A model generated the notes under the pieces. That model was not told where the DNA came from. It made no database searches and saw only the letters and a list, made by a program, of their open reading frames with translations. A stretch of DNA of 64,000 nt from Promethearchaeota archaeon. Lineage in GTDB: Archaea; Asgardarchaeota; Thorarchaeia; Thorarchaeales; Thorarchaeaceae. The stretch spans positions 32,001-96,000 of the forward strand of contig WJMJ01000079.1 in assembly GCA_014728035.1 (NCBI GenBank). The letters run 5' to 3'. A program made the translations under genes and the position numbers. Below are positions 1 to 64,000 of the stretch, one piece after another (position 1 is the first letter of the stretch; the number at the start of each line of letters is the position of its first letter).

Positions 1-515
1 TTTGCCCATTCTGGGTCAGAAGCAATTCTAATTGGCACTCCATTTATGAAAGCTATACCTGCATCAAGACATGCTTGTGCATAGAATTTTGTTGCTTCCT
101 CTGCAGAACCTGGAAGAAGACAAATTCCCATTTCTGCACCAGAATCTTTCAGAATTTTACCTACATCCTCCTCAGATTCTTTTGAGACCTTAGCTAAGAC
201 CTGAAGCTTCTCATCAACTCCATCTTTGATTGGACCCTTTGAAACCTTCAATCCCATCTTTCCAATTTTTGCAAAACGCATTACATTGTTGGGGTCTGCA
301 AAGATTGCTTCAGATAAATCTACTCCAACTTTGCCTTCAACAACGTCAAAGGCAGCAACGAACTTGATATCTTCAACATGATATCCTGCAAAATCTGGGT
401 GATTAAGTCCTATACTGTCGTCTCCCGCTCGTGTGTTCTTATAGTATTCCACTCCCTGGATGAGAGCGCTAGCGCAATTTCCTATACCAAATAATGCTAC
501 CTTTATTCCGTTCAA
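1..515 (-). CDS. ino1: myo-inositol-1-phosphate synthase (runs off window start)
   Basis: Not in the ORF track. Hand translation from TTG at 515 gives MNGIKVALFGIGNCASALIQGVEYY, the typical archaeal/actinobacterial MIPS N-terminus. GAGGT RBS upstream. Confidence 0.9.
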   Translation of the reverse strand, partial: MNGIKVALFGIGNCASALIQGVEYYKNTRAGDDSIGLNHPDFAGYHVEDIKFVAAFDVVEGKVGVDLSEAIFADPNNVMRFAKIGKMGLKVSKGPIKDGVDEKLQVLAKVSKESEEDVGKILKDSGAEMGICLLPGSAEEATKFYAQACLDAGIAFINGVPIRIASDPEWA

Positions 516-748
516 TTGTATAACCTCTTTTATGATAGAGGAATCTAACAAATTGACGATGGCACATCTTTTAAAGTTTTATGACCATAGAATAGTCGAG
601 TTATCAAGTAATCTCCAATTACACCGTCAACTGTAGAATTCTTGTATGAGCTAATATCATTGAATATGTTGTACTGGTTAATTGATATTTTTAGCTAATT
701 GATTGTGGATAGCTAACACTTATAGAGATATGATTCCATACTATACAT

Positions 749-963
749 GGACGCACGGATGATCCCGTTGCTCTTCATATCGTTCAATGAATGATATGAC
801 CGATTTGCAGAAGTCTATGTGAATGTCCTGGATGGAGATTTACCTCTCACCTGATGGTTCAGAGAAGGATGGCAGCAAGTTGGTAACGAGCCTTTACGTT
901 CATAATGAGGGTGGACCTCAAGTCCATAAATGGACTACCAAGTTTGTGGGATTGCCTGCGTCC
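749..963 (+). ncRNA. candidate structured non-coding RNA (~215 nt), family unknown
   Basis: Terminal helix GGACGCA(749-755)/TGCGTCC(957-963), GATCCC/GGGATT, an 11-bp hairpin at 775-799, and a multibranch closed by TTGGTA/TACCAA. TATA-like TTATAG at ~720-725 and a T-tract directly downstream. No ORF. Confidence 0.6.
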
Positions 964-1032
964 TCTTTTTGTTGAAATGCAATTTCTAAAAAATGATATA
1001 TGATGCACCGAAAATACAGTGCATCGTTTCTT

Positions 1033-2193
1033 CTATTCTAGACTCTTGGCTAAAAGGTCAACCACATCGACAACACCAATGCTGCTTTCGGCCATCTTCT
1101 TCCCAGAAAGTAGGTTATTTTCACAAAAAGGACAAGCTGTCGCAATGATGGATGCACCAGTGTCTTCTGCTGAACGTATTCTATCCGCACCTATTTTTTT
1201 CGAGAGTTCTGAATCGTATGAACGTAGGCCTCCACCTGCTCCACAGCAAATAGCAGTTTCACGAATTGTGTCCATCTCAACAAGCTCAACGCCAGGTATA
1301 GCTTTGAGAACTTCTCTTGGACTATCATAAACACCAAGTTCTCTACCCATGTGACACGGGTCGTGATATGTAACTGTCACATTCTCAATCTCTTTTGGTT
1401 GCAATTTCCCTGTTTTGATTAATTCTTCTGCGTATTCCAAAATATGCAAGGTTTCAGGGAGTTCAATATCAAATCGTTCCGGGTAATCTTTGCGAAGCGT
1501 TTTCAAACACCCTGCACAGGAAACAATGATTTTTTCAGCTCCTGATTCTTTAATTGATTGTTCTACTTTCTCTGCGTTTCTCTTTGCTTCATCAACTTTT
1601 CCAGTTCTGATCATAACCGAGCCACAACAAGGTTCATCCTCTAGTATTGCAAAATCTACGTTACTAGCTTTAAGGATGGTAGCTGTATGTCTAGCTGCTG
1701 CTGGCAAGCGCATTCCTGCTGTACAACCGACGTAATAGAGAATCTTTCCAGTTTTAGGAACACTAAATCCTAATTCTTCAATCCATCTTCTTTTTTCTGA
1801 ATTATCCTCAGAATATGGATTATCATTAATGAGGATTTTTTCAGTTAGGCTATCACGGATTTCGTTTGGGATGTCACTTAGCACCTGTCTGACCTGTTCT
1901 AGACTCTCAGCAGGATTGAATTCAGCAGCACAAATCTGAGTGCAGTTCCCACAAAGTGTGCATTGAAACAATGATTCCGCATTTTCAGGAGTCTTATCAA
2001 GCTCACCATTCAATAGAGCAAGGGCCACCTGAATTTTGCCACGCATAAAACTGGTTTCAAATCCGCTGGAATTCTTCCAAACCGGACAAATACCATCAAA
2101 TCCTTTAGCCTCATACACTGCATTTCTGCAAATACCACATCTTCTGCATTGCAAAAGTTCTTCCTTAAGATATTCTAGGTCTATCTCAGTCAT
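1033..2193 (-). CDS. Fe-S oxidoreductase, GlcF/HdrD-like (4Fe-4S dicluster + two CCG domains)
   Basis: CRRCGIC, CTLCGNCTQIC, YYVGC, CCG twice, YHDPCH, TACPFC motifs. Confidence 0.9.
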   Translation of the reverse strand: MTEIDLEYLKEELLQCRRCGICRNAVYEAKGFDGICPVWKNSSGFETSFMRGKIQVALALLNGELDKTPENAESLFQCTLCGNCTQICAAEFNPAESLEQVRQVLSDIPNEIRDSLTEKILINDNPYSEDNSEKRRWIEELGFSVPKTGKILYYVGCTAGMRLPAAARHTATILKASNVDFAILEDEPCCGSVMIRTGKVDEAKRNAEKVEQSIKESGAEKIIVSCAGCLKTLRKDYPERFDIELPETLHILEYAEELIKTGKLQPKEIENVTVTYHDPCHMGRELGVYDSPREVLKAIPGVELVEMDTIRETAICCGAGGGLRSYDSELSKKIGADRIRSAEDTGASIIATACPFCENNLLSGKKMAESSIGVVDVVDLLAKSLE

Positions 2194-2194
2194 C

Positions 2195-3601
2195 TCAAAG
2201 ACCTCCTAATACTCCAGGATTCATTATTCCATTTGGATCAAGTGTTCTCTTCAAAGACTCAATAAACTTCAAGTAATCCTTCATCTCTTCAACACCCTCA
2301 ATCCAATATGGTGCCAATTTGAATGGTACTGCACCAGTTTTGAATAACCTCTTTGACAATTCCACATGAGCTTTCTTCACTTTCTCCTCTTCTTCTTTAT
2401 CTGTTGGATCAAAATAGAGATGCGGATAGAAATTGTAACTGGCATGGCCTGTTTGGAAACCAGCAGTATGACCTAAGAGTCCGTATTCATCCATTACTTC
2501 CCAAATTGCTTTAATTGAGGCATGCCAATTTGATGGAGTTTGATGATGGTATAGTATTCTCCAGTGCCATCCGTGAGCATATGATGATCTGGCAAATGTA
2601 CGCATTCTATCATCCCATTCACCTCTAGGTAGTTGAGATATTCCAATAACATGCCCTTCCAGCTCTTTACAGATTTTTGAGGCTATGACAACATCTGATT
2701 CCAATTGGTCTTTTCTAATTCTTCCAATGGTCATTGATACTGTATAAGCAGGCCATTCATGCTCAGGAATTTCATATTCCTCTCCCAACATATCCATGAA
2801 AAAGTTCAGAATTCTGCCTTCATATATTGACGCAAATACTGTATTAACATCGTTCTCTTTCAATTCGATGAGAAACTTTTCAGCTTGTTCAGATGAATCA
2901 AAACCATATGTTTCATAGTGAAAATGTTTCATACGTCTCTTGATTTTCATTGATACATTTGTTATTATACCTAGGCTACCCAAAGAACCGATGAAGAGTC
3001 CAGTCACATCTGGCCCAAAAGCATATCTAAGAAAGGGACCTGGTGCATCTGGGTTTGCTTCTGAGCCTGTCTGAATTATTGTTCCGTCTGGCAATACAAC
3101 TTCTAATCCAAGAACAAGTTCAGCAATACATCCTTCTGATGAAGAGCCCGGACCAGCTCCATTTACTGCAACATTTCCAACTATAGTACATACTAATGAC
3201 GATTCAGGATAAACTGGCAACCACAAGTTGTGTTTGTTTAGATATTTATCAAGCATTCCAAAGGTCACTCCAGCTCCGACCTTAATGGACCTAAGATCTT
3301 CAAATAGCTCGATATCATCCAATCTCATTAGCTCTACAACAATGCTGCCTTTCTTTGGTATAACTTCACCTTGAAGGCTTGAACCTCCTGACCTTGCAAC
3401 CACTGGTATTTTGTGTCTATTTGCAAGTTTTAGTATAGCTGCTACTTGTTCAGTATTCGCTGGTCTCACAACTGCATCTGGTAATACCGAGTCATATCCT
3501 GTTGATGCAGAAGCTGAATATGTAAGCAGAACATCGGGACGTGTTGAAACATAATCTGTTCCTACTATCTCGATTAACTCCGAAATAACTTTTCCATCCA
3601 C
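2195..3601 (-). CDS. FAD-binding oxidoreductase (GlcD/VAO-PCMH/AGPS superfamily)
   Basis: PDAVVRP, RSGGSSL, GLEVVLPDG, GSLGSLGIIT, C-terminal DPNGIMNPG. Confidence 0.9.
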   Translation of the reverse strand: MDGKVISELIEIVGTDYVSTRPDVLLTYSASASTGYDSVLPDAVVRPANTEQVAAILKLANRHKIPVVARSGGSSLQGEVIPKKGSIVVELMRLDDIELFEDLRSIKVGAGVTFGMLDKYLNKHNLWLPVYPESSLVCTIVGNVAVNGAGPGSSSEGCIAELVLGLEVVLPDGTIIQTGSEANPDAPGPFLRYAFGPDVTGLFIGSLGSLGIITNVSMKIKRRMKHFHYETYGFDSSEQAEKFLIELKENDVNTVFASIYEGRILNFFMDMLGEEYEIPEHEWPAYTVSMTIGRIRKDQLESDVVIASKICKELEGHVIGISQLPRGEWDDRMRTFARSSYAHGWHWRILYHHQTPSNWHASIKAIWEVMDEYGLLGHTAGFQTGHASYNFYPHLYFDPTDKEEEEKVKKAHVELSKRLFKTGAVPFKLAPYWIEGVEEMKDYLKFIESLKRTLDPNGIMNPGVLGGL

Positions 3602-3619
3602 ATGGAAACCTCCTTTTAC

Positions 3620-3946
3620 CTAGAAAATGTGACGAATCTTCATTAAATCGCTGGCGGATCCCTTGACCTTAAGCTTTCGTCGAAGTAATGCTGAAGCTGC
3701 ACTCATCTCTTCAAGGAATAGCTTTCTAATTGTTTTTTCATCACTTTTAATTCGCATATCTGGGTTGTCTATTGGACCTTCATCCACCATTATAGTATTA
3801 TCTTTGACAGTGAAGTGGAATTTCTCCCCACTTTTGAGAGTGAGTAATGCTACTCGTTCCCAACCATCGATAGCTTTGATTGTTTCCTCTCGTTCCAGTC
3901 CGATAGTTATTCTTTCTCTCATTAATTCAAGAAGTTCTTGGCTCAT
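3620..3946 (-). CDS. SCP2 sterol/lipid-binding domain protein
   Basis: 108 aa; PD-x-x-I ... ALLRRKLKVKGS pattern of SCP2; first gene of the operon with the two oxidoreductases. Confidence 0.8.
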   Translation of the reverse strand: MSQELLELMRERITIGLEREETIKAIDGWERVALLTLKSGEKFHFTVKDNTIMVDEGPIDNPDMRIKSDEKTIRKLFLEEMSAASALLRRKLKVKGSASDLMKIRHIF

Positions 3947-4114
3947 TATGGTATCACCTTGTGAATGCCAAACCTTGCATTGGAGGTTTTAGTTGTTTTG
4001 CTATGAACTGATAAAGATTCGACATTTGCCGAATTATTTCATCTATGGTATATCTTTTTTATTAGAGCCATAATAACAGTGATAAGAGCTTGATAGATTT
4101 CCAGAGTGAGCTAA

Positions 4115-4654
4115 ATGGCATCACATGATACTACCGAAGAGCGTCCAGATGAGTTAGAAGTTGAATTGAGTGAATGGTCAAAGGCCGATAGTCTAAAAGA
4201 GTCCATTCATATGTTTATTTCTCATCACCCTCCTTCACTCTATAGTCATTGTCTCCGAGTACAGGTATTAGGTCGGTCAATCTATTTTTGTGGTCGGTGT
4301 ACGGGAATTTATGGTGGGCTTGGATTGGGAATTCTTGGACTAGTCATGCTGAATATTCAATTAACTCCAGACTGGCTTTGGTTTCTTGTAGCTCTTGTGT
4401 TTGGTCATGCAACAGTTGTAGACTGGATGAGTCAAAGATTAACCCCAAGAAAAACAACTAATTTGATCCGTGCTTCAACTGGTTTTTTGAGTGGGTTGGG
4501 GTTAGCTATCGTTTTCCTTCTTGCTAATCTTTTCTTCATGCTGGCAGCCTTAGCTGTAATGAGTGCATCAATTGGTATTGTTAGTATTCTTGAAAACAGG
4601 ATGAAGTCGAACTCTGAGAAAACGCAGTTCCAAGAACCTGAAATCCTAGAATAG
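4115..4654 (+). CDS. DUF2085-like membrane protein
   Basis: H...HC...FCGRCTGIYGG, DW..Q and N..R..TGFL motifs; several TM helices. Confidence 0.8.
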   Translation: MASHDTTEERPDELEVELSEWSKADSLKESIHMFISHHPPSLYSHCLRVQVLGRSIYFCGRCTGIYGGLGLGILGLVMLNIQLTPDWLWFLVALVFGHATVVDWMSQRLTPRKTTNLIRASTGFLSGLGLAIVFLLANLFFMLAALAVMSASIGIVSILENRMKSNSEKTQFQEPEILE

Positions 4655-4718
4655 GTACAATTTTGAAGTATAGTAAAAGATTTTATCATAAAACCTGTCG
4701 AAACTCTTGTGAGTCGCA

Positions 4719-5855
4719 TTGATTTATGTTGCAAAACCAATCGTAGAATCTGAAGAGATTCAAGCAGTTAAGGAAGTTCTGAAATCTGGGATGTTAGCTG
4801 AAGGCAAAGTATCGAGAGAGTTTGAGAAAAAATACTCGGAATATATCGGTGTTAAATATTCCACCGTGACGAGTAATGGAACAACTGCATTGCATACTGC
4901 ACTTGAAGCCATGAATATACAACCTGGCGATGAAGTGATTACTTCTCCATTTACTTTCATTGCCTCAGCAAATACAATTGCAATGATTGGTGCTATTCCT
5001 ATATTCGTGGATATTGATCCTTTCACTTATAATATCGACCCGGAGTTGATTGAAGCAGCAATTACACCAAAAACGAAAGCAATCATGCCAGTTCATATTT
5101 TTGGAATGCCAGCTGATATGAAACAAATCATGGAGATTGCTGAAAAACACGATTTACTTGTTTTGGAGGATGCATGTCAAGCACATGGGGCTGAAATTGG
5201 GGGGCGTAAAGTTGGTTCATTTGGTGATGCTGCAGCTTTCTCATTTTATGCAACAAAAAATATGATGACTGGCGAAGGTGGAATGATTACCACAAATAAC
5301 GAGGAGCTTTATGATAATGCTACTATGGTGAAAAATCATGGTAGAGGAAAGAAGGGAGGATATAGTCATTTCCAGATAGGTTATAATTTCAGGATGCTCG
5401 ATATAGTTTCTGCCCTTGGTATTGTTCAGCTAGAACGGCTTCCGGATGTAATCCGTGCTCAACGAAAGAATGCTGAAGAATTCTCCAAAGTAGTGAATGA
5501 AATTGATGTCCTTACCCCTCAAAAAGAACTTGATGGAATGAAATCTGCCTATCATGTTTACGCACCTGTTCTAGACTCTGATTATTTAACTCGTGATGAT
5601 GTCATCGACAAATTCAGAAACCATGATATTGGTGCTCGGAGTGTTTATACACTTCCTTGTCACAAGCAGGATACATATCTCAATATCTCTTCTTGGCGAT
5701 GGGCAAAATTTGTTGATTACCCTGACTATTCAAAATTACAGTTACCGAATTCTGAAAGAATTGGAAATCAACATTTCCAAATTCCTTCTCATGCAAGTAT
5801 CAATGAGGATGAGCGTAAACAAATTCTAACAGCTATTCAAGACATCTTCTGTTGA
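4719..5855 (+). CDS. DegT/DnrJ/EryC1/StrS family PLP aminotransferase
   Basis: NGTTALH, EDACQAHG, SFYATKNMMTGEGG, GYNFR. Confidence 0.95.
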   Translation: MIYVAKPIVESEEIQAVKEVLKSGMLAEGKVSREFEKKYSEYIGVKYSTVTSNGTTALHTALEAMNIQPGDEVITSPFTFIASANTIAMIGAIPIFVDIDPFTYNIDPELIEAAITPKTKAIMPVHIFGMPADMKQIMEIAEKHDLLVLEDACQAHGAEIGGRKVGSFGDAAAFSFYATKNMMTGEGGMITTNNEELYDNATMVKNHGRGKKGGYSHFQIGYNFRMLDIVSALGIVQLERLPDVIRAQRKNAEEFSKVVNEIDVLTPQKELDGMKSAYHVYAPVLDSDYLTRDDVIDKFRNHDIGARSVYTLPCHKQDTYLNISSWRWAKFVDYPDYSKLQLPNSERIGNQHFQIPSHASINEDERKQILTAIQDIFC

Positions 5856-6500
5856 TTATGAGAAATATTGTAGAACATCTCGAAGATTCTTTGAGCGAAC
5901 TGTTACACTTGCAGCTTCGCTCACTCTATCATTCTCAGGATTGAATGCAATACTGAATTTCGCAAATCTGAAGAGTTCAATGTCATTCTCTCCATCGCCT
6001 ATGCAAGCAAGATTTTCCTGTGATAATCCTCTTTCTTCAAGTACTTCCTTTGCCTTCTGAGCCTTCTGTGGACCCCCCATCACATAGTGTACCTTGCCAT
6101 CATGCTTTCCATCTAATTCACCAAGCACATTGGAGTAAGCAAAATCAAGTCCTAATCTGCGTTGAAAAGGTTCCAAAAAGAACTGACTTACTCCACTAGA
6201 TATGCACCCTACGATATAGCCTCTTTCTTTTAATTCATGAATTGTTTCTACTGAACCTTCCATAAGAGGTATTGATTCAACAATCGGGTTTAATGTGCCA
6301 TCAACCGGAATTCCCTCCCATATCTTAGAGCCTTTGATTATCGATTGTTCTAGAGTTAATCTTTTTGTTTGATTTTCTTTCATTATAGCAATGAATTTCT
6401 CTCCCAATCCTAAGGCATGTGCAACTGGAAATACTGCACTTGGACCATCATATAATACCCCATCAAGATCAAAAGCAATTACTTTGATATTTATCGCCAT
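5856..6500 (-). CDS. HAD-IB hydrolase, phosphoserine phosphatase-like
   Basis: FDLDGVL, ISSG, GDGEND, AFNP. Confidence 0.85.
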   Translation of the reverse strand: MAINIKVIAFDLDGVLYDGPSAVFPVAHALGLGEKFIAIMKENQTKRLTLEQSIIKGSKIWEGIPVDGTLNPIVESIPLMEGSVETIHELKERGYIVGCISSGVSQFFLEPFQRRLGLDFAYSNVLGELDGKHDGKVHYVMGGPQKAQKAKEVLEERGLSQENLACIGDGENDIELFRFAKFSIAFNPENDRVSEAASVTVRSKNLRDVLQYFS

Positions 6501-6589
6501 ATCTCAACATTCCTCTCATGTTACCGACATCGAAGGTTAGCAGGGGAAACAATATTATCCCTTTTGGAATATACAATATTGATTTCGCC

Positions 6590-7747
6590 ATGAATATTAT
6601 CAGAAAACAAAAGAAAGGATTTGGTTCAATAAATCAAGTCAAAAAAAGATTCCAACAGGACAGAAAGGAACGTGACTTATCTTTTGATGTTGGTCGTATG
6701 CCTCGTGATATTCTGGAGAAAATGTTAGTTATTTGTGGCCGAGTTGGGAAAGATAATAGCGACATTTATAGGAAAAAGGCCAAAGCATTAGGTGCAGACT
6801 TTTTAGTTGAAGATTCTGGGTCATGGGTTTTTACTCATAGAACTATCCGTGATAATTATCAACCTGACTTTCATGAAGGTGTCTTACTTATTGGAACCGC
6901 AAAAGAACTACCGTCTACAAGAATTGGTTATCAAGACTCGTATGCATTTACAGACTGGTTTCTTCAAGATATAGAAGGTGATGGTCTACCTGATATCCCG
7001 ATAGGTCGTGTATATGGTCCATCTGAAACCGTCCTTTTCCATATGGATCCGACAATAATTGATAGTGATATTGCAGTTGTTTTTGACTCAGAACCAGGTA
7101 GGTCTATGCGTCACGTGGAAGGTCTAGCTGCGCTTGGATTTGATGTTGAGGTGCTTGAAAGATTTCATGATGACGATAATGAACTCATGGGTGCTAGTGA
7201 ATTCATACTACAATTTTCGGATGGAATGTATACAAAACGAATTCATGGCACACCAGACCGATGGGCATCTCATAATTCAGTAATATTGTCGCATACTCAA
7301 GCAGAGAGTATTGTCTTCAAAGGATATCCTGTGATATTCTCAGAGGCTTGTAGTACTGCCCAGGAGGGACCTTTACTTAGTGCCTTTCTTAATGGTGGTG
7401 CATGTTACATTGGATCCACTCTCGACACCATGAATAACATCGACGAGTATGATGACTGGAAAGATTGTCCTTATGCGGATGGGTGGAAATTTGGATTCTT
7501 GGACTTGTTAGACTCTTATGATCTAATTGGTCAAGTCAAAACACAGGTTGATAGAGAACTATTTTCTAGACTATCTCAGCCTGCAAAGTTACAAATTGAA
7601 GCAATTCGAAGAAGTGATTCCCATGAAATCACCGATGACACTGCTTTATCTGTTGTTGAGTGGGTGTTATATGGAAATCCTCTACGTCGTACAACTGTTG
7701 GTCCGGATGCAGATTATACACCGGGTAGGCTATTAGTTGACACTTAA
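6590..7747 (+). CDS. Peptidase C25 (gingipain)-like, caspase-fold cysteine protease
   Basis: DGLPDIPIGRV, HG...W, PVIFSEAC, GACYIGS, LYGNP. Start moved to ATG 6590 (ORF track 6518). Confidence 0.65.
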   Translation: MNIIRKQKKGFGSINQVKKRFQQDRKERDLSFDVGRMPRDILEKMLVICGRVGKDNSDIYRKKAKALGADFLVEDSGSWVFTHRTIRDNYQPDFHEGVLLIGTAKELPSTRIGYQDSYAFTDWFLQDIEGDGLPDIPIGRVYGPSETVLFHMDPTIIDSDIAVVFDSEPGRSMRHVEGLAALGFDVEVLERFHDDDNELMGASEFILQFSDGMYTKRIHGTPDRWASHNSVILSHTQAESIVFKGYPVIFSEACSTAQEGPLLSAFLNGGACYIGSTLDTMNNIDEYDDWKDCPYADGWKFGFLDLLDSYDLIGQVKTQVDRELFSRLSQPAKLQIEAIRRSDSHEITDDTALSVVEWVLYGNPLRRTTVGPDADYTPGRLLVDT

Positions 7748-8112
7748 TTGATAACAACTTGTCTACTCTGGTGAAATGACCTCTCACCAATCACACCTCC
7801 TATGAAACCTCCTATCATTGAGAGACCACTCATCATAAGAGCTGCAAATAATAACGTGACAATATCTAGATATTGACCTGTCATAACTTCAGTTATCGCG
7901 AAAATTAAGGTGTATGTTACTAATGAGCTGATGAATGATACTTGTATGCCTTTGTTTCTTGAAGCCAGGAAGTATCCACCTACTAGACCAGCTATTATTG
8001 GTGTGAAGTAGAACAATATGAAAAATAATCCGATATTAAGAAGGATTTGTGAGAAAATCATCGAAACAATCTTTGACCTTGGAATATTTTTTCTAGTATA
8101 ATCGGTTGACAT
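7744..8112 (-). CDS. small membrane protein (DUF5518-like, Gly-rich helices)
   Basis: PIIAGLVGGY and GGFIGGVIG; 4 hydrophobic segments. Confidence 0.6.
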   Translation of the reverse strand: MSTDYTRKNIPRSKIVSMIFSQILLNIGLFFILFYFTPIIAGLVGGYFLASRNKGIQVSFISSLVTYTLIFAITEVMTGQYLDIVTLLFAALMMSGLSMIGGFIGGVIGERSFHQSRQVVIN

Positions 8113-8291
8113 CTTTTTCAGAGCTACCTACCTATTTATGGATATAATAGTATAGTCTTTTGTTTAAAATCCCCCCCAAATATCAGGATAATTCATATAG
8201 CTTTGTTACTCATTAGATGATATATCTGCACGTTCATTATTTTGTAGCGTGGAAAGAGAGGCGAAAAAAATTGTCAGAAGAGAAAGAATCA

Positions 8292-8390
8292 ATGTCCGAG
8301 AAATTAAAGAAAGTATTTGGTGTTAAAATCTCTAAACCCAAAAATCCTTTCAAAGGAAATCCCTATAAAAAAGAGGAAAAAGAGGAGTAA
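8292..8390 (+). CDS. putative 32-aa lysine-rich small protein
   Basis: MSEKLKKVFGVKISKPKNPFKGNPYKKEEKEE*; purine-rich upstream; fills an intergenic gap. Confidence 0.4.
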   Translation: MSEKLKKVFGVKISKPKNPFKGNPYKKEEKEE

Positions 8391-8440
8391 TCACCTCCCA
8401 ATTATTTGCCTGTTATCACGCAGGCATCATCTTTTTTTGG

Positions 8441-9358
8441 TTGGTGTTTGTCATAAAATTTTCAATATCAGTCCCTAGAAGGTATAACCTACTATCCTCC
8501 ATCCATGCTTGGATCTATCCAGATATTCAACCAGTTCCAGAAAGAACTGGTGAACAGTGGTTTGGTAGATTGTTTACATTTGATGAATCAGAAGTTCCTT
8601 TGTACATATCCCAACAATCCCCTGGTGAGGATTTAGAAATCCATTGTATTGAATCTGAGGTACCTAAGCAAAAAATCATAGAAAAAATAGAGTCTATCTT
8701 GTCGCTAAATTATGACATCCGACCATCCCTAGATATCATATCTGAGGAATTTGAATTTGATAAGCTTGAAGAGGAAATTTCCGGAATTAGGCCGTACCTC
8801 TCAGATACACTATATGAAGCATTAGTGAAATCAATAATTCAACAGCAGGTTTCATATAGAGCAGCAAATGTTTTGACAAAACGATTAGTTGAGTTCGTCG
8901 CAAGTCCGATAACCTTTCATAGTCAAGATTTGTTTGGATTTCCAAAATATACTCAACTTCTAAAGCTTGGAGAGAATGGTCTTAGAGAGCTAGGTATTGG
9001 ATTCAAATCTCCATATATATTGCAGATCTCTGAAAAAATAAGATCCGGTGAGTTAAATTTAGAAACTTTGAAAGACAGTTCATACCATGAAATCAGTAAA
9101 ATCTTGAGACCTATCAAAGGAATTGGTGATTGGACAATTCAAGCGTTATTAATTGCTGGAGTGGGAGATTTTTCACAATTTCCGTATGGAGACCTTGGGA
9201 TACAAAATCTGTTAGGCCGAATCTATAACAACGGCATACGCATAAAAAAGCAAAAAGTAATAGAAATATCATCAAAATGGGGTGAATCCGGCCCTATGGT
9301 CTTGTATTTGCTTATGTGTGCAGATGTATTGGGACTTCTTGGAGATTTGTCTCGTTAG
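8441..9358 (+). CDS. AlkA/Ogg-like HhH-GPD DNA glycosylase
   Basis: YEALVKSIIQQQVS, HhH IKGIGDWT, FPYGDLGI. Confidence 0.88.
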   Translation: MVFVIKFSISVPRRYNLLSSIHAWIYPDIQPVPERTGEQWFGRLFTFDESEVPLYISQQSPGEDLEIHCIESEVPKQKIIEKIESILSLNYDIRPSLDIISEEFEFDKLEEEISGIRPYLSDTLYEALVKSIIQQQVSYRAANVLTKRLVEFVASPITFHSQDLFGFPKYTQLLKLGENGLRELGIGFKSPYILQISEKIRSGELNLETLKDSSYHEISKILRPIKGIGDWTIQALLIAGVGDFSQFPYGDLGIQNLLGRIYNNGIRIKKQKVIEISSKWGESGPMVLYLLMCADVLGLLGDLSR

Positions 9359-9403
9359 AAAAGGAATAAAAGACTAGACCATGAAGAATTATCAAACTAG
9401 AGT

Positions 9404-10564
9404 GTGAATCATTTGTCGAAATCAAAGAAGAACTCAAAACTTTGGCGAATCTATTCCATGTTTTTGAAGGAGCTCAGATTGATTTCCAATGACAAATTCG
9501 CTCTATTACTGGTATTTGTTTTACCTGCCATGATTATGGGCACCATGTATGTTGCTATCAATCAGAATCAGGCTTTTGCTCCTGTTGATGATAGTGGCAA
9601 ATCTGAAGATGCACTCACTTTGGGATTAGTTGATAGAGACCCTACAGATACTTTTCCTGGAGAAGATCTATCTCAAAATTTCACTTGGTATTTACAAAAC
9701 AGTCCAAATTTCATAGTCATATTATATGAAGATGAAGCGGCTGCTCGTGACGCATTATATCGGGATGAAGTTAATGCATACGCTGTTATTCCCTATGGCT
9801 TTGAGGGAAACATCACTGGTGACATTCCTGCATTTGTGGATGTTCATATCAGCAGTACTGATTTCGAAAGCCAAGCTGATGTATTCTCTTTCTTTAGTGA
9901 AGTTGTTCAGGACTTTCGCTATGATCATGGTTGGATAAAAGGAGAAATTGCTACTGAACGAGTCAGAGAATTTGAACCAACTGGTAATTATACTGCCGCA
10001 ACTTTTGGTGTTTTTATGCTGGTTTTTGCAGTTTTCATTGCAACTTCTGCAACTGCGGCACAAGCTATTGTTGGTGATATTCCACTAAATAGAATGCTAC
10101 TTACACCTGCAACAAAAATGGAGGCAATACTTGCAAAAACAGCTGCATATTTTATCGTGGGTGTAATACAGACACAGTTTCTTCTGATATTATGGATGGG
10201 ATTGTTTCAAATTGTGCCAAATACTGATTATTTGACTTTGAATGCAATACTTGGCCTGATGTCCCTTTCAGGGTCCGCTCTTGGTGTAGTAATATCTACA
10301 CTAGTAACTACGCGCTTACAAGCAAATCAATCTTTTCTCTTTCTATTATTTGCTTCAGTGATATTTGGGACTGGTTTTGTACCCGTTGGAATTGTAGATG
10401 AAGTTTTTCCACTCAATCTGGGAAGAGTAATGATTATTGATTGTGCTTTCAAAGGAATACTCCTATCAAACTTCATGAGTGAGATTGGCATTATTTTGGT
10501 TTTCTCTCTTTGTCTCATTCTCGTTGCTTGGATTATATTTTCACGACGGCAAAGTCTCGCCTAA
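9404..10564 (+). CDS. ABC-2 type transporter permease
   Basis: N-terminal KELR + TM, extracellular domain, C-terminal TMs, RMLLTP motif. Confidence 0.85.
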   Translation: MNHLSKSKKNSKLWRIYSMFLKELRLISNDKFALLLVFVLPAMIMGTMYVAINQNQAFAPVDDSGKSEDALTLGLVDRDPTDTFPGEDLSQNFTWYLQNSPNFIVILYEDEAAARDALYRDEVNAYAVIPYGFEGNITGDIPAFVDVHISSTDFESQADVFSFFSEVVQDFRYDHGWIKGEIATERVREFEPTGNYTAATFGVFMLVFAVFIATSATAAQAIVGDIPLNRMLLTPATKMEAILAKTAAYFIVGVIQTQFLLILWMGLFQIVPNTDYLTLNAILGLMSLSGSALGVVISTLVTTRLQANQSFLFLLFASVIFGTGFVPVGIVDEVFPLNLGRVMIIDCAFKGILLSNFMSEIGIILVFSLCLILVAWIIFSRRQSLA

Positions 10565-10638
10565 TTCTTAATTCATGTGTAATAGTCTTAAGGTATGGAT
10601 GTATAGTACTAAACACTTCATTAAAGGAATTGAATTCA

Positions 10639-10842
10639 TTGAGTGTTGTAAAAGTAATTGAACTAATCGGAGAGAGTCCCACGAGCTGGGAAGAAGCCAC
10701 AAAGAATGCACTAGCTGTTGCAAACAAGACCATAAGAAACATTGTTGGTATTGATGTTGATCACTTCACAGCAAAGGTCAAAGAAGGCAAAATTACTGCT
10801 TTCCGTGCGAATGTTAGAGTGGCTTTCAAATACGAAGAATAA
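10639..10842 (+). CDS. dodecin (flavin-binding)
   Basis: SVVKVIELIGESPTSWEEA...A.KTIRNI...FR.N.RVAF; TTG start at 10639. Confidence 0.92.
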   Translation: MSVVKVIELIGESPTSWEEATKNALAVANKTIRNIVGIDVDHFTAKVKEGKITAFRANVRVAFKYEE

Positions 10843-10852
10843 TATCGTTATT

Positions 10853-10883
10853 GGAGTATCCAATGATACTCCCTCATTTTTTT
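10853..10883 (+). terminator. hairpin + T-tract after dodecin
   Basis: GGAGTATC-caat-GATACTCC followed by T7. Confidence 0.6.
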
Positions 10884-10935
10884 GGATATAGAATTATTAG
10901 TGGTGCCTTAATAGCACGCTGAAATATGATATTAC

Positions 10936-11493
10936 ATGAGGGACCGATATCCATCTATGTTTACAGGTGCTACATCCGAAAATGGCGAACGTCCATATTC
11001 AGATATCGATAGCACAAATCTTTGGAAGATTGCATCTGACTCTTCTATATTGCTTATACTACGTGAGAATCCCCTATTGGAATTGGCTATAAGAGCAGAT
11101 TCAAAGATATTACTTGTCTGTGATACACTCCTAGAATCGGGAGAATTAGATGAATGGTATCTTGCAATTCAACTATTATGTACTTTGGGTACAAAAAATG
11201 CGGTTCAAAGATTACTTGTGTTATATGAGATATCTGATGCAACTGACAAAGAACTAATCGTTCGAATGCTATCTAGAATAATCATTCGAAGGCGAGCAAA
11301 ACGGTTTAGAAAAACCTTGAAGTCTCTCTCTTTTACTGAACCAATGGATTCTGTCGACTGGAGAAAGATAGCTATCAGAATGCTAACAGAAGTCTGTTCT
11401 GTGTTTGGAACTTCTCCGTTGATGATTCCCCTGGATTCTCCTAAAACGGAAGAAGATAATATGTATTCCAGAAAACCAGTCCGAAATTATTAA
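10936..11493 (+). CDS. hypothetical protein (possible HEAT-like helical repeat)
   Basis: 185-aa ORF; AIQLLCTLGTKNAVQRL resembles a HEAT/PBS repeat. Confidence 0.55.
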   Translation: MRDRYPSMFTGATSENGERPYSDIDSTNLWKIASDSSILLILRENPLLELAIRADSKILLVCDTLLESGELDEWYLAIQLLCTLGTKNAVQRLLVLYEISDATDKELIVRMLSRIIIRRRAKRFRKTLKSLSFTEPMDSVDWRKIAIRMLTEVCSVFGTSPLMIPLDSPKTEEDNMYSRKPVRNY

Positions 11494-12280
11494 TTCCATG
11501 TGCAATTATTGGACTTACTAATGAATAATTCCTCCATTGTGCTAGTAATCCAAGGATAACTCCAAGAAGGAATCGAGTTGGAACCCCGAGGATATCCAGA
11601 TGTAAAACTGCAAAAATCAATGAAGTAACTACTACTGCCCAATCTTTGTATTTTTCTTTTGATGAGCTAAAGTATATTTCAAACCTTCTTTGTAGAAAAC
11701 CTCTGAATAGTATCTCTTCAGTGACTCCTATTACAAAGATCATACACACTGCCCAACCTACTAATTCAAGGGGATCATGCGCAATTAGCATCTGGTCTTG
11801 ATAGAGGGGTTCCCCAGTGGTTTCAACAGTAATGAGTGTTAGAATAATACTTAGAGCCAGCATCCCAATTCCTGCAATAATTCCAATTCCAATTTCTATT
11901 GCAGGTTTTTTTGCCTTGATTCCAATTGCTCCAAGATGTAATCCTTTATTTTTCACATATCTAATAGGAATTATAATGAAACCAAACTGGCCAATACTGA
12001 TGAAAATAAACGCCCAAGGCTCAAAGATAATGGATAAACTCGATGAAATCGTTATTAGACCCGTTACTATGGCTATCAAGGTTGTTACTGCAGTTACCGC
12101 CATTCCCAGAGCAAAAGCTGCCCCTGTTTTCAGTAATATCTTGAACATTCTATCCCAATCGATGTCACGTTCCAACCACGTACCTGGTTCAAAGATCCCT
12201 ATGCTTGAATCAGCTTCTTCCATTTCCAAACGGTCGGGATCATCCATTACCATTTTGAGGTACCTCTTATCGTCCTTCAC
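11441..12280 (-). CDS. CPBP (Abi/CAAX) intramembrane glutamic protease
   Basis: EEILFRG, FAVLH, AHGINN. Confidence 0.92.
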   Translation of the reverse strand: MKDDKRYLKMVMDDPDRLEMEEADSSIGIFEPGTWLERDIDWDRMFKILLKTGAAFALGMAVTAVTTLIAIVTGLITISSSLSIIFEPWAFIFISIGQFGFIIIPIRYVKNKGLHLGAIGIKAKKPAIEIGIGIIAGIGMLALSIILTLITVETTGEPLYQDQMLIAHDPLELVGWAVCMIFVIGVTEEILFRGFLQRRFEIYFSSSKEKYKDWAVVVTSLIFAVLHLDILGVPTRFLLGVILGLLAQWRNYSLVSPIIAHGINNFGLVFWNTYYLLPF

Positions 12281-12418
12281 TAAGTCTAAGATAAGCCTTT
12301 AGTTCTAAGTTGTTAATTTGCTGCATTAGTAGAATCTAAAACAATATTTGCGAATAATATCTAAGATGTATCTATACTAAATTCAGGTGAAATCCATTTG
12401 GAAAATTTTGATGCTCCA

Positions 12419-14395
12419 ATGAATCCTAGACGTGGGACAGCTATTCTAATTGCTACAATAATCGTAGTATCTGGAATTGCAGCAATCGTGATTGTTCCAC
12501 GTGGATTGAAAATAGTCGGTTCTTCTGTTCGAATAGCTGTAATTGATTCTGGAATTAATGATATCTCAAATCTTGGGATGGCTATGGTAGCCGAGAAAAG
12601 TTTCATAAATGAATCCTATGGATATTCGTCAACTGATCCAACTACTGAAGATAGCAATCCTGATAGTATACAACATGGGACCATCATTGCAAAAATTCTA
12701 ACAGAAAATGCGGAAAATGTTGCCATAGTAAATGCAAAAGTTGTCACTTCTCGGAATCTTGCAACTGTGGCAGGTATAGTCAATGCAATAGAATGGTCGG
12801 TAGAGGAGGCTGATTGTGAAATAATTAATCTAAGCCTAGGAAGTGCAATTGTATCATCTGATTCTTTTCGTGAGATAATAAGATGGGCATTTCGGAAGGG
12901 TGTTGTTATTGTAGCAGCAGCTGGCAATAACGGGCGTGGAGGGATTGTAGGTACATCAATTGAATCACCATCTCTCTATCCTGAAGTAATTTGTGTAGGT
13001 GCAGTTGATGAAGAGGGAGATTTATACGAGTTCTCTGCTAGAGGTCCGCTTAGTGATCGTACAATAAAACCAGATATTTGTGCAGTTGGAGTGTATAACA
13101 GTAATGATGGTATCGTTTTTGGTACGAGCTTTGCTACACCACGTGTGACTGCAGCTGCAGCAGAAATCATTAGATATTGTAAAATAAACGAGCTGAAATG
13201 GACTCCTGGAATGGTAAAAGCTGTACTTATGCAAGGGGCAAAGCAATCGCATTATGAACCTTGGGAAACTGGAGCTGGCTTGGTTGATTTAGAGTATTCA
13301 CTACGATTTGTTGAAAGTGTTTCCAAAATGGATGGATTGCCCATGATTGCTTATGCAACCCCCAGACTCAATCCATTTGAGTTCGAGAGGTGGTATGTTA
13401 ATACCACTATTTATCTTACTATATCCCTTTTTTGTTCAGGATACGGTGAATTTGGTATAGAATATGCTGGTTCTGCAAAGGACTATATTATAGGACCATC
13501 GGAAATTGCTATAAATCAATCAGGCACTGTTGAAATCCAGCTTTATGTGAACTCCACTAAGAAACTACTCAACCTTCAAGGAGTAGTTTACTTCTCAGAA
13601 GATAATTATCGGAATGTTTGGTCACAGTTTCAATTTGATGCATATGTTCAACGGGCATCTGTTGCTTTTGATTTCACCCATACCTCTTGGAAAATGGATT
13701 CGATTTATGGTCAATTTAGAAATCTCTATACTGCATTGTCTATCCTGAATATTTCGGTAGAATCTATTCAAAATCGAGGTGATATTACAATTAGTAATCT
13801 TCAACGATTTGATGGAGTCATTGTATTTAATCCGTGTTCTTGGTCTATATCCGGAATTGGTAATTCTCTTTCATTAAATGAATCAATCCAATTCACTGAA
13901 AACGAAATTGCAACATATTTTAATTATTGGAACAATAGTGGAAATCTAATGATTCTAGGACTCTCTCCAGAGTATTCAGATATTCAATCAGCAAATTTAC
14001 TCTTGAATTCTTTTGACTATTCATTCATTAACATTTCAATTCCACTAGTCACCACATTTCTTAATGGTGTTCCTTCAACCTATTTGGTTGATTCATTAAG
14101 TCCACATCCCATTATGGATGGTATAAATTCCTTTGACTTTAATGGCTGCCCATTAGAAGTTCCATCACAGGCAGATGTTCTTGCTACTGCTGAGGTGATT
14201 ACTTCAACAGATAATGGAACCATAACTGAACAAATGAATCTCATTTCAACTTACAATACATCTGTATCTGGTAGAATTGTCGTATCAGGTAGCAATTTCT
14301 TCATGGATAACTATGCACTTGAGGGATTTTATCAGTCAAATCAAAATATCCAATTAGCATATCAGTCTATTTACTGGTTGTTAGGAATCATCTAA
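12419..14395 (+). CDS. membrane-anchored S8 subtilase, site-1 protease (SKI-1/MBTPS1)-like architecture
   Basis: N-terminal TM; triad VIDSG, HGT, GTSFATP; oxyanion AAGN; C-terminal GATase-like domain. Confidence 0.85.
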   Translation: MNPRRGTAILIATIIVVSGIAAIVIVPRGLKIVGSSVRIAVIDSGINDISNLGMAMVAEKSFINESYGYSSTDPTTEDSNPDSIQHGTIIAKILTENAENVAIVNAKVVTSRNLATVAGIVNAIEWSVEEADCEIINLSLGSAIVSSDSFREIIRWAFRKGVVIVAAAGNNGRGGIVGTSIESPSLYPEVICVGAVDEEGDLYEFSARGPLSDRTIKPDICAVGVYNSNDGIVFGTSFATPRVTAAAAEIIRYCKINELKWTPGMVKAVLMQGAKQSHYEPWETGAGLVDLEYSLRFVESVSKMDGLPMIAYATPRLNPFEFERWYVNTTIYLTISLFCSGYGEFGIEYAGSAKDYIIGPSEIAINQSGTVEIQLYVNSTKKLLNLQGVVYFSEDNYRNVWSQFQFDAYVQRASVAFDFTHTSWKMDSIYGQFRNLYTALSILNISVESIQNRGDITISNLQRFDGVIVFNPCSWSISGIGNSLSLNESIQFTENEIATYFNYWNNSGNLMILGLSPEYSDIQSANLLLNSFDYSFINISIPLVTTFLNGVPSTYLVDSLSPHPIMDGINSFDFNGCPLEVPSQADVLATAEVITSTDNGTITEQMNLISTYNTSVSGRIVVSGSNFFMDNYALEGFYQSNQNIQLAYQSIYWLLGII

Positions 14396-14775
14396 AGAAT
14401 GGGTGCAATATTCTCACAGGCAGCTTTCGCTGCATATACAAGAAGACCTGATTTCAATCCTTTATTAGCTGCTAGTACAAGAATAGCTTTTTCTCCTGCA
14501 CTCTTCATAATCATTTGACCTTGCTGATTGGTGAGTAGAATTTCTTCTAGCATGCCTTGATCCATTCTTTCTGCAGCCAAATCCGCGACTCCAAGGATTG
14601 ATGCTGCCATAGCTGCGATTTCCGCCTCCTCAAGACCTTGTGGTACCGCTGAGGCGATTGGAAGACCCTCCTTTGAAAGAAGCATCCATGCTCTTATGCC
14701 CGTTGCAAGTGACGTGGCCTCTTCCATAATCTGCCTTAGCTTTTCTTGTAACTGTTCAAAGTTCGGGTCAAACAT
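14392..14775 (-). CDS. roadblock/LC7 (MglB/LAMTOR2-like) protein
   Basis: LLSKEGLPIAS, IAAMAAS, G.LEEILL, GLL. Confidence 0.92.
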   Translation of the reverse strand: MFDPNFEQLQEKLRQIMEEATSLATGIRAWMLLSKEGLPIASAVPQGLEEAEIAAMAASILGVADLAAERMDQGMLEEILLTNQQGQMIMKSAGEKAILVLAANKGLKSGLLVYAAKAACENIAPIL

Positions 14776-14868
14776 AATAGCCACTCTCATTACGGCAGTT
14801 ATCTATCCTTCTTGTGATATTCCACATTAATAAACTTTGATTAGTTGAAGTCACCTGTGATTAAGTCA

Positions 14869-16059
14869 TTATTTTACTTTTCTTGCAAACCTTCTTCCGT
14901 AGTTTCGAGCTTCCTCTAATTCTTCTTCGGTTGGGACCCACTTTACAGTGAATGGCTCTTCGACAATATCCATCTTCCCTTTCTTCATACTTTCTTGAAT
15001 CTTTTCAACTGCTCCACCTGCCCATCCATAAGACCCAAAGGCTGCAGCTTTTTTGTCGACTGGTTTCAAGGCTTCAAAGTCGGACAGCAATGGTGCCACC
15101 GTTGGAAGAATTTCATTGTGTAAAGTAGAACTTCCAACTAGAATTCCTTTTGCTTCTAGTAAATCTGCCATTATGTCTCCTCGATCACTATGTGGTATCA
15201 ATCGTAGAAGCGGTTCTAATCCTTCATCATCAATTCCCTCAGCTATTGCTAAAGCAATTTTTGTTGTGCTTTCCCACATAGTATCCCAAGCAATTATGAT
15301 TTTATCTTCCATGAGTTCTCCTTTTGCCCATCCTAGGTACTTCTGGACTATCTCAAGAGGGTTCTTTCGCCAGATGACACCATGAGAAGGTGCAATGATT
15401 TTTATCGGAAGTTTCATTTCTAAGACCTCTTCAATTTTCTTTTTGACCATTCTACTCAATGGCCAGAGTATATTTGCATAGTACTTTTCTGCCTCACGCC
15501 ACAAAGTTGTCTGGTCTACTTCATCAGCAAATCTTTTTGCTGTTGCGAGATGTTGACCAAATGCATCATTTGGCAGAAGAACTTGTTCTTCGACATAATA
15601 GGTGAACATTGTTTCCGGCCAATGTAACATGGGAGCTTCAAAGAATTTCAATGTCTTTTGACCTAAATCAAGCTCATCACCAGTTTCCACTGTGTGGATA
15701 TTCCATCCATCAGGATAATGCTTCTTTAATGGCCCAACTGCTTTTTCTGTACAGACTAATGTGGCATTAGGCACCATTTCTAATACTTCTGGTATTGATC
15801 CCGAATGGTCCATTTCAGTGTGATTAGAAACAACATAGTCTATTTTTTCCGGATTGATTACAGATTTTATTCTTCTAAACATCTCATTACTAAATGGTCC
15901 AAAAACAGCATCAATCAATGCAATTTTCTCATCCACCAATAAGTATGCGTTGTACGTTGTACCGTGATGCACTGTATAACTGAACCCATGAAAATGTCTA
16001 ACATTGTAATCAACTGCTCCGACCCAGTATAGGTCTTTTACTATCTGTTTTGATTTCAT
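14869..16059 (-). CDS. fprA: flavodiiron protein (FprA, O2/NO reductase)
   Basis: GTTYNAY, NHTEMDHSG, LHWPE, DAFGQH, PSHG, flavodoxin domain with FGSYGW. Confidence 0.95.
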   Translation of the reverse strand: MKSKQIVKDLYWVGAVDYNVRHFHGFSYTVHHGTTYNAYLLVDEKIALIDAVFGPFSNEMFRRIKSVINPEKIDYVVSNHTEMDHSGSIPEVLEMVPNATLVCTEKAVGPLKKHYPDGWNIHTVETGDELDLGQKTLKFFEAPMLHWPETMFTYYVEEQVLLPNDAFGQHLATAKRFADEVDQTTLWREAEKYYANILWPLSRMVKKKIEEVLEMKLPIKIIAPSHGVIWRKNPLEIVQKYLGWAKGELMEDKIIIAWDTMWESTTKIALAIAEGIDDEGLEPLLRLIPHSDRGDIMADLLEAKGILVGSSTLHNEILPTVAPLLSDFEALKPVDKKAAAFGSYGWAGGAVEKIQESMKKGKMDIVEEPFTVKWVPTEEELEEARNYGRRFARKVK

Positions 16060-16190
16060 TGTGATCATGTACCACATACAATTAACTATATTTAACTGGG
16101 TTGGTTTCCAATTGGGAAGTATCTAATGTTTTATAGGAATTATCAAGTAGGTTTGGTGTTGGATATTATAGATATACGGATACGATCGAT

Positions 16191-16799
16191 TTGAAAAAAA
16201 CAGTAGATTTGCAAGTAGAATCCAAAGAAGAGATAATACAATGGAAAAAAGGCGTTCGGGTGTTAGGTATTTCTGAGAGCTTCTCAAAGGAACAAGAGAA
16301 AAGCACCGTTGTAGGTGTAATTATGAGAGGTGATAGAAGAGTTGATGGTTTTGGGTTCTGTAGACCTGAAGTTGGTGGTATGGATGTATCGAAAAATCTT
16401 CTTAAGATGTATTCAAAGTTAGAAAGAGATGATATCCGAGCATGGATTCTTGGCGGTACTGCTATATCTTGGTTCAATATTGTGGATATCGTTTCATTGT
16501 ACGAAGAGAGTGGGATACCAGTCGTAGCAGTTTCTTATAACCCCTCTGATGGAATTGACCAGTACATTAAACAATATTTTCCTAAAGATTGGAAAGAGAG
16601 ATTAGAAGTCTTTCATAGGGGTCCTGAGAGAGAGGCTATTAATCTTCGTCATGGATATCGTGTCTTCATTCGATACATTGGCTTTTCTAAAATGAGTGCA
16701 GTAAATCTCATTAACGCGTTTACAATAGATGGTAGAATTCCTGAACCAGTGAGAATGGCTCGATTAATCGCTAGCGCTATTCAACGAGATTTATTATGA
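16191..16799 (+). CDS. DUF99 family (endonuclease V-like/endonuclease dU)
   Basis: RVLGISES, GVIMRGD, WFNIVD, GIPVV, RIPEPVRMARLIA. Confidence 0.88.
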   Translation: MKKTVDLQVESKEEIIQWKKGVRVLGISESFSKEQEKSTVVGVIMRGDRRVDGFGFCRPEVGGMDVSKNLLKMYSKLERDDIRAWILGGTAISWFNIVDIVSLYEESGIPVVAVSYNPSDGIDQYIKQYFPKDWKERLEVFHRGPEREAINLRHGYRVFIRYIGFSKMSAVNLINAFTIDGRIPEPVRMARLIASAIQRDLL

Positions 16800-17453
16800 T
16801 TTATTGGCAATACAATATTTCTGATATAGCTTTTTCAATTCTATCCCGATTTCAGCAATAATATTGTAAGATTCATATTCCTCAATGAAATCGTCAATGT
16901 TTTCAAGAAAAGAATGAACTCGTTCAGTAGGAACTCCTGCTCTTACTATTGTTAATGCATGGACATACATATCAATCCTATCAGCTGCTTTCACAACGTG
17001 GGATTCCGTTGTTTCTTGTTTTAGAAACTCATGAAACAAAGAGATTGTACAACTTGTATTTTCTTTTCCAAAGAGTTCTTCTAGAGCTTTCTTTTCCGCT
17101 TCATGTTTCAACTCCAAAAACTTGCTATCAAACTCAGTTGCTTTCTTTGGAATGTCAGATATAATTGATTCACCGATATCATGGATAACCGCCATAGTGA
17201 CAGCTTTTTCTAAATCTATCATTCTTTTCTCTCTGATTAATGCTTCTGCAATTAGCAATGAGAGAACTGCTGTTCCAGTAGTGTGATCTGCAATTGACTC
17301 TCTGAAAGAGTCAGGTATTCCTGCCATAACCCAACCTGTTCTTTTCAAGTGCTTTAGTCTTTCAAAAGAAAAAACTGCTTGGATTATTTCAGAAGCAATC
17401 AAAAAATCACCAAAAAGAGATGGGAAAGGGAGGATGTTCCTCCCTATATCCAA
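16794..17453 (-). CDS. HD-domain 5'-deoxynucleotidase-like hydrolase
   Basis: LKHLKRTGW, ESIADH, HDIGE..ISDIP, ADRID. Confidence 0.9.
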   Translation of the reverse strand: MDIGRNILPFPSLFGDFLIASEIIQAVFSFERLKHLKRTGWVMAGIPDSFRESIADHTTGTAVLSLLIAEALIREKRMIDLEKAVTMAVIHDIGESIISDIPKKATEFDSKFLELKHEAEKKALEELFGKENTSCTISLFHEFLKQETTESHVVKAADRIDMYVHALTIVRAGVPTERVHSFLENIDDFIEEYESYNIIAEIGIELKKLYQKYCIANKS

Positions 17454-17462
17454 AAACTCGTG

Positions 17463-18647
17463 CTACAAGTAAGCTGGCCATGTTTCATTTGCCAAATAGT
17501 ACTCATTGTAATACTTGACAGCTGCTATTGTATAATTGCTGATATACGTTGAGCTGTACTCGAAGCCAGTGATATTGACCCATCCTCCTTGAAGGCCAGT
17601 TACGTTTGATTGGATACCAGAGAATCTATTCCATAGTGTTTCATAAAGAATGTTGTATGTTGCTCTGTCAGTACGTGCAACTACACTTGTTGCAACCCAA
17701 CTGGGGTCAACTGGAATATCTGGATTAGCTGTTCCATAGTAATTCAAATCGTATTCTGCAGCAACTATGATTGGTCTCCTCTGAAGGTGATTAACATTTG
17801 GATCCAAGTACCAAGTTTGATTTACAGCTTCAAGACCAGCACGGATTCCTCTCATACTAGATCTAACAGGTGTAAATACAACTGTTGCATTATCTTCAAT
17901 AAAGAAATCATAAATCATGTCTTCTGCTGTATCATCATCATAGAAGGAATCAATATATCTGGTTGGAATGAGCGTGATGTTCAAATTATATGTTTCATTC
18001 GCTTCAATAACTCCTTCGATGAATCCATTAACAAGTTGTGTAATTTTTTCATTATCATTTACTGCAGCTAGTACTCCAACTGATTCGTTTCCAGCTCGTT
18101 CTGATGCTAAGAATGCAGCAATGATACCACCAAGATATGCTCCTTCGTTCATTAGAAAGTCTGCACTTACAATGTTATCACCGGAAACTTGTCCATTGAT
18201 TATTGCAAAATACTGGTTAGGATGTCTTTCCGCGACAGTTTCTAGTGCAGATTCAAAGAAGTTTCCTACAACTAGAATAAGCAGAAACCTTCCACTTGAT
18301 GCAAGGTTATCGAGAGTATCTTCAGCATCATCTAATGTGGTATTGAATGGTTCGTATGTTACTGAAACGTCAAATGACAGATTTTCTAATCCTTCTTGTA
18401 CTTGATTCGCCATACTTAGGTCGTTTAATCCCGGCTCCATTGTTACAATGGCAACACGAGATGGTTCATATGGATTGGCGATGAATAAAGTGGCGCCAAC
18501 TCCTGCAAATACTATTACGACGATCACTAAGGATGTCACGAGAGTCGATTTCGAGCTCACTATGCTTCCTCCAGGGTCAATAAATCCGAAGCCTATTACC
18601 ACAGATTTAAACTTGTTGCTCCGCGAAAAATTGGTTTCAATTGACAA
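17463..18647 (-). CDS. BMP/PnrA-family substrate-binding protein, N-terminally anchored
   Basis: GLNDLSMAN, A..HPNQYFAII, EGAYLGGIIAA, GFIEG; true start probably ~18560. Confidence 0.82.
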   Translation of the reverse strand: MSIETNFSRSNKFKSVVIGFGFIDPGGSIVSSKSTLVTSLVIVVIVFAGVGATLFIANPYEPSRVAIVTMEPGLNDLSMANQVQEGLENLSFDVSVTYEPFNTTLDDAEDTLDNLASSGRFLLILVVGNFFESALETVAERHPNQYFAIINGQVSGDNIVSADFLMNEGAYLGGIIAAFLASERAGNESVGVLAAVNDNEKITQLVNGFIEGVIEANETYNLNITLIPTRYIDSFYDDDTAEDMIYDFFIEDNATVVFTPVRSSMRGIRAGLEAVNQTWYLDPNVNHLQRRPIIVAAEYDLNYYGTANPDIPVDPSWVATSVVARTDRATYNILYETLWNRFSGIQSNVTGLQGGWVNITGFEYSSTYISNYTIAAVKYYNEYYLANETWPAYL

Positions 18648-18747
18648 AAGATATAGGTAGTGGGTTGGTTTCTAACATATTATGGTGTAGATATGTTCTT
18701 ATATACGCCATTGGTAATGAGAGAAAATAACAACTGAGTTGGTATAT

Positions 18748-19464
18748 ATGGCAGAGGAAACTCTTAGCGAGGTAGCAGCATTACTTGAAGAAGCCTTAGC
18801 AGTTCATCATTCAGTTGAACACGTTGTTCTTAGCACTAAGGAGGGTGTGGTAGTTGCCGCTGTTTCGCGAAAAGAGAATGCTGACCCAAATGTTATAGCT
18901 ACTGTTACTGCCGCTCTGGTATGGGGTGGAAGTACTACTCTTGTCCAACTTGGTCAAGTGAAACCTTTCTATATTTCTCATGTTACAACTAATCAGGAAA
19001 TCATTACATTTGTTCAACCTAACTATAACCTTGCTGTTGTTTTACTTCATGATAAATCGTTTACTCTAAAAGCTCATATCTCCGAATTTCAATCTTTAGC
19101 AACACGAATTGAATTGCTAATGCAATCTGCAGTAATTTTTGGAGAACAGACAATTCTTGGTAGAATTGTAGAACAAGTTCCAGATATTACTCAAGCTATG
19201 CTACTCACTCAGGAAGGACTGCCACTTGGTTCTGTTGGATTCGATGAAGATATTGAAGTTGCGGCTCTTGTCAGTTCTGTTTTCGCAAACGGTCTAACAT
19301 TTTCTCCTGACACATCTAACATCACGGTTCATACAACAAATATGACCTTACTAATTGCAAGACTCGATGAAACAAGATTGGTATGTATTCTTTGTAGGGG
19401 TCAGAATCCTGATGAGATATGTACTAACGTTTTGAGTGTTATTAGAGACTACAGTGAATATTAG
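18748..19464 (+). CDS. tandem roadblock/LC7 domain protein
   Basis: Two repeats: VVLSTKEGVVVA...IATVTAAL and MLLTQEGLPLGS...VAALVSSV. Confidence 0.8.
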   Translation: MAEETLSEVAALLEEALAVHHSVEHVVLSTKEGVVVAAVSRKENADPNVIATVTAALVWGGSTTLVQLGQVKPFYISHVTTNQEIITFVQPNYNLAVVLLHDKSFTLKAHISEFQSLATRIELLMQSAVIFGEQTILGRIVEQVPDITQAMLLTQEGLPLGSVGFDEDIEVAALVSSVFANGLTFSPDTSNITVHTTNMTLLIARLDETRLVCILCRGQNPDEICTNVLSVIRDYSEY

Positions 19465-20195
19465 TTCTCGGCACTTGCTTTTTGCGCCTTTGTTTCATCA
19501 GAACTTATTTCTTGATCGGAATCATCATTCTCGATAAATTCAAAATCCCAGTCTTTCAGATTGATTGTAATGTAGCAATCTTCACCCTTATCTGGGCAGT
19601 CAATCCTTATAGTGACATGGTCAGATGTGGACTCTTTAATTTCGGGGTTTAGACATCCATCCTCAAGTTTTTCCATTAGAAAAATAACATAAGATCGGGT
19701 GATAGTGTTTAGACTTCCTTCTAAAATTGACTCACCCATCTCTGCTAAATAGTGCTTTTTCTTCCTTCCTTCTCTTTCAACACGAACAAGACCAACTTTT
19801 TCCATTCGTGTTACATGCCAGCGTACAGTATCATGATGAACCCCTATATTGTCTGCCATTTGTTCTTGGTAACATCCGGGATTGTTCACAATAAAAGAAA
19901 ATATCTGCTTTGCTGTATCACTGCGAAGTGATAAATACGCTTTTTCAGCTTCTTGTGAACGTAACATTTTCGGAAAATATATTCTTTTGCCAGCAAATTT
20001 TATCGAGTTTATTAGACCTTCTTTTTCTAAAATTCTAAGATGCCATGTTAGTGTTCCTAGTGGTGATTCCAACAAATCTACGAGTTCGAGAAGATATGTA
20101 CCTGGATTCTCACAAAGAACCGTGTAAAGGTCTCTCCGAAAGGGATGAAGAAGTAAAGCTAGGCGTTTTTGCCTTCCCATATTATTTCTCCTCAA
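19461..20195 (-). CDS. tandem winged-helix (ArsR-like) transcriptional regulator
   Basis: Two repeats NPG...WHL..LE..GL. Confidence 0.85.
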   Translation of the reverse strand: MRRNNMGRQKRLALLLHPFRRDLYTVLCENPGTYLLELVDLLESPLGTLTWHLRILEKEGLINSIKFAGKRIYFPKMLRSQEAEKAYLSLRSDTAKQIFSFIVNNPGCYQEQMADNIGVHHDTVRWHVTRMEKVGLVRVEREGRKKKHYLAEMGESILEGSLNTITRSYVIFLMEKLEDGCLNPEIKESTSDHVTIRIDCPDKGEDCYITINLKDWDFEFIENDDSDQEISSDETKAQKASAEN

Positions 20196-20323
20196 AGCTC
20201 GCTATTCTTCATGAGTGATTTCAATGATAAAAGGTCTTCGACTTGGTACAAGTACTGGCCAACAGAACTCTTTATTTTGAACTATACCATGAAGAATTTG
20301 TAAATTTCAAAATGGGAGCGACT

Positions 20324-22156
20324 ATGTGCGGAATAACTGGTATTGTTACAAAGAATAGTGAAAACATCGGAGAATTATTGGTGAAATGTAGTAGAAAACT
20401 TACCTACCGCGGTTACGATTCAGTCGGGGTTGCGGCAGTTTTGGATAATACAGTTCATCTTAGAAAAGATGTTGGCACGATTGATGACGTTGATGCACGA
20501 TTGAAATTATCTGAGATGCAAGGGGATCGAGGTATTGCTCAACTCAGATGGGCAACATATGGAGCTCCCACAAAAATAAATGCTCAACCCCATTTTGGTT
20601 GCGAACCAATTTTCTACGGTGCACATAACGGAAATATCCATAATTATGCAGAATATCGTCAAGAGCTCATCGATGCTGGACATATTGTACGTTCTGAAAA
20701 TGATGGTGAATTATGTGTTCATGCAGTAGACAAATACTTCGAGCAAACTGGTGATATGTTTGAAGCCGTGCGAAAATCAATTAATGACCTTCAAGGTGCA
20801 TTTGCCTTTGCTATCGGGCGTGCTGATGAACAAGAGATTTACGCAGTAAAGATGGGTTCTTCATTAGTAGCTGGAATTAGTTCTGAAGAAACCATTGTTT
20901 CTAGTGATTTACCATCTATCCTTCCAATTACTAATCAAGTTATATACCTTCGAGACGGTGAGATGGTCCGTCTAAGGCCGTCTGAGGTTGATGTTTTTCG
21001 TATTGAGGATGGGAAAAAACTTGATCGCCCAACAGAAACAACGGACATAGATGAAAGAGCAGCAGAAAAGGGAGGATATCCCCATTTCATGCTAAAAGAA
21101 ATCCATGAACAACCCATGGTAGCTCAAGATGTTGTTGGAGTCCTTGAAGGAAAAGAATGCGAAGACTGGCTGAAGTTAATTGAAGAATCTTCACGACAAT
21201 ATTTAGTAGCATGTGGTTCTTCACACAATGCTGGAATTGTAGGTACATATTATTTTAATCATTATGCTGGAATACCTCTTATTCCGGCAATAGGAGGGCA
21301 ATTTCTACCTATGTATTCGAATACATTGGATGAAGACAGCCTCTGTATACTGGTATCCCAAAGTGGTGAAACAAAGGATATTATGAATGTACTCAATCTC
21401 GTCGAAGAGAATAATTTTGGAAATACTCTTGGTATAGTAAACGTCATTGGTAGTACCCTCATGTTCAATGCTGACTCCTATATCCCCATGGCTTGCGGAT
21501 ATGAGATTAGTGTGCCTGCAACAAAAACATACTTCTCCCAGACAATTATCTTCGCTTATCTAGCGGCAAAGTTAGGGGAGCGAAATGGAAATCTGGATAA
21601 GAGTGAAGCAAAGACTATCCTAAAACATCTCAGCGAAGACTTACCAAAATACACCCAAACCACAATTGATAGAACTGATATACTTGCAAAGAATTTAGCT
21701 AGGACATTGATGGATGTAAAAGACCTCTATTGTCTGGGATACGGATTTACTGATGGTGTTGCAAGAGAAGGTGCACTGAAAATCAAGGAGATTTGTTATA
21801 ATCATTGTGAAGGGATGTATTCGTCAGAATTCAAGCATGGTCCATTGAGTATTGTCACTGAAAATTACCCTGTGATTTTTGTAACCACTCCCGAAGATTC
21901 TTGGATGGTAATTAATCACATAAACGAAGTCAAAGCAAGACATGGAAGAATTATAGCTGTAGGAGAGAGGGAAGAAAAAGTAGAAGCATACCTTTCTTCT
22001 CCGATGGATTATCTTGAGGTGCCAAAAGCTCCTCTTGTACTAAATCCAATACTTGACGTGATTCCTCTTCAATTATTGAGCTACTATCTTTCAGTGGATT
22101 TAGGAATAAATCCAGATCTTCCAAGAAATCTATCAAAAACCTTGACAGTTGACTAA
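20324..22156 (+). CDS. glmS: glutamine--fructose-6-phosphate aminotransferase
   Basis: MCGI start, RGYDS, RWAT, HNG, SQSGET, KHGP, PRNLSKTLTV. Confidence 0.97.
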   Translation: MCGITGIVTKNSENIGELLVKCSRKLTYRGYDSVGVAAVLDNTVHLRKDVGTIDDVDARLKLSEMQGDRGIAQLRWATYGAPTKINAQPHFGCEPIFYGAHNGNIHNYAEYRQELIDAGHIVRSENDGELCVHAVDKYFEQTGDMFEAVRKSINDLQGAFAFAIGRADEQEIYAVKMGSSLVAGISSEETIVSSDLPSILPITNQVIYLRDGEMVRLRPSEVDVFRIEDGKKLDRPTETTDIDERAAEKGGYPHFMLKEIHEQPMVAQDVVGVLEGKECEDWLKLIEESSRQYLVACGSSHNAGIVGTYYFNHYAGIPLIPAIGGQFLPMYSNTLDEDSLCILVSQSGETKDIMNVLNLVEENNFGNTLGIVNVIGSTLMFNADSYIPMACGYEISVPATKTYFSQTIIFAYLAAKLGERNGNLDKSEAKTILKHLSEDLPKYTQTTIDRTDILAKNLARTLMDVKDLYCLGYGFTDGVAREGALKIKEICYNHCEGMYSSEFKHGPLSIVTENYPVIFVTTPEDSWMVINHINEVKARHGRIIAVGEREEKVEAYLSSPMDYLEVPKAPLVLNPILDVIPLQLLSYYLSVDLGINPDLPRNLSKTLTVD

Positions 22157-22635
22157 TCCTGGTCTCCAGTTTCACCAATACGAATAGCTCTCATAGCGGG
22201 GTCTGTAACATTTCCGGAGTCAAATCCTTCTCGGATGTCTACTATGTCTTCGTTAGACATTTCGAAAATACCAAGCAGCTCATTATGGTCCGCAAGTGCC
22301 CACTGTCCATAGATGGACACACCATCGTTTGAATGACATTCCAATAGTCCAATAGTACCTGCACTTGACCACCAATTCACGCAGTCGGTAGTTATACTGT
22401 TTTGGGTAAGAAGGGCAATCCATAATTTTTTGAGTTTTGTCGGCCCATACTTCTGCCTAAATGTAATCAAAATATTCTCTCTAGCTTTTGAGAGAGCTTC
22501 AATAATTCGAGAAATTTCATTATCAGTGAATAAAGTCATAGAATCCTCCTGAAGAATCATCGTTCTAATGTTAAAAGGTGTATGAAATAGCACGCTATGA
22601 ATAAAAGTGAATGATATGTTGTGTATCTGAGGCAA
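22153..22635 (-). CDS. hypothetical protein
   Basis: ORF between glmS and the RimK-like gene; likely start at MTLF (~22539) after a GGAGG RBS. Confidence 0.6.
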   Translation of the reverse strand: MPQIHNISFTFIHSVLFHTPFNIRTMILQEDSMTLFTDNEISRIIEALSKARENILITFRQKYGPTKLKKLWIALLTQNSITTDCVNWWSSAGTIGLLECHSNDGVSIYGQWALADHNELLGIFEMSNEDIVDIREGFDSGNVTDPAMRAIRIGETGDQD

Positions 22636-22639
22636 AATA

Positions 22640-23536
22640 ATGACTCGTTCTCGTATTGGGCTTTTCTCGTCGGATCCGTGGTCAAAACGTGTCGAAACAC
22701 TTTCGCAAGCTCTTTCAAATTTGGCAGTTGAGATTATTCATGTTATCCCTTGGAAAGTTGCAAGAGTTGGATCCACAAAACACCATCTGATTCATTCTGG
22801 AGGTGTAGATCTTTCCACACTCGATACAATGTTCGTTCTCGACTTGGGGGCGAATGATATTGGTGCATTTTTCAATCGGATTGGATTACTATCTGCCCTT
22901 ACCGAGATGGGTGTGCGAATAATTAATTCTGTTTCATCAATACTTCTAATGAGAAATAAATCAGAGTCCATGAGAAAGTTGATTTCTGCAAAACTCCCTG
23001 TTCCAAAAACTCTGATTACGGAATCGATTGATGACGCTGCTAGATTTGTTAGAGAAAATTTTCCATGTGTGCTTAAACCAATTACGGGATTCGGTGGTTT
23101 AGGAGTCCAATTAATCGAACGAGATTTTGACTTAGAGCATGTCTATGATTATCTGAAATTTCATTCTCAGATGTTTGGCAAAGGAGCTTATATTCTACAG
23201 GAATATGTTAGAGGTCCTGGATTTGATATCCGGGCATTAGTACTCGATTCGGAAGTAATTGCTACAATGCAGCGCGTTAGTACTGGTGGGATTGTCACAA
23301 ACATTCATGCAGGAGGTACCCCTCGTCCAAATACGGTAGATGTATCTGATCTTGCTATTACTGCGGCAAAATCGGTCAAAGGGTCGTTTGTCGGAGTTGA
23401 TATCATTCCTGATGAAGATGGTAACCCTTGGGTGTTAGAAGTGAATGCTACTCCAGGATGGACTGGTATTCAGAAGGTTACAAACCTCAACATATCTGAG
23501 TGTATTGCTGAATGGCTAGTAGACCAATCTGTCTAA
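22640..23536 (+). CDS. RimK/LysX-family ATP-grasp ligase
   Basis: PVPKT, VLKP..G..G.G, LQEYV, DIR, TNIHAGG, GVDI, LEVNATPGW. Confidence 0.92.
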   Translation: MTRSRIGLFSSDPWSKRVETLSQALSNLAVEIIHVIPWKVARVGSTKHHLIHSGGVDLSTLDTMFVLDLGANDIGAFFNRIGLLSALTEMGVRIINSVSSILLMRNKSESMRKLISAKLPVPKTLITESIDDAARFVRENFPCVLKPITGFGGLGVQLIERDFDLEHVYDYLKFHSQMFGKGAYILQEYVRGPGFDIRALVLDSEVIATMQRVSTGGIVTNIHAGGTPRPNTVDVSDLAITAAKSVKGSFVGVDIIPDEDGNPWVLEVNATPGWTGIQKVTNLNISECIAEWLVDQSV

Positions 23537-23542
23537 TTACAA

Positions 23543-25198
23543 TCATTCACGTTTAGAAAGTTTATCAGCTCCTAGCCAAAGCATACAAATACCAAAAATC
23601 GGAAGTGCCCACATACTAACCAACAATGAAAGGGCTAAATTAGAATAGACTAATTCTATGTATGAAGCTATAATAATAGCACCTGTGATTCCTAACATGT
23701 TTAGGAAAAGTGACATCAATGAATTCAATTTGAAAGATGAACTCTGTTGATTCTCATAGGTTGGATTCAATGCTGTAATTCCAATTCCTAAAATCGTTCC
23801 TCCAGTGGCTGTAACGAAGATATTGATACAAACCAGAACTGATACAATAAATGAAAAACCAAATAACAATGATGTGATTATCCCTGGTAGTAATGAAACA
23901 GGTATCATTATGATTATTGCTCCGATGCTTCTTGCCCTGATAAATTTCTTTGAACCATTTGGTGATGATTTTAGAATCCAAAGATGATCTTTAGACTCAA
24001 TGAAACCGACCCCACCAATTGTTATTGCAGATATCATTGCTAATGACATATTTACTGTCATTGCCAATATAATAACAATAGAATTCTGAAATTCCATTTC
24101 AGAAAAGAATTCCATATTTAGAAGAAATGGCAGTAGGATTGCAATGAACATTCCGTAAAGAAGTCGAGATATATTATGCGCTTTTCTACCAAAATCTTTG
24201 AGCGCTGTAACTAACAATATACCACCTGCACTTGGATAAATTCTTCTAATCGTCTTGATGAAGATATTCTCTTTTCCAACTGTTACAATTGATTCTGATG
24301 TCAAATCCGATTCAAGTCTAAATATCCGATCAGCACTCATTACCCCTCCAAATACTGACACAATAAAATATATACCAAACAAGATGAGACTAGGCAGAAT
24401 TGTTGACTGTATCATGTTACTCACAGAAATGATGAGTGGATCGTTTATTGGTAATCCAGAGAAGAATAATGTTAGACCTGTTATTACATCAGCTCCCCAT
24501 GTAGCTGGCAAAACCAAAAAGATGTCCAGTCCCATTATAGCTGCCATTTGTGGTGCAAAATACATGAGTCCATATAACGGCAAAAGGAAAAGTAAAACAA
24601 AAATCATACTGAATGCTTTTGCTATATCATCTCCACGTTCAGAATTTCCTAGTTTTGATTGAATTGCGGTGCTGATGACTACTGCTAACCAAAGGGTGGT
24701 CATTGCAAAAAAGAAGATTGTCAGATATATCATTAGACTTCCAATGAATGTGACATGATATACTAGTATGAATGGTGATAGAAAGATTGGTGCAATCATT
24801 AAAGTAAGTATAAGGTAACTAGGTACTTTTCCAATAAACGTACCCAATAATATTTCTCTTGTGGTAACATTGTTGCTAAGCATAATTTCCCATTGTCCGA
24901 TTTTGATGTTTCTGACTGCATATATGATTGGATAGACTAGAAGCATCATCCAGAGTAGGAATATCACTGACCTCATAGCTCCTGGAAATGCAATCATTAA
25001 CAGTCCTTCTACATTTCCAGGTAGTAGTAGAATAATTATCGATTCAATATAGGGAACAATTTGAAATGCCCAAAAAATAGCAAAGATGGAAATAAATCCA
25101 ACCAATGGTTTTCTAAATCCTCTAAATTTTGAGGTTTGGACTAGAAACTCTGCTTTTGCAATTGCTTGCCAATTGCTTGCCATCACTAACTCCTCCAA
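23543..25198 (-). CDS. ABC exporter permease (multi-TM)
   Basis: ~12 TM segments; WILKSSP; overlaps the ABC ATPase gene. Confidence 0.8.
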   Translation of the reverse strand: MEELVMASNWQAIAKAEFLVQTSKFRGFRKPLVGFISIFAIFWAFQIVPYIESIIILLLPGNVEGLLMIAFPGAMRSVIFLLWMMLLVYPIIYAVRNIKIGQWEIMLSNNVTTREILLGTFIGKVPSYLILTLMIAPIFLSPFILVYHVTFIGSLMIYLTIFFFAMTTLWLAVVISTAIQSKLGNSERGDDIAKAFSMIFVLLFLLPLYGLMYFAPQMAAIMGLDIFLVLPATWGADVITGLTLFFSGLPINDPLIISVSNMIQSTILPSLILFGIYFIVSVFGGVMSADRIFRLESDLTSESIVTVGKENIFIKTIRRIYPSAGGILLVTALKDFGRKAHNISRLLYGMFIAILLPFLLNMEFFSEMEFQNSIVIILAMTVNMSLAMISAITIGGVGFIESKDHLWILKSSPNGSKKFIRARSIGAIIIMIPVSLLPGIITSLLFGFSFIVSVLVCINIFVTATGGTILGIGITALNPTYENQQSSSFKLNSLMSLFLNMLGITGAIIIASYIELVYSNLALSLLVSMWALPIFGICMLWLGADKLSKRE

Positions 25199-25974
25199 CG
25201 AAGCAAATCTTCTTTGTTTACCTTACTTCCAACAATTTTTAGATATGCATCTTGAAGATTATCTCCTCCCACTTTATCTACCACTTCTTGAGGTGTTCCA
25301 TAGGTTGTAAGAGTACCATTTGATATAATTCCAATAACATCACAGATATCTTCTGCTAAATCTGTCATATGTGTGCATATGAAAAAGGTAGTGTCTGTTT
25401 TTTCTGCCATGGCTCGAATGATCTCTTTTACTAAAGCACTTGCTGCTGGGTCTAATCTTGAAGTCGGTTCATCCAAAAAGACCAGCTGCGGATCATGCAA
25501 AATTGTTGAAGCAACCAATACTTTCTGTTTCATACCAGAACTATAACTCTCAAGCAGGTCATGCTGTCTACCTTCAAGACCTAGTAACAACAAGAGTTTT
25601 TCAATCCGTTTTAACAATCTTTCTCCAACAAAATCATTGAGGGCTCCAATAAACTCAAGAAATTCTACCGCTGAGAGTTTAGAGTAAAGACCCGGAGATT
25701 CAGGTAATAGACCTGTGACTCTTTTGATCTCCTCTCGCTGAGTATATACATCGAATCCACATACTTTCGCTCGTCCATTCGTTGGTAGCAACAGCCCTGC
25801 TAACATTCTTACAGTCGTTGTTTTTCCTGCACCATTAGGTCCGAGATAACCAAATGTAGTCCCTTTTTTTACCTTTAATTCTAAATCTTTGACAGCTTGA
25901 ACTTTCCCAAAGTCCTTTGATAACCACTCTGTTTTGATATCGAAAACTTCTGTCATATTATCCCTTTCACTCAA
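25186..25974 (-). CDS. ABC transporter ATP-binding protein
   Basis: GPNGAGKT, YSSGMKQ, LDEP, TH. Confidence 0.95.
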   Translation of the reverse strand: MSERDNMTEVFDIKTEWLSKDFGKVQAVKDLELKVKKGTTFGYLGPNGAGKTTTVRMLAGLLLPTNGRAKVCGFDVYTQREEIKRVTGLLPESPGLYSKLSAVEFLEFIGALNDFVGERLLKRIEKLLLLLGLEGRQHDLLESYSSGMKQKVLVASTILHDPQLVFLDEPTSRLDPAASALVKEIIRAMAEKTDTTFFICTHMTDLAEDICDVIGIISNGTLTTYGTPQEVVDKVGGDNLQDAYLKIVGSKVNKEDLLRWRS

Positions 25975-26088
25975 GAAATTATGGTAAGTTAAGCTTTAGC
26001 ACGAAAATATGCATTTTTCAACACTTTTTTAGACTTTTCGAACAATTAACTACGCTCTTATCCAAAAAGATTTAAGAGGGTGCAAAGG

Positions 26089-26160
26089 CGACTGATTCAA
26101 GTCGGACTCGCAAAAACTGAAATGCGAGCATAACGGAACCCGCACTAGTAGATAGTGCCA
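26089..26160 (+). promoter_or_regulatory. hairpin-rich region/5' leader upstream of the coiled-coil gene
   Basis: BRE/TATA-like AAAAAGATTTAAG at 26064-26076, then stems CGACT/AGTCG, CTCGCA/TGCGAG, GCACTA/TAGTGC. Confidence 0.4.
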
Positions 26161-26187
26161 GCAAAACAAGTTCTGAGGTACATATTA

Positions 26188-27129
26188 TTGACAGAAGCGG
26201 CTGAAACCACGTCAGAAGATATTGAGTTCCTTCGGGCCCAGCTACGGGAATTAAAATCCCAAGCTCGTGAAGAATTGGAACAGCTTCGTCGTGACAGAGA
26301 TAAAATGCGTGAATACAAGGGTATTCGCGATGAGCATAATAAAGAAGTTCGAAGTTTAATCGAATCTGTAAAAGCAGAGCGAGAAGAACGAGATCGAATA
26401 AATGAAGAAATAAGTGAAGCTAAGGGTAAGAGAACAGCAATTCATTCCCAGCTTAAAAGTGTCTATGATGAGATTCGTGAATTGAGAAGCAATCTTGTTG
26501 GTAGTCCTTCGACAGACCAGCGAAAACTGATGCGTAGGGTTGATGAACTCGAATGGAAACAACAGACTGAGCAGCTTACGATTGACGAAGAAAGATCTAT
26601 TGTAGAGGAAATTGCTAGAATTGAAGCAAAATTAGTCAAGATTGGTCAAGAAAAAGAAAAACAAGACCGAATCAGTGAATTGCGCAGGTTAGCCCGACGA
26701 TTAAAGGATGAAGCTAGTGAGGCCCATCAGAAAGTACTAGACTTGTCGGAGCAATCCCAAATTCATCATCAAGAAGTTGTGAGAATCCGACCCCAGCTAG
26801 AACAATATAAGAAATCCGCAGACACTGCACATCAGAACTTTGTTGAATGGCTTAAGAAAGTTAAAGCTGGAGAAGCTCAACTCAAAGAAATTCGTGGTAA
26901 GATTGATGAAATCTATGGAAAGCTTCGCAAACAAGATGCAGTTGGTCACCATGACCGGCGAGGCCGCCGAAGAAAACAGAAGATTCAGGAACAAGAACGC
27001 CGTGATGCTGCTCTTGAAAAACTTGAGGCTGGCAAACGACTCACATTTGATGAGTTTATTTTAGCACAACGTGCAGCGACGGATGATAAGAAGAAGGGTA
27101 AGAGTTCCGACGACGATGAAGAAGAGTAA
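26188..27129 (+). CDS. archaeal coiled-coil protein (COG1340-like)
   Basis: Long heptads, LEWKQQT..LT...E, C-terminal KLEAGKRLTFDE; TTG start after GAGGT. Confidence 0.85.
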   Translation: MTEAAETTSEDIEFLRAQLRELKSQAREELEQLRRDRDKMREYKGIRDEHNKEVRSLIESVKAEREERDRINEEISEAKGKRTAIHSQLKSVYDEIRELRSNLVGSPSTDQRKLMRRVDELEWKQQTEQLTIDEERSIVEEIARIEAKLVKIGQEKEKQDRISELRRLARRLKDEASEAHQKVLDLSEQSQIHHQEVVRIRPQLEQYKKSADTAHQNFVEWLKKVKAGEAQLKEIRGKIDEIYGKLRKQDAVGHHDRRGRRRKQKIQEQERRDAALEKLEAGKRLTFDEFILAQRAATDDKKKGKSSDDDEEE

Positions 27130-27130
27130 A

Positions 27131-27162
27131 TGAGGTCATTTTGACCTCACACTCTCTTTTCT
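27131..27162 (+). terminator. hairpin + pyrimidine tract after coiled-coil gene
   Basis: TGAGGTCA-ttt-TGACCTCA then CTCTCTTTTCT. Confidence 0.55.
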
Positions 27163-27176
27163 AGGGGGTCATATTT

Positions 27177-28436
27177 TTGAGTAGTGTGAGAGAGAGACCT
27201 GTAAGTAAAAGGTCTGCTTTTCGTATTTTTTACATTTTGGCTATCGGGTCAGGCGTCATGAGAACATTTTCTGTTGCCTTTGATGTGGTAGCCCTTAATA
27301 CTATGTTTTCAGACCCCCTTGCCTTTGGATTTGTATCACAATGGGTTAGTATCTTAGTCACATTCTTTCTAGTTCTGGTTTTGAGTTTCCCCAAAAAAGT
27401 AAATGGCAAAAAGCGATCCTTGGGCTTCTCCGTTGACCCCGATTTCGGTAGAATTTCGCTATTACCTCGGAAACCGATGTTGTATATTATACTCGCTGGA
27501 ATTTTTGCAGGGATCTCTACATATTCGTACTATCTACTGGTGGGTGCAAGTGATGCATCTACAATGCTACCGTATGGGCAACTTGTAATCATCTATCTAC
27601 TTCTGGGTGACTTATTTGCAGAAAAAGATACACCAACAGTAATTGAAATCCAATGTATAATTTCCATTATGCTTGGAGTCTTGTTAGTTGGTGTGACTCC
27701 TGGTGGTTTCGATTTACCTACTCTGTTTATCGTTCTTGTACCAATGAATATTTCTTCAGGGCTAGTGACATTTTACCAGAGAAAGACAAAACGGTATGAG
27801 ATATCACCTGGGCTACGTGTTGATTCGATTAATATGCGTCTCTGGACTCTATTGTTTCTGAATATCACTTACAGTATTTTTGCCATTCCGACCATTCCAA
27901 TCGGGGCTTGGAGTCTAATGGCTGATACATTCAGTTCCACCTTCTGGTTTATGGTTGGATCTTCATTGACGACGTTTTTTGCTTTGGTAATGTATGTACG
28001 TGCATTAGGCCGAGGTACAATGGCTGTAGTTAATTCTCTATCATCCGTTTCTGTCGTGCTTGGCATCCCTCTTACTTTGATTGGAAACCTTTTCGTACCT
28101 GGTGCGTTCGGCACTATCGATGCTGATGCATTCCTTTGGACTATCAAGATATTTGGCGTTATTCTTGTGATGATTGGTGTAGTAGCGTTAGAAGCATCTG
28201 ATGTTCGAGCTATTGTACTTGTTAGAGTGAAACCACAGACTGGAGATATTTTATCAGAGCTGTATGATATCAAAGGCATTCAGCGAGCAGCGGCTATAGC
28301 GGGCACCTATGATTATCTACTCACAGTTAAAAGTAGAAGTCTTGCAAAGACCAGAACGGGAATACTGAAGAAAGTTCAAGCAATACCTGAAGTATACGAT
28401 GTAGAAACCCTAGTAATCTTGAAGGAACACAGATAA
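27177..28436 (+). CDS. DMT/EamA-like membrane transporter fused to C-terminal Lrp/AsnC ligand-binding (RAM) domain
   Basis: ~10 TMs, then AIVLVRVKP...IAGTYDYLLTV...VQAIPEVYDVETLVIL. Confidence 0.75.
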   Translation: MSSVRERPVSKRSAFRIFYILAIGSGVMRTFSVAFDVVALNTMFSDPLAFGFVSQWVSILVTFFLVLVLSFPKKVNGKKRSLGFSVDPDFGRISLLPRKPMLYIILAGIFAGISTYSYYLLVGASDASTMLPYGQLVIIYLLLGDLFAEKDTPTVIEIQCIISIMLGVLLVGVTPGGFDLPTLFIVLVPMNISSGLVTFYQRKTKRYEISPGLRVDSINMRLWTLLFLNITYSIFAIPTIPIGAWSLMADTFSSTFWFMVGSSLTTFFALVMYVRALGRGTMAVVNSLSSVSVVLGIPLTLIGNLFVPGAFGTIDADAFLWTIKIFGVILVMIGVVALEASDVRAIVLVRVKPQTGDILSELYDIKGIQRAAAIAGTYDYLLTVKSRSLAKTRTGILKKVQAIPEVYDVETLVILKEHR

Positions 28437-28452
28437 CAAAGGAGGATATGAA

Positions 28453-28701
28453 ATGACAAAAAATGTACAAGCTTACATTCTGATGGATATCGAACTGGGA
28501 AAGACAGACTCTGTAGTTGACAAATTACGAAGTATTGATGAAGCAATCAGAGTGTCAATTACTACAGGAATCTTTGATGTGATTGTTCTGATTGAGGTTC
28601 CTGACTTAGAAGCACTCTATGACATTACAGTCCATAAGATTCATACTATTCCAGGAATCAAACAGACTACCACGGCTGTTATTGAAAAGATGATTGAGTG
28701 A
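28453..28701 (+). CDS. stand-alone Lrp/AsnC ligand-binding (RAM) domain protein
   Basis: AYILM...TTGIFDVIV...IHTIPGIKQTTT; no HTH. Confidence 0.9.
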   Translation: MTKNVQAYILMDIELGKTDSVVDKLRSIDEAIRVSITTGIFDVIVLIEVPDLEALYDITVHKIHTIPGIKQTTTAVIEKMIE

Positions 28702-28803
28702 ATATTCCCAATATCTATACTTATTAGCACACTAGATAGGTTCATGGCTGTCAAAATATGATGCTATAATTTGATTGTATTTTGATAATAAAACCATGGT
28801 AAG

Positions 28804-29757
28804 GTGGTTAAATTGGAAGCAGTAAAATCAAGCAAATTACGGAAGACCTTTGGTGACGTTGTCGCTGTTGATAGTCTTGACCTTAATGTGTCCCCTGGTA
28901 CTATTTTCGGCCTTTTGGGTCCAAATGGTGCAGGTAAAAGTACAACTATTCGTCTAATCTCTACACTATTGTATCCAGATTCAGGAACCGCATCTGTGCA
29001 TTATTTTGATATTCTAGAGGAACCTGTTGCAGTTAGACGTATAACTGGAGTCTTACCTGAAGAAGGAAATCACACCCATTATGATAGTTTAAGTGCATAT
29101 GAGAATTTAGAATATTTTGCGAAGCTCTACGATGTTCCAGAAGATAAAATTCACAGGAGGATTGAAGAACTTCTACAATTTATGGATCTCTGGGATCGGA
29201 AAGACGACAAAGCTGGTGAACTAAGTACAGGAAATCGTCAGCGACTTGCACTATGCCGAGCACTGTTACATGAACCAAAAGTGGTTCTTCTAGATGAACC
29301 TACTTCATCTCTAGATCCCATAGCCGCTAAGAGAGTTAGGGAGTTGATTCTTAATCTCTCGAAGACCTATGGACAGACCTTTTTCATCAATTCACACAAT
29401 CTTGCTGAAGTGCAGAGAGTCTGTGACCAAATTGCTATTATTAATGAAGGAAAGATTTTGATTTCTGGCTCAACAGCTGAACTCCGAGCAACATTACAGA
29501 CTGAACAAGAATATCGTATACGGATAATGGGCGATATTGAGCATGCCAAATCCATTATTGAAGCGGAAGATTTTGTAGAATCTGCGGAAGCAGAGGTTGA
29601 TACAATTGTTGTCATGATAAGAAATCCAATAGAGAACAATTCGGTTCTGATGAAGAGTCTTCTTGATGCTGGAGTTCAAATTATAGAATTTGCTGAAGAA
29701 GAAACTACTTTGGAAGATCTCTATCTTCAAGTTGTAACAGGAGGAGATGTAGAATGA
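28804..29757 (+). CDS. ABC transporter ATP-binding protein
   Basis: GPNGAGKS, LSTGNRQ, LDEP, SH, TLEDLY. Confidence 0.95.
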   Translation: MVKLEAVKSSKLRKTFGDVVAVDSLDLNVSPGTIFGLLGPNGAGKSTTIRLISTLLYPDSGTASVHYFDILEEPVAVRRITGVLPEEGNHTHYDSLSAYENLEYFAKLYDVPEDKIHRRIEELLQFMDLWDRKDDKAGELSTGNRQRLALCRALLHEPKVVLLDEPTSSLDPIAAKRVRELILNLSKTYGQTFFINSHNLAEVQRVCDQIAIINEGKILISGSTAELRATLQTEQEYRIRIMGDIEHAKSIIEAEDFVESAEAEVDTIVVMIRNPIENNSVLMKSLLDAGVQIIEFAEEETTLEDLYLQVVTGGDVE

Positions 29758-30500
29758 GTCTAGAGAAATCTATGGTCGTTGCAAAAACTGATCTTAAAAT
29801 GGCTCTTGATGTACGCTATGTGAAATACAGTATGGTTATAGCTGGAGGCTTTGGTCCAGTAATGGCTATAATCATGGTAGTAGGCTCGTTGCTTTTGGGA
29901 ATTCCTGAATTATTGAGTCTCATGGTATTATATGCATCGTCGATGATTGGTCTATTTGCGATTATGCCTGCTAGTCTAATTGCTGCAAATGCTCTTGTAG
30001 GAGAAAAAGAACAGAGAACTTTGGAACCACTGCTTTGTACACCCCTTACCGATAAGGAACTACTTATGGGAAAAGTTCTTAGTTCCTTGATTCCCAGCAT
30101 GGTGATGATTATTGTAGGTACATTTGCCACCATGATTGCTGCAAATGTGACATTGTTTCTCTTGGAAAAACCATTGATGCTCATTCCCGATATAGCTGGC
30201 TTAGTACTGATATTTGGAGCTGGCCCTCCTATGGTATTAGCTGTTATTGCAGTTATGATTCTTATCAGTGGAAAAGTGACAAGAGTCTATGAAGCTTACC
30301 AAGCTAGTGGCTCAGTCATTTTGGTTTTCTTAATCCCTATGTTTCTCCCACTTGCCAGTATGCAAAATGAGATACTCGACCCTAATGCAGTATGGCTTTC
30401 GGTTTTACTGACAGTGTTGCTAGGGATTGCCCTTATGACCATCACGTGGTTAATCGCCTTTTCGAGGTTCAATAGAAACAATATGGTCCAGCTTGTGTAA
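29754..30500 (+). CDS. ABC-2 family permease
   Basis: GEKEQRTLEPLLCTP...GK; 6 TMs. Confidence 0.92.
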   Translation: MSLEKSMVVAKTDLKMALDVRYVKYSMVIAGGFGPVMAIIMVVGSLLLGIPELLSLMVLYASSMIGLFAIMPASLIAANALVGEKEQRTLEPLLCTPLTDKELLMGKVLSSLIPSMVMIIVGTFATMIAANVTLFLLEKPLMLIPDIAGLVLIFGAGPPMVLAVIAVMILISGKVTRVYEAYQASGSVILVFLIPMFLPLASMQNEILDPNAVWLSVLLTVLLGIALMTITWLIAFSRFNRNNMVQLV

Positions 30501-30504
30501 ATCT

Positions 30505-30529
30505 AGAGGGGAGCCCCTCTCCCCTTTTA
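30505..30529. terminator. GC-rich hairpin between convergent genes
   Basis: AGGGGAG...CTCCCCT followed by Ts. Confidence 0.5.
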
Positions 30530-31054
30530 TTCTTTTATTCTCCTTAAGCCGACAGGATATCTTTTGGCAAGGTCTCTATAGGTTTCCTTGAATCTTGTTA
30601 ACTCTTCCATATGTTGTTCCTTTACATCAGTGATTATTTTTGCAGGAATACCAACAGCTATCTTTCTAGCAGGAACTTCAAAATGCTGCTTAACCACTGC
30701 TCCCTCGCCTACCACAGCCCACTCGCCAATCACCGCATAGTCAGAAACAATTGCACCCATACCAATAACAGCATCATCTTTGACCGTTGCATTATGAATA
30801 ATACATCCATGTCCAAGAGTGACATTATTTCCTATTGTTGTAAGCTCATTAGGTCTTGCATGGACTACAACATTGTCTTGCACGCTAGTTCCATTTCCAA
30901 TTAGTATTTCTCCGTAATCTCCCTTTACAACAGCTCCTGGCGCAATATAACACTCTGAACCAACAGTTACTTTTCCAATTACAGATGCGGAATTGCTAAC
31001 ATAACTATTATTTCCAATATTTGGTTTTCGTCCTTCAAACTCGTATATTGTCAT
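30527..31054 (-). CDS. gamma-carbonic anhydrase family (PaaY/CaiE-like)
   Basis: Hexapeptide repeats, QDNVVVH, GHGCIIH, IGMGA. Confidence 0.93.
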   Translation of the reverse strand: MTIYEFEGRKPNIGNNSYVSNSASVIGKVTVGSECYIAPGAVVKGDYGEILIGNGTSVQDNVVVHARPNELTTIGNNVTLGHGCIIHNATVKDDAVIGMGAIVSDYAVIGEWAVVGEGAVVKQHFEVPARKIAVGIPAKIITDVKEQHMEELTRFKETYRDLAKRYPVGLRRIKE

Positions 31055-31170
31055 GTAAATTCACGTCAAAATATTGCTCATTTGACTTCAAGTATTTATC
31101 CCCCGAAATCTTAAAGATGATAATTCGCATTGTTAATCAATAAATTGACTGCAAATGGGACGTCATATCT

Positions 31171-31566
31171 ATGTCTGAAAAACAAGATGAGAATGTGTAT
31201 CCACTTTTTCCGATTCTGAAAGGGGAATCTGTGGGTGAAAGTGGAGAATTTAGTGGCAGAGTGTACATTGTCCAATCTCCTGATGAGCTTTCTACAGAAT
31301 GGGAAGCAGATCACATTGTTGTGCTACATCATGATTTAGCTAAATATCTAGATGATAATCCTGGAATCTTAGATGATCTGTTTTCCAATGTACGAGCTGT
31401 AATCGCTGAATTTGGCGAGTCAATTAGTGATTTTGCTTCATTTTCTTATGTGCGTGAAGCTATAGGGATTATCAAGGTTCAAGATGCCACACATGTACTG
31501 GAAAATGACATGCATATCCGTGTTGTTGCAGAAGAAAACATTGGCGAGATATTCTTCGTAGATTGA
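31171..31566 (+). CDS. stand-alone PEP-utilising phosphohistidine swivelling-domain-like protein, lacking the His
   Basis: G.FSGRV.IV...RAVIAEFGESISDFA...I..V.DAT.VL..D..I.V...G aligns with the PEP-utilizers mobile domain. Confidence 0.6.
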   Translation: MSEKQDENVYPLFPILKGESVGESGEFSGRVYIVQSPDELSTEWEADHIVVLHHDLAKYLDDNPGILDDLFSNVRAVIAEFGESISDFASFSYVREAIGIIKVQDATHVLENDMHIRVVAEENIGEIFFVD

Positions 31567-31658
31567 AACTGATATAGACAATCTGAAAATATATTCTAAC
31601 AATTATATTGCAACAAATCTTTATGCTTTATCACTAGTAATTTGTAAATGGGAAGGAT

Positions 31659-32654
31659 ATGACTGAAGATATTGCAGATAATTATGTACCAATTCTTTTT
31701 GATAGAATTTCAATATTGAAACGAATATTGAAGTACATAGCTATTGGGATTCCCCTTTTTTTGGGGTATGCTATCGTTCTACTATTAATTTGTGATGAGA
31801 ATCCAGTACTGTTACTTATTCATCTCTTTCTACAGGTGACTGTAGGATTCTTTGGTATTCGATATACATATACACTAGGTCGTGATACCAGGGCAACAAT
31901 TCACATACTTGATACAACTGAAATCAAATCTTCAGAATTCCAAGACTATGCGATTACCTCAGATAGTATTTCTAAGGTATTCGAGAGGTATCTATCCAAT
32001 CTTGAAAATAAACTTGAAACCGATTATGATGACTGGATGGATATAGCATGGTTTGCAGTTTTGGTTTTAGCAATGATTCAAACCTTACTTCTCGTGATTG
32101 ATGAACTCCCATTCATTTGTTTTCTACCTTCGCCTTTTCTTGGAGTATTATGTATAGGCATATTTGTAAACGGCTATAGAACTGTGGATATTACCTACAT
32201 TATAGAGGAGCTTGAATATCTGGAATATCTACTCAAGAATAAAATTGAAAGAATTATCACTTTAAGCTCTGGTTTGGAATTTCAAGTATATGCGATTGTA
32301 GAGACAAATTACAATCTATTGCATGATTTAAAGATAGAAATTTCACCTGACAGAGAATCTCTGAAGGTCACTTATTACGTTGGCTTGCCAAAAGAGCATT
32401 TAGAACGAATTCAAATCCAAACTAGTAGCTTAGAACTCGTTGACTACTTGCAGAATATAGACCTGTCAAACACCCCTTCTTGGAAAATCAATACAGCAAC
32501 CTCTACTGAAGAAATGAGTGTCATTTTTACCAATAATGTGAATAGTATTGATATCACTCAAAGCTCAACATATGTAAAAAGCCCAAGTTCACTAACAGAC
32601 GATCTTCAGGAACTCGGTGAAATCGTGAAAAGTATCCTTGAACTGATCCGATAA
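31659..32654 (+). CDS. hypothetical membrane protein (4 TM)
   Basis: 331-aa ORF with two hydrophobic hairpins. Confidence 0.7.
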   Translation: MTEDIADNYVPILFDRISILKRILKYIAIGIPLFLGYAIVLLLICDENPVLLLIHLFLQVTVGFFGIRYTYTLGRDTRATIHILDTTEIKSSEFQDYAITSDSISKVFERYLSNLENKLETDYDDWMDIAWFAVLVLAMIQTLLLVIDELPFICFLPSPFLGVLCIGIFVNGYRTVDITYIIEELEYLEYLLKNKIERIITLSSGLEFQVYAIVETNYNLLHDLKIEISPDRESLKVTYYVGLPKEHLERIQIQTSSLELVDYLQNIDLSNTPSWKINTATSTEEMSVIFTNNVNSIDITQSSTYVKSPSSLTDDLQELGEIVKSILELIR

Positions 32655-32758
32655 ACGATATGCATAAGTGTTGTATTGATATTGTTGCAACTAGAGAGAA
32701 TATCTGGTTTGATAAATTGAATTATGTTATCAATTAGATTGGTGATGGGCTGGACATT

Positions 32759-34081
32759 ATGAAGATACGACTCAAAATTGATACTCAATGGATTCAACTG
32801 GAAGAAAAGAGTATGGATCGGATTCGCAAATCATATGAGTCATGGGAGTCAGAAACCTTACGAAAAGCTCGTGATGCAAAAGATTTGAGGGGTCTTAGAG
32901 AAATATTCTACCAGCTCGGAGACCGTTGGGAGTGGGACCAAGCAACTGGAGCTTGGTTATCTAGCGGAGAACCGTTGGATGCTGTTGGTCTTATTCTTAG
33001 TATGCCTGGTTTAGACGATGGAAAAGAGCGTTATGTAATCTATACTGTCATGGCATACAGTAAGGGTCTCACTCAGAAGTTTGACCACCTTGGTGATAAA
33101 GAACGAGTCATAGTTGAGATAGATAAAAAAACTGGGGATATGATTTGTTGGTCCACAACAGGTCATGGAGCAATGGACCTATTTCCAACCAGCCTAAACG
33201 CGTTCAAAGACTTTCAAGATGTATTGAATTCCTGTGATTTGGTAGCACAACCTGGAGACCATGCATTGAGACTTGAAATTCCAAAAGGAAAAAGAGAATT
33301 CCCGTACCTCATCGAGATACTCTGGGAAATGGCGGTTGGCCGTAGGGATTTCATTCACAAAGAAATTGATTTGTTGACAAACTCCGATATCGAAAACAAT
33401 CTTGATTTTAACTTTCACAGATATACAAAAGCAGTAATCCGTCTTGAACGTGCTTGGAAAGATTTGAAACAAAATCTTCTCGAGTCCGCTAAAGAAGCAG
33501 TTGTTGATGAGATCACTCCAAAAATAGAGAAACAAAACAAGCAATCACTAAGAATTATTGAAGGCCTCCTCCATATCCTTTGGTTCAGACCTCCTGCATC
33601 TCAGTTAAAATCTGTTAAGAAAGCACTTGAAACTTTGTCTAATGTTTCACACCCGACATCTGTTGAACAAACCTTGGTTGAGTGTTTGGGTGAACTTTCT
33701 GTTGCACTGAACGATGTGCTTGAGAGAGCTGAATATTTGAAGTGGAAAAGTGTAATTGATAAGAAAGGATATTCTGAAGCTGATGTATTTCAAAATCTTG
33801 CACTTTCTGAACTAGCAAAAGAAGCCCTAGCTGTGGCATTGGACGACATACTCAGGGAACATACTCTTTCGTATATCGGATATCCCGAACGAGCTACTAT
33901 TAAGAAAAAAATCATGAGAATTTTGTTTGGCACCGCTGTACTACCATTACGACTACTGTCAACATTTTGGGAACGACTCAAACTTCGTTTTCCTTTCCAA
34001 AAGAGTACTGATACTTCAGAAACCAGTAATTCTGATACTGAGATGCATATTGATGAATCAACTGATGAGTTTTCTTCATGA
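32759..34081 (+). CDS. hypothetical protein, N-half with Vps62/NPP1-like motifs
   Basis: DHLGDKERVIV, TTGHG, PGDHAL; helical C-half. Confidence 0.6.
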   Translation: MKIRLKIDTQWIQLEEKSMDRIRKSYESWESETLRKARDAKDLRGLREIFYQLGDRWEWDQATGAWLSSGEPLDAVGLILSMPGLDDGKERYVIYTVMAYSKGLTQKFDHLGDKERVIVEIDKKTGDMICWSTTGHGAMDLFPTSLNAFKDFQDVLNSCDLVAQPGDHALRLEIPKGKREFPYLIEILWEMAVGRRDFIHKEIDLLTNSDIENNLDFNFHRYTKAVIRLERAWKDLKQNLLESAKEAVVDEITPKIEKQNKQSLRIIEGLLHILWFRPPASQLKSVKKALETLSNVSHPTSVEQTLVECLGELSVALNDVLERAEYLKWKSVIDKKGYSEADVFQNLALSELAKEALAVALDDILREHTLSYIGYPERATIKKKIMRILFGTAVLPLRLLSTFWERLKLRFPFQKSTDTSETSNSDTEMHIDESTDEFSS

Positions 34082-34139
34082 AATATATACCCACCATTAT
34101 ATAATATAGGCATTTCACGAGAATTTCTCTGGGATCAAA

Positions 34140-34967
34140 ATGAATGCGGATATTCGAGATGAACTAATCGAAACTCTCGATACCGCCCTTGCGCACACTC
34201 GCTATCTTGAAGAAGAAGGTGAAAGATACGAGGCTGTATTGTATTCTGGTATTGGAAGAACTATTGAGGCAATTATCAGACTAATAACAGTCCCAGATGC
34301 GGTAAGGGATCATTACGAAGGTGATGAACTAGGTATTGAGGAAATTGTTTCTGAAGGTGAGGTCTCTGTAGCAAGTGATGAAGTTGTTACTACTGATACA
34401 GTAACCGATGAAGTTGAGACTCAGGTGATTCCACAAGAGGAATGTGCACCTGAACGAAAGAATATTACTTCACGTGTAGTACCAGAACCAGGCAATGGAC
34501 TTCCTTCACAAAGAATAGCTCAAGAAACACTTGTGGGTCCTGATGGGGCTGAGCTCCAAAGGGAAACGCTGACATATCTTGGAAAGATAGAGTGGTCTGG
34601 TAAATGGCTAGCTACAAAAGGTGAAAAATTTGTTATTACTACCTCGACGACATTTACTGATGAAGCTGGTTTAGAAACTAGATTTGAGCTTCGCAGATAT
34701 AATTCCGAGGAAGCACTAAGATCCGATACGGGCCATATACTACCTATTACCGGAGATATGCCACCGTACTGGGATGAAGATACTGGTCTTTGGGCACTAG
34801 TGATAACATCCGGTGATGAATCACAGCTCGAATGGATGAAAGACGTGGACATAATTCGAGGTAATATTAATCATGCTATGCGTCTATTCTATCGAGCAAC
34901 TAGAATCTTCTCAATGAAGCGGCTATGTGGCGAACATGTAGAGGCTTCGTTCCCTGATAAGCACTAG
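34140..34967 (+). CDS. hypothetical acidic protein
   Basis: 275-aa ORF with a low-complexity acidic linker. Confidence 0.7.
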   Translation: MNADIRDELIETLDTALAHTRYLEEEGERYEAVLYSGIGRTIEAIIRLITVPDAVRDHYEGDELGIEEIVSEGEVSVASDEVVTTDTVTDEVETQVIPQEECAPERKNITSRVVPEPGNGLPSQRIAQETLVGPDGAELQRETLTYLGKIEWSGKWLATKGEKFVITTSTTFTDEAGLETRFELRRYNSEEALRSDTGHILPITGDMPPYWDEDTGLWALVITSGDESQLEWMKDVDIIRGNINHAMRLFYRATRIFSMKRLCGEHVEASFPDKH

Positions 34968-35698
34968 TTTAGACCAAGAACTGGTAAGAGATCCCGTGGA
35001 GAATTTATGACAATAGTTCCTTCTGGGGCTTTGTCTTTCTCCTCTGGATTTGCCCATGTGACAAGAATTGGAATCATCCCTGCACGGATTGATGCTTTTA
35101 CATCAACGTCTACGTAATTACCTACAAATGCACATAACTTTGGATTTACTTTTAGGATGTCTGCAGCTTGCAATAGTGTAAATGGATTTGGTTTGGCATA
35201 TCCCTTCACACCACTCCATGTTACAGCATCAATCAGATGAAGGACGTTAGAACGTTTCAGAAACGAAGTGGGATTATCATGCCTTCTTGTGCATATGCCA
35301 ATCGCATAACCTTCTTTGTGTAATATCTCCAGAGTTTCTTTTGCATCTTCAGTCAACATTTCATAATCCGTTTCTCTGGTTTCGTATTTGAATCTCTTTT
35401 CAAGGTTGATAATGATGTCTTTTTCAATCTTGGTAAATCCAAGTTCTTTGAATATGATTCTGTCTGCTTCTATCCAATCAGATGGCTCATGACCCCAATG
35501 TGGTTCAACATTTTCCCGGATGCAGTATTCAGAAAGCCAATTATCTGACTTTCTGAACGCGTCCTTAATCTCCTTATCGGTTATTCCTTCAAGGTTTATA
35601 CCAACAGAAATTGCTATTTCTTTAAACACGGCTAAAGCTGACTTTTTAGTACGAGTGATAGTGTGGTGTAAATCAAAGATAATCGCTTTGACGTTCAT
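34964..35698 (-). CDS. HAD-IA family hydrolase
   Basis: IIFDLHHT, KPNP, FVGN...DV...AGM. Confidence 0.85.
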   Translation of the reverse strand: MNVKAIIFDLHHTITRTKKSALAVFKEIAISVGINLEGITDKEIKDAFRKSDNWLSEYCIRENVEPHWGHEPSDWIEADRIIFKELGFTKIEKDIIINLEKRFKYETRETDYEMLTEDAKETLEILHKEGYAIGICTRRHDNPTSFLKRSNVLHLIDAVTWSGVKGYAKPNPFTLLQAADILKVNPKLCAFVGNYVDVDVKASIRAGMIPILVTWANPEEKDKAPEGTIVINSPRDLLPVLGLN

Positions 35699-35815
35699 GT
35701 TCTTTTCAATTCCTCGCGTGTTTAGTTAATTAGGCAAACTTAGGTTATAGGTAGATATCGCACTCGATAAGTAATTATTGTAATGATTTGTAAGTCACCA
35801 AGAGGTTCTCATCAT

Positions 35816-37003
35816 ATGAAGCGAATCGGGATAGTTGGCAATGGTATTGCTGCAATTACAGCAATCCGCGAAATAAGAAAAATAGGAAACGATATTGCAA
35901 TTGATGTCTTCACCGATGAGAAATATCCCTATTACCCGAGACCCAAACTAATTGACATAGTAAGTGGGAGTATTTCAGAAAGTGATATCATTCAATTTGA
36001 TCTCAAATGGTATAATGAAAATAACGTAAATCTTCATCTTTCAGAACCAGTGACTGAAATTATTCCTGATTCTAAGACAATTCTCACAGCATCTGATACT
36101 TACTTCAACTATCATAAGATATTGTTAGCAAATGGTAGCCACCCGTTTGTCCCTCCTATTCATGGGGTTGAAAAGAAGAGAGTTCATGTTCTACGGACAT
36201 TAGATGATGCTATTTCTGTTAGAGCTGATGTCAAAGGTGCAGGCCGGGAGATAATTGTGGGTGGTGGTATCCTTGGAATTGAATTAGCTGCTGCCATGAA
36301 AGAGCTTGGTGGCTCACCAATAGTTATTAGTAATATCCATCAATTATTACCTGCACAACTTGATGCAGGTGCAAGCGATTTTCTGATACATCGTTTAGAG
36401 GATATGGGTATCTCCATCTATCTTGGTTTCATGTGTCGTGAGATTTCAGGTGCAGATCAGGCAACTGGTGTTGTTTCAACAACTGGTGATAAAATCAAGG
36501 GAGATAATGTAGTAATTGCTACTGGAGTGAGACCCAATACTTCACTAGCAAGTGAATCGGGAATTAAAGTTAACCTGGGAGTTATTGTGGATCAGTATAT
36601 GCAGACATCAGTGCGCGACATCTACGCTGCAGGAGATTGTACTGAATGGAATGGTGTTTGTTGGGGTATCATTCCCGTTGCATTGGAAACTGCTAGATGT
36701 GCAGCAAAAAACATTGTTGACCATGGATCTGCTCACTACGCAGGTACTACTCCCTCTAACACATTGAAGGTCGCAGGTATTGAGTTGACCTCTATTGGAT
36801 TGTTTAATGTAAGGTCTCCAGAATATCGTTCTATTGTAAGCGCAAATGATGATAGTGGTACATATTTCAAAGCTGTACTAAAGGATGATGTCTTTGTAGG
36901 AGGAATAGCCTTAGGTGATAGAAAAGTGGCAATGAATATGCGGAGAGCGATTGCTAACAAAACAATCATATCAGATCCAAACCGCGAATTGTTTGAGCAG
37001 TGA
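35816..37003 (+). CDS. NAD(P)H:FAD oxidoreductase (NirB N-terminal/rubredoxin reductase-like)
   Basis: IVGNGIA, YPYYPRP, GGGILGIE, ATGVRPN, YAAGDC, TLKVAGI. Confidence 0.9.
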   Translation: MKRIGIVGNGIAAITAIREIRKIGNDIAIDVFTDEKYPYYPRPKLIDIVSGSISESDIIQFDLKWYNENNVNLHLSEPVTEIIPDSKTILTASDTYFNYHKILLANGSHPFVPPIHGVEKKRVHVLRTLDDAISVRADVKGAGREIIVGGGILGIELAAAMKELGGSPIVISNIHQLLPAQLDAGASDFLIHRLEDMGISIYLGFMCREISGADQATGVVSTTGDKIKGDNVVIATGVRPNTSLASESGIKVNLGVIVDQYMQTSVRDIYAAGDCTEWNGVCWGIIPVALETARCAAKNIVDHGSAHYAGTTPSNTLKVAGIELTSIGLFNVRSPEYRSIVSANDDSGTYFKAVLKDDVFVGGIALGDRKVAMNMRRAIANKTIISDPNRELFEQ

Positions 37004-37004
37004 A

Positions 37005-38300
37005 TTATTCTGAAATCTCCAAAAGAGGTTGACGTCCTTTGCCTTGAGGGATTAATGTGATTACACGATCTACTGACTGTTTTAATTCCTCCATATGGGT
37101 AACCACAATAACTTGATTGATAGAGTCCAATCCTTGGACTGCATCTGGTAGCCATCTTCTTCTGTGAGAATCCAATCCTGCTCCGGGCTCATCCAGAATC
37201 AATAGTCCTGGTGGTGGACTTGCAATGGAGTGTTTCTGTAGTGCAGTATTCATTCCAACCCGCAGTGCAAAATTCACACATACATCTTCTCCACCTGAAG
37301 CTGCCATTAGGGATACTTTGTTACCTTTGAGGTCGAAGAGCGACACATCATAATCATCATCTATGACAAGATCACTGTACTTATCACCAAAGATTTCTTT
37401 GAATATGGTCCGAGCCTCCTGCCTTATGTGTGGTCGTAATTGAACCTCTGCAATATCTGGTATTGTTTGCAATATTCTCTGAAGCTGCTTTGATATTTTC
37501 ATATCATGTGAAATCTCATCAGGCCTATCTGTAATGTTGGGTTTTCCCAGTTCAGAATCAATATCCTCTACTGACATTCTAACTTTTTCCAATATGGTTT
37601 CTATAGATGAAACATCGAAATCTGGAACATCTTGGTTTATTCTTTTGATTGTACTTCTAGCTGCCTGTATTTCGTCATCAGATGGAAGAAGCGATTTTAT
37701 GCTTTGGAGATTCTTTCTTGCTTCCTTGATGGCTTGAAGTTCTTTTCTTAAAGCTTTGAATAGTTTCTTTGTTTTTCCAGTGGTAGTGTTGTATATACCC
37801 AGACCCATCATGTTGTATAGATTAGCTCTTCTTTTACTAGGGGTCGAACGTGAAAGACTGTCTATTTCTCCTTGTCTTACATATGTCAATGCTGAAAAAG
37901 CATGGCGGTCCATTCCAAGAATTTTCTCTATCTCTTCATTTACTTTTCTGGGAGTGCTTTCAATTGGTGCGTGATCTGGCTCAAGTCGGAGTTCGGCTGT
38001 CGTTCTTCCATGATATATATTCCTAATAACTGAATATTCTCTCTGATTCACTGGGGCTATAAATGTGAGTTTGACCTTGCTTTTTCTTTGGCGGTGTTTT
38101 ATCAGATCGTCAACTTTTCTAATTGTCTTGTCTTTTCTTGTTATCCTCTTGAATAAAGCGAATTCAATTGCTTCAAGAATAGTTGTTTTCCCTGAACCAT
38201 TTGGTCCCACGATAGCAAGAGAGCCTTTGTCAAACTCAAATAGTTGATCAGCAAACACTTTGAAATTTTTTAGTTCAAGCGATTTTAACATTTCATTCAC
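37005..38300 (-). CDS. rad50: Rad50/SbcC-like ABC ATPase with very short coiled coil and no zinc hook
   Basis: NFK, GPNGSGKT, RQGEI, ASGGE, LLILDEP, VVTH; only 431 aa; overlaps the mre11 stop. Confidence 0.8.
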   Translation of the reverse strand: MNEMLKSLELKNFKVFADQLFEFDKGSLAIVGPNGSGKTTILEAIEFALFKRITRKDKTIRKVDDLIKHRQRKSKVKLTFIAPVNQREYSVIRNIYHGRTTAELRLEPDHAPIESTPRKVNEEIEKILGMDRHAFSALTYVRQGEIDSLSRSTPSKRRANLYNMMGLGIYNTTTGKTKKLFKALRKELQAIKEARKNLQSIKSLLPSDDEIQAARSTIKRINQDVPDFDVSSIETILEKVRMSVEDIDSELGKPNITDRPDEISHDMKISKQLQRILQTIPDIAEVQLRPHIRQEARTIFKEIFGDKYSDLVIDDDYDVSLFDLKGNKVSLMAASGGEDVCVNFALRVGMNTALQKHSIASPPPGLLILDEPGAGLDSHRRRWLPDAVQGLDSINQVIVVTHMEELKQSVDRVITLIPQGKGRQPLLEISE

Positions 38301-39364
38301 TCTCCCGTGATACGACCGACCAAATCTAAAAGATCATCAAGACCTTCTTCATCAGTCTGTTCAATATAATCTCTGATACTCGCTTCGATATTGAGTGGTT
38401 GTTTGAGTTTGATTTCTCTTGGTCCATAACATATCCAGTTTGGCTCCACATGCACAAAAAGTGAATTAAGCTGATTTTCCGCATGTTGAAGAATTTTTAT
38501 TCTATCAAGACCATTTTCGGTTTCGGAATCTATTATTCCGTCAACTCTAACAATTACAATAGCTCCATCTTTTTTCGGTGATAATTTCGAAATCATTCCC
38601 TGTAAGTATGAATTAGCCTCATCAGGTCCCATTCCAGTGATTTTTGCTTGTGGAAACTTGAACTCTCTAACATCATTGAGATTTTCAGTTGAGTATTCAT
38701 TTCCTTGAGAATCACTGTCAACTACAATGAGTTTCTTTTTACCGCCAACTTCCTTACTCCAATTAACATAACATGTTGAACCGGGTCGTCCAATATCATA
38801 TTCCTCATCTAACCAAAAACTATGTGCATGTCCACAACCATAGTAGTTGAAATGGATTGGTAATCGTTCCTTCTTTACTGGGATGTGATGAGCAAAAAGA
38901 AAAGCGGGGTCAGTCTGTGGAACAATTGAATTCAGCTTTCTCTCGAATAATTTGTCGCGCGTCCAAGAAAAAAGATGAACCTCAATTTTCCTTCCATCGA
39001 TATCAATTTTATGTGCTTTATAGTGATCATTTCCTGTTGACTTCACAACACCAGCTGATTCCAGTGCAGAAATTGGGCTTTGGATGTGACGATAGCCATA
39101 AGGAATATCATGATTCCCATGAACTAGGAACACTTCTACCTTATCTTGTATACTCTTGAAAAGGTCCATTGCAAAAGTCAAATCTTCCATGGATGGCAGT
39201 GGATTTTCAAAAAGGTCTCCTGTATGAACTAAAATATCGGGAGACTTTCGCATAGCCATGTCAATAGCTTTCTTTAGACATTGCCTAACATCATCCTTAC
39301 GTTCTACCAATTGAAAAAGTGTTTTTCCTAGATGCGAATCCGAGATATGTGCAATACGGACCAT
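38297..39364 (-). CDS. mre11: Mre11/SbcD metallophosphoesterase nuclease
   Basis: HISDSHLG, HTGDLF, GNHD, AHH, GHAH, PGS. Confidence 0.9.
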   Translation of the reverse strand: MVRIAHISDSHLGKTLFQLVERKDDVRQCLKKAIDMAMRKSPDILVHTGDLFENPLPSMEDLTFAMDLFKSIQDKVEVFLVHGNHDIPYGYRHIQSPISALESAGVVKSTGNDHYKAHKIDIDGRKIEVHLFSWTRDKLFERKLNSIVPQTDPAFLFAHHIPVKKERLPIHFNYYGCGHAHSFWLDEEYDIGRPGSTCYVNWSKEVGGKKKLIVVDSDSQGNEYSTENLNDVREFKFPQAKITGMGPDEANSYLQGMISKLSPKKDGAIVIVRVDGIIDSETENGLDRIKILQHAENQLNSLFVHVEPNWICYGPREIKLKQPLNIEASIRDYIEQTDEEGLDDLLDLVGRITGE

Positions 39365-39523
39365 TACCACAACTCCAATGGATAGTTCTAGTATTTCATG
39401 AACTACCCTCAATCACTCTAAGTTTCTCTAACCGATATATCAATGCTATTGTGATGTGTTTTTACTCCAATTGATTGGAGTTTATATAATTGGAACAGAC
39501 ATAACTTGTGACTACTTTATCTG

Positions 39524-40450
39524 GTGAATGTGATGACCAGTTTAACTAATACTCAAGTCGAAGAGGAAAAACAACAAAAACCAGTGCTATCAAGACTAGG
39601 ATTATTGTGGCTCGCCTTATTGATGCTCTCAATTGGAACAATATGGCGGATTGTTGACATCTTTGTTTTAAATCTAGGCGAAACCCCGATGAATATCTTG
39701 CCATCCAAATTAGGACCTTTGTTGGTCATATTACTGGTCTTTTGGAAATTCCGTCCCACCGAGATTAAATCTATTTTGGGCCTCTCACAGGAAGATTACC
39801 GTGTTCAGATCACAGTTGGAATCTTAATGGGCTTCACAGTGATATTTTCAATGGTTTTTCTTGCGCCTATTTTGTACAATATCTTTGTTGACCCAACATA
39901 TCCCCTCACAATTAATATAATTCATGCAGACCTACTCTGGTATATGCTATTTTTCTTCTTTGTGAATGCAGTATTTGAAGAGATTCTCTTTCGTGGACTT
40001 CTTCAGAATGCTCTGAACACAAAATTAGACTTCAAATATGCATTATTCATCCAAGCAGCAATATTTGGCATATGGCATGCTACCTGGCCATTGATTAACG
40101 GACCAACTAGCAGCACCTTCATTCAAGAAGCGATTTCTGTTGTTGTGCTATCCGGCATCCTTGGAGCTTTCTTTGGATTGTATTATGAGAAGTTTTCACA
40201 TAGAAGAACACTAATTGGAACAATTACAGCACATACTATCTTTAACTTCATGAATGAGTGTTTCAAAGTTGGTCCCTCTCCAACTGTTCAAGGACCTGAT
40301 TTTTCATTTACAGAACCTGGTCTGATGGTAATTTCTTTGTTGCTGTTCGCTATAACTTTTGGTTCTATGATAGTCCTAGCTCTTAAATACCAGATAGAGG
40401 ATGTGTCGAATCTAAGAAGAAAAGTAGATTCTCTTCTCAGGAGGAACTAA
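39524..40450 (+). CDS. CPBP (Abi/CAAX) intramembrane protease
   Basis: EEILFRG, FGIWH, AHTIFN. Confidence 0.9.
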   Translation: MNVMTSLTNTQVEEEKQQKPVLSRLGLLWLALLMLSIGTIWRIVDIFVLNLGETPMNILPSKLGPLLVILLVFWKFRPTEIKSILGLSQEDYRVQITVGILMGFTVIFSMVFLAPILYNIFVDPTYPLTINIIHADLLWYMLFFFFVNAVFEEILFRGLLQNALNTKLDFKYALFIQAAIFGIWHATWPLINGPTSSTFIQEAISVVVLSGILGAFFGLYYEKFSHRRTLIGTITAHTIFNFMNECFKVGPSPTVQGPDFSFTEPGLMVISLLLFAITFGSMIVLALKYQIEDVSNLRRKVDSLLRRN

Positions 40451-40453
40451 AAA

Positions 40454-41113
40454 ATGCAAACTAGCACAGAACTTACCGCATTTAGTGCCTTGGGTGCGGC
40501 TTTACTAAGTTTGATAGTTGGATTATATCTATTCTATCTTTGGAGAAAACAAAATGTTTCAATGTACACCGACCTTCCTTTTCTATTTGGAATAACCTTC
40601 ATTGCAATGTTTCTGAATATGCTAATTCAATCATTACCTGGTCTTGGTTTGGTTGAGGCTACATTACTACTCTTTAGAATCAGATCACTTGTAATATTTG
40701 GATCTGCCTTCCCATTGCTTGCTGTAATATTGATTATTTGGTTTCCTCAGATACAACATCATCACAATAAGATACTCCTCGTTCTTGCTATTTATTGGGT
40801 TCTCATAACTCTAATTGGTACAAGTGAGTCCTTAATCATGATTCTTCTAGTTCCTATTTTATTGGTATTAATCATTGGGCTCGTTGCTACATTTTTTGTT
40901 ACTTGGCGAACTAATCGCTTGAAAGAAGTTAGAAGTGAACTAATGATGATGTCATTAATTCTTTCTATTATATCGCAAGTTGGTGGTGTTTCATTACGTG
41001 CGATGGAATTGGGTTGGATAGCGAACCTCGTTAATGCAATTGCTACGATTCTGGCGGCTTTAGCTTTTGCAAATCCTTGGTATCGAAGAAAAAGTCATAC
41101 AGACCAAACCTGA
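40454..41113 (+). CDS. hypothetical 7-TM membrane protein
   Basis: ~7 hydrophobic helices; coupled to the CPBP gene. Confidence 0.7.
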   Translation: MQTSTELTAFSALGAALLSLIVGLYLFYLWRKQNVSMYTDLPFLFGITFIAMFLNMLIQSLPGLGLVEATLLLFRIRSLVIFGSAFPLLAVILIIWFPQIQHHHNKILLVLAIYWVLITLIGTSESLIMILLVPILLVLIIGLVATFFVTWRTNRLKEVRSELMMMSLILSIISQVGGVSLRAMELGWIANLVNAIATILAALAFANPWYRRKSHTDQT

Positions 41114-41124
41114 TTGTTGACAAT

Positions 41125-41176
41125 GAAAGTGGAGAGCGATGGCAGTTCAATACTACCATAGCTGTCCTTCACTTTC
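41125..41176. terminator. long imperfect hairpin between convergent genes
   Basis: GAAAGTG...CACTTTC outer stem; ATGGCAGT/ACTACCAT inner stem. Confidence 0.45.
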
Positions 41177-42729
41177 TATCCATAAATTGTACAGCTTTCT
41201 AAAATTTTTCTATCCGTTGTTAGTGGTATTGGTTTTGCTTGAATGTGACTTGATTTGACTATATCTTCGAAGTGGGATTTTACCATTCTAACCAAACTTG
41301 TAGGACCAAGGGCACCTGTTTCTCTGACTACACGGAACTCTTCGTTTGTTTGTTTTAAGTGGTCTTCAAATGCAAAAACAAACTCTGTGATATCCACTTC
41401 GGAATTTCTGAACATTGCTGCAATTGTGTACTGTGGAAGTCCATTATTAACAACACCGACAACACTGTAATCCATTAGCTCCGCACTAGTTCTAGAGCAT
41501 GCATATGTTATTGCATTTGAAACATGTGCTTCGGATAATTTCTCACCTGAAAGGTTGACTACCCTGCCTTTTCTCCCAACAGAGCGAATAGTATATGGTT
41601 GAGTATCAGTGATTGTCAACATGTCCCCATTTCGGTATCTATAGTATCCCCCAATTGTAGTCAAGACAATCTCATATCTGAAGCCCTTCTTAACCTCTGA
41701 AAGAGGAATTACTTTTGGATTTGGTTTCTCACATTCCTTTTCTGGAATGAATTCAAAATATGTTAGATGGGGGATTAGTTGCATTCCTTTTTTATCTGGA
41801 TACATCTGACCAGCAAAACATCCTTCTGACCCTCCATATACTTCCCAAATCATGGTGTCCGGTAATGTTTTGCTAATCCATTCTCGATATGGATCTGTAT
41901 CTATACCCATGGCATAGAAAAGTTTCAAATCTGGCCAGAGTTCAGCAACATCTAATTTTCCATCACTATACATGGCTCTTCTAATTTTCGACTCGTGTTT
42001 CGTTCCCTTTAGCTCTTCAAGCAACCAAGGACCATAGAGTTCTTGCATTCTTCTCATGAGCGCAAGAGATAAAGTAGTAATACCTTGCAAAGCAGTTATC
42101 TTCTCAGTTGCTGCTATTTTAGCATACGCTCTCATTTTGTCATCCATATCTGTTATATTGAATATCTCTTCACCTGGCTTCATCAATCTTTGAAAGATTT
42201 TGTTCTGTCTTCGTCCTAAGACACCAGTTGCATAACCAACAGGGATTCCGTTGATAGTATCTAATTCTGCTGGCGCTCCAAAAATGAGCATGGTGCCATC
42301 AAGAATCTTGGGATGCTCATTATCGGCCATCATAAATGCCATCAATGTATTCATTGAACCTTTTGATGTGTCCTTACTTCCTGATGCTGTAACTGGTAAA
42401 TGCTTTGGCTTACCAGTGGTTCCAGAAGTTTGGAGATATGCAAATGGACTCTCCATAGTCAATGCTTGACAATCTGGGTCATCATATATCCTTTGTAAAT
42501 ATGGTAACCGTGATTGATGTGTAGAAAGTGGAACTCTTTCCATCCATTCGTCAATATTACATATTGATTGAAAATCATATTCCATACCAAATTGGGTATT
42601 TTTCTGACTTTCAATTATTTCAAATAATTTTTTTTCAGAGTGTTCGATTGGAGCACTTAGAATCCTTTCCATTTCTTTGAATTTCTTTCGTGCTAATACC
42701 GACACCAGACGCCTCATAATCGACATCAT
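41176..42729 (-). CDS. GH3 family acyl-acid amido synthetase-like protein
   Basis: T.FG..Y.F, TSGTTG.PK, YGGSEG, FEFIP, GYYRYRNGD, GEKL; ATG 42729 after GGAGG. Confidence 0.9.
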   Translation of the reverse strand: MMSIMRRLVSVLARKKFKEMERILSAPIEHSEKKLFEIIESQKNTQFGMEYDFQSICNIDEWMERVPLSTHQSRLPYLQRIYDDPDCQALTMESPFAYLQTSGTTGKPKHLPVTASGSKDTSKGSMNTLMAFMMADNEHPKILDGTMLIFGAPAELDTINGIPVGYATGVLGRRQNKIFQRLMKPGEEIFNITDMDDKMRAYAKIAATEKITALQGITTLSLALMRRMQELYGPWLLEELKGTKHESKIRRAMYSDGKLDVAELWPDLKLFYAMGIDTDPYREWISKTLPDTMIWEVYGGSEGCFAGQMYPDKKGMQLIPHLTYFEFIPEKECEKPNPKVIPLSEVKKGFRYEIVLTTIGGYYRYRNGDMLTITDTQPYTIRSVGRKGRVVNLSGEKLSEAHVSNAITYACSRTSAELMDYSVVGVVNNGLPQYTIAAMFRNSEVDITEFVFAFEDHLKQTNEEFRVVRETGALGPTSLVRMVKSHFEDIVKSSHIQAKPIPLTTDRKILESCTIYG

Positions 42730-42779
42730 ATTATCCTCCGTACTTTCGAGAGAGAGTACTATTTTATATGGCGCCATAC

Positions 42780-43314
42780 ATTGAGTATATTACTTGCCTT
42801 TTGAATGAAGAAGTTTTAATATGCCTTAATGTATATTTTATAGAACTAATAGTTTTCCACGACAGCTTATATACGATTATATCAATTTATTACGAAAATT
42901 GGGCACTCATAATTTCATAATGTTGGTTACATTGCTAAATCATATACGGTTTTTCGTCAATTTTAGTCCAATTTTTTAAAAACAGTAATTCCCTAATTTG
43001 GATTTTCACTGATTATATTTTCAAATACGTGCTCTCAAACTACATAATTTGTTTATTGTAAATTGAAAATCAGATCGAAGCTTTTCATGGTTTCTTACAT
43101 TTCTTATGAAAAAGGTGCAATGAAATGGCAATGGCTATGATTAAAACGGACTAATAGCATAAATTAACGCCATTTAATTCTTTTTGAAGTCCATTTTACT
43201 GTTGTGGAGTTTTATGGAATCTATTTTGTAGATTTTGAGTGATTAAAACGTCGATAAAGCCATCACCCAAAATTGAAGATTTAATGAAACTAGTATTTTC
43301 ATGACGGTGAACAA
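42780..43314. promoter_or_regulatory. long AT-rich divergent regulatory region upstream of the 15-gene operon
   Basis: 535 bp without a credible ORF; direct repeat TGATTAAAACG x2; palindrome ATGAAA-N7-TTTCAT. Confidence 0.5.
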
Positions 43315-44070
43315 ATGATTGCAAAACTCGAAAGTCAGTTAACCCATATTTGCAATGATTCGGGTTACAGCTCGAAGATGATTGATGTAACATCAACACT
43401 TCAAATGATTTTCAATAATTCTGATAGGAGCATCATAAAGGCTCGCTTAAGATACGAAGGTCCTGATAATGACAGCTGGATTGTTGTTATTCTTGGATTG
43501 AGAAGCAGTATCCTTGAACCTTTCAACAAATTTACTCGGATCTCAAAAAATCAGTATCTTCCTTGTGATATATTTGGACTTGTTCCGTGTATTGCTCAAC
43601 TTGTGAGATTTGAATCATCAGGTCCATCTTTGAGTGCTGTTGCAAAAGATGATGTTACTAGAATCGTCTTGGTTTTTGAAGGCGACTCAAGTGCACGTTC
43701 TGGATGTATTAACTCCTTAGCAACTCGATTGTGGCGCTTTATGAAGCGCTGGGATGAGTGGACAAGTGTGCTGATGAATATTTTGGAAAAAGACCAGTAC
43801 ATTGGTGATTGGGATATCAATTGGCGAGAGCTTCTAGCAGGAGAATCGGGTTTTGTTACAATGCCATGGTTCTCACCACTACATTATGATGACCGTGTTC
43901 TTGCATTATCAAGAATTGTTATTTCATCAAAAGCACTTTTGACATCAGTTCTGAATGAACGACAGATGAGTGACCCTCTGATCAGGGGACTCATTAATTG
44001 GTTGGAAAATCTAGAACCTCTGTCACGTATCGTCAGTGCACCGTCAACTAATGAGGAGGTTGTGGTGTAG
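43315..44070 (+). CDS. hypothetical protein (operon gene 1)
   Basis: 251-aa ORF, GGTGA RBS. Confidence 0.75.
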   Translation: MIAKLESQLTHICNDSGYSSKMIDVTSTLQMIFNNSDRSIIKARLRYEGPDNDSWIVVILGLRSSILEPFNKFTRISKNQYLPCDIFGLVPCIAQLVRFESSGPSLSAVAKDDVTRIVLVFEGDSSARSGCINSLATRLWRFMKRWDEWTSVLMNILEKDQYIGDWDINWRELLAGESGFVTMPWFSPLHYDDRVLALSRIVISSKALLTSVLNERQMSDPLIRGLINWLENLEPLSRIVSAPSTNEEVVV

Positions 44071-44071
44071 T

Positions 44072-44539
44072 TTGTTAGTGAATGATCATTATAACTCATG
44101 TTGGTCTGGTGACATCGAATTACCGGATGTATCTTGGCTATCTGGTGCAAAAGCTGGATTGCAAATATCTGAAGGTAGAAGACCCGATTGGAACTGGGAT
44201 GAGTTTCTTTTAGATCTCGATGCGATGCTTCAGTATTTTAGTGATATTCAATCTGCGTTTCCTGGACAGGCACCATTGTTAGATGATGGTATTGTAGGTT
44301 CAATTCTTACCGCTCTCGGTGGTTATATCAGTGTTACCGGATATCTCCTTGATGATGGGTTATTCTTCAGGGTTTCTAAGAAATATCATGAAGATGTTAG
44401 AATTGCACTCTCAGGATATGATGTCCAACCTTATTGTGATGGGTTGATTATTTCTAAAACGGATCTGGCCAGACTTCAAAATATTTTGCCAATCCAAGGA
44501 CCGCTCTTTGAATTGATATACCAGGAGGTAATGACTTGA
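44072..44539 (+). CDS. hypothetical protein (operon gene 2)
   Basis: GAGGAGGT RBS then TTG/GTG just after the gene 1 stop; ends overlapping the radA start. Confidence 0.7.
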   Translation: MLVNDHYNSCWSGDIELPDVSWLSGAKAGLQISEGRRPDWNWDEFLLDLDAMLQYFSDIQSAFPGQAPLLDDGIVGSILTALGGYISVTGYLLDDGLFFRVSKKYHEDVRIALSGYDVQPYCDGLIISKTDLARLQNILPIQGPLFELIYQEVMT

Positions 44540-45600
44540 CTGATTTAGAAGCAGTAAGTGGTGTTGGTCCTGCAGCTGCAAAGAAATTGCGAGAAGCTTT
44601 TGTCACCACTGCCGAATTGCTAGCAGTTCAAAATCCTATTGAACTTCAAACAAAGACAAAGCTGGGAGAAGGTACTGTTGATAAAATCATCAAGAGTGCT
44701 AGAGAGCTTGTTGGCACTTTTGGGTTCAAGAGTGGTTTGGAAGTGGAACAATCGATGGCTGACCAGCCAAGATTGTCAACTGGTATCTCTAAACTCGATA
44801 AGGAATTATTGGGTGGAATAGAAGCGGGATCTATTGTAGAATTTTTTGGACCGTCACGAGGTGGAAAAACCCAATGGGTTGCACAACTTGCAATCATGGC
44901 TCAGCTTCCAGCTGACAAAGGGGGTCTTGATGGTAGAGTCCTATGGCTTGATAGTGAGTCATCTTTCAAACCTTGGATAATTAGAGCCAACGCTTTACGT
45001 TTTGGAGTTGATCCCGATGTAGCGCTTGGTAATATTGGAAGAGCTCAAATAATTCTTAGCAGTCAGCTTATGGATTTGTTTGACACCATACCTCGACTAT
45101 GCGCTGAGAATGACTACAAACTGGTCATTGTTGACTCTCTCACTGGATTATTTCGTGCTGAGTATACTGGTTTGGATATGCTGAAAGTTCGACAACAGGA
45201 TATGAATGGCATTCTAAATACCATGCGACGAACTGCTTCTGCAACTGAGAGTATTTTTGCTTACACAAATCATGTCATGGCAAAAATTTCCCTTTATGGT
45301 GGTAATCCCAATGCCCCAGTTGGCGGACACATAATATCCCATGCATCCGATTATCGATTCTATACTCGCAGGTCAAAGAAGGATAAGCGTAAATTGGATT
45401 TGCAGGATAATGCGGGAGTACCAGAATTCAGTATGGAATTCACAATTGGATGGGGCGGCTTTTACGAATCAAGCTCTGAAAAGAAAGAAGTTGAACCAGA
45501 GATTAAGGCTTACTTCAAGAAACATGGGTATGCAAAACCAGAATTAATTGAAGAAGACGAAACAGAAGAAGAAGTGGTTACTGCAGGTGATTCAGAATGA
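44536..45600 (+). CDS. radA: RadA/Rad51-family recombinase (divergent full-length paralog)
   Basis: N-terminal HhH (GVGPAAAKKL), FKSG, Walker A GPSRGGKT, LVIVDS, FRAEY, RQQ, GGHIISHAS. Confidence 0.9.
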   Translation: MTDLEAVSGVGPAAAKKLREAFVTTAELLAVQNPIELQTKTKLGEGTVDKIIKSARELVGTFGFKSGLEVEQSMADQPRLSTGISKLDKELLGGIEAGSIVEFFGPSRGGKTQWVAQLAIMAQLPADKGGLDGRVLWLDSESSFKPWIIRANALRFGVDPDVALGNIGRAQIILSSQLMDLFDTIPRLCAENDYKLVIVDSLTGLFRAEYTGLDMLKVRQQDMNGILNTMRRTASATESIFAYTNHVMAKISLYGGNPNAPVGGHIISHASDYRFYTRRSKKDKRKLDLQDNAGVPEFSMEFTIGWGGFYESSSEKKEVEPEIKAYFKKHGYAKPELIEEDETEEEVVTAGDSE

Positions 45601-46040
45601 AAATGGAACGAGGTATGTTTCGGATATATCGTTGTCCTCAATGCAACAACATAGGGTATGCACGAGTTGAATCTGAAGACGATCTTTCTGCATGTAGTCT
45701 TTGCAGAGGAATAATCTTGCATGAACAAGGCACACTCTACGCTCCAACGGTCCAGGAGTCGGTTGGGATAGTGCGAGAATTAGTTATTCTTTCAAAAGAT
45801 GAACGAGAACCTCTTAGGTCACCAAGAGGACGCGGTCTGCGCAAAAGAATTCTCCAAATCGTATCATCACTCACTGAACTCAATCGCGGAAGGCCTGTTA
45901 AACTGAAAGAGATACTCCAAGAGTGTGTCGATGCTGATATCGACCTGGAGCGGGCTTTATCATTTCTTGAAGTTCTTGAACAAGAAGGGATTCTCGATAA
46001 GCTCGATTCCAAAGTTATTCTGAAACGTGAGGTAATATAA
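45597..46040 (+). CDS. Zn-ribbon + winged-helix protein (MCM C-terminal WH-like)
   Basis: CPQC...CSLC, then ILQIV...PV.L.EIL......I..E.A...L..L..EG. Confidence 0.7.
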   Translation: MKMERGMFRIYRCPQCNNIGYARVESEDDLSACSLCRGIILHEQGTLYAPTVQESVGIVRELVILSKDEREPLRSPRGRGLRKRILQIVSSLTELNRGRPVKLKEILQECVDADIDLERALSFLEVLEQEGILDKLDSKVILKREVI

Positions 46041-46041
46041 A

Positions 46042-46677
46042 ATGGCAGAATCCAGCTCAAAGACAAAGTCAGATGTTATTTGGGTCCCGAGAACACCAAA
46101 GACAGTAAAACGTAGTTCTATGATAAATCTAGTTAATCTGCTCCTTAGAGAAACTACGCATAGAATCACTATTCTTGAAAAAACCGAAGAACCAGACCCA
46201 GAGTTATTTGTAGTAACTAGAATAGAGTGGAGAGATGCAGATATTCGAAAACCACTACTTCCACAATTACCACGATTGCTCTCGCTATTAGAAACCCTCA
46301 GAGGCACACGAGGTGTTCCTACAGAGATATATTTGGATAGTACTGATGGTATTGCGGTATATCTACCAACAAACGTAAGAATCTCTACTTTGCCCGAAAA
46401 ACCCAAAGAATGTGTTCACTATTTGATGGATCTAGTGGAAACTCAAATTGAACATACTTTTTCAACAATGAGAGAAGTGGAAAAATACTTCTGGATGAAT
46501 GCTAGGAAGAAGGGATTTAGCCCAGACATTGTTGCTAAAATTGACAAAAAAGAGAAATATTTTGATTCTTCAGAGCATGTATTTAGATTTCAATATCTTA
46601 TGCAGAGATATTTCTCAATAAGATTCAGAATTCATTCAAGTGAATCTTGTCTTCGTGTGGAGGCTGGTGGGTGTTAG
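46042..46677 (+). CDS. hypothetical protein (operon gene 5)
   Basis: 211-aa ORF with GAGGT RBS. Confidence 0.75.
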   Translation: MAESSSKTKSDVIWVPRTPKTVKRSSMINLVNLLLRETTHRITILEKTEEPDPELFVVTRIEWRDADIRKPLLPQLPRLLSLLETLRGTRGVPTEIYLDSTDGIAVYLPTNVRISTLPEKPKECVHYLMDLVETQIEHTFSTMREVEKYFWMNARKKGFSPDIVAKIDKKEKYFDSSEHVFRFQYLMQRYFSIRFRIHSSESCLRVEAGGC

Positions 46678-48641
46678 TAGATAAAGCTGACCCCCTTCTA
46701 TGGTTCCCTTATGAGCCAAGACCACATCAGGACAAGGCTGTGAAATTAGCTGCTGAAGTATATCGTTCAGGAACTGTTGGATTGCTGTCTGCGGATTGTG
46801 GTGTTGGTAAAACAATAGCAGTTCTATCTGGATATTTAGCTGCAAGGTCAGAGGATTCTACATCAAGATTATTCGCATTAACACGAACACATTCTCAATC
46901 AAAAGTCTTTGAAGAAGAGCTTGAGATTCTAAGAGAGCAATCACTGACCATTACAGCCACATCCATGGTATCAAGAATTCATGTATGTCCCATTAAAGCT
47001 AAGATGTCAACAAGCACTTCTAAGGGATTCACAAAAGCATGTGCAAGTATGGTTAGAATTGGCAGATGTAGTCATTATTGGAATATGTACAAAAAACAAA
47101 AAAACGAAGGAAAACTAACAATTCGGGAAAATATTCGTGTTCTTTTAGAAGAGCTTCTAGATACTGGTGTTGTAAGCCGGGAACGAGCTGAAGACTTTGC
47201 CCAACTACATTCTCTATGTCCATATGAGGTATTACGATGGTGTGCTCGAAATAGTCGTGTTATCATTGGTCCTTACAGCTATGTATTTCGTTCACGCGTT
47301 CGTGACGCATTACTTTCTTCTATGGGTGTTCAACTTCACGAAATAGATTTGTTAGTAGATGAAGCTCATAATCTGCCATCTCATGTTCTTGACTCTGAAA
47401 CTGCGCGGTTAAGTGGAGAAGATTTGAAGTATCTGAAGGAACATAGCAAAGAACTCACCAAAGAAACTGGAGTAAAGTGGATTAGTGAGGTTATTGATTT
47501 TCTTTGGGAAACTCTCATGGTTAACTTGGATTCTTTAGGTAATCGAAGAGAAAAGAGATTGAACAAATGGGATGTCATGCCCAGATTCATTGATCAAGAA
47601 AATCTATTTCTTCTAGTTCAATCTCATGACTTGACGATAGGAGATCCTGAAAATGCCTTACATGCAGAGAATCCATTTGATAGACTTGTTGATTTTCTCC
47701 TAATTGGTAGTAAAGCAATTGAAAGTGAAGATTGGCACGTGTCACTTAATCTCTCGAAGAATTGGCAAAATGAAAGGTCACCGTTGCATACTAATTTAGC
47801 TATACGCCCATTAAACGCAGCTGGATTGACCGCTCCCATACTTCGGGGAGCAAGATCTGCATTATTAATGAGTGGAACACTACGCCCTCTGGATCACTAC
47901 TCCCGTCTACTTGGAGTTTCGACTGCTTTGAAAGAAGACCTTGAAAGTCCATACCCCAAAGGAAGTAGATTGGTCCTTATCGATAAGAAACTATCAACAA
48001 AATATAAGAAAAGGAATTCCACACTTTGGCGGAAATTGGCTGAAAGAATTAATACCGTGCTTCAGACCATGCCCGCAAATAAGAGTGCTATGATAGCTTT
48101 TCCAAGCTATAATATGATGCATGAGATTTTGAGTTATTCTATAGACACTGGTTTCCGTGGGAAAATAATTGAAAACCGAGGAGCAAGACTTGAATTTGTT
48201 ATTGAGGCTATTGAAGATTCTCCTCAAGCTGTCTTTTGTGTATACGGTGGAAAGTTTAGCGAAGGTATTGATATTGTTAAAGATGGTTCAAGTCTAATTG
48301 ATTTGATAATTGGTGTTGGAATTCCTTTTAGTCCACCAACAAGCTATCATCAAGCTATTCAAGACTGGTATAACCGAAAATTCGGTGATGGTGCTGGATA
48401 TTATTATTCTTCTGTGGTACCTTCACTAAGACAGGTTGCCCAACTTATTGGTCGTTTAAGGAGGTCTCCTTCAGACTGGGGAGTTGTCACTCTCTTAGAT
48501 AATCGATTTTTGAGGTATTTGAGCATCCTTGGAGATGGTATTGTATCTGATATTTGGCCATATGATGAAGTTAACGAGATTCGTTCTGCTATAGACGCAT
48601 TTGTTGAAATGAGAGTAGGTGATTGTTGTGAGAATAGCTAA
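46671..48641 (+). CDS. XPD/Rad3/DinG-family Fe-S 5'-3' helicase
   Basis: FPYEPRPHQ, GVGKT, RTHSQ, four Fe-S Cys (VCP, KAC, RCS, LCPY), DEAHN, SGT, FPSY, GKFSEGID, QLIGRLRR. Confidence 0.93.
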   Translation: MLVDKADPLLWFPYEPRPHQDKAVKLAAEVYRSGTVGLLSADCGVGKTIAVLSGYLAARSEDSTSRLFALTRTHSQSKVFEEELEILREQSLTITATSMVSRIHVCPIKAKMSTSTSKGFTKACASMVRIGRCSHYWNMYKKQKNEGKLTIRENIRVLLEELLDTGVVSRERAEDFAQLHSLCPYEVLRWCARNSRVIIGPYSYVFRSRVRDALLSSMGVQLHEIDLLVDEAHNLPSHVLDSETARLSGEDLKYLKEHSKELTKETGVKWISEVIDFLWETLMVNLDSLGNRREKRLNKWDVMPRFIDQENLFLLVQSHDLTIGDPENALHAENPFDRLVDFLLIGSKAIESEDWHVSLNLSKNWQNERSPLHTNLAIRPLNAAGLTAPILRGARSALLMSGTLRPLDHYSRLLGVSTALKEDLESPYPKGSRLVLIDKKLSTKYKKRNSTLWRKLAERINTVLQTMPANKSAMIAFPSYNMMHEILSYSIDTGFRGKIIENRGARLEFVIEAIEDSPQAVFCVYGGKFSEGIDIVKDGSSLIDLIIGVGIPFSPPTSYHQAIQDWYNRKFGDGAGYYYSSVVPSLRQVAQLIGRLRRSPSDWGVVTLLDNRFLRYLSILGDGIVSDIWPYDEVNEIRSAIDAFVEMRVGDCCENS

Positions 48642-49221
48642 AGAGAATACATATCTACTGACATTCATCGGAGCTATCCTAGTTGGTTTTACTATTAGGA
48701 TGATTTTCTATGAATCGCCATTTGAAATTATTATTAGTATTCTAGGTATCTGTATAATGATTGGTTTCATTGTGCTTCTATGGACCCGTTCGAACCCACA
48801 AGTATTATGGAATAAAACTTACAAATGCTTGGCTATTAATCGTAAATTTAGTGTGTCGGTCTTTGCTGGATGTACATTGGATAGTGTACCTCTTGGAATT
48901 GATCTCAGTCACTCTGCAAAAAAGGTGCTACGTGCACTTTCAACAAGATTGAATGATGACAGTGAATTTGAGGTTAGTTTCTTTGTGACTCGACCAAATA
49001 ACTCCTCCAGTACCCGTGTAGGTTTATTTGTTTCACGTAAAACCATGCGTTTACTTGATGGGGTTTCTCGTTCTGATTCTCTTCTAGAACAAATCAATCA
49101 AGATGTGATGACATTGCAGTCTGCTTTGAAGACTGCTTATCCTCATACTCCAATATCTAGGGCTAGCGCTGAAGATTTGATACTTGCAACAAATGGAGGT
49201 GTACTTTCTCATGAAGTCTAA
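48628..49221 (+). CDS. membrane protein, 2 N-terminal TMs + cytoplasmic domain
   Basis: Hydrophobic hairpin at the N-terminus; overlapping start with GGTGA RBS. Confidence 0.7.
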   Translation: MRIAKENTYLLTFIGAILVGFTIRMIFYESPFEIIISILGICIMIGFIVLLWTRSNPQVLWNKTYKCLAINRKFSVSVFAGCTLDSVPLGIDLSHSAKKVLRALSTRLNDDSEFEVSFFVTRPNNSSSTRVGLFVSRKTMRLLDGVSRSDSLLEQINQDVMTLQSALKTAYPHTPISRASAEDLILATNGGVLSHEV

Positions 49222-49513
49222 GATTAGAACTTCTATACAAATTTCTAGAGAAGTATCGCCTAATGAATTAATGGAATTCTTGAGAGTCGGACATGGGTAT
49301 GAGTGGACAATTCTTCTCCAACATCCAAGATTGCTCGCTCATGGAAAACCACCATCAACAAGATTACCTGAGTTATTGATAACCGGATGGGATACTATGA
49401 TTGTATCTGGAGGTCTCAAAGAGTATCCTGATAGAATCAGAAATATGATTGAAGTGCTTCGCAGAAGGTCTCAACGGAGCTATTCATCAACTGGAGGGAT
49501 AATTCATGGGTAG
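49211..49513 (+). CDS. small hypothetical protein
   Basis: GGAGGT RBS, ATG 49211, overlaps both neighbours. Confidence 0.7.
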   Translation: MKSKIRTSIQISREVSPNELMEFLRVGHGYEWTILLQHPRLLAHGKPPSTRLPELLITGWDTMIVSGGLKEYPDRIRNMIEVLRRRSQRSYSSTGGIIHG

Positions 49514-51845
49514 ACCTTTGATATTGGGTTCAGAACCAGAGAAGGATCCATTAGATTACCGGTCAAAAAGAAAAGTATCAATTAGTACTGATGCTGAAAT
49601 TGATTGGGATGATAGAACACTAGAAAAAAGATATTCTGTTCCCATAGTGTTTGGATTGTTCATTTTACTATGTGTTTTGGCAAATCCTCTTTTCATGCTT
49701 GTAATTTCTATGAGTATTCTCTCAATAACTTACATTCTCACTAAAGTTCCAGATTCTCATGAGATTGAAACTATTAAGAATAGTCAATGGGTTTTATTGA
49801 AACCACGAAAAGATTTTCTTACAGAAACTGTTGATTCAGTGCTATATGTCGATAATGATGAAAGCCGTCATCTCGTTGCATTGAAAATTGATTCACCAAG
49901 CAATTTGCTTTTCGGGTCATTAGGCGGTTTGATTCGTGCTTTGGATACGGAACATGGATTTTCTCTCTGCATATCGATGCATACAGTTTCTATTGAACAT
50001 GTTCTTAATCAGGATCGAATTCATTCTACGAAAGAAGAATTTCTCGAATCAATAGGAACTTCTGGCAGGTCTCAATTCATATCAATCAGAGGTGGATTGT
50101 GGACTGCAAAAGTATCCTTAGTTGGCCATTTGAAACAACTCGATGATGTAATCACATTCGAATCTGCTGTACATGGTGGTGTGCCAACTTCCGGATGGTG
50201 TAGACTAGATGATCATGAATTGTTTACACTTCTCGCTTTTAATACCGTACTATCCTACCCTTCAGGATTTTATGCTCTTGGACACGAATTATCAGAATGG
50301 CTCGTTCAACTTCCAAGTGAATTGGCACCTGAGGTCGGTAGTAATGTGCCTAGCGAATTTCTATCTCCAATAAAAACAACAAATCCTGATTACTCGCTTG
50401 GTGTAGCTATCAATCCTGAAACCCTTCAAACCGGGCCAGAAGTTGGGTTTACTCATACTGACCTTATCAATGGAACTTTGGTATGTGGAGGAACAGAGTC
50501 AGAGAGAAAGCGTATCTTAGCATTGCTAATTCAAGAACTTCTGAAATCGGATAAGAGGGTTCTTTTTGTTACAAGCAATAGAAGTAACAAGGATTTAGCT
50601 GGAATACAAGAGGATTCTATTTCCCTAGACTTGGGTGGTGATTTCGTATTGAATCCAGTTGATCCTGATTTGGTTCCACGAACTGAATATGTTGGGCAAT
50701 TAATATCAGCTCTTGAGATTCTTGCAGGGGAGAATCTTTCAGGTGCTGCAGATTTGGAAATTGCACTCAATCGTGTAGTTGCACTTGGCAACACCACTGT
50801 GGCTGACATTCGATTTGATACTGCAGAAGAACTCATGGAGAATCCTTCATTTGAGCAAACATCACAGACTTCATCTCCTAGTAGAAAATCGCTAGCAGGC
50901 CTTGATGCAATAAGATTGTTGCATGAAGGATCTGGTGCAAGTGCATTCTATGGAACTCAGACAATTCCCATGCAAAGACTTACTCAAATCCCATTCACAG
51001 TCATATCAGTGAACTTGGGCTCAGTTGAATTGAATACCTTTGCTTGTGATTTGTTGATGATGAAACTTGCTGGACTTGAGCATGATTCAGATTTTGTTAT
51101 AATCTTTGATGAGCCCCTGAACCTGGTTGCTAGAAATCACAGACACCACTACAGAATACCTTGGATGGATTTCATAGCAAAACGAATGAAAAAACGTGGT
51201 CCTTTTGTTATTGCAATGGAACATCCTGCAGACTTCTCACCTACCACTATAGGTCTTTTGACATCTTGTGTTTCAGCCCGGTTGCGAGAATCAGCTGATG
51301 TGAAAGTATCTATTGACCTTCTTGGATTAAGTGTTATACAAACTGGAATGCATAGTAAGGCTCGTCATTCATCGCGTGAAACATCTTTCTTACGAGTAAT
51401 TCCTGATGGTGTTGCAGTACTTGCTAACACTGGAGGAGAGTTAGGATATCCAGTTAAGCTAGATGATATGCCAGAAATTGTATACGAGTTCTCTAAGGTC
51501 AACCTATCCGAACGATTACCCGATTTGAGCATAGCCCATGAAAGTAGCCATGATTCTTCTTCTTTAATAGAACATGTAATGGGTCGTGACATTAAGCATG
51601 GTGTTTCAGTTCTTCGACTTCTTCAAAGATATGAACCTCTTACTCTTGAATCTATTAAGAAATTCATTTCTACAACTACAGAAACTGCGCTAGATATTGA
51701 GAGCATATTATTACGTCTTGAGCAAGGGAGCATGATCCTAAAGGGGCATGAAGTTCACAGTGGCGTTTCCTATATGAACTATAGATTAACTATGAAAGGC
51801 ATAATGGCATTGAGACAGTATGATGGGGAGGGTTCTAGTATTTGA
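49506..51845 (+). CDS. membrane-anchored HerA/VirB4/FtsK-like ATPase, Walker A degenerate, with C-terminal winged helix
   Basis: 2 N-terminal TMs; TLVCGGTESERK at the Walker A position; LNPV; VIIFDEP; AMEHP; C-terminal YRLTMKG wing. Confidence 0.7.
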   Translation: MGRPLILGSEPEKDPLDYRSKRKVSISTDAEIDWDDRTLEKRYSVPIVFGLFILLCVLANPLFMLVISMSILSITYILTKVPDSHEIETIKNSQWVLLKPRKDFLTETVDSVLYVDNDESRHLVALKIDSPSNLLFGSLGGLIRALDTEHGFSLCISMHTVSIEHVLNQDRIHSTKEEFLESIGTSGRSQFISIRGGLWTAKVSLVGHLKQLDDVITFESAVHGGVPTSGWCRLDDHELFTLLAFNTVLSYPSGFYALGHELSEWLVQLPSELAPEVGSNVPSEFLSPIKTTNPDYSLGVAINPETLQTGPEVGFTHTDLINGTLVCGGTESERKRILALLIQELLKSDKRVLFVTSNRSNKDLAGIQEDSISLDLGGDFVLNPVDPDLVPRTEYVGQLISALEILAGENLSGAADLEIALNRVVALGNTTVADIRFDTAEELMENPSFEQTSQTSSPSRKSLAGLDAIRLLHEGSGASAFYGTQTIPMQRLTQIPFTVISVNLGSVELNTFACDLLMMKLAGLEHDSDFVIIFDEPLNLVARNHRHHYRIPWMDFIAKRMKKRGPFVIAMEHPADFSPTTIGLLTSCVSARLRESADVKVSIDLLGLSVIQTGMHSKARHSSRETSFLRVIPDGVAVLANTGGELGYPVKLDDMPEIVYEFSKVNLSERLPDLSIAHESSHDSSSLIEHVMGRDIKHGVSVLRLLQRYEPLTLESIKKFISTTTETALDIESILLRLEQGSMILKGHEVHSGVSYMNYRLTMKGIMALRQYDGEGSSI

Positions 51846-54049
51846 CAACGGTGACAGAAACTCAACATCCAGTAGAAAAAATTCTTCAATCTATTGGGAT
51901 TATACCTCGAGGTGTCCAAGATGATGCAATTAATGCTGGAATACTTGAAGGAAAAAGTATCATGGTTTCAAGTCCAACCGGGTCAGGAAAAACCTTGGTC
52001 GGGGAGATAGCACTACTTAGAGCAACGTTGGACTCCAAAAAAGGACTTTATCTTGTTCCACTTCGAGCACTTGCTGTTCAAATTGCTAAGATATTGGATG
52101 AACGGTATGGTACTCAAGGTATTTCAATTGGTTTGAGTACTGGAGATTTTCACACGACAGGTGAAGAACTTTCATCATATGATATCATTGTAACAACTTA
52201 TGAGAGAGCTGATTCTTTACTTCGGAGAAATGCATCTTGGCTGCCATCACTTGGAACAGTTGTGATAGATGAGGTACAGACATTATCTGATAGTTATAGA
52301 GGAGCTAGATTAGAGTCTACAATAATTCGACTCAAACGATTGGTATCTGATTTGCAAATGATTGTATTATCAGCAACTATAGATGCACCAGAAGAAATAG
52401 CTGAGTGGTTGAATTGTGAATTAATTGTTTCTAATAAACGCCCAATACCACTTCATTGTAGAATCATTTCAACTAGCAACAAATCTGCGGCTATGAAGGA
52501 GATAGCTATGACTACTGTTCAGAGCAATGGGCAGTGTTTACTTTTCCATCGAACCCGTAGAGCAGCAGAATCTCAGGCTGTCAAACTTGCAGCTGAAGTT
52601 GGTCGTCAGTTCACAACTGAGGAAAAAAAGAATATTGATGCCGAATTGGAATCGGTAGTGAATTGGGATGTACGATTACCTGCTGATTTGAAAGCGCTCC
52701 TTCATGATGGTACTGCTTATCATCATGCAGGATTGGACTATCAAGCAAGACGCCTAATTGAAGAACTTTTCAAGAGAGGTATGATTAGGGTAATTTGTGC
52801 CACAACAACTTTGGCATCGGGTATTAACCTTCCAGCACGAACTGTTGTTCTTGCATCTGTTAGATCTCCCTCGAATCATAACACATTCTTATCTGGAAAT
52901 CAGATTCATCAGATGCTAGGAAGAGCTGGTCGTCCAGGATTTGATAACAGAGGAATCGGTGTTATTCTTGTTGGCAGTTCTGGAGAGGCTGATTTAGTTC
53001 GTCATAAATATTTCAAAACCATTACGGGAATTGATGGTAAAACAAAGGAGCTTCATCCAAAATATGATAGACTATCTAGTAAACTGAATCAGGCAAATGC
53101 TCTCACAGAGCAATTACTTGTGTCCTTTGACCTATACGGCTCCTCCACTATTGAAACTATTAAAAATGGTATTTTCTCCGAGTCCTTTTTGATGTTCTGT
53201 AGCGTTCGTGATACTAAATCTCCGCATCGTATATTACAACTTGGAGAGATTTCTGCAATTACCTCTATTGAACGTCATGCTTTACAAGATGCAATTCTAT
53301 CTGCCAGACAAAATGTTCTTGCATCAGTAAAACTTAGAGAGAAGACTGATTCCGTTATAGGAGGGATAGTAACTGTCTGGCAGGGTGGGAACTTCACATC
53401 AAGATTCTCAGCTAAATTATCACCAGATGGAACTGTGGAAGGTCCTATGTGTTCATGTGGCTCTCCATTGGATTCCTATGGAATCCTTTGTCCACATTTG
53501 GTAGCTTTAGGATTTGCTGCATCAAAAGAACTTGGAGCTATAGCAGATTATGTAATTCCTTTGGCACTATCAGAAACAAGTCCATTGGGGGTACTTACAA
53601 AATTATCCCTTGTTGAAGGTGGAGAGGATGGAGAATATATCATAACACATCTTGGAAGAGTTGTTAATCGACTCTATCTAAGCATCCCAACAATCCGAGA
53701 AATGATTGCTATCCTTCCATTCACTGAATCATCTGGAGACCTTCTCTGGTTATTGCGGCATCTTGTTGCGATTGAATCGGGTTCCACCTTAGATGAATCA
53801 TATGATAATCTGGTAGCTGGTGTAGCCAGCACTGACATTGAGGTTAGCAAACTTGCAGAGAATCTTGGATTACATGTGGGCGATGCATTTGGACTATTAG
53901 AAACCTCAAGATGGCTTCTTTCTGCAATTTCTGCCATAAGTGAAATTGGTGGATTTGAACAATTAACAACAAGATCGCTGGATCTATTAGAATCGCTAGA
54001 TCGAAGTCTTGGAAAAAAAAGTGAAAATATCCGGGAGAAAGAGAAATAA
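51842..54049 (+). CDS. Ski2/Hel308-like SF2 helicase with inserted SWIM zinc finger
   Basis: PTGSGKT, PLRALA, TTYE, DEVQ, SAT, YHHAGL, TTTLASGINLPA, QMLGRAGR; CSC-x10-CPH. Confidence 0.92.
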   Translation: MTTVTETQHPVEKILQSIGIIPRGVQDDAINAGILEGKSIMVSSPTGSGKTLVGEIALLRATLDSKKGLYLVPLRALAVQIAKILDERYGTQGISIGLSTGDFHTTGEELSSYDIIVTTYERADSLLRRNASWLPSLGTVVIDEVQTLSDSYRGARLESTIIRLKRLVSDLQMIVLSATIDAPEEIAEWLNCELIVSNKRPIPLHCRIISTSNKSAAMKEIAMTTVQSNGQCLLFHRTRRAAESQAVKLAAEVGRQFTTEEKKNIDAELESVVNWDVRLPADLKALLHDGTAYHHAGLDYQARRLIEELFKRGMIRVICATTTLASGINLPARTVVLASVRSPSNHNTFLSGNQIHQMLGRAGRPGFDNRGIGVILVGSSGEADLVRHKYFKTITGIDGKTKELHPKYDRLSSKLNQANALTEQLLVSFDLYGSSTIETIKNGIFSESFLMFCSVRDTKSPHRILQLGEISAITSIERHALQDAILSARQNVLASVKLREKTDSVIGGIVTVWQGGNFTSRFSAKLSPDGTVEGPMCSCGSPLDSYGILCPHLVALGFAASKELGAIADYVIPLALSETSPLGVLTKLSLVEGGEDGEYIITHLGRVVNRLYLSIPTIREMIAILPFTESSGDLLWLLRHLVAIESGSTLDESYDNLVAGVASTDIEVSKLAENLGLHVGDAFGLLETSRWLLSAISAISEIGGFEQLTTRSLDLLESLDRSLGKKSENIREKEK

Positions 54050-55608
54050 TGGCAATTTCAGATGAGAGAGAATCAAAAATTGTATCAACTGATACAACTG
54101 ATGAAATAGAAACAGAATATGATATTGTGAAAGCCCTAGAGGCAACTGGACACCTGACTCATACTTATGAAAATGGTTTGGTTCTTGGTGTACGACTGGA
54201 AGGTGTGAAAGGTACGCGTGGTGTACATTTGGATATAGTCCACATCCTTGACCTTAGGAAAGCAGAGTTTGGTAAAACTAGTTTAGCCATGCGGGCTGCA
54301 GTTTTAGAGAGTATGAATAGAGACCTCGAATCCATTCTTGAAGATGTTGACCTTCATACATTTTTGGATGCCCAGACGATCACTACTGCTTGGGGTCGAA
54401 TTCAGATTCCTCTTCTTGGGTCTGGAGACCATCCTTCCAAATCTATGATACACGAAACTCGAACGGTGTATGTCATTGTAAAGGATACAAAATCTTCAAA
54501 GGACTTTTCTTGGCTAACTGAATCCAAAAGGGTCGTTACCCCTGAAGAATTTGCCTTTTTACGTCTCACTGATACCAAGTCACTTAGAAGTGAATTGAAA
54601 AACCAAATCACCTCAGAAAAATGGAAGTTGCTTGAAAAGGGATTTAGGGATAGCTGGCTAGGAATCATATTTTCTTCAATAATATTACTTGGCATAGGAA
54701 CAATTGTTGGCATTCTTTTTGCCAATCAAGGAAATATGGCTGCTCCAATCATTTCAATTATTATTGGTTTGATGGTTGGAGGTGCATTCTTGAGTTCATC
54801 AAGGACAAGTCTTTCTGAATTTCGGAAGATAGTTTCAGAAGAGGAAAGAAAATTATCTGAAATGGGAGATAAAACAAGAATAGAGTTATCCGTACTTGAA
54901 AATCAAGATGACATGCGCCTCTTGGGCGATTTGAATTTCATAGTGTCTCCCTTAATGGCACAAGCTGCAAATGCTCTTTCGAGTGCTGAATATGATAATG
55001 CGGTCAGTTCGGTTTGTTCTGTGATGGATGAATGTATGCGTTTTTCACCGAGCGACCTAGATACAATAAAAAGTTCACTTGTTGGAGGTGATGAGGGATT
55101 GGCAAAATTTGTTGGGTTCTTTGCTGAGCTTGGGGCTGATGAATATGAGACTGATTTGGCATTGGCTTATGTAGCTTTAACTGGCTATGCAATCGACCCT
55201 ATTTCTGCTGAAGAAGTCATAACTCATATTGCAACCCTCAATAATGCCCTCTATCATATTGGAGCTTTGCGCCCAGATGTGAAGGAGATTATTGATGATT
55301 TATTGAATTCGCGTGCAGGGAAGGAAGCTGTAGAGTATTTAAACGAAGAGCTAAGTAAACCGTTAGAACCAATTCCCGATCCAGTAGAAATCGATGACGG
55401 TGAAAGCGAAGACCACTTGAAAGACACTTCAACCATTTCAAGTGAGATGGATTCATTAAAGGAGTTCATAACAGAATCGGAAGCAACGCAAGTTGAATCA
55501 GGTGAACCATTAGAAGATGTGGATTTAGATGACATATCAATGACAGGGTCTGATATCGTTTCCAGGATAAATATGGATATAACACCGGAGGATGAAGAAT
55601 CTGATTAG
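54049..55608 (+). CDS. membrane protein (central TM hairpin, coiled coil, acidic C-terminal tail)
   Basis: Two TMs around aa 203-250; D/E-rich C-terminus. Confidence 0.75.
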   Translation: MAISDERESKIVSTDTTDEIETEYDIVKALEATGHLTHTYENGLVLGVRLEGVKGTRGVHLDIVHILDLRKAEFGKTSLAMRAAVLESMNRDLESILEDVDLHTFLDAQTITTAWGRIQIPLLGSGDHPSKSMIHETRTVYVIVKDTKSSKDFSWLTESKRVVTPEEFAFLRLTDTKSLRSELKNQITSEKWKLLEKGFRDSWLGIIFSSIILLGIGTIVGILFANQGNMAAPIISIIIGLMVGGAFLSSSRTSLSEFRKIVSEEERKLSEMGDKTRIELSVLENQDDMRLLGDLNFIVSPLMAQAANALSSAEYDNAVSSVCSVMDECMRFSPSDLDTIKSSLVGGDEGLAKFVGFFAELGADEYETDLALAYVALTGYAIDPISAEEVITHIATLNNALYHIGALRPDVKEIIDDLLNSRAGKEAVEYLNEELSKPLEPIPDPVEIDDGESEDHLKDTSTISSEMDSLKEFITESEATQVESGEPLEDVDLDDISMTGSDIVSRINMDITPEDEESD

Positions 55609-56302
55609 TGTTTCACAAATATCAGAACTTGTTCTTTTTCCTGGTTTGATGCATATTTGGGGAAAAGCGGGTTCTGGAAAAACAAGCTTGGCAGTCGCTC
55701 TTGCTTCTTACGCGTCAAGAAAAGGGCCCGTAGAATGGATATGTACTGACGGGAAGAAGCTATTCCTTCCTCAATTGAAGAAGAATATCATACAGCAGAG
55801 GGGTAATATTGATACAGTCACTGTACAGATACCTCAATCCTACCATGAGAGCCAACAAGCGATTCTGAACCTAGTTGAAGATATATCTCCTCTTACAAAG
55901 TGTATTGTAATCGATTCGATAACTAGAGCCCTAGATATGAGTCATGATGAATCACAACTCTGGGGAAGAGAACTGATCGAAGAAGTATTACCAACCCTTG
56001 CAAGTTTAAGTTTAGCAAGAAGAATTCAAATTATCATTACTAGTGAGATACGAGAAATTCCAGACAGAGGACCAGTTCCAGTTCTACATGATGTTATTAA
56101 TCGCTGGTCTGATGTAGAACTTGCTGTCAGAAAATCAGTAAATCCAAGAGTTTCAGAGATTTTCCTCTATTCTTCTAATTCTCCAGAATTCAGTCTGATA
56201 GGTTCTATCTCACTGAATTCTAATCAAGTAGCATCACTTCATGATACAGATACCGAAAAAACAATTGGAGGACATAGTAGTGTTCAGCAAGGGACTGTTT
56301 AA
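55592..56302 (+). CDS. RadB/Rad51-paralog-like RecA-fold ATPase
   Basis: HIWGKAGSGKTSL, WICTD, CIVIDSI, ITSEIR. Confidence 0.82.
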   Translation: MKNLISVSQISELVLFPGLMHIWGKAGSGKTSLAVALASYASRKGPVEWICTDGKKLFLPQLKKNIIQQRGNIDTVTVQIPQSYHESQQAILNLVEDISPLTKCIVIDSITRALDMSHDESQLWGRELIEEVLPTLASLSLARRIQIIITSEIREIPDRGPVPVLHDVINRWSDVELAVRKSVNPRVSEIFLYSSNSPEFSLIGSISLNSNQVASLHDTDTEKTIGGHSSVQQGTV

Positions 56303-57245
56303 GCTTGTTGGAATTGGAATTACCATTGCTATTGCTTTACTCATTGGATCAAATATTATCACCTCGATTATAGCAATTGTCAGTGAAGCTAAAGCAGGTA
56401 ATCCTTTCCCCTTGATTTTGATTTACATATCCACAGTAGTGATTGTTGTTATCTCTCGTTTTTTCGATGACAAAGCTATAACTGGTGTTTTATTGCGAAT
56501 CAGTTCACTTATTGCAATCTCTTATTCTGGGATTTTGTCTTTCGTAATCGGAATTCCTTATGGGATAGCTATCTCTCTAACATTCTTTGCACTCACGACA
56601 CTGTTTTTCGCAGCGCTATATGACCCGTCTGAGATTAGGAGCTTTCTGAATTCTGATGAATATCTAAGCCAGTTAAGTAAAATTAGGAAATGGACTACAG
56701 GAGATTCTTATCAAAGTGCAGGGATTTCAACAACACTATTGAATCTACATAGGGTTCTACTAATTTCTCAAGATGATCGATCAAAAGTTATTAGCTTACT
56801 CAAGAGTCGGCCCTATTTGCCAATTTCACTCCACCATTTTGTGGATTGTGATGTTGTGATTCTATCTATCAATCCTGAAGAAACCAATCAAACATGTAGA
56901 ATCATCGCACTTTTCAAAGAACTGCAAATTGATTCAGCAAAAGAAGCTCCCAATCTTATGGCTGAAGCTATATTATCAATTCCTTTACTTGATGAGCAGA
57001 ATGGGATCATTAAGAGCGATTATAGAGTTGTAAAGTCCGAATCATCGGTTCAAAATCTGCTTGAAACGTTTCCTATACGAATGATAGTCATTGGGCATCC
57101 TGAAGGATTGCAAGTTCTCCTTCCAGAACATGAAATTCTTGGTGTTGACTCTCAACCACTTCCAGCGGGTCATGAAAATGAGATTTTACTAATGCATAAT
57201 TTTCAATCGATACGGGAGGTATCAAAAAATGCGAATATCACTTAG
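56280..57245 (+). CDS. membrane protein, 4 N-terminal TMs + cytoplasmic domain
   Basis: GGAGG RBS + GTG at 56280; four hydrophobic helices. Confidence 0.72.
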   Translation: MFSKGLFKLVGIGITIAIALLIGSNIITSIIAIVSEAKAGNPFPLILIYISTVVIVVISRFFDDKAITGVLLRISSLIAISYSGILSFVIGIPYGIAISLTFFALTTLFFAALYDPSEIRSFLNSDEYLSQLSKIRKWTTGDSYQSAGISTTLLNLHRVLLISQDDRSKVISLLKSRPYLPISLHHFVDCDVVILSINPEETNQTCRIIALFKELQIDSAKEAPNLMAEAILSIPLLDEQNGIIKSDYRVVKSESSVQNLLETFPIRMIVIGHPEGLQVLLPEHEILGVDSQPLPAGHENEILLMHNFQSIREVSKNANIT

Positions 57246-57945
57246 TGCTTTTGATGTTGATGATATAGAAAATCCAATAATTCGTCTTTATCCGGAGGTC
57301 CTTCATCGTTCTGTAGGTCGATTGTTACTTCCTGGACAAATCAGTTTGTTGTACGGTGAAACTAAAGCACCTCTTACTCGATTGGCACATTTTATTACTT
57401 GTTCTATCGCAGAGAAACATCAAGTGCTATTTCTTGATTCGAGCAATAATTATAATGCCTCTCTTGTTAAACGGTATTTAGAAAGATTTCAGAATCGTAG
57501 AGATGTTCTAGAAAACATTCTAGTAGGAAAAGTGCTCTCTCTTTCTGATTTAGTTAATCTAACTGAACAAGTAGATGAGATTCAGAATCTGCGCTGTATT
57601 GTCCTTGATAGTTTAAGTGGAGTATTGAATCTTAGTGGCTCTCCTGGTGCCATCGAGCGACAGAGATTTCTTTTCAAAACTCTTCACGTTATGAGAAAGC
57701 TAGTCAATTTAACAGACATTCATTTTGTATCTACGAGTTATTCAACTCAAGATTGGGATACTGGAGAAAGAAGGCCTATAGGAGGTAATGTTCTAGCTCA
57801 TAATCTGGATTCTATTCTTCGAGTTAATATTATTGATGAGAAAAAGAAAATTTTGCAAATAGAAATCGAGCGCAGCTCAATGCCCACTAATCATGATATT
57901 TTTGCTCTGAAAAGCTCAATATCTGGATTTAGAACTATTTCGTGA
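57229..57945 (+). CDS. RecA-fold Rad51-paralog-like protein, Walker A degenerate
   Basis: PGQISLLYGETKAPLT, FLDS, IVLDSLS, ERQR, PIGGNVLAH. Confidence 0.8.
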   Translation: MRISLSAFDVDDIENPIIRLYPEVLHRSVGRLLLPGQISLLYGETKAPLTRLAHFITCSIAEKHQVLFLDSSNNYNASLVKRYLERFQNRRDVLENILVGKVLSLSDLVNLTEQVDEIQNLRCIVLDSLSGVLNLSGSPGAIERQRFLFKTLHVMRKLVNLTDIHFVSTSYSTQDWDTGERRPIGGNVLAHNLDSILRVNIIDEKKKILQIEIERSSMPTNHDIFALKSSISGFRTIS

Positions 57946-57955
57946 TGGTGATTCC

Positions 57956-58945
57956 ATGGGTGTAAAGGGTTGGAATTTTATTCCTTGGCGATGGGTTGAA
58001 CTTGATGAAATCATTCAAGGCCCGATTGCCATAGATGTACCAAATTATTTGACTCGTAGATTAACTGTATTCAGATCTCAAAGAATACAAAATGGAAGAA
58101 TTCCTCTTCAGCATGTGAGTGTGATTTTGAGCATCATCAAATCCGCATTGGCACACAAAATAACACCTCTATTTCTTTTTGATGGCCCTCCTGAATCGCT
58201 GAAACGAAAACCTAACCCCTCACTCTTGATCGAAGCTCAAAATTTGTACAAGGAGTTTCGAAAAACCAATGATGCGTTTGATGATTCGATTTCTGAACGT
58301 CTCTATAATAGTCCTGCTATTAGAATGTATTTTGTTATGGAACATACAAAGGATATTGCGTCTTATTGTGGAATTCCTGTAATTAGGTCTCCAAGTGAAG
58401 CAGAACTTTTTGGTGCATTACTCTGCAAACAAAAATTAGCTACCACAGTTGTCTCAAATGATGTTGATGCATTACTATTTGGAAGTCATCATGTAACCAA
58501 ACAATTGCAATTTTCAAAAGAAATGATTCATCGAACAACAATTAGTGATTTGAAAGATGTCTTGAACCTTAACCTTTCACAACTCAGAGATTTAGCTATA
58601 CTATGTGGGTGTGATTTCTACCCTTCTGGACTGAAAGGAATTGGACCAAGAAAAGGTGCTGCTTTACTCAATCGTCATGGGAATCTCTCTAACGTATTAG
58701 ATTCACAAGGAATTTATGGTGTTGAGAAAGAGGATATGATTCGAGCACGTGAAGTTTTCGACGAAGCTAGTTACCTCTCAATTCATGGAGTTAATACTTC
58801 TCTGCGCCCTCCATTAGTTTCAAAATTGGAAAACATTTTGCATCCTGTTCTTGGTTCAGATCGAGCCAACACGTGGGCTTATGAAATGGTATCATTATGG
58901 AAAAGGTTCAGAGTGAAGCAGGCAACATTAGATAAATGGATTTGA
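57956..58945 (+). CDS. fen: FEN1/XPG-family structure-specific nuclease with PIP box
   Basis: MGV, IAID, FDG, EAE, NDVDALLFG, GCDF, GIGP, C-terminal KQATLDKWI. Confidence 0.88.
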   Translation: MGVKGWNFIPWRWVELDEIIQGPIAIDVPNYLTRRLTVFRSQRIQNGRIPLQHVSVILSIIKSALAHKITPLFLFDGPPESLKRKPNPSLLIEAQNLYKEFRKTNDAFDDSISERLYNSPAIRMYFVMEHTKDIASYCGIPVIRSPSEAELFGALLCKQKLATTVVSNDVDALLFGSHHVTKQLQFSKEMIHRTTISDLKDVLNLNLSQLRDLAILCGCDFYPSGLKGIGPRKGAALLNRHGNLSNVLDSQGIYGVEKEDMIRAREVFDEASYLSIHGVNTSLRPPLVSKLENILHPVLGSDRANTWAYEMVSLWKRFRVKQATLDKWI

Positions 58946-58954
58946 GGATTCTAT

Positions 58955-61006
58955 TTATTTCCAAGGATCTACAAAACGACAGTCAGATTCATCATATATC
59001 CTTTGTAATACTGTATGGTAGTATGTCCATTGACGTTCGATATTTGCTATCATATATTCAAAGTTATTCTTCTCTAAGATGTCCGCAATTTCACCAATTA
59101 TTACCTCTCCATATTCGATAGGCATTCTAATCGTTGAGAATAATTCGTTAGTGTCTTGATTGTAAAATCCTTGCGCATAATTGGAGAACCTTGTGATATC
59201 CTTCAGAATATCTGTAACTGATTTCTTTCCATCTCCTCTGGCTAAAATGTGATACCCATTCGGAATTCCACAATAGTCCATTATGGGGTGATGAATTACC
59301 GAAATTAATCTTTTCTGTGAAAGATGTTTTAATATATAATCTGATGTTCTTTTTGGAATCTTAATAGAATCAAGTAACCACTTCATCTTATGCCAATATT
59401 CATGAGACCCCCACAAAACGCTCATGACGTCAATTTCTCTCTGGGTAGGAATTACTTTTTCGCTAGAAGAAGTCACTTCACGAAACATCCAATTCATCAA
59501 TCTGTGTGATTTCAATTCCTCTGGATATCGCCACTTTTTCTTATCTTGATTGTACAGGTCAAGACGATACGAAAAGAACAAAGAGTTACCTGTGACTTGA
59601 AGCATTTCTTGTTTATCTGGGCCTTCCGATTTTTCTGGTTCAACATGAAGTGTACCAATCTGATACAGATTTCCTGTAAAATGCACTTTCTCAACTAATC
59701 CATCTGATTTGAGGAGAGGCCTCCTCTTCTTTGCTACAACGTATCTAAACTTTAGACCCATAGCTTGTAGATTGACTATTGTTGTAGTATTAATGATTTG
59801 TTCAATCTTGGCTAGATGTCGGAATGAACCCCTTTTTGAAATCTGAAGAGCATTTTCGATTTCCTCGGCTGTTATCCTTCTTAGTTCATTACCAGTGTTT
59901 AGATACCTGCATATGTCTATTAGATCTTGATAGTTAAGGAAATTTATTCTTTCTTTAAAGACATCAATAAGGTCATTAAAATCATCAACAAGGACACCAT
60001 CTGGACGGACTCCAACTATCATCCATTTTGATCTTGTAGCAGCAGGTTGAAACATCTCACTTACCCGTGATTTGAAGTAATCTAGGGTTGGAGCCTTTTT
60101 TGGCAAGATAGTCGCAAGTAATTTCAAATCTGTTTCTGTAGGATTTTCTTTTTCAATTATCTCTGAGAATTTATTGAAAGTTGCTCTAGAAGAATCTTGA
60201 GTTGCAATCCGATTATATTCTTTCTTGAAATCATCGGCAGTTTCCAACAGCTGATGTTTTTCTCTGTGGTAATCTCGAATTTCATCAATTGTAAGGTCTA
60301 ACTTTGGTAAGACCTCAAGTAGTAGTTTCGTCTTATCATGCGATTCAAGTAGTATAATTTGACTTCGTAAATTCCAAATTGCAGGATCTGATGGTGAGAA
60401 TTGCGATAATTCTTCCAGTATTGATTTAAGAAGCTCTATAGTTTCTTCAACGGTAGAGTTTCCCACTAGACTTTCATTAATATTACTCAGCAATTCTGTC
60501 TTCACTTTATTGATGTGGAATTGCCATAGCACTAATAACCACTTGATTGATTCGCCTGTTATTTCTGCAAGATTATTTATTGTGATGATTGCCGCTGATA
60601 ATGGGTCCAATCCTGGAGTTATCAAGTCCATTTCTTGCAAAGAAGGAACATCTTTAGTGATAATTCTTCCAATGGTATATGCAAATGACCTAGTATGTTC
60701 AAACCCTCTCGGAATCATCGATTCCAATTTTTTTACTATGGGTTCATCTGATTGTATATAGAGTGGACGATTCAGGATGCTTCTTAAGGATGATAAACCC
60801 AAAGACACATCATGCTTCGTCCAATCAAATTCATATTCTTTCAGTGGTTTAAGGTCATATTTTGATTCGAACAATTCTGGTTCTATTTTTTCCGACACCG
60901 ATTCATCAGTCCGATCAACTATCAATCTCTTTATGATAACCGCGTCATCGATAAGTCTCCCTTTTTGAAGCCAATCAATTGAGATTGTTGCTCTGGGACT
61001 CATCAT
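58955..61006 (-). CDS. large protein with two C-terminal Lrp/AsnC-like wHTH modules
   Basis: TAEEIENALQIS...VNLQAMGL and TQREIDVM...IPKRT...HP...CG. Confidence 0.6.
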   Translation of the reverse strand: MMSPRATISIDWLQKGRLIDDAVIIKRLIVDRTDESVSEKIEPELFESKYDLKPLKEYEFDWTKHDVSLGLSSLRSILNRPLYIQSDEPIVKKLESMIPRGFEHTRSFAYTIGRIITKDVPSLQEMDLITPGLDPLSAAIITINNLAEITGESIKWLLVLWQFHINKVKTELLSNINESLVGNSTVEETIELLKSILEELSQFSPSDPAIWNLRSQIILLESHDKTKLLLEVLPKLDLTIDEIRDYHREKHQLLETADDFKKEYNRIATQDSSRATFNKFSEIIEKENPTETDLKLLATILPKKAPTLDYFKSRVSEMFQPAATRSKWMIVGVRPDGVLVDDFNDLIDVFKERINFLNYQDLIDICRYLNTGNELRRITAEEIENALQISKRGSFRHLAKIEQIINTTTIVNLQAMGLKFRYVVAKKRRPLLKSDGLVEKVHFTGNLYQIGTLHVEPEKSEGPDKQEMLQVTGNSLFFSYRLDLYNQDKKKWRYPEELKSHRLMNWMFREVTSSSEKVIPTQREIDVMSVLWGSHEYWHKMKWLLDSIKIPKRTSDYILKHLSQKRLISVIHHPIMDYCGIPNGYHILARGDGKKSVTDILKDITRFSNYAQGFYNQDTNELFSTIRMPIEYGEVIIGEIADILEKNNFEYMIANIERQWTYYHTVLQRIYDESDCRFVDPWK

Positions 61007-61286
61007 GGTTCATCTCATTTTAGCCCTTCATTCATTCCAAAAGGTGAATTCTGAGCAATGACACTGCCTAAAAAATGATTTGGAATCTTTACTCTATATT
61101 AATGAATATATGCATGCTCATTATCTGTCGTGGAAATATTATAACTCTTTATAGGTATTTTAGGGCTCTTATAATGCCTATTTATTTGATGAGATAATTC
61201 CAAAACCCTTGTTGTACACTATTTGTTTGTGGCTCAAATGAGTGCCACATGGATAACGATGTAAAGAAAATCGGGGTTGAAAAAAG

Positions 61287-61883
61287 GTGCAAATGGATAT
61301 AATGGTAATAGTCACATCATCATTTCTCTTTGCTTTTCAGATCACACCTCTTGTCGTCTTAGTAGCTACTGCGATTCGAAGTGTGATTCTTCTGACAGGT
61401 AGGAGAAGAGCATTTGTGACCTGGACCAGAAACTCTCTGCTTTCTGCGATATCCATTATTTTTGCACCAGGAATGATAATCAATACTGGAGTAAGATATG
61501 GAATCTGTTCTTTATTTGGTATTGATATGGATGGATTTGGTGCAAACAGTACCTATGCTGAGCTTAACCTCTTCCTTCGTGTTGAACGGCCACCAAGAGT
61601 ATTGGTTTTGGTCACAGCCCTTTTCATAAGTACCGTACTCTCAGTATTCCTTGGGTTCATTTTGATTGTGTTGCCAATGGTTATTATTATTGGAGCACCT
61701 GTTGTCTTAGTCTGTTGGTATATTGCGGTCTGCATATTGTTTAACACTTCAATTCGTGGAGGAGATGTCACTCTACTAGGAGCAGCCCTCAAGGGGCAGC
61801 CCGGAAGAGGTATAGCTGAATTAATCCTCTCTATTTCAATCATCGTTTTTCTTTACATTGCACTAAGTGGGGTGATAGCGTGA
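61287..61883 (+). CDS. hypothetical multi-TM membrane protein
   Basis: ~5 hydrophobic helices. Confidence 0.7.
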   Translation: MQMDIMVIVTSSFLFAFQITPLVVLVATAIRSVILLTGRRRAFVTWTRNSLLSAISIIFAPGMIINTGVRYGICSLFGIDMDGFGANSTYAELNLFLRVERPPRVLVLVTALFISTVLSVFLGFILIVLPMVIIIGAPVVLVCWYIAVCILFNTSIRGGDVTLLGAALKGQPGRGIAELILSISIIVFLYIALSGVIA

Positions 61884-62041
61884 AAATAGATACCAAGTCC
61901 CGGGTAGATTCTGATTTTTCAGGTCATGGAGGTCCCCCCTCATTTTCGACTAAACCACGCCAAAATAACTCCAACTATAATTTCCGGGACACCCTCTTTA
62001 TTTCGTATGTTCATCTTGGGAGGTATATTCTTGATACGTAA
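61880..62041 (+). CDS. possible 53-aa bridging ORF
   Basis: GTG overlapping the upstream TGA; its TAA overlaps the downstream gene start. Confidence 0.3.
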   Translation: MKIDTKSRVDSDFSGHGGPPSFSTKPRQNNSNYNFRDTLFISYVHLGRYILDT

Positions 62042-64000
62042 GAGCTTGACGATTTTGATGTTGTTTGTGATGTTGTGTCCTATAATTTTCAATACTACGC
62101 TCCTCTCACCTTCATCGGCTAGCACTATAGAACCTAGCACCTTCAAACCTATTAGTCAGTCTCTCCTCGCTTCAGACTCTGGAACAGTTGTGGATACGTC
62201 AGTGTATTCGGTTCTTGAACTAACTAATGGAGGAATTAGCCCGACTGGAGATGAGTGGTCATTATTACTCAATGAGTCTGGTATTGTATCAAATGTTATT
62301 ACAGTAGGACAAATTCTTTCAAATTCTTCAATCATCGATAGCTCGGTAGCAATCCTACTTGATAATAGTCTTGGATCCGAAAATGGTACTTCTGTTTCTG
62401 AATCACTGCTTGACATTCTGGTAAAACGTGATGCACCAATCATTGCTCTTGGTCAAGCTGCTTGGCTTCTTCACAGATTTCGCAAAACAAGTCCACCCTC
62501 TATGACCGCTCCTTCTACCACTTCTCTCCTTACCTCATCTCCTTATGAAGGAGCGGTTTTTCTTAACAAGCCGTTTCCTCTGGTTCCAGAATGTACATTA
62601 TTTACAGAGAGTATGAATATACCAGTTGACCAAATACAAGCTGAACATTCTCGAATCGTAAATCTGGTAGGAACAGTTTCTTCCAATGATATAGCTCCTC
62701 TTAGATATGATTCTTGGCCGCTTGATATCTTTCTATACTCACCTTCCAATCCTGGTCTGCTTACTGGTAGCGGAAAAGACCTACTTGTTAACATCCTTTC
62801 TTATTGTACATCATTAGGTGAAAGTGAAATAACCCTTAACCTGCAAAATCAACAGGTAACCAATAGCTCGCCCTTTATTGGAGGATTTCAACACTCCCAT
62901 GAACCAAAGTTATCTTCCACATATTATGCAATTCAAGCAATGAATAGTCTGAAAAACAATTCACAGTGGATTGAATGGGTATCAGTAAACAATCATTCCA
63001 TGCTTGAACAATTGAGTTCTATTTATGAAGAAGATACTACAGAAGCATGGTTTCTACCGCATTCTTCTAGTACCTCTTTTGATGTCGATAGTACAGCACA
63101 GGGACTCTGGTTAGTTTCTATTTTGAATCTTTCAGACTCGTTTAATGTTGAAAAAGTATCTACTTATTTAGCAAATCAACAATCTATTGATGGCGATTTT
63201 GGTAATAATATCTTGACTACCTCAATCGTTCTGTTAGCATTAGAACAAGCACAAAAACTATCTTCGATAGACACCTCAAAAGCTGAAAATTGGTTGCGTT
63301 CTTGTGTAATTGATGGTGGAAAAACAAACGAATCGAAACTCTGGGGTGGTATTGGAAAAAACCCTACCGATCTAAATCCTTCTAATCACTATGCCCTAGC
63401 TCTCCTAACTGGATTGGATGCACTTGACACAAATCACGATGACCCTCTGAAATTAACAGAGTGGATTACCGTAAAGACTGGAAATCTTGACGGTTCTTAC
63501 AACAACACCCTTGATTCGATATCTGAGATTGTAATTGGAACCGCGTGTGCACTCTCTTCATTGAGTATTATGGGAACTTTAACAACGGAGAATCGTACTG
63601 CTGGTTTTTCGTGGCTTACAGATAACCAATTGGATAGTGGAGGGTTTGGTATCGAAAAACATCCTCGGGATGTGGTTGCCAAAGTAAAAGAATCATCTTT
63701 AGTTTCATGTAGCTTATGGCATATTGGAGAAATCTCAACCGAAGTCGCTACTAAGTTAACCTCTTTCTTTGAAAGTTGCAAGTCACCGTACGGATTCGAG
63801 GAAATGGAAAGAATTCCAAGTTTGATGTGGAGTTCTTGGTTGTCACAGGTAGCAAGATATAGTCATGGATGGAATCATTTAGATAACGAGCTCTTTGCTT
63901 CATACATAGAAGTAGTTGACTCTTGGACTATCTATCCTTTTTGGAATAACTTATCAACACTCCTTGCATTAGAATACAATTTTGATCAGTACCGAACGAA
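62031..64000 (+). CDS. secreted protein with prenyltransferase/squalene-oxidase (alpha-alpha toroid) repeats (runs off window end)
   Basis: Not in the ORF track. GGGAGGT RBS, TTG start, signal peptide MIRKSLTILMLFVMLC; in-frame GGFQ...STYYA, QSIDGDFG, NQLDSGGFG. Frame spot-checked, not translated end to end. Confidence 0.8.
   Translation, partial: MIRKSLTILMLFVMLCPIIFNTTLLSPSSASTIEPSTFKPISQSLLASDSGTVVDTSVYSVLELTNGGISPTGDEWSLLLNESGIVSNVITVGQILSNSSIIDSSVAILLDNSLGSENGTSVSESLLDILVKRDAPIIALGQAAWLLHRFRKTSPPSMTAPSTTSLLTSSPYEGAVFLNKPFPLVPECTLFTESMNIPVDQIQAEHSRIVNLVGTVSSNDIAPLRYDSWPLDIFLYSPSNPGLLTGSGKDLLVNILSYCTSLGESEITLNLQNQQVTNSSPFIGGFQHSHEPKLSSTYYAIQAMNSLKNNSQWIEWVSVNNHSMLEQLSSIYEEDTTEAWFLPHSSSTSFDVDSTAQGLWLVSILNLSDSFNVEKVSTYLANQQSIDGDFGNNILTTSIVLLALEQAQKLSSIDTSKAENWLRSCVIDGGKTNESKLWGGIGKNPTDLNPSNHYALALLTGLDALDTNHDDPLKLTEWITVKTGNLDGSYNNTLDSISEIVIGTACALSSLSIMGTLTTENRTAGFSWLTDNQLDSGGFGIEKHPRDVVAKVKESSLVSCSLWHIGEISTEVATKLTSFFESCKSPYGFEEMERIPSLMWSSWLSQVARYSHGWNHLDNELFASYIEVVDSWTIYPFWNNLSTLLALEYNFDQYRT

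Follow-up and report, generated by a model that had tools for sequence, protein, structure and literature searches.

A probable structured non-coding RNA gene from one family of the Thorarchaeota

The + strand of positions 749-963 in the window (a 64,000-nt stretch of a contig from a thorarchaeal genome) very probably constitutes a real non-coding RNA gene. It is best explained, at roughly even confidence, as a free-standing gene for a stable, structured RNA that acts in trans and belongs to a new RNA family whose range is a single family of Thorarchaeota. The initial annotation, made from the letters alone, had described an unannotated, highly structured RNA gene of ~215 nt in this position, a description borne out by folding statistics, homologues, covariation and the lack of a match in Rfam.

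The gene lies within a 480-nt spacer (552-1032) between two genes that, as had been noted at the outset, are both encoded on the - strand. One neighbour is ino1 (myo-inositol-1-phosphate synthase), the 5' part of which occupies 3-551. On the other side, 1033-2193 holds a 4Fe-4S/CCG-domain gene, beyond which comes a gene for a FAD-linked oxidase. The RNA forms a G+C island in the spacer, with 47% G+C relative to ~30% in the flanks and 39.5% in the genome as a whole. The stop codon of the CCG-domain gene, which is on the - strand, is followed immediately by a perfect 9-bp hairpin (GATGCAC..GTGCATC, 1002-1025); this is probably the terminator of that gene, because a T-run comes after the hairpin on the - strand.

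The 215 nt of the + strand (749-963) fold with a predicted energy of -87.2 kcal/mol, corresponding to z = -6.0, and none of 200 shuffled sequences folds as well. The z-score comparison with shuffles had been named as a check in the initial annotation, and the + strand passes it clearly; the - strand of the same region gives z = -1.9. The elements assigned to the gene and its immediate flanks are as follows, with pairing given as the share of alignment cells that form pairs.

719-725, + strand: TATA-like box CTTATAG, centred ~27 nt upstream of position 749, with purine-rich BRE-like bases just upstream
736-741, + strand: putative promoter-proximal element CCATAC, conserved among aligned upstream sequences; its consensus in the family is GCATA, at about -15 to -10
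749-963, + strand: the RNA, 215 nt, delimited by folding z and by full-length covariance-model matches, one per genome
749-755 (GGACGCA) with 957-963 (TGCGTCC), + strand: helix P1, 90% of cells paired
757-767 (GG, TGATCCCG) with 947-956 (TGGGATTG, CC), + strand: helices P1b and P2, 10 of 10 pairs changed on both sides
770-773 (GCTC) with 888-891 (GAGC), + strand: helix P3, which closes the 5' domain; 95.9% of cells paired, the variants being G-U or compensated
776-798, + strand: hairpin P4, variable in sequence; all pairs covary and are among the top mutual-information pairs
799-816 (ACCGATTTGC, GTCT) with 867-884, + strand: long stem P5, two-sided changes in 14 of 14 pairs, including the highest mutual-information pairs
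819-843, + strand: hairpin P6, CGAAU-G-UCC...GGA-G-AUUCG, 97% of cells paired, with an invariant G-G mismatch
844-864, + strand: hairpin P7, CUCUCACC...GGUUCAGAG with a small internal loop that is conserved; no other block of the family is conserved more strongly
892-905, + strand: single-stranded junction with conserved (C)ACGUUCA at 896-902 and, after it, an A-rich linker that varies in length
906-920, + strand: hairpin P8, UGAGG-GUGGA-CCUCA, 84% of cells paired, GGGUGGACC nearly invariant
921-936, + strand: hairpin P9, variable in sequence, 96% of cells paired, two-sided changes in 5 of 5 pairs
937-946, + strand: single-stranded junction, conserved ACCAAG(UC)
964-973, + strand: pyrimidine-/U-rich stretch directly after P1, a putative terminator, conserved across the 27 inspected loci

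The consensus fold consists of nine helices and four junctions organised on a terminal rod, P1-P2, that is built from the exact 5' and 3' ends of the RNA. P2 closes a four-way junction, one arm of which begins with P3; this helix in turn closes a three-way junction bearing the variable hairpin P4 and the long stem P5. A further three-way junction, closed by P5, ends in P6 and P7. The remaining arms of the four-way junction, P8 and P9, are flanked by the conserved single strands ACGUUCA and ACCAAG, and in genera g5 and g14 P8 is replaced by other sequence. Conservation of the letters themselves is concentrated in the first five pairs of P1, in P3, in P6 with its G-G mismatch, in P7, in GGGUGGACC of P8 and in the two single strands. 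The first five pairs of P1 (GGACG/CGUCC) are almost invariant, and what few changes occur at pairs 3, 4 and 5 are matched by compensating ones.

Comparative support for this fold comes from 56 distinct homologues, among which 89.0% of cells in the consensus structure form standard pairs, a value inflated because the alignments were fitted to a covariance model. The corresponding controls gave 71.5% for shuffled columns and 35-45% when partners were slid by 1-3 columns. Changes on both sides were found in 58 of the 70 proposed base pairs. Mutual information computed blind to the structure returned proposed pairs at the top of the ranking, with Watson-Crick or wobble fractions of 0.8-1.0; together with the slid control, this result argues against an artefact of model fitting. 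The same analysis gave no sign of a pseudoknot or tertiary pair supported by covariation, and by-eye inspection detected no conserved K-turn, T-loop or GNRA-receptor motif.

All of the complementary segments listed in the initial annotation are present in the sequence, and most correspond to helices of the consensus. GGACGCA/TGCGTCC and GATCCC/GGGATT, now P1 and P2, are supported by the 56 homologues, as are the hairpin at 775-799 (P4), ACC/GGT (the inner part of P7), TGAGG/CCTCA (P8) and GTCCA/TGGAC (P9). Three segments fared differently. TTGGTA/TACCAA, the suggested closing helix of a cloverleaf-like junction, forms pairs in 44.6% of cells, which does not improve on shuffles, and TTGGTA belongs instead to P5 (799-808 with 875-884). 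ACG/CGT is paired in ~39% of cells, likewise no better than in shuffles, and GTTGC/GCAGC is not conserved, being displaced by P3 (GCTC 770-773/GAGC 888-891) and P5. Failure of these three pairings also undoes the tRNA-like domain that had been suggested from them.

Several alternative pairings within the RNA were considered and set aside. When homologues were compared by eye, a local hairpin GAGC/GUUC proved less consistent than the long-range P3 pairing GCUC/GAGC, and pairing of ACGUUC with GAAUGU of P6 was broken in divergent homologues. No conserved partner for ACGUUCA (896-902) was found in the consensus or by mutual information. The P8 segment GGGUGGAC (906-920) is complementary to the 3' end of the RNA itself, GUCCACCU (960-967), at 8 of 8 positions in 31 of the 56 sequences. 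This pairing was rejected: it lacks covariation, genus g8 alters P1 and leaves P8 as it is, genus g3 carries an uncompensated C at an A position, and genus g5 has no P8 motif, yet keeps the ACC tail.

The strand of the gene is indicated by several features that point the same way. G-U combinations account for 8.9% of paired cells and A-C combinations for 3.2% (2.8 to 1), in agreement with the earlier use of a G-U-only asymmetry as a sign of orientation. This asymmetry, the folding z and the direction of the TATA-like box and U-tract assign the RNA to the + strand.

The TATA-like box and the T-tract pointed out at the outset are also real, and both are conserved in all 27 homologous loci inspected. 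In almost all of them CTTAT(G/A) follows purines and lies 25-31 nt before the first G, with a few minor variants. In archaeal promoters the start site lies about 26-27 nt beyond the TATA box. Since the conserved box stands at this usual spacing, transcription is predicted to start at G749; the CCATAC/GCATA sequence between the two, which likewise recurs in almost all of the loci, may be a second promoter element. At the other end, most homologues carry ACC and then a U-rich run, represented by UCUUUUU in this genome. This run would act as a terminator of archaeal type, so that transcription would end at ~966-973 and the ends of the primary transcript would pair to form P1. A comparable box precedes the 5' ends of this genome's genes for RNase P and SRP RNA by ~30 nt.

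The sequence occurs once in the source genome, and the nhmmer search that had been suggested as a check, run alongside BLAST, recovered full-length relatives in sister genera. A first covariance model, seeded with this sequence and that of its congener and with a structure derived by hand, gave exactly one match per genome in 43 of 86 genomes of the family. A second model (R2), built from 35 aligned homologues, gave one match per genome in 24 of 26 and 33 of 39 sampled genomes of the Thorarchaeota family. The RNA was thus found, always as a single copy, in 15 of the 16 genera of this family. The sequence described here scores 198.5 bits against R2 (E = 1e-52, model positions 1-222; P1 GGACG/CGUCC, P6 and P7 motifs required), a match that holds by construction because the sequence is part of the seed of the model.

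Outside the family, R2 found no match in the single genome of the sister family or in 125 genomes from 26 other Asgard families. A motif scan of the GTDB representative genomes returned 36 stretches, of which the covariance model confirmed 31, all from archaeal MAGs labelled mostly as Thorarchaeota and in a few cases as Promethearchaeota, Hermodarchaeota or uncultured archaeon. The five bacterial pattern matches were unconfirmed by the model and are put down to chance. A metagenome scan added 19 further genomic homologues, among which no transcript-like contig was seen.

The exceptional genus, g10, gave no match in any of its four genomes, even with lax filters. In two of these genomes only ~45-90 nt separate the CCG-domain gene from the promoter region of ino1; since the two nearly abut, the RNA gene is cleanly absent. 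It follows from this absence that the RNA gene is not essential. The ino1 protein tree does not separate loss of the RNA in g10 from branching of g10 before the RNA arose.

Comparison with known RNAs yielded no identity. At the gathering score no Rfam 15 family matches the window, and at E<=10 on 600-1100 none matches the RNA itself; the sole two matches (E 5.5 and 7.4) are at chance level and fall outside it, in the hairpin region 987-1041. The novelty proposed at the outset, for which an Rfam search had been named as the check, therefore stands, and with ARAGORN reporting no tRNA or tmRNA in the window, so does the earlier failure to match the RNA to SRP, RNase P, tRNA or a riboswitch. A literature search that included a recent preprint on prokaryotic non-coding sequence retrieved no description of this RNA.

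Individual classes were rejected on specific grounds. The locus gives no match to the SRP RNA model RF01857, with its helices 5, 6 and 8 and conserved helix-8 loops, and the SRP RNA of the genome is encoded on contig C25 (89.5 bits, E = 1.6e-20). RNase P RNA (RF00373 and other Rfam types), its CR-I/CR-V P4 core included, is likewise unmatched here, with the real gene on contig C151 (159.7 bits). For Y RNA there is no Rfam match and the genome, which is 98% complete, lacks a TROVE (Ro) domain. C/D-box or H/ACA guide identity is contradicted by a consensus without conserved C (RUGAUGA), D (CUGA) or ACA boxes, and again by the lack of an Rfam match. A riboswitch or cis-regulatory leader would require a gene on the same strand downstream; the two neighbours are encoded on the other strand, both here and in homologous loci, and the U-tract follows the RNA directly.

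The closest analogues in design are nevertheless the archaeal SRP (7S) and RNase P RNAs, RF01857 and RF00373. Each is a stable structured RNA of 200-330 nt from a single-copy, free-standing gene, with a TATA-like box ~30 nt before the mature 5' end, 5' and 3' ends paired in a terminal stem, and conserved unpaired nucleotides among covarying helices. Unlike those RNAs, the one described here is confined to one family and missing from one of its genera, so that it is not universal, and it has no motif in common with the RNase P and SRP RNAs of its own genome. The bacterial raiA motif RNA, OLE and ROOL/GOLLD are of the same general type: stand-alone, multi-junction, covarying RNAs with conserved junction nucleotides and a narrow distribution. 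In contrast to them, this RNA is archaeal and matches none of their Rfam models in sequence or structure; it is also smaller than OLE, ROOL and GOLLD, and is without a phage link or a defined protein partner.

Elsewhere in the assembly, ARAGORN called ~19 tRNA genes within ~14 kb of one contig, as well as tRNA-Pyl and tRNA-SeC. As the assembly has an estimated contamination of 8.5%, the tRNA array may be viral in origin or sit on a foreign contig. A separate stretch of 360 nt on contig C26 (~6755-7114) folds very strongly on both strands (~-0.42 kcal/mol per nt), which indicates that it is probably a long inverted repeat.

Within the reading of a stable RNA acting in trans, a tentative proposal, favoured somewhat short of even odds, is that the molecule serves as the scaffold or core of a ribonucleoprotein. 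Freely covarying helices would form a scaffold that positions elements of fixed sequence (the first five pairs of P1, the P6 G-G mismatch, the P7 internal loop, the two single strands and the P8 loop), so that these could engage one protein or several, or make tertiary contacts. Bound partners are suggested by the way in which invariant internal loops and single strands adjoin stems that covary freely. Covarying stems beside loops, junction strands and a terminal helix of fixed sequence are seen in RNase P and SRP RNA, which work as ribonucleoprotein cores or as folded units of catalysis or recognition, and not in antisense regulators. The conserved single strands considered by themselves fit a base-pairing regulator just as well.

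Such a regulator, using ACGUUCA (896-902), ACCAAGUC (937-944) or the P8 loop as seeds for mRNAs in trans, is the strongest of the competing explanations, and still an unlikely one. It would explain why the unpaired stretches with the strongest conservation lack a conserved partner within the RNA. In this genome, moreover, UGAACG at the start codon of ino1 is complementary to CGUUCA. The match to ino1 is gone in many genomes that keep ACGUUCA, for example where the ino1 start reads AUGCAUAC or AUGGAUGAC, and antisense pairing at this site was rejected as not conserved. Nine helices and four junctions also far exceed what known small RNAs need to present a seed.

A bolder reading, to which a low probability is attached, sees a new class of large functional RNA peculiar to one lineage of Asgard archaea. 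The RNA would be a ribozyme, or else the core, for catalysis or recognition, of a novel ribonucleoprotein, in which the invariant junction nucleotides would form the active or binding site; its role would then exceed that of a scaffold or an ordinary regulator. Also of low probability is a ribozyme or ligand-binding RNA with an active site or pocket made of the invariant junction and internal-loop nucleotides. In its favour are the large size of the RNA, its several junctions and the concentration of conserved nucleotides in these and in internal loops, a pattern typical of RNase P RNA, of large ribozymes of other kinds and of riboswitch aptamers. Against a ribozyme or ligand-binding function, no ribozyme or riboswitch model shows similarity at E<=10, covariation backs no pseudoknot or tertiary pair, genus g10 dispenses with the RNA altogether, and the RNA does not precede a gene on its own strand.

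Genomic context raises a further alternative of similarly low probability, in which the RNA is functionally tied to ino1, co-regulated with it from a shared divergent promoter and involved in inositol/lipid metabolism or in ino1 transcription. In ~20 of 24 loci, spread over at least 14 genera, ino1 is the divergent upstream neighbour at a distance of 110-320 nt. Downstream, 23 of the 24 loci have the CCG-domain gene in convergent orientation, and both neighbours in homologous loci stand on the strand opposite to the RNA, as they do here; no other protein gene travels with the RNA in the loci compared. Between the divergent TATA boxes of ino1 and the RNA lies a conserved palindrome-like sequence that looks like a transcription-factor operator. 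In the - strand sense (568-596 of the window), ACTATTCTATGG(T)CATA stands directly upstream of the TATA-like box of ino1 (ACTTTAAAAG, ~568-576); the element is a full palindrome, CTATTCTAT..ATAGAATAG, in several genera and a half-site (584-596) here.

These features make a functional tie to ino1 possible and leave it weak, since genus g10 retains ino1, the operator-like element and the CCG-domain neighbour without the RNA, and in a few genomes the RNA stands apart from ino1. Synteny inside one family is weak evidence, and family-wide synteny alone could account for the neighbourhood; in addition, no base pairing with the ino1 leader is conserved. In genome L075 of genus g5 (G020:C1), ORFs of 229 and 257 aa, of unassigned family, replace ino1 upstream of the RNA, which points to a local rearrangement.

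Resemblance to the acceptor end of tRNA underlies a much less credible alternative, in which P1, together with a 3' NCC tail, would pass for an acceptor stem and so become a target of tRNA enzymes for processing or tagging. Like that end, the RNA has a 7-bp terminal helix of almost invariant sequence, followed in most homologues by N-C-C (ACC or CCC). The tail is variable, however, reading UCU here and CCA in others. There is no cloverleaf or anticodon arm, nor a T-arm before the 3' acceptor-like strand, and ARAGORN is negative. The cloverleaf-like junction is not conserved, its closing helix pairing no better in the homologues than in shuffles, so that the tRNA-mimic domain entertained in the initial annotation is not upheld. 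Furthermore, none of the 47 ARAGORN-predicted tRNAs of the genome starts with GGACG, and with the predicted start coinciding with G749 there would be no leader for RNase P to remove. No other RNA with the P1-plus-tail design was found in the genome, and the P8 motif is not enriched elsewhere in it.

Least probable of all is the absence of any + strand RNA gene, with the region acting as a - strand leader or riboswitch of ino1 or as a DNA-level element: the region does occupy a place suited to a - strand leader, with the CCG-domain gene on one side and ino1 on the other, and its helices are partly self-complementary on both strands, as the - strand z reflects, but folding, the G-U to A-C ratio and the direction of the TATA box and U-tract all favour the + strand, the CCG-domain gene ends in its own terminator-like hairpin, and ino1 has a TATA-like box of its own.

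The locus is, then, an uncatalogued RNA gene that defines a new RNA family, in a domain of life from which, to our knowledge, few free-standing structured RNAs of more than 200 nt have been described beyond rRNA, RNase P RNA and SRP RNA. Its restriction to one family limits its bearing on the origin of eukaryotes. Its hosts belong to the Asgard archaea, to which eukaryotes are more closely related than to any other known group and in which RNA biology has hardly been explored. The RNA is strongly supported by comparison, folds in a complex way and follows a clean phylogenetic pattern, with a single copy in 15 of 16 genera and gain or loss of the whole unit. These traits make it a clear target for Rfam curation, for structure probing and for partner finding by phylogenetic profiling.

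Follow-up and report, generated by a model that had tools for sequence, protein, structure and literature searches.

The locus lies on contig WJMJ01000079.1 of a Promethearchaeota archaeon (GCA_014728035.1), of which we analysed a window of 64,000 nt (positions 32,001-96,000 of the forward strand). ORF calling in this 64-kb window revealed 15 ORFs between positions 43315 and 58945, all on the plus strand (g01~g15, Table 1), just as the initial annotation had described them: co-oriented and either overlapping or at most 10 bp apart. The genes are translationally coupled and co-conserved, with spacings from g01 to g15 of -35, -4, -4, +1, -31, -23, -38, -8, -4, -1, -17, -62, -17 and +10 nt. The intergenic region upstream of g01 is presumed to be the promoter region of the operon. 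A GGTGA Shine-Dalgarno-like motif sits ~8 nt 5' of the g01 ATG and recurs ahead of the first gene in most orthologous loci; no operator motif upstream of g01 was found to be conserved across genera. The GC content of the operon equals that of its surroundings, and no tRNA, integrase, relaxase, capsid gene or defence hallmark was found at the locus. The operon of the source genome is flanked by a 31-nt direct repeat whose exact core is 20 nt long; this repeat is missing from the relatives examined.

Table 1. Features of the locus, in positions of the 64,000-nt window.
Feature	Position	Strand	Characteristics and evidence
Upstream intergenic region	42778..43314	.	537 bp, AT-rich, between divergent GH3-like gene and g01
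g01, 251 aa, soluble	43315..44070	+	orthologs in 13 loci, median identity 41%
g02, about 150-167 aa, soluble	44036..44539	+	orthologs in 11 loci, median identity 33%
g03, RadA paralog, full-length	44536..45600	+	HhH N-domain, RecA core, acidic tail
g04, Zn ribbon + probable MCM-like winged helix	45597..46040	+	Cys pattern, weak profile matches
g05, 211 aa, well-conserved alpha/beta protein	46042..46677	+	median identity 52%
g06, XPD/Rad3-family Fe-S helicase paralog	46647..48641	+	DEAD_2, HBB, Helicase_C_2
g07, N-terminal 2-TM hairpin + 140-aa soluble domain	48619..49221	+	TM scan
g08, 109 aa	49184..49513	+	orthologs in 10 loci, median identity 39%
g09, 779 aa	49506..51845	+	2-TM hairpin ~41-82, N-domain, VirB4/HerA-fold P-loop domain, C-terminal winged-helix-like domain
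g10, Hel308-like Ski2-family helicase	51842..54049	+	DEAD + Helicase_C; SWIM zinc finger in divergent C-terminal half
g11, 519 aa	54049..55608	+	200-aa N-domain, central 2-TM hairpin, C-domain, strongly acidic tail
g12, RadB-like RecA-family ATPase	55592..56302	+	TIGR02237 41 bits, E 1e-10
g13, 4-TM N-terminal domain + 200-aa soluble domain	56241..57245	+	TM scan
g14, RecA/Rad51-fold paralog	57229..57945	+	Rad51 37 bits; Walker A absent from all orthologs
g15, FEN1/XPG-family nuclease paralog	57956..58945	+	XPG_N + XPG_I; PIP-like C-terminus
Convergent protein, 683 aa, soluble	58955..61006	-	no Pfam match, no TM segment
5-TM membrane protein, 198 aa	61287..61883	+	TM scan; downstream on operon strand
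Giant surface protein, 2657 aa	61926..64000 (window end; gene continues)	+	full gene L057:927-8900

Profile, motif and structure evidence bore out the gene identities proposed beforehand (RadA, Zn-ribbon/winged-helix protein, XPD, VirB4/HerA, Hel308-SWIM, RadB, inactive RecA and FEN1). Catalytic motifs are intact in g03, g06, g10, g12 and g15; Walker A is gone from g14, and the Walker A lysine from g09. The RadA paralog g03 matches Rad51 (180 bits) and HHH_5 in Pfam, yet falls below the cut-offs of NF003301 (255.9 vs 259) and TIGR02236 (237 vs 361). It keeps Walker A GPxRGGKT, Walker B, L1 RQQ and L2 in 15 orthologs and is predicted to be active. Phylogenetic analysis placed g03 in a clade of its own (96/99) outside the canonical Asgard RadA clade, in agreement with its earlier designation as a divergent RadA. 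The helicase g06, with its four Fe-S cysteines, GKT and DEAH conserved, is likewise a predicted active enzyme, scoring 172 bits on TIGR00604 (cut-off 247) compared to 311 bits for the canonical XPD copy on C25. For g10, NF002654 covers the core alone and reaches 335 bits where the cut-off is 887; motifs I and II and the SWIM pattern CxC..CxH are conserved, other Asgard families included, and activity is again predicted. Of the two smaller RecA-family proteins, g12 retains Walker A GxxGSGKT and Walker B hhhhD in 13 orthologs, whereas GxxRxPLT replaces GxxxxGKT in 12 orthologs of g14, with hhhhDS retained; judged by its sequence, g14 is a conserved inactive RecA paralog. The nuclease g15 scores 118 bits on TIGR03674 (cut-off 352), has M. 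jannaschii FEN-1 as its top PDB match (E 4e-26), and conserves all seven carboxylates together with a C-terminal QxTLxxW[ILF]; it should be active as well. In g04, C13, C16, C33 and C36 are invariant, and weak profile matches to the Mcm7 C-terminal winged helix (E 0.01), the MCM winged helix (E 0.18) and Zn-ribbon proteins suggest that it probably contains an MCM-like winged helix.

Four other proteins belong to no recognisable family. Neither Pfam nor PADLOC yielded a match for g01, g02 or g08, and the profile of g01 has no PDB match; the start codon of g02 is uncertain because its orthologs have 147-158 aa. For g05, 179 database homologs were retrieved; the 120 listed ones are mostly from Thorarchaeota and are all named 'hypothetical protein'. 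Its AF2 model is confident (pLDDT 83.8, pTM 0.75), with no recognisable fold relative (best Foldseek E 0.39, best VIA-wide Z 4.8). Altogether, profile, Foldseek and structure comparisons assigned no fold or function to six or seven of the operon proteins, and PADLOC models matched none of its nine family-less or membrane proteins.

A TM scan of g07, g11 and g13 confirmed the two-TM, acidic two-TM and four-TM proteins of the initial annotation. In the four membrane proteins (g07, g09, g11 and g13) the numbers of TM segments are even and conserved, indicating that the soluble domains all face one side; external loops are nearly absent. Despite having no Pfam match, g09 gave an AF2 model (pLDDT 78.9) that resembles TrwK/VirB4 (E 3e-13) and HerA (E 6e-12) in Foldseek. 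Structure comparison using VIA revealed that it is closest to VirB4 (4ag6), with a Z of 28.4 and an RMSD of 2.6 over 321 aa, followed by DndH-C (Z 25.6), HerA (25.5), TrwB (22) and FtsK (15); the HerA platforms of Sir2-HerA and DUF4297-HerA, and DndH, are among its structural relatives. The predicted structure of g09 thus displays the VirB4/HerA ring-ATPase fold. At its P-loop site, however, stands GG[ST]xx[ED]R, with R334 invariant in a 41-sequence alignment that includes one f2 homolog, and the variant loop also occurs in homologs of Asgard families f8, f12, f15 and f19. Since the Walker A lysine is absent from every g09 homolog examined, in any Asgard family, g09 cannot, from its P-loop sequence, hydrolyse ATP by the usual mechanism and cannot be a motor. 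The invariance of the variant P-loop arginine and glycines points to selection rather than decay. For the TM-anchored degenerate HerA/VirB4 ATPase of the initial annotation, the fold and the anchor stand; a role as the motor does not.

The soluble domain of g07 matches L039_357 (E 1e-5), which in turn matches positions 54-262 of g09 (E 2e-13); direct hhalign of g07 against g09 was not significant. We consider g07 a probable paralog of the g09 N-terminal module. The acidic tail of g11 has 30 D/E and 4 K/R in its last 90 aa. No relative of g11 was found in Pfam, PDB or Atlas; it has a homolog in a second family (hhalign 88%, E 3e-6). The fastest-evolving gene of the operon is g13 (median identity 27%), whose profile has no PDB relative apart from a chance TM match. 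No VirB6/CedA-like polytopic channel, VirB2-like pilin, DNA receptor or DprA/ComEC-like part was recognised among the operon proteins; the DNA uptake at the membrane put forward in the initial annotation stays a conjecture.

Thirteen other genomes, spread over at least 12 genera of a single Thorarchaeota family, show the identical 15-gene order at identities of 23-87%, which argues against a chance layout. Membrane and enzyme genes are co-conserved across these genera, which supports the earlier reading, and in every locus examined the membrane genes are intact, interleaved and overlapping with the enzyme genes. The chromosomal flanks are syntenic across genera, and the operon is chromosomal and vertically inherited; together with the lack of an integrase, relaxase or tRNA, this speaks against a provirus or ICE, also in accord with that reading. 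Of the 36 family genomes with at least 90% completeness, 7 yielded no operon, indicating that it is dispensable or variably assembled, and it is patchy inside genera. Housekeeping RadA, XPD, RadB and FEN1 genes lie at other sites of the source genome, so that the expectation of separate canonical loci holds for these four. For Hel308 it does not: g10 itself is the best Hel308 match in the source assembly, where no second one was found; the sister genome and other relatives carry a further Hel308-like gene, of 757 aa. Seven further DUF87-type genes lie elsewhere in the source genome. Beyond this family, a second one has a reduced operon in which g05 is present, and simpler loci, in which a Hel308-like helicase accompanies a g09-type pseudo-ATPase, were seen in at least seven Asgard families. 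In other Asgard families one grouping keeps returning: a Hel308-SWIM helicase and a g09-like protein with a RecA-family gene, a TM partner and a large extracytoplasmic protein. One Asgard variant locus carries a PLD-family nuclease.

The limits first drawn for the operon enclose the 15 genes, apart from the doubtful g02 start, but the conserved neighbourhood runs beyond 58945 and takes in the 5-TM and giant surface proteins. Homologs of the convergent 683-aa protein directly follow the FEN-like gene in nine loci and are absent in G012 and G025; it is a conserved neighbour of uncertain membership. The 5-TM gene follows the operon in eight of the nine loci that reach far enough and abuts the g11 homolog in G025; it was not found in four operon-negative genomes of at least 90% completeness, and is possibly part of the system. 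The giant protein has an N-terminal signal/TM segment, a C-terminal TM anchor, and alpha/alpha-toroid, Big_1, Big_3_5, Filamin and MG2-like domains. Its homologs follow the 5-TM gene in G001, G007, G012 and G025. The two genes together adjoin the operon in G025 and, like the operon itself, were not found in operon-negative genomes; the giant protein may belong to the system too, synteny and co-absence being the sole basis for linking this surface-protein module to the operon.

These observations confirm the operon seen in the initial annotation and support its interpretation in part. They suggest a hitherto undescribed machine for DNA handling at the membrane, and no published description of such an operon was found in the literature searched, consistent with the claim that no system of this composition had been described. 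Here extra, divergent recombination enzymes are joined to membrane proteins around an ATP-dead VirB4/HerA-type protein, in archaeal relatives of eukaryotes. As our leading, still tentative explanation, with somewhat less than an even chance, we propose a recombination machine on the inner side of the cell membrane, most likely acting on DNA from another cell. In this model, g09, probably ring-shaped, and its paralog-like partner g07 would form a membrane-anchored platform rather than a motor; g11 and g13 may serve as tethers for the Hel308-like helicase and for the RadB-like and RecA-like proteins. DNA would be unwound or pulled by the XPD-like (5'-3') and Hel308-like (3'-5') helicases, g12 and g14 would be the mediators, loading the specialised RadA g03 for strand exchange, and the FEN-like nuclease would trim flaps on PCNA. 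An outward-facing part, for example for cell contact or DNA capture, might come from the 5-TM protein together with the giant surface protein and its Ig domains. We count in its favour the gene coupling, the co-conserved TM hairpins, the fold and P-loop of g09, the intact enzyme motifs, the separate housekeeping copies, the RadA clade, the wider Asgard pattern, the downstream module and the Ced/Ted precedent. Against it count the lack of a recognised channel, pilin or receptor, the near absence of external parts, the ATP-dead VirB4-like protein, the tie to the surface module by synteny and co-absence only, the genomes in which the operon was not found, and the fold-less proteins.

A serious competitor, possible though on the unlikely side, is a machine tethered to the membrane that acts on the cell's own DNA, serving repair, restart or resolution of membrane-held chromosomes without any import; examples are gene conversion between chromosome copies, fork or termination processing, and segregation-linked resolution. 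The one-sided soluble domains with hardly anything exposed outside, the missing channel and pilin, and the vertical inheritance with conserved flanks all fit it. So do the PCNA-binding motif kept by the FEN-like nuclease, which suggests replication-type transactions, and the layout of g09, which resembles FtsK motors in its membrane anchor, ring domain and C-terminal winged helix. However, g09 is not a motor, housekeeping RadA, XPD, RadB and FEN1 are already present, several fairly complete relatives yielded no operon, and the conserved adjacent 5-TM and giant surface proteins are left unexplained.

Defence systems such as Zorya and those based on HerA couple a membrane or ring platform to effectors that degrade DNA. 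A comparable defence against viruses or plasmids, in which invading DNA is sensed or intercepted at the membrane and destroyed or neutralised by the helicases and the nuclease, appears improbable. Matches of g10 to HamB-type helicase models of Hachiman (E 4e-39) and to BrxH models, the kinship of g09 to defence platforms and DndH, the PLD-family nuclease of the variant locus and the within-genus patchiness lend it some support. But g10 scores 335 bits on Hel308 models versus 132 on HamB, PADLOC is silent on the family-less and membrane proteins, and HamA, Sir2 and DUF4297 effectors are absent. A strand-exchange recombinase, its two mediator-like paralogs and a flap nuclease on PCNA make up a toolkit for repair, not killing, and order, flanks and divergence track the family with no island-like turnover. 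Least probable by our estimate, and a poor candidate, is a housekeeping repair super-operon with passenger membrane genes, or a domesticated conjugative or viral remnant without concerted function: the catalytically dead VirB4-like protein, the bracketing repeat and the many family-less proteins would suit it, but the membrane genes are interleaved and intact in every locus, the invariant P-loop residues reflect selection, integrase, relaxase and capsid genes and tRNAs are lacking, synteny of the flanks extends across genera, the repeat is missing from relatives, and the GC content is that of the surroundings.

Among known systems, Ced of Sulfolobales and Ted of Thermoproteales are chromosomal DNA-import systems derived from domesticated type IV secretion, and Ted loci have VirB4-like genes co-localised with HerA and Rad50 (PMC9905601). 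The operon shares with them chromosomal genes, a membrane-anchored VirB4/HerA-superfamily protein, small TM partners and, with Ted, proximity to homologous-recombination genes. In Ced, which also includes CedD and CedE (PMC11868833, PMC11823120), the VirB4 N-domain is split over CedB and CedD (PMC11868833), much as the corresponding module is probably split between, or duplicated in, g07 and g09. The operon differs in having no recognised VirB2-like pilin or 6-7-TM VirB6/CedA-like channel, in the lysine-less Walker A of its VirB4-like protein, in its Asgard lineage, and in the RadA paralog, two RecA-family partners, two helicases and FEN-like nuclease of the same transcription unit. Sequence-level homology to Ced or Ted proteins was not detected; with neither channel nor pilin recognised and a non-motor VirB4-like protein, the analogy is one of resemblance, not membership. 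Archaeal HerA-NurA/Mre11-Rad50 operons similarly encode a HerA-superfamily ring-fold protein (g09 has a Z of 25.5 to S. solfataricus HerA) with a nuclease and recombination partners, whereas g09 is TM-anchored, catalytically dead and structurally closest to VirB4, and NurA, Mre11 and Rad50 are not in the Thorarchaeota operon.

Bacterial natural transformation employs the ComEC channel, the helicase-like ATPase ComFA, DprA, RecA and RadA/ComM. Under the favoured model, the likeness would lie in a membrane-associated zinc-finger helicase-type motor, a mediator-loaded recombinase and branch-processing helicases acting on incoming DNA. As no ComEC, DprA or ComFA homology was detected and the operon has no competence pilus genes, the resemblance would be functional analogy only. 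In an Asgard host, the operon also recalls the eukaryotic set of HELQ, RAD51-paralog complexes (BCDX2, Shu), XPD-family helicases of the RTEL1/FANCJ type and the nucleases FEN1, EXO1 and GEN1. The likeness is one of families, the RadA tree including no eukaryotic sequences; Rad51 and Dmc1 fall outside all sampled Asgard RadA paralogs (PMC12722695). Both sets contain a Hel308/HELQ helicase, an Fe-S XPD-family helicase, an XPG-family nuclease with a PCNA motif, and a recombinase with ATPase-competent and ATPase-dead RecA-fold paralogs, but in Thorarchaeota this cast is encoded in one operon, interleaved with membrane proteins.

The operon comprises 15 forward-strand ORFs (g01-g15), in which neighbouring genes share 1-62 nt or stand 1 or 10 nt apart, and its GC content equals that of the surroundings. 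On the upstream side, a 537-bp AT-rich gap adjoins a divergent GH3-like gene; apart from an SD-like GGTGA, the regions 5' of the operon share no motif among genera. The source assembly spans 4.33 Mb with a completeness of 97.9% and a contamination of 8.5%, and the genomes compared are metagenome bins. A look-up of sequencing runs covering 44536-54049 returned no entry, whether of RNA or of DNA. All 15 genes are found in the same order in 13 other genomes from at least 12 genera of the family, with the upstream GH3-like gene and the downstream genes being syntenic too, which bears out the conserved order that the initial annotation had put forward for checking. The median identity is 63% for RadA and 57% for XPD, 37-39% for g07, g09, g11 and g14, and 27% for g13. 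Nearly all database relatives of the operon proteins are named "hypothetical protein" of Candidatus Thorarchaeota.

A profile of g09 detected full-length orthologs in 52 of the 76 family genomes, including 29 of the 36 that are at least 90% complete. In four operon-negative genomes g05 or the XPD paralog is missing as well, and the 5-TM gene that follows the operon is missing from four; as these genes are absent together with g09, the whole block is either dispensable or variably assembled. The conserved flanks, the absence of any tRNA from the window, and the absence of integrase domains from the operon and its flanks, where no relaxase Pfam domain was found either, rule out a mobile element (ICE or provirus). 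The operon is inherited vertically as part of the chromosome and is not a mobile island.

Two side features of the flanks deserve description. The entire operon lies between two copies of an imperfect direct repeat of 31 nt that has an exact core of 20 nt. No further copy exists in the genome, and both are in frame and encode LQRIYD[DE][PS]DC; being missing in relatives and in frame within conserved genes, the repeat is ruled out as an att site. In addition, genes for an Rce1-like CAAX protease and a 7-TM protein, located upstream of the GH3-like gene, seem to have no link to the operon.

Positions of the operon, its neighbours and related genes elsewhere (window coordinates unless a contig or extracted locus is named)
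Feature	Position	Strand	Remark
Operon g01-g15	43315-58945	+	15 ORFs
CAAX protease and 7-TM protein genes	39524-41113		upstream of the GH3-like gene
Direct repeat, first copy	42468-42498		inside the GH3-like gene
Direct repeat, second copy	58978-59008		at the 3' end of the 683-aa gene
Soluble protein, 683 aa	58955-61006	-	convergent to the operon; no Pfam family
5-TM protein	61287-61883		after the 683-aa gene
Surface protein, 2657 aa	61926-64000, on to L057:927-8900		preceded by the 5-TM protein
Housekeeping XPD	4085-6106 of L044 (G000:C25:44000-52000)	-	
Housekeeping RadB	2531-3235 of L044 (G000:C25:44000-52000)	-	
Hel308-like helicase, 757 aa	G001:C2:409340-410506		

Profile analysis of the recombination and repair enzymes revealed that g03 is a full-length RadA paralog with an HHH_5 N-domain, scoring 180 bits against Pfam Rad51 compared to 316 bits for canonical RadA. 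It falls below the NCBIfam RadA cut-offs (255.9 vs 259 for NF003301 and 237 vs 361 for TIGR02236), and its Walker A, Walker B, L1 arginine and L2 loop are kept in 15 orthologs. In a maximum-likelihood phylogeny, a single long-branched clade (96/99) unites the operon RadAs and falls outside that of the canonical Asgard RadAs (93/88). The phylogeny places this clade neither with nor apart from the RadA paralogs encoded beside g09-like genes in another family. The operon protein g03 is a RadA paralog, not the housekeeping RadA. The following protein g04 has four invariant zinc-ribbon cysteines and weak matches to MCM-type winged helices. The helicase g06 conserves the four Fe-S cysteines, GKT and DEAH, and scores 172 bits against TIGR00604 (cut-off 247), compared to 311 bits for canonical XPD; judged from its sequence, it belongs to the XPD/Rad3 family as a predicted divergent paralog.

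The second helicase, g10, is matched by Hel308 models in its helicase core alone (NF002654, 335 bits over positions 28-409 of 739, cut-off 887; NF040935, 285 bits, cut-off 1200), with no full-length Hel308/Hjm match that includes the C-terminal domains. Its C-terminal half carries a SWIM motif, CxC..CxH, conserved even in other Asgard families. The two further RecA-fold proteins are a RadB-like ATPase with an intact Walker A (g12) and a Rad51-fold protein whose Walker A is lost in every ortholog (g14). The FEN1/XPG-family protein g15 keeps seven active-site carboxylates and a conserved terminal PIP-like QxTLxxW[ILF]; it scores 118 bits against TIGR03674 (cut-off 352) and has a shorter arch region than canonical FEN1.

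Canonical RadA is encoded on the same contig, 60 kb upstream of the operon, and the genome also possesses canonical FEN1, as well as canonical XPD adjoining a RadB on contig C25. The separate canonical radA, xpd and fen loci that the initial annotation proposed to confirm were thus found, and the operon copies of RadA, XPD, RadB and FEN1 are extra paralogs. This did not hold for hel308: no gene of this assembly matches Hel308 better than g10, which therefore cannot be read as a spare copy here. Another Hel308-like gene, encoding 757 aa with 38-40% identity over the core, occurs in the sister genome and in several relatives, some carrying the operon and others lacking it, and was not found in a search of the whole source genome.

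Less than 1 kb separates the housekeeping XPD and RadB genes, which recalls, on a smaller scale, how XPD is paired with RecA paralogs in the operon. Two genomes of another Asgard family, f19 (loci L046 and L050 in G060; L045 and L051 in G083), harbor two canonical RadA genes of ~330-340 bits each, in addition to the RadA paralog next to the g09-like gene and a RadB. The two canonical genes are consistent with the two RadA clades described in some Asgard lineages, among which Thorarchaeota are not mentioned (PMC12722695).

The central membrane protein g09 has no Pfam match, and its sequence profile found only marginal HerA matches (E 0.02) against PDB sequences. Transmembrane segments were predicted by a hydropathy scan, and two operon proteins were folded. 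The AlphaFold2 model of g09, built from 41 homologs (pLDDT 78.9), superposes through residues 286-659 on the ring NTPases of the FtsK-HerA superfamily. It is most similar to the VirB4 C-terminal domain (PDB 4ag6), with a Z-score of 28.4 and an RMSD of 2.6 Å over 321 residues, followed by DndH-C (Z 25.6), Sulfolobus solfataricus HerA (Z 25.5), TrwB (Z 22) and FtsK (Z 15). Foldseek also retrieved TrwK/VirB4 (E 3e-13), the full-length protein being aligned from model residue 100 on. The layout of a TM hairpin, an N-domain, the ring domain and a C-terminal winged-helix-like domain resembles VirB3-VirB4 fusions and FtsK. At the P-loop site, g09 has GG[ST]xx[ED]R, of which the arginine and glycines are invariant in an alignment of 41 sequences from Thorarchaeota plus one homolog of family f2. 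The same variant loop is found in shorter homologs of four more Asgard families (f8, f12, f15 and f19), and GK[ST] is absent from every homolog examined. This pattern of residues marks g09 as a putative conserved pseudo-ATPase, not a decaying gene.

Conserved hydrophobic hairpins are predicted in four operon proteins, with two TM segments each in g07, g09 and g11 and four in g13; given these even counts, the soluble parts all lie on one side of the membrane. Both g07 and g09 match one TM-plus-domain protein encoded upstream of g09-like genes in another Asgard family, which suggests that g07 is probably a duplicate of the g09 N-terminal module; a direct hhalign comparison of g07 with g09 was not significant. 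The sole polytopic protein, g13, retrieved no VirB6-type PDB chain with its sequence profile, its only match being a chance TM one, and profile searches against PDB sequences returned nothing for g01, g05 and g11.

No Pfam or PADLOC family was assigned to g01, g02, g05, g08, g11 or g13, and hhalign comparison of the family-less domains all against all yielded nothing significant. The g05 protein folds confidently yet matches no known structure, and a permissive Pfam scan of all 14 g05 orthologs gave no recurrent family. Weak but recurrent matches to type-III-secretion-chaperone-like structures (Z 3.6-4.6; Foldseek, VIA-wide) were treated as a common alpha/beta arrangement. The ESM Atlas models of g05 and g11 are poor (pLDDT 0.42 and 0.43) and offered no usable neighbours. 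A 632-aa hairpin protein of family f19 was considered as a g11 counterpart, but the hhalign comparison was not significant, leaving an architectural analogue only. Altogether, the operon defines a conserved family of VirB4/HerA-fold pseudo-ATPases and about seven families without known relatives.

Beyond the convergent gene lies a surface module. Its giant protein has an N-terminal signal/TM segment, a C-terminal TM anchor, and prenyltransferase-like alpha/alpha-toroid, Big_1, Big_3_5, Filamin and MG2-like domains. Together with the 5-TM protein, it follows the operon in eight of the nine loci that reach far enough. Based on this synteny and on co-absence, the pair could supply the outward-facing part missing from the operon. 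The intervening 683-aa gene directly follows the FEN-like gene in nine loci and is absent in two; the C-terminal part of its product looks helix-turn-helix-like by eye.

Search of other Asgard genomes revealed an 11-gene version with the gene order kept in a second family of the same order (G025), consisting of two unknowns, RadA, Zn/WH, g05, XPD, two small proteins, g09, Hel308 and a g11 homolog. Here the operon is directly abutted on the same strand by genes for a 5-TM protein and for a surface protein exceeding 2000 aa. In five further families (f8, f12, f15, f19 and f9), shorter g09-like proteins adjoin a Hel308-SWIM-like helicase, extending this pairing to at least seven Asgard families. 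Such neighbourhoods usually include a RecA-family gene and a TM partner as well, together with a large extracytoplasmic protein that is M28-peptidase-like or else a fusion of ~1260 aa. As simpler g09/Hel308 loci recur in other Asgard families, the Thorarchaeota operon appears to have been elaborated from an older Asgard module.

Three of the simpler loci (L038 in G060, L039 in G065 and L042 in G177) contain the g09-like pseudo-ATPase and the Hel308-SWIM-like helicase along with a RadA paralog or RadB-like gene and TM partners. Their large proteins are either M28-peptidase-like, with 888-1016 aa, or a fusion of 1263 aa; a PLD-family nuclease is additionally encoded in one locus, and an HhH protein of 705 aa in another.

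We propose, tentatively, that the machine encoded by the operon acts on DNA from another cell. A membrane platform based on g09, with g07, g11 and g13, would hold a pair of helicases with opposite polarities, a specialised recombinase served by one active and one inactive RecA-fold mediator, and a PCNA-linked flap nuclease. Four points favour this reading: the scaffold is of the VirB4 type, a surface protein is linked to the operon, the housekeeping enzymes are encoded separately, and Ced and Ted set a precedent in which DNA-import genes are co-localised with recombination genes. The main alternative, a membrane-tethered pathway serving the cell's own chromosomes, is favoured by the lack of a recognisable channel or pilin and by the near absence of external loops; we consider it rather unlikely, if worth serious attention. 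A role in defence is improbable, as it fits the data worse than either DNA exchange or an own-chromosome pathway: g10 matches HamB models of Hachiman through the shared Ski2 core alone, at 132 bits, far below its Hel308 score, and in PADLOC none of nine other operon proteins matched any model, with neither HamB plus HamA nor a complete system being found. That the operon is a passenger or remnant fits the data less well than the same two readings and is very improbable.

With less assurance than it has for the operon, the proposal of DNA exchange might be extended to Asgard archaea as a group, which would then carry an apparatus that exchanges and recombines DNA on contact. A VirB4-like pseudo-ATPase platform anchored in the membrane would form its ancient core together with a Hel308-SWIM helicase, a specialised RadA-family recombinase and a large surface protein. 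In Thorarchaeota this core would have been elaborated to 15 genes, including Rad51-paralog-like mediators, a helicase of the XPD family and a FEN/GEN-like nuclease. If the proposed role of the operon is true, it would be the first dedicated archaeal recombination pathway physically tied to the membrane. The operon provides a concrete gene set for testing DNA exchange among Asgard cells, and, in the lineage nearest eukaryotes, bears on the origin of specialised recombination, including meiotic recombination and thus the origin of sex.

Full-text literature searches found no description of the operon. Ced and Ted, the DNA-import systems derived from type IV secretion in Sulfolobales and Thermoproteales, come closest among described systems. 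The initial annotation had likened the operon to Ced. Its VirB4-type fold and chromosomal, recombination-linked context stood up to comparison, g09 sharing the membrane-associated VirB4/CedB-like fold with an N-terminal TM hairpin, whereas the catalytic ATPase did not, since g09 lacks the Walker A motif GxxxxGK[ST]. Compared to the 6-7 TM channel of the VirB6/CedA/TedA type, g13 has only four TM segments, and no such channel was recognised in the operon. Nor does the operon encode a small two-helix secreted protein corresponding to the VirB2-like pilin (CedA1/TedC); in g07, the hairpin of two TM segments is joined to a soluble domain of 140 aa. Because the ATPase is not catalytic, and pilin and VirB6-like channel were not recognised, the operon is not a member of Ced/Ted. 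At the family level, it resembles the cast of HELQ, RAD51 paralogs, XPD-family helicases and XPG-family nucleases in eukaryotes, as its families are those controlling eukaryotic recombination: a recombinase with active and inactive RecA-fold paralogs, a HELQ-type helicase, an Fe-S XPD-family helicase and an XPG-family nuclease.

Follow-up and report, generated by a model that had tools for sequence, protein, structure and literature searches.

Is an Asgard operon in which a Hel308-type helicase with an inserted SWIM finger is followed by two RecA-fold paralogs an archaeal counterpart, or even a precursor, of the HELQ–BCDX2 and Shu complexes of eukaryotes? This question was raised by an initial annotation of a 64,000-nucleotide stretch of DNA from a Promethearchaeota archaeon (contig WJMJ01000079.1), which we refer to as the window. 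On a slender balance of probability, our answer is that the helicase and both paralogs belong to a single 13-gene operon (44536–58945), self-contained and dispensable, which is HELQ-like by analogy alone. The observed anatomy, conservation, linkage and dispensability of this operon are described below; all of the features lie on the + strand.

The helicase (51842–54049, 735 aa) is made up of RecA1, RecA2, a split winged helix and a short, ratchet-like domain 4, and domain 5 is absent. With Hel308/Hjm (2p6r, 9b15, 2zj2, 2va8) and the helicase domains of HELQ and POLQ, it shares the Ski2-like SF2 core of RecA1 and RecA2 (PF00270 (DEAD), 104 bits; PF00271 (Helicase_C), 42.7 bits), a GSGKT Walker A (residues 47–51) and a DExH-type motif II; in addition, its winged-helix and ratchet segments are alignable to those of Hel308/Hjm. 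It differs from Hel308/Hjm in four places: a SWIM-bearing insert of ~105 residues, a shortened start of domain 4, the lack of domain 5, and a motif II that reads DEVQ (D143-E-V-Q146) rather than DExH, the Q146 that replaces the histidine being invariant in an alignment of 25 Thorarchaeota homologs (A1, 50–75% identity). The top NCBIfam models for this protein are of the Hel308 type (NF040935, NF002654), matching residues ~8–442 only, and the scores are far under the equivalog thresholds (335.4 bits vs a cut-off of 887, and 284.7 vs 1200). Over the C-terminal half, a profile built from the family can be aligned with P. furiosus Hjm (2zj2) as three segments (residues 400–454, 458–507 and 574–645), with ~109 inserted profile positions separating Hjm residue 454 from residue 458. 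Domain 4 lacks its first ~32 residues in an alignment with the canonical Asgard Hel308 proteins L067 and L068 (A5), and PF21280, which scores 102–122 bits in canonical Asgard Hel308, is matched weakly (E=0.019). As for the HhH domain 5, Pfam HHH_5 is present in L067 and L068 but finds no match in the window helicase, for which the A5 alignment stops ahead of that region; among 16 SWIM helicases scanned, L054 alone retains it. Three further Thorarchaeaceae genomes and one genome of family f16 encode canonical, five-domain Hel308 proteins without a SWIM, and the canonical and SWIM types occur together in genomes G313, G362, G320, G117, G082 and G012. The SWIM helicase is an extra, Asgard-specific Hel308 paralog.

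What is the insert itself? It spans residues ~483–588 of the winged-helix domain (53288–53605), where canonical L067 and L068 have a gap in A5, and it carries the signature C537-S-C539-x10-C550-P-H552 (53450–53497); C-terminal of it, the T602.LG605......LY612 motif picks up again (A5). All four SWIM ligands are invariant in A1, and they make up four of the only eight invariant columns in an alignment of 27 C-terminal halves drawn from across the phylum (A6, 16–55% identity). The insert as a whole is about as conserved as RecA1, with a mean majority-residue frequency of 0.70 vs 0.72, and its spacer of n=10 lies inside the range given as typical of CxCxnCxH motifs in PMC5727457 (n=6–16). The Pfam SWIM model (PF04434, gathering threshold 19.6 bits) does not match the window helicase even at E<=1, and in the relatives L093, L082, L087 and L095 it scores 14.9–18.1 bits at the correct site, under the threshold. 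A paralog with a CxC..CxH motif in the same genome does exceed the cut-off (21.3 bits), and the helicase family aligns to this paralog with the motifs in register (hhalign, 99.3% probability, E 4e-20). The presence of the motif in 40/40 helicase loci is a circular count, because these loci were chosen by their likeness to the SWIM-bearing half. On these points the initial annotation had read the protein correctly: it had placed a CSC-x10-CPH finger in the winged-helix region, seen T.LG...LY resume past it, called motif II DEVQ and remarked on an apparently missing C-terminal HhH domain.

The same annotation had reported two downstream RecA paralogs that differ in their Walker A, intact in one and degenerate in the other, and both are indeed there. 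RadB1 (55592–56302, 236 aa) has GKAGSGKT as an intact Walker A and D108 in its Walker B. RadB2 (57229–57945, 238 aa) retains a Walker B aspartate, D127, and a GGNVLAH motif, and its Walker A is dead: it reads GETKAPLT without the lysine, in a position where 10 orthologs conserve GPERAPLT. Like RadB, the euryarchaeal RadA paralog (TIGR02237; 2cvf/2cvh), each consists of a RecA core only, of ~235 aa, with no N-terminal HhH, and no family, or hardly any, matches the two better than RadB does. Their scores of 41.4 bits (RadB1) and 45.0 bits (RadB2) against TIGR02237 are below the cut-off of 172.4, and a better RadB-like gene (148 bits) is found elsewhere in the same genome. Judged by their sequences, then, RadB1 and RadB2 are RadB-like and not RadB equivalogs; the architecture fits but the scores fall short. 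They also depart from RadB in the dead Walker A of RadB2 and in the overlap of both genes with genes for membrane proteins. RadB2 matches PF08423 at 37.3 bits. In profile searches of the PDB, RadB1 (profile A2) finds RadB 2cvf at E 2e-5 and RAD51D at E 1e-3, and RadB2 finds RadA/Rad51/Dmc1 at E 1e-15 to 1e-8, RadB at 2.7e-8 and RAD51D at 1e-7. RAD51D is the only eukaryotic paralog among these matches, and it is weaker than RadA/Rad51/Dmc1 and RadB; specific affinity to RAD51B, RAD51C, RAD51D or XRCC2 was not detected in these searches, which leave the suggested kinship of the paralogs with eukaryotic clades unsupported. In a tree, RadB1 clusters with RadB-like genes that neighbor the helicase in other Asgard families, at a weakly supported node (UFBoot 84, SH-aLRT 56).

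Between the helicase, RadB1 and RadB2 lie two membrane-protein genes (54049–55608 and 56241–57245), arranged such that stops overlap starts. The initial annotation had passed over these interleaved genes. The former encodes a 519-aa protein with a soluble N-terminal part, 2 TM segments (206–248), a helical C-terminal part and an acidic tail (30 D/E within the final 90 residues). No family match or Atlas lead was obtained for it, and its orthologs are confined to families f1 (Thorarchaeaceae) and f2, with no relatives detectable beyond. The latter encodes a 334-aa protein with 4 N-terminal TM segments and a soluble domain, and it overlaps both RadB1 and RadB2. It shows a remote similarity (hhalign, 73% probability, E 3e-5) to membrane ORFs located just after RadB-like genes in families f5, f6, f16 and f19, and an overlapping, polytopic membrane ORF stands directly after the RadB-like gene in 8/10 non-f1 loci, a membrane link that is read from gene order and hydropathy alone. 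Upstream of the helicase, a third membrane protein (48619–49221, 200 aa) has 2–3 TM segments by hydropathy scan, and weak relatives of it adjoin HerA-like genes in L053, L058 and L079.

The gene that directly precedes the helicase (49506–51845) encodes a 779-aa HerA/VirB4-like protein with a single N-terminal TM segment (residues 47–65, hydropathy scan). It has no Pfam match. The Atlas, whose matches are language-model leads, places it near DUF87/HerA_C clusters and near one named 'DNA import protein CedB' (score 0.91); a PDB profile search returned a HerA-type NTPase at a sub-threshold E=0.029, and a Loki-type homolog, L055, matches PF01935 (E=9e-4), likewise below threshold. The P-loop lysine is missing from the invariant positions of the family alignment (A4), where the consensus is a degenerate GGxxxER. 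Taken together, this neighbor is probably HerA-like and ATP-dead and, because its Walker A is degenerate, it is probably not a motor. Comparable settings are the archaeal Ced/Ted DNA import systems (CedB is a VirB4/HerA-type ATPase; PMC9905601, PMC11868833) and HerA–NurA, with which the locus shares a TM-anchored HerA/VirB4-like protein and small membrane proteins beside recombination genes. The locus differs from these systems in its degenerate Walker A, in having no NurA and in a similarity that is below threshold. Both this HerA-like protein, probably ATP-dead, and the membrane proteins suggest surroundings other than those of the soluble eukaryotic mediator complexes.

The remaining genes of the block add spare copies of DNA-processing enzymes. 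The block opens with RadA2 (44536–45600), a spare full-length RadA-type recombinase with HhH and Rad51 core (PF08423, 179.5 bits; HHH_5), the main RadA of this genome being encoded outside the window (315.7 bits, G000:C45:15033). XPD2 (46647–48641) is a spare XPD/Rad3-type helicase with DEAD_2, Helicase_C_2 and HBB matches that scores 171.7 bits against TIGR00604 (cut-off 247), and the canonical XPD of the genome (G000:C25:48138-50003) scores 311.7 bits, above the cut-off. FEN1-2 (57956–58945), which closes the block, is a spare flap endonuclease (XPG_I, XPG_N; 118 bits vs 352 for TIGR03674) in a genome with a canonical FEN1 at G000:C25:159830 (451.9 bits). Three further genes are small. A 147-aa protein with two N-terminal CxxC pairs (45597–46040) gives weak Zn-ribbon matches only; by a local profile, relatives adjoin the helicase or a RadB-like gene in L052, L053, L058 and L083, and DUF1922-type relatives occur in L055, L059 and L062. 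A 211-aa protein (46042–46677) has no match in Pfam, PADLOC or PHROGs; it was counted in 8/9 Thorarchaeaceae loci and in L052, and not in L047, which is without upstream genes, or L051, whose contig terminates within the helicase. A 109-aa protein (49184–49513), with no family match, is conserved in Thorarchaeaceae loci only. The block includes spare RadA, XPD, Hel308, RadB (twice) and FEN1 proteins together with a probably ATP-dead HerA-like membrane protein and further membrane proteins.

Does this set of genes behave as a unit? From 44536 to 58945, all intergenic gaps are <=10 nt and neighbors mostly overlap. The order of the helicase and the RecA-fold paralogs is identical in 9/9 Thorarchaeaceae loci from 9 genera, and the order of 16 genes from A251 to P683, the block included, is conserved in 7/9 Thorarchaeaceae loci (nine genera, 22–87% identity), the exceptions being L047, with its upstream genes missing, and L051, truncated by a contig end. 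The proposed operon of helicase and paralogs therefore stands as a conserved association, but with two membrane-protein genes interleaved. The block is also dispensable. For example, in locus L105 of genome G346 (92% complete), P683 comes immediately after GH3-A251-B167 and the whole block, RadA2 included, is absent; the congeneric G362 carries it. Across the 86 genomes of family f1, 53 have both the helicase and the HerA-like gene, 5 have only the helicase, 1 has only the HerA-like gene and 27 have neither of the two. In such counts kin are non-independent, and where assemblies are fragmented, genes that lie side by side co-vary trivially; a seeming absence in G332 is a contig end. Five near-complete relatives (91–93% complete) jointly lack the helicase, the HerA-like gene, RadB1 and RadB2, their best RadB1/RadB2 matches reaching 48–61 bits vs 278–351 for true orthologs. 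Outside of Thorarchaeaceae, a RadB-type ORF lies within 10/29 helicase loci, with 3 further weak cases, and RadB is the best NCBIfam model for 9/9 neighbors tested out of these 13; no RadB-type gene was found in 16/29 loci, including 7/7 of the large family f22. A HerA-like ORF is present in 14/29 of these loci, and helicase and HerA-like gene lie 1.5–17 kb apart on the same contig in 25/35 non-f1 genomes with both coordinates listed. In one Asgard family after another, the helicase is found linked to RadB-like and to HerA-like genes.

Do the helicase, the SWIM and the paralogs then owe their resemblance to HELQ–BCDX2 and Shu to common descent, as the words counterpart or precursor had implied? 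The host lineage is Asgard, a published tree (PMC10946056) places Asgard Hel308 sequences with eukaryotic PolQ/HelQ, and the recurrent helicase/RecA-fold gene linkage is consistent with such a history. There are precedents for the pairing as well: in human cells, HELQ physically binds BCDX2 (PMC13623763), again a Hel308-family helicase paired with RecA-fold paralogs, although the link here is genomic. The Shu complex (yeast Csm2–Psy3–Shu1–Shu2; human SWS1–SWSAP1–SPIDR) likewise combines a CxCxnCxH SWIM with Rad51-fold proteins, and here as there, one of the Rad51-fold proteins has no functional ATP site; the yeast Shu2 SWIM domain directly contacts Rad51-fold Shu1 (PMC5727457). This structural precedent sustains the analogy between SWIM and Rad51-fold partners, but Shu2 is a small free protein with a spacer of 59, whereas the SWIM of the window is a helicase insert, and its candidate partners would be RadB-like proteins that are tied to membrane proteins. 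A PF04434 search of the genome turned up no free-standing SWIM protein, and when the insert-bearing half served as the profile query against the PDB, Shu2/SWS1 chains were absent from the matches at E<=10. On the helicase side, the window protein is a side branch beside canonical Hel308, with no N-HELQ region and no domain 5, and it is closer to A. fulgidus Hel308 (247 bits) and Brr2 (224) than to POLQ (140); the coexisting canonical Hel308 would be a more natural ancestor of HELQ. With paralogs nearest to RadA/Rad51/Dmc1 and RadB, and with a block that is dispensable and partly membrane-bound, common descent strikes us as improbable. The operon would be functionally HELQ/RAD51-paralog-like only by analogy and not as an ortholog.

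A second possibility is a soluble recombination mediator, in which the SWIM helicase and a RadB1–RadB2 heterodimer would act in the cytosol to control RadA/RadA2 filaments or D-loops, as a functional analog of HELQ–BCDX2, and the membrane genes would be mere passengers. The pairing of an ATP-competent with an ATP-dead protein resembles known paralog heterodimers and counts in favor of this reading of RadB1 and RadB2, as does the recurrence of RadA2 and RadA-like genes in the neighborhood. RadB-type paralogs are, moreover, described as RadA mediators (PMC5480776). Against it stand the membrane ORFs that overlap the RadB-like genes of the window on both sides, the recurrence of such ORFs after RadB-like genes beyond Thorarchaeaceae, and the TM-anchored HerA-like gene, which is the most widespread neighbor of the helicase; we consider a purely soluble mediator unlikely. 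Much less credible still is an anti-virus defense system or a part of a mobile element. The PADLOC HamB (Hachiman) and PDC-M23B models do match the helicase core (1e-43 to 1e-15), but these matches span the generic Ski2 core only, and PADLOC found neither HamA nor another defense family in 12 neighboring proteins; PHROGs gave a single P-loop match, to RadB1. The presence/absence polymorphism of the block and an exact direct repeat of 20 nt, with copies at 42479 and 58989 close to the borders of the cluster, would suit a mobile element, but the repeat is not found in 16 related loci, no tRNA gene was found, integrase and recombinase families are absent from Pfam scans of the cluster and its flanks, GC content is uniform over the window, and conservation of the flanks, GH3-A251 and P683-dn198, extends to five genera.

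For the self-contained operon that we favor, we infer binding partners, membrane tethering and a biological role along the following lines. The SWIM helicase retains its motor (RecA1, RecA2 and the ratchet-like domain 4), has lost the brake and annealing domain, domain 5, and has acquired a putative zinc module, the SWIM, which would jut out of the winged helix. It may act as an unbraked 3'-5' translocase or unwinder that is targeted by docking of the SWIM module onto a co-encoded partner; the likeliest candidate is the pair of RadB1 (ATP-binding) and RadB2 (ATP-dead), and the alternative is the HerA-like protein as a scaffold. Translational coupling would link the RadB-like proteins to membrane proteins, and given this coupling, the whole machine, with RadA2, XPD2 and FEN1-2, probably handles DNA at the cell envelope. 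An accessory module in this position has a parallel among Ski2-like helicases: the arch domain of Mtr4/Ski2 is likewise inserted in the winged-helix domain (PMC10946056), although the arch is of another fold and size and is a feature of exosome-pathway RNA helicases.

The gene at 51842–54049 on the forward strand encodes a 735-residue protein whose motor is of the Ski2/Hel308 type; among solved structures it scores highest with A. fulgidus Hel308 (247 bits), P. furiosus Hjm (234 bits), Brr2 (224 bits) and S. solfataricus Hel308 (220 bits), against 140 bits for POLQ, and its closest relatives in sequence collections carry the source-given name Thorarchaeota. Descriptions of Hel308/HELQ, an enzyme conserved from archaea up to humans, give it five domains. 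When the window protein is aligned with two canonical Asgard Hel308s, about 105 residues (window residues ∼483–588) prove to be inserted in the winged helix, the T.LG......LY motif picks up again past the insert, ∼32 residues are gone from the start of domain 4, and the C-terminal HhH domain 5 is absent. Within the insert lies the SWIM finger that the initial annotation had pointed out by eye (53450–53497), reading C537-x-C539-x10-C550-x-H552 and invariant in 25 Thorarchaeota homologs, and its accompanying claims of a winged-helix insertion, a resumed Hel308 motif and a lost HhH domain are borne out by the alignment as well. A profile of the helicase family aligns to Hjm in three pieces (residues 400–454, 458–507 and 574–645), so that ∼109 positions are inserted where Hjm passes from residue 454 to 458. 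These comparisons identify the product as a predicted motor-competent Hel308 paralog lacking domain 5.

The insert is constrained to the degree of RecA1: its mean majority-residue frequency of 0.70 is close to the 0.72 of that domain and exceeds those of RecA2 (0.69), the N-terminal winged-helix part (0.63) and domain 4 (0.59). In a phylum-wide alignment of 27 C-terminal halves at 16–55% identity, half of the eight invariant columns are the four SWIM ligands. A constrained module of predicted zinc type thus sits in the substrate-recognising domain of the helicase. Is it truly a SWIM domain? The Pfam SWIM model finds no match in the window helicase itself; it scores 14.9–18.1 bits at the correct position in 4 of 16 scanned family members. 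It passes the cut-off, at 21.3 bits, in one further Hel308-like ORF encoded in the window's genome, to which the helicase family aligns by hhalign at 99.3% probability with the motifs in register. Membership of the insert in the SWIM family is therefore supported indirectly. The second ORF (contig C25, locus L005:547–2766, minus strand, 739 aa) carries a canonical SWIM motif, CSCESWKYQGVKRQRLCKH; its Walker A and motif II are degenerate, which makes it a pseudo-helicase. Orthologs of this ORF occur in two other Thorarchaeaceae genomes (L095 and L096) without a RadB-like or HerA-like neighbour.

Because the window gene is the top Hel308 match in its own genome, one might ask whether it is simply the sole Hel308 of the lineage. 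This idea was rejected; a canonical, SWIM-less Hel308 was found in genomes of four further Asgard families, as well as in G117 and three genomes of Thorarchaeaceae. Among five Asgard genomes checked from families without a match to the SWIM-bearing half, the top core match was a canonical Hel308 of 728–747 aa in four (two of these ORFs are cut by a locus or contig end), with motif II of the form DE[VC]H and no CxC..CxH; both complete copies carry the C-terminal HhH tail, with domain-4 matches of 102–122 bits and a strong HHH_5 match, and two of these genomes have the SWIM paralog too. With a canonical query, full-length ORFs of 631–738 bits were additionally recovered from three other Thorarchaeaceae genomes and a closed f16 genome, all of which have the SWIM helicase too. 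The window's own assembly gave the same query a single match, the window gene (214 bits); at 97.9% completeness in 173 contigs, the canonical enzyme there counts as not found rather than as absent. By these comparisons the helicase is an extra paralog and not the lineage's Hel308. In three loci (L067, L069 and L070, from families f13, f11 and f8), the canonical Hel308 directly adjoins a large ORF whose C-terminus resembles, by eye, an MCM winged helix.

The SWIM branch is widespread in Asgard archaea. A search of 1.84 billion representatives found just 19 relatives of the C-terminal half at E ≤ 1e-3, and all seven distant full-length ones, three of which are source-named Hel-, Heimdall- and Hermodarchaeia, keep the motif. 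Among 400 Asgard genomes the C-terminal half of the window helicase was matched in 159, and a broader profile of C-terminal halves across the phylum in 352 at E ≤ 1e-5, a count to be read with the scores of canonical Hel308 on the same profile (roughly 1e-6 to 1e-13); by reading of the result table, one genome or more reaches E ≤ 1e-20 in 23 of the 33 families. CxC..CxH is present in 40 of 40 fetched loci, a circular count because the loci were picked by similarity to the SWIM-bearing half. Motif II follows lineage: Thorarchaeaceae and two further families have DE[IV]Q, the others DEIH or DEFH, and HhH is kept by only one of 16 scanned SWIM helicases, a Heimdall-type member. One genome, G057 of family f11, holds the sole strong match among that family's 22 genomes; its motif (L086) is of the long-spacer type found in family f22, and mis-binning or gene transfer is possible.

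The surroundings of the helicase are those of an ordinary Asgard (Thorarchaeota-type) chromosome, with even GC across the window (0.36–0.42) and housekeeping genes around the region. All genes from 43315 to 58945 lie on the plus strand, and between 44536 and 58945 neighbouring genes are at most 10 nt apart, most stop codons overlapping the next start. This tightly packed stretch comprises 13 genes: RadA2 (44536–45600), a Zn-ribbon protein, a 211-aa protein to which no family was assigned, XPD2, a 200-aa membrane protein, a 109-aa protein likewise left without a family, a 779-aa HerA-like protein with one N-terminal transmembrane (TM) segment, the SWIM helicase, a 519-aa 2-TM protein, RadB1 (55592–56302), a 334-aa 4-TM protein, RadB2 (57229–57945) and FEN1-2 (57956–58945). 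Elsewhere the genome encodes higher-scoring counterparts of several of these enzymes: FEN1 (canonical copy 452 bits vs 118 in the block), XPD (canonical copy 312 vs about 170), RadA (main copy 316 vs 181) and RadB (a better RadB-like gene, 148 bits to TIGR02237 vs 41 and 45); judged by these scores, the block enzymes are spare copies. The better RadB-like gene adjoins the canonical XPD (contig C25, 46644–50003), which mirrors the RadB-like/XPD pairing in the block. For the block's proteins without a family, PADLOC and PHROGs returned generic core or P-loop matches only, and the 519-aa membrane protein had no usable Atlas match; a likeness of the latter to the 2-TM proteins beside f16 helicases was rejected (hhalign 17%, TM region only).

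The block behaves as one unit. A 16-gene order that includes it, from the upstream gene A251 to a 683-aa gene downstream (P683), is kept in seven of nine Thorarchaeaceae loci representing nine genera, the exceptions being L047, which is without the upstream genes, and L051, which is cut by a contig end. The flanks are conserved too, with a GH3-like gene and A251 upstream and P683 and a 198-aa membrane gene downstream. In genome G346, which is 92% complete and shares its genus with a block-bearing genome, the GH3-like gene, A251 and then B167 are followed directly by P683, so that the whole stretch from RadA2 to FEN1-2, all 13 genes of it, is missing in one piece. Across 86 Thorarchaeaceae genomes, the helicase and HerA-like genes co-occur in 53, the helicase stands alone in five and the HerA-like gene in one, and 27 have neither; part of this absence pattern comes from assembly (the contig of G332, for example, stops inside XPD2), related genomes are not independent, and many assemblies are fragmented. 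Five genomes of 91–93% completeness without the helicase and HerA-like genes also have no RadB1 or RadB2 orthologs, their top matches reaching 48–61 bits, the level of RadA or canonical RadB, vs 278–351 bits for true orthologs. Thus, the 13-gene block is dispensable as a whole set. Local profiles of A251, B167, P683 and the 109-aa and 334-aa proteins found nothing outside Thorarchaeaceae. A 31-nt direct repeat (42468–42498 and 58978–59008; 20 nt exact) lies near the cluster borders; we rejected it as the mark of an integrated island, as it encodes a peptide, LQRIYD..DC, common to the GH3-like gene and the C-terminus of P683 and is absent from 16 related loci, and the flanks are conserved. Further upstream (37005–39412, minus strand), a short ATPase of the SMC/Rad50-like kind (431 aa and devoid of a long coiled coil) adjoins a Mre11-like phosphoesterase; in two other genera (L097 and L098) the pair is likewise conserved on the upstream side of the cluster, and in L105 it is found beyond P683 instead.

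The two RecA-fold paralogs consist of the RecA core only, at about 237 aa each. The initial annotation had described one with an intact Walker A and one with a degenerate Walker A, and this distinction stands: RadB1 also keeps Walker B, and in RadB2 the Walker A lysine is gone in 10 of 10 orthologs, with the Walker B aspartate and GGNVLAH retained. Profile searches of solved structures place RadB (E 2e-5) and RAD51D (1e-3) on top for RadB1, with other matches limited to the P-loop, and for RadB2 return RadA/Rad51/Dmc1 (1e-15 to 1e-8), RadB (2.7e-8) and RAD51D (1e-7); among these matches nothing ties either protein specifically to one clade of eukaryotic paralogs. In a tree of 35 rows, none dropped, Thorarchaeaceae RadB1 groups weakly (UFBoot 84, SH-aLRT 56) with the RadB-like neighbours of SWIM helicases in other families, and the other RadB-like gene of the window's genome falls outside this grouping. 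RadB2 forms a separate clade (100/100) joined to one neighbour from family f3, under a long-branch warning.

The linkage reaches beyond Thorarchaeaceae. Among 29 loci from other families, a RadB-type ORF, called at ≥39 bits with the RadB1 profile, is present in 10 (families f6, f8, f14, f16, f18 and f19), with weaker cases in three (f3, f5 and f21); RadB was the top NCBIfam model, under its cut-off, in all nine of these 13 neighbours that were scanned (52–132 bits). None was found in seven loci of the large family f22 or in nine others, several of these contigs being short. A HerA-like ORF, called with the profile of the HerA-like family, occurs in 14 of the 29 loci, and a HerA-like gene lies 1.5–17 kb off on the helicase contig in 25 of 35 genomes outside Thorarchaeaceae with both coordinates listed. 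FEN1 recurs in nine loci, the Zn-ribbon protein in seven and XPD in three. Directly after the RadB-like gene, 8 of 10 loci have an overlapping polytopic membrane ORF; these ORFs match the window's 334-aa membrane protein by hhalign (73%, E 3e-5), a possible remote similarity to be taken as no more than suggestive, since scores of this kind are inflated by TM segments. Genetic coupling thus joins the helicase with a pair of RadB-like proteins, with membrane proteins and with a probably ATP-dead HerA-like protein. Giant surface-type proteins with an alpha-alpha toroid and Ig-like domains also recur near SWIM helicases (L052, L053 and L055). A similar ORF, cut by the window edge after at least 691 aa (61926–63998, plus strand), has a prenyltransferase-type alpha-alpha toroid domain; the proteins of the three loci are much larger. 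Locus L055 (family f22) has, ∼2.2 kb downstream of its SWIM helicase, an SF2 helicase of 723 aa that carries a helical-bundle insert (PF21210; 13437–15608, minus strand), and ∼0.8 kb upstream a 702-aa protein with HhH (5770–7878, minus strand).

What might such an assembly do? A SWIM domain is able to bind a Rad51-fold protein, as seen in the Shu2–Shu1 structure (PMC5727457), and this contact makes SWIM docking a reasonable idea for the helicase by analogy. The module may be a docking site for a co-encoded partner, for which a RadB-like protein is our tentative candidate; active RadB1 and dead RadB2 would pair, and the assembly would be membrane-tethered and process DNA with RadA2, XPD2 and FEN1-2. 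A role in DNA import or exchange is a doubtful prediction. The fullest reading, which we hold to be rather unlikely, is an Asgard apparatus that handles DNA at the cell envelope, importing it or passing it between cells before recombination. An ATP-dead scaffold of HerA/VirB4 type and the membrane proteins would keep a dedicated enzyme set in place there, made up of RadA2, the RadB1–RadB2 pair, FEN1-2, a Hel308-type translocase without its brake and an XPD-type helicase of opposite polarity. Through its SWIM insert the Hel308-type enzyme would be clamped to a subunit of RecA fold; the SWIM to Rad51-fold contact that serves eukaryotes in the Shu complex would here be in independent, or possibly ancestral, use. 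The initial annotation had gone further and seen an archaeal counterpart or precursor of the HELQ and Shu mediator complexes; as orthology this is not supported, each of the orthology tests run having either failed or given no clear outcome, and the operon is like HELQ and the RAD51 paralogs only as a Hel308-type helicase plus RecA-fold paralogs.

The findings describe a second widespread Hel308 branch in Asgard archaea, in which the regulatory domain 5 is swapped for a SWIM zinc module, and which is genetically tied to RadB-type paralogs and a membrane-anchored HerA-like protein and housed in a dispensable operon of spare recombination enzymes. Among the best-ranked full-text matches, no paper joins a SWIM domain or SWIM zinc finger with Hel308 or Ski2-like proteins, and the excerpted text of a 2024 survey of archaeal Ski2 helicases gives zinc fingers for ASH-Ski2 only (PMC10946056). 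Should the SWIM module dock on a partner of RecA fold, the operon would offer a prokaryotic example of the Shu-type contact between SWIM and Rad51 paralog and a simple recombinant system for the coupling of a helicase to recombinase paralogs.

Some minor observations concern the genome at large. The own assembly holds a bacterial-type RecA (contig C70, 4107–4682; L011:1324–2424) that scores 462 bits to TIGR02012, above the cut-off, and that stems either from contamination (estimated at 8.5%) or from gene transfer. The Roadblock/LC7 family is often listed among Asgard eukaryote-like proteins; the window holds two such genes, at 14392–14790 (minus strand) and 18739–19464 (plus strand), and a weak Roadblock match lies near the f16 cluster (L058:2726–3310).
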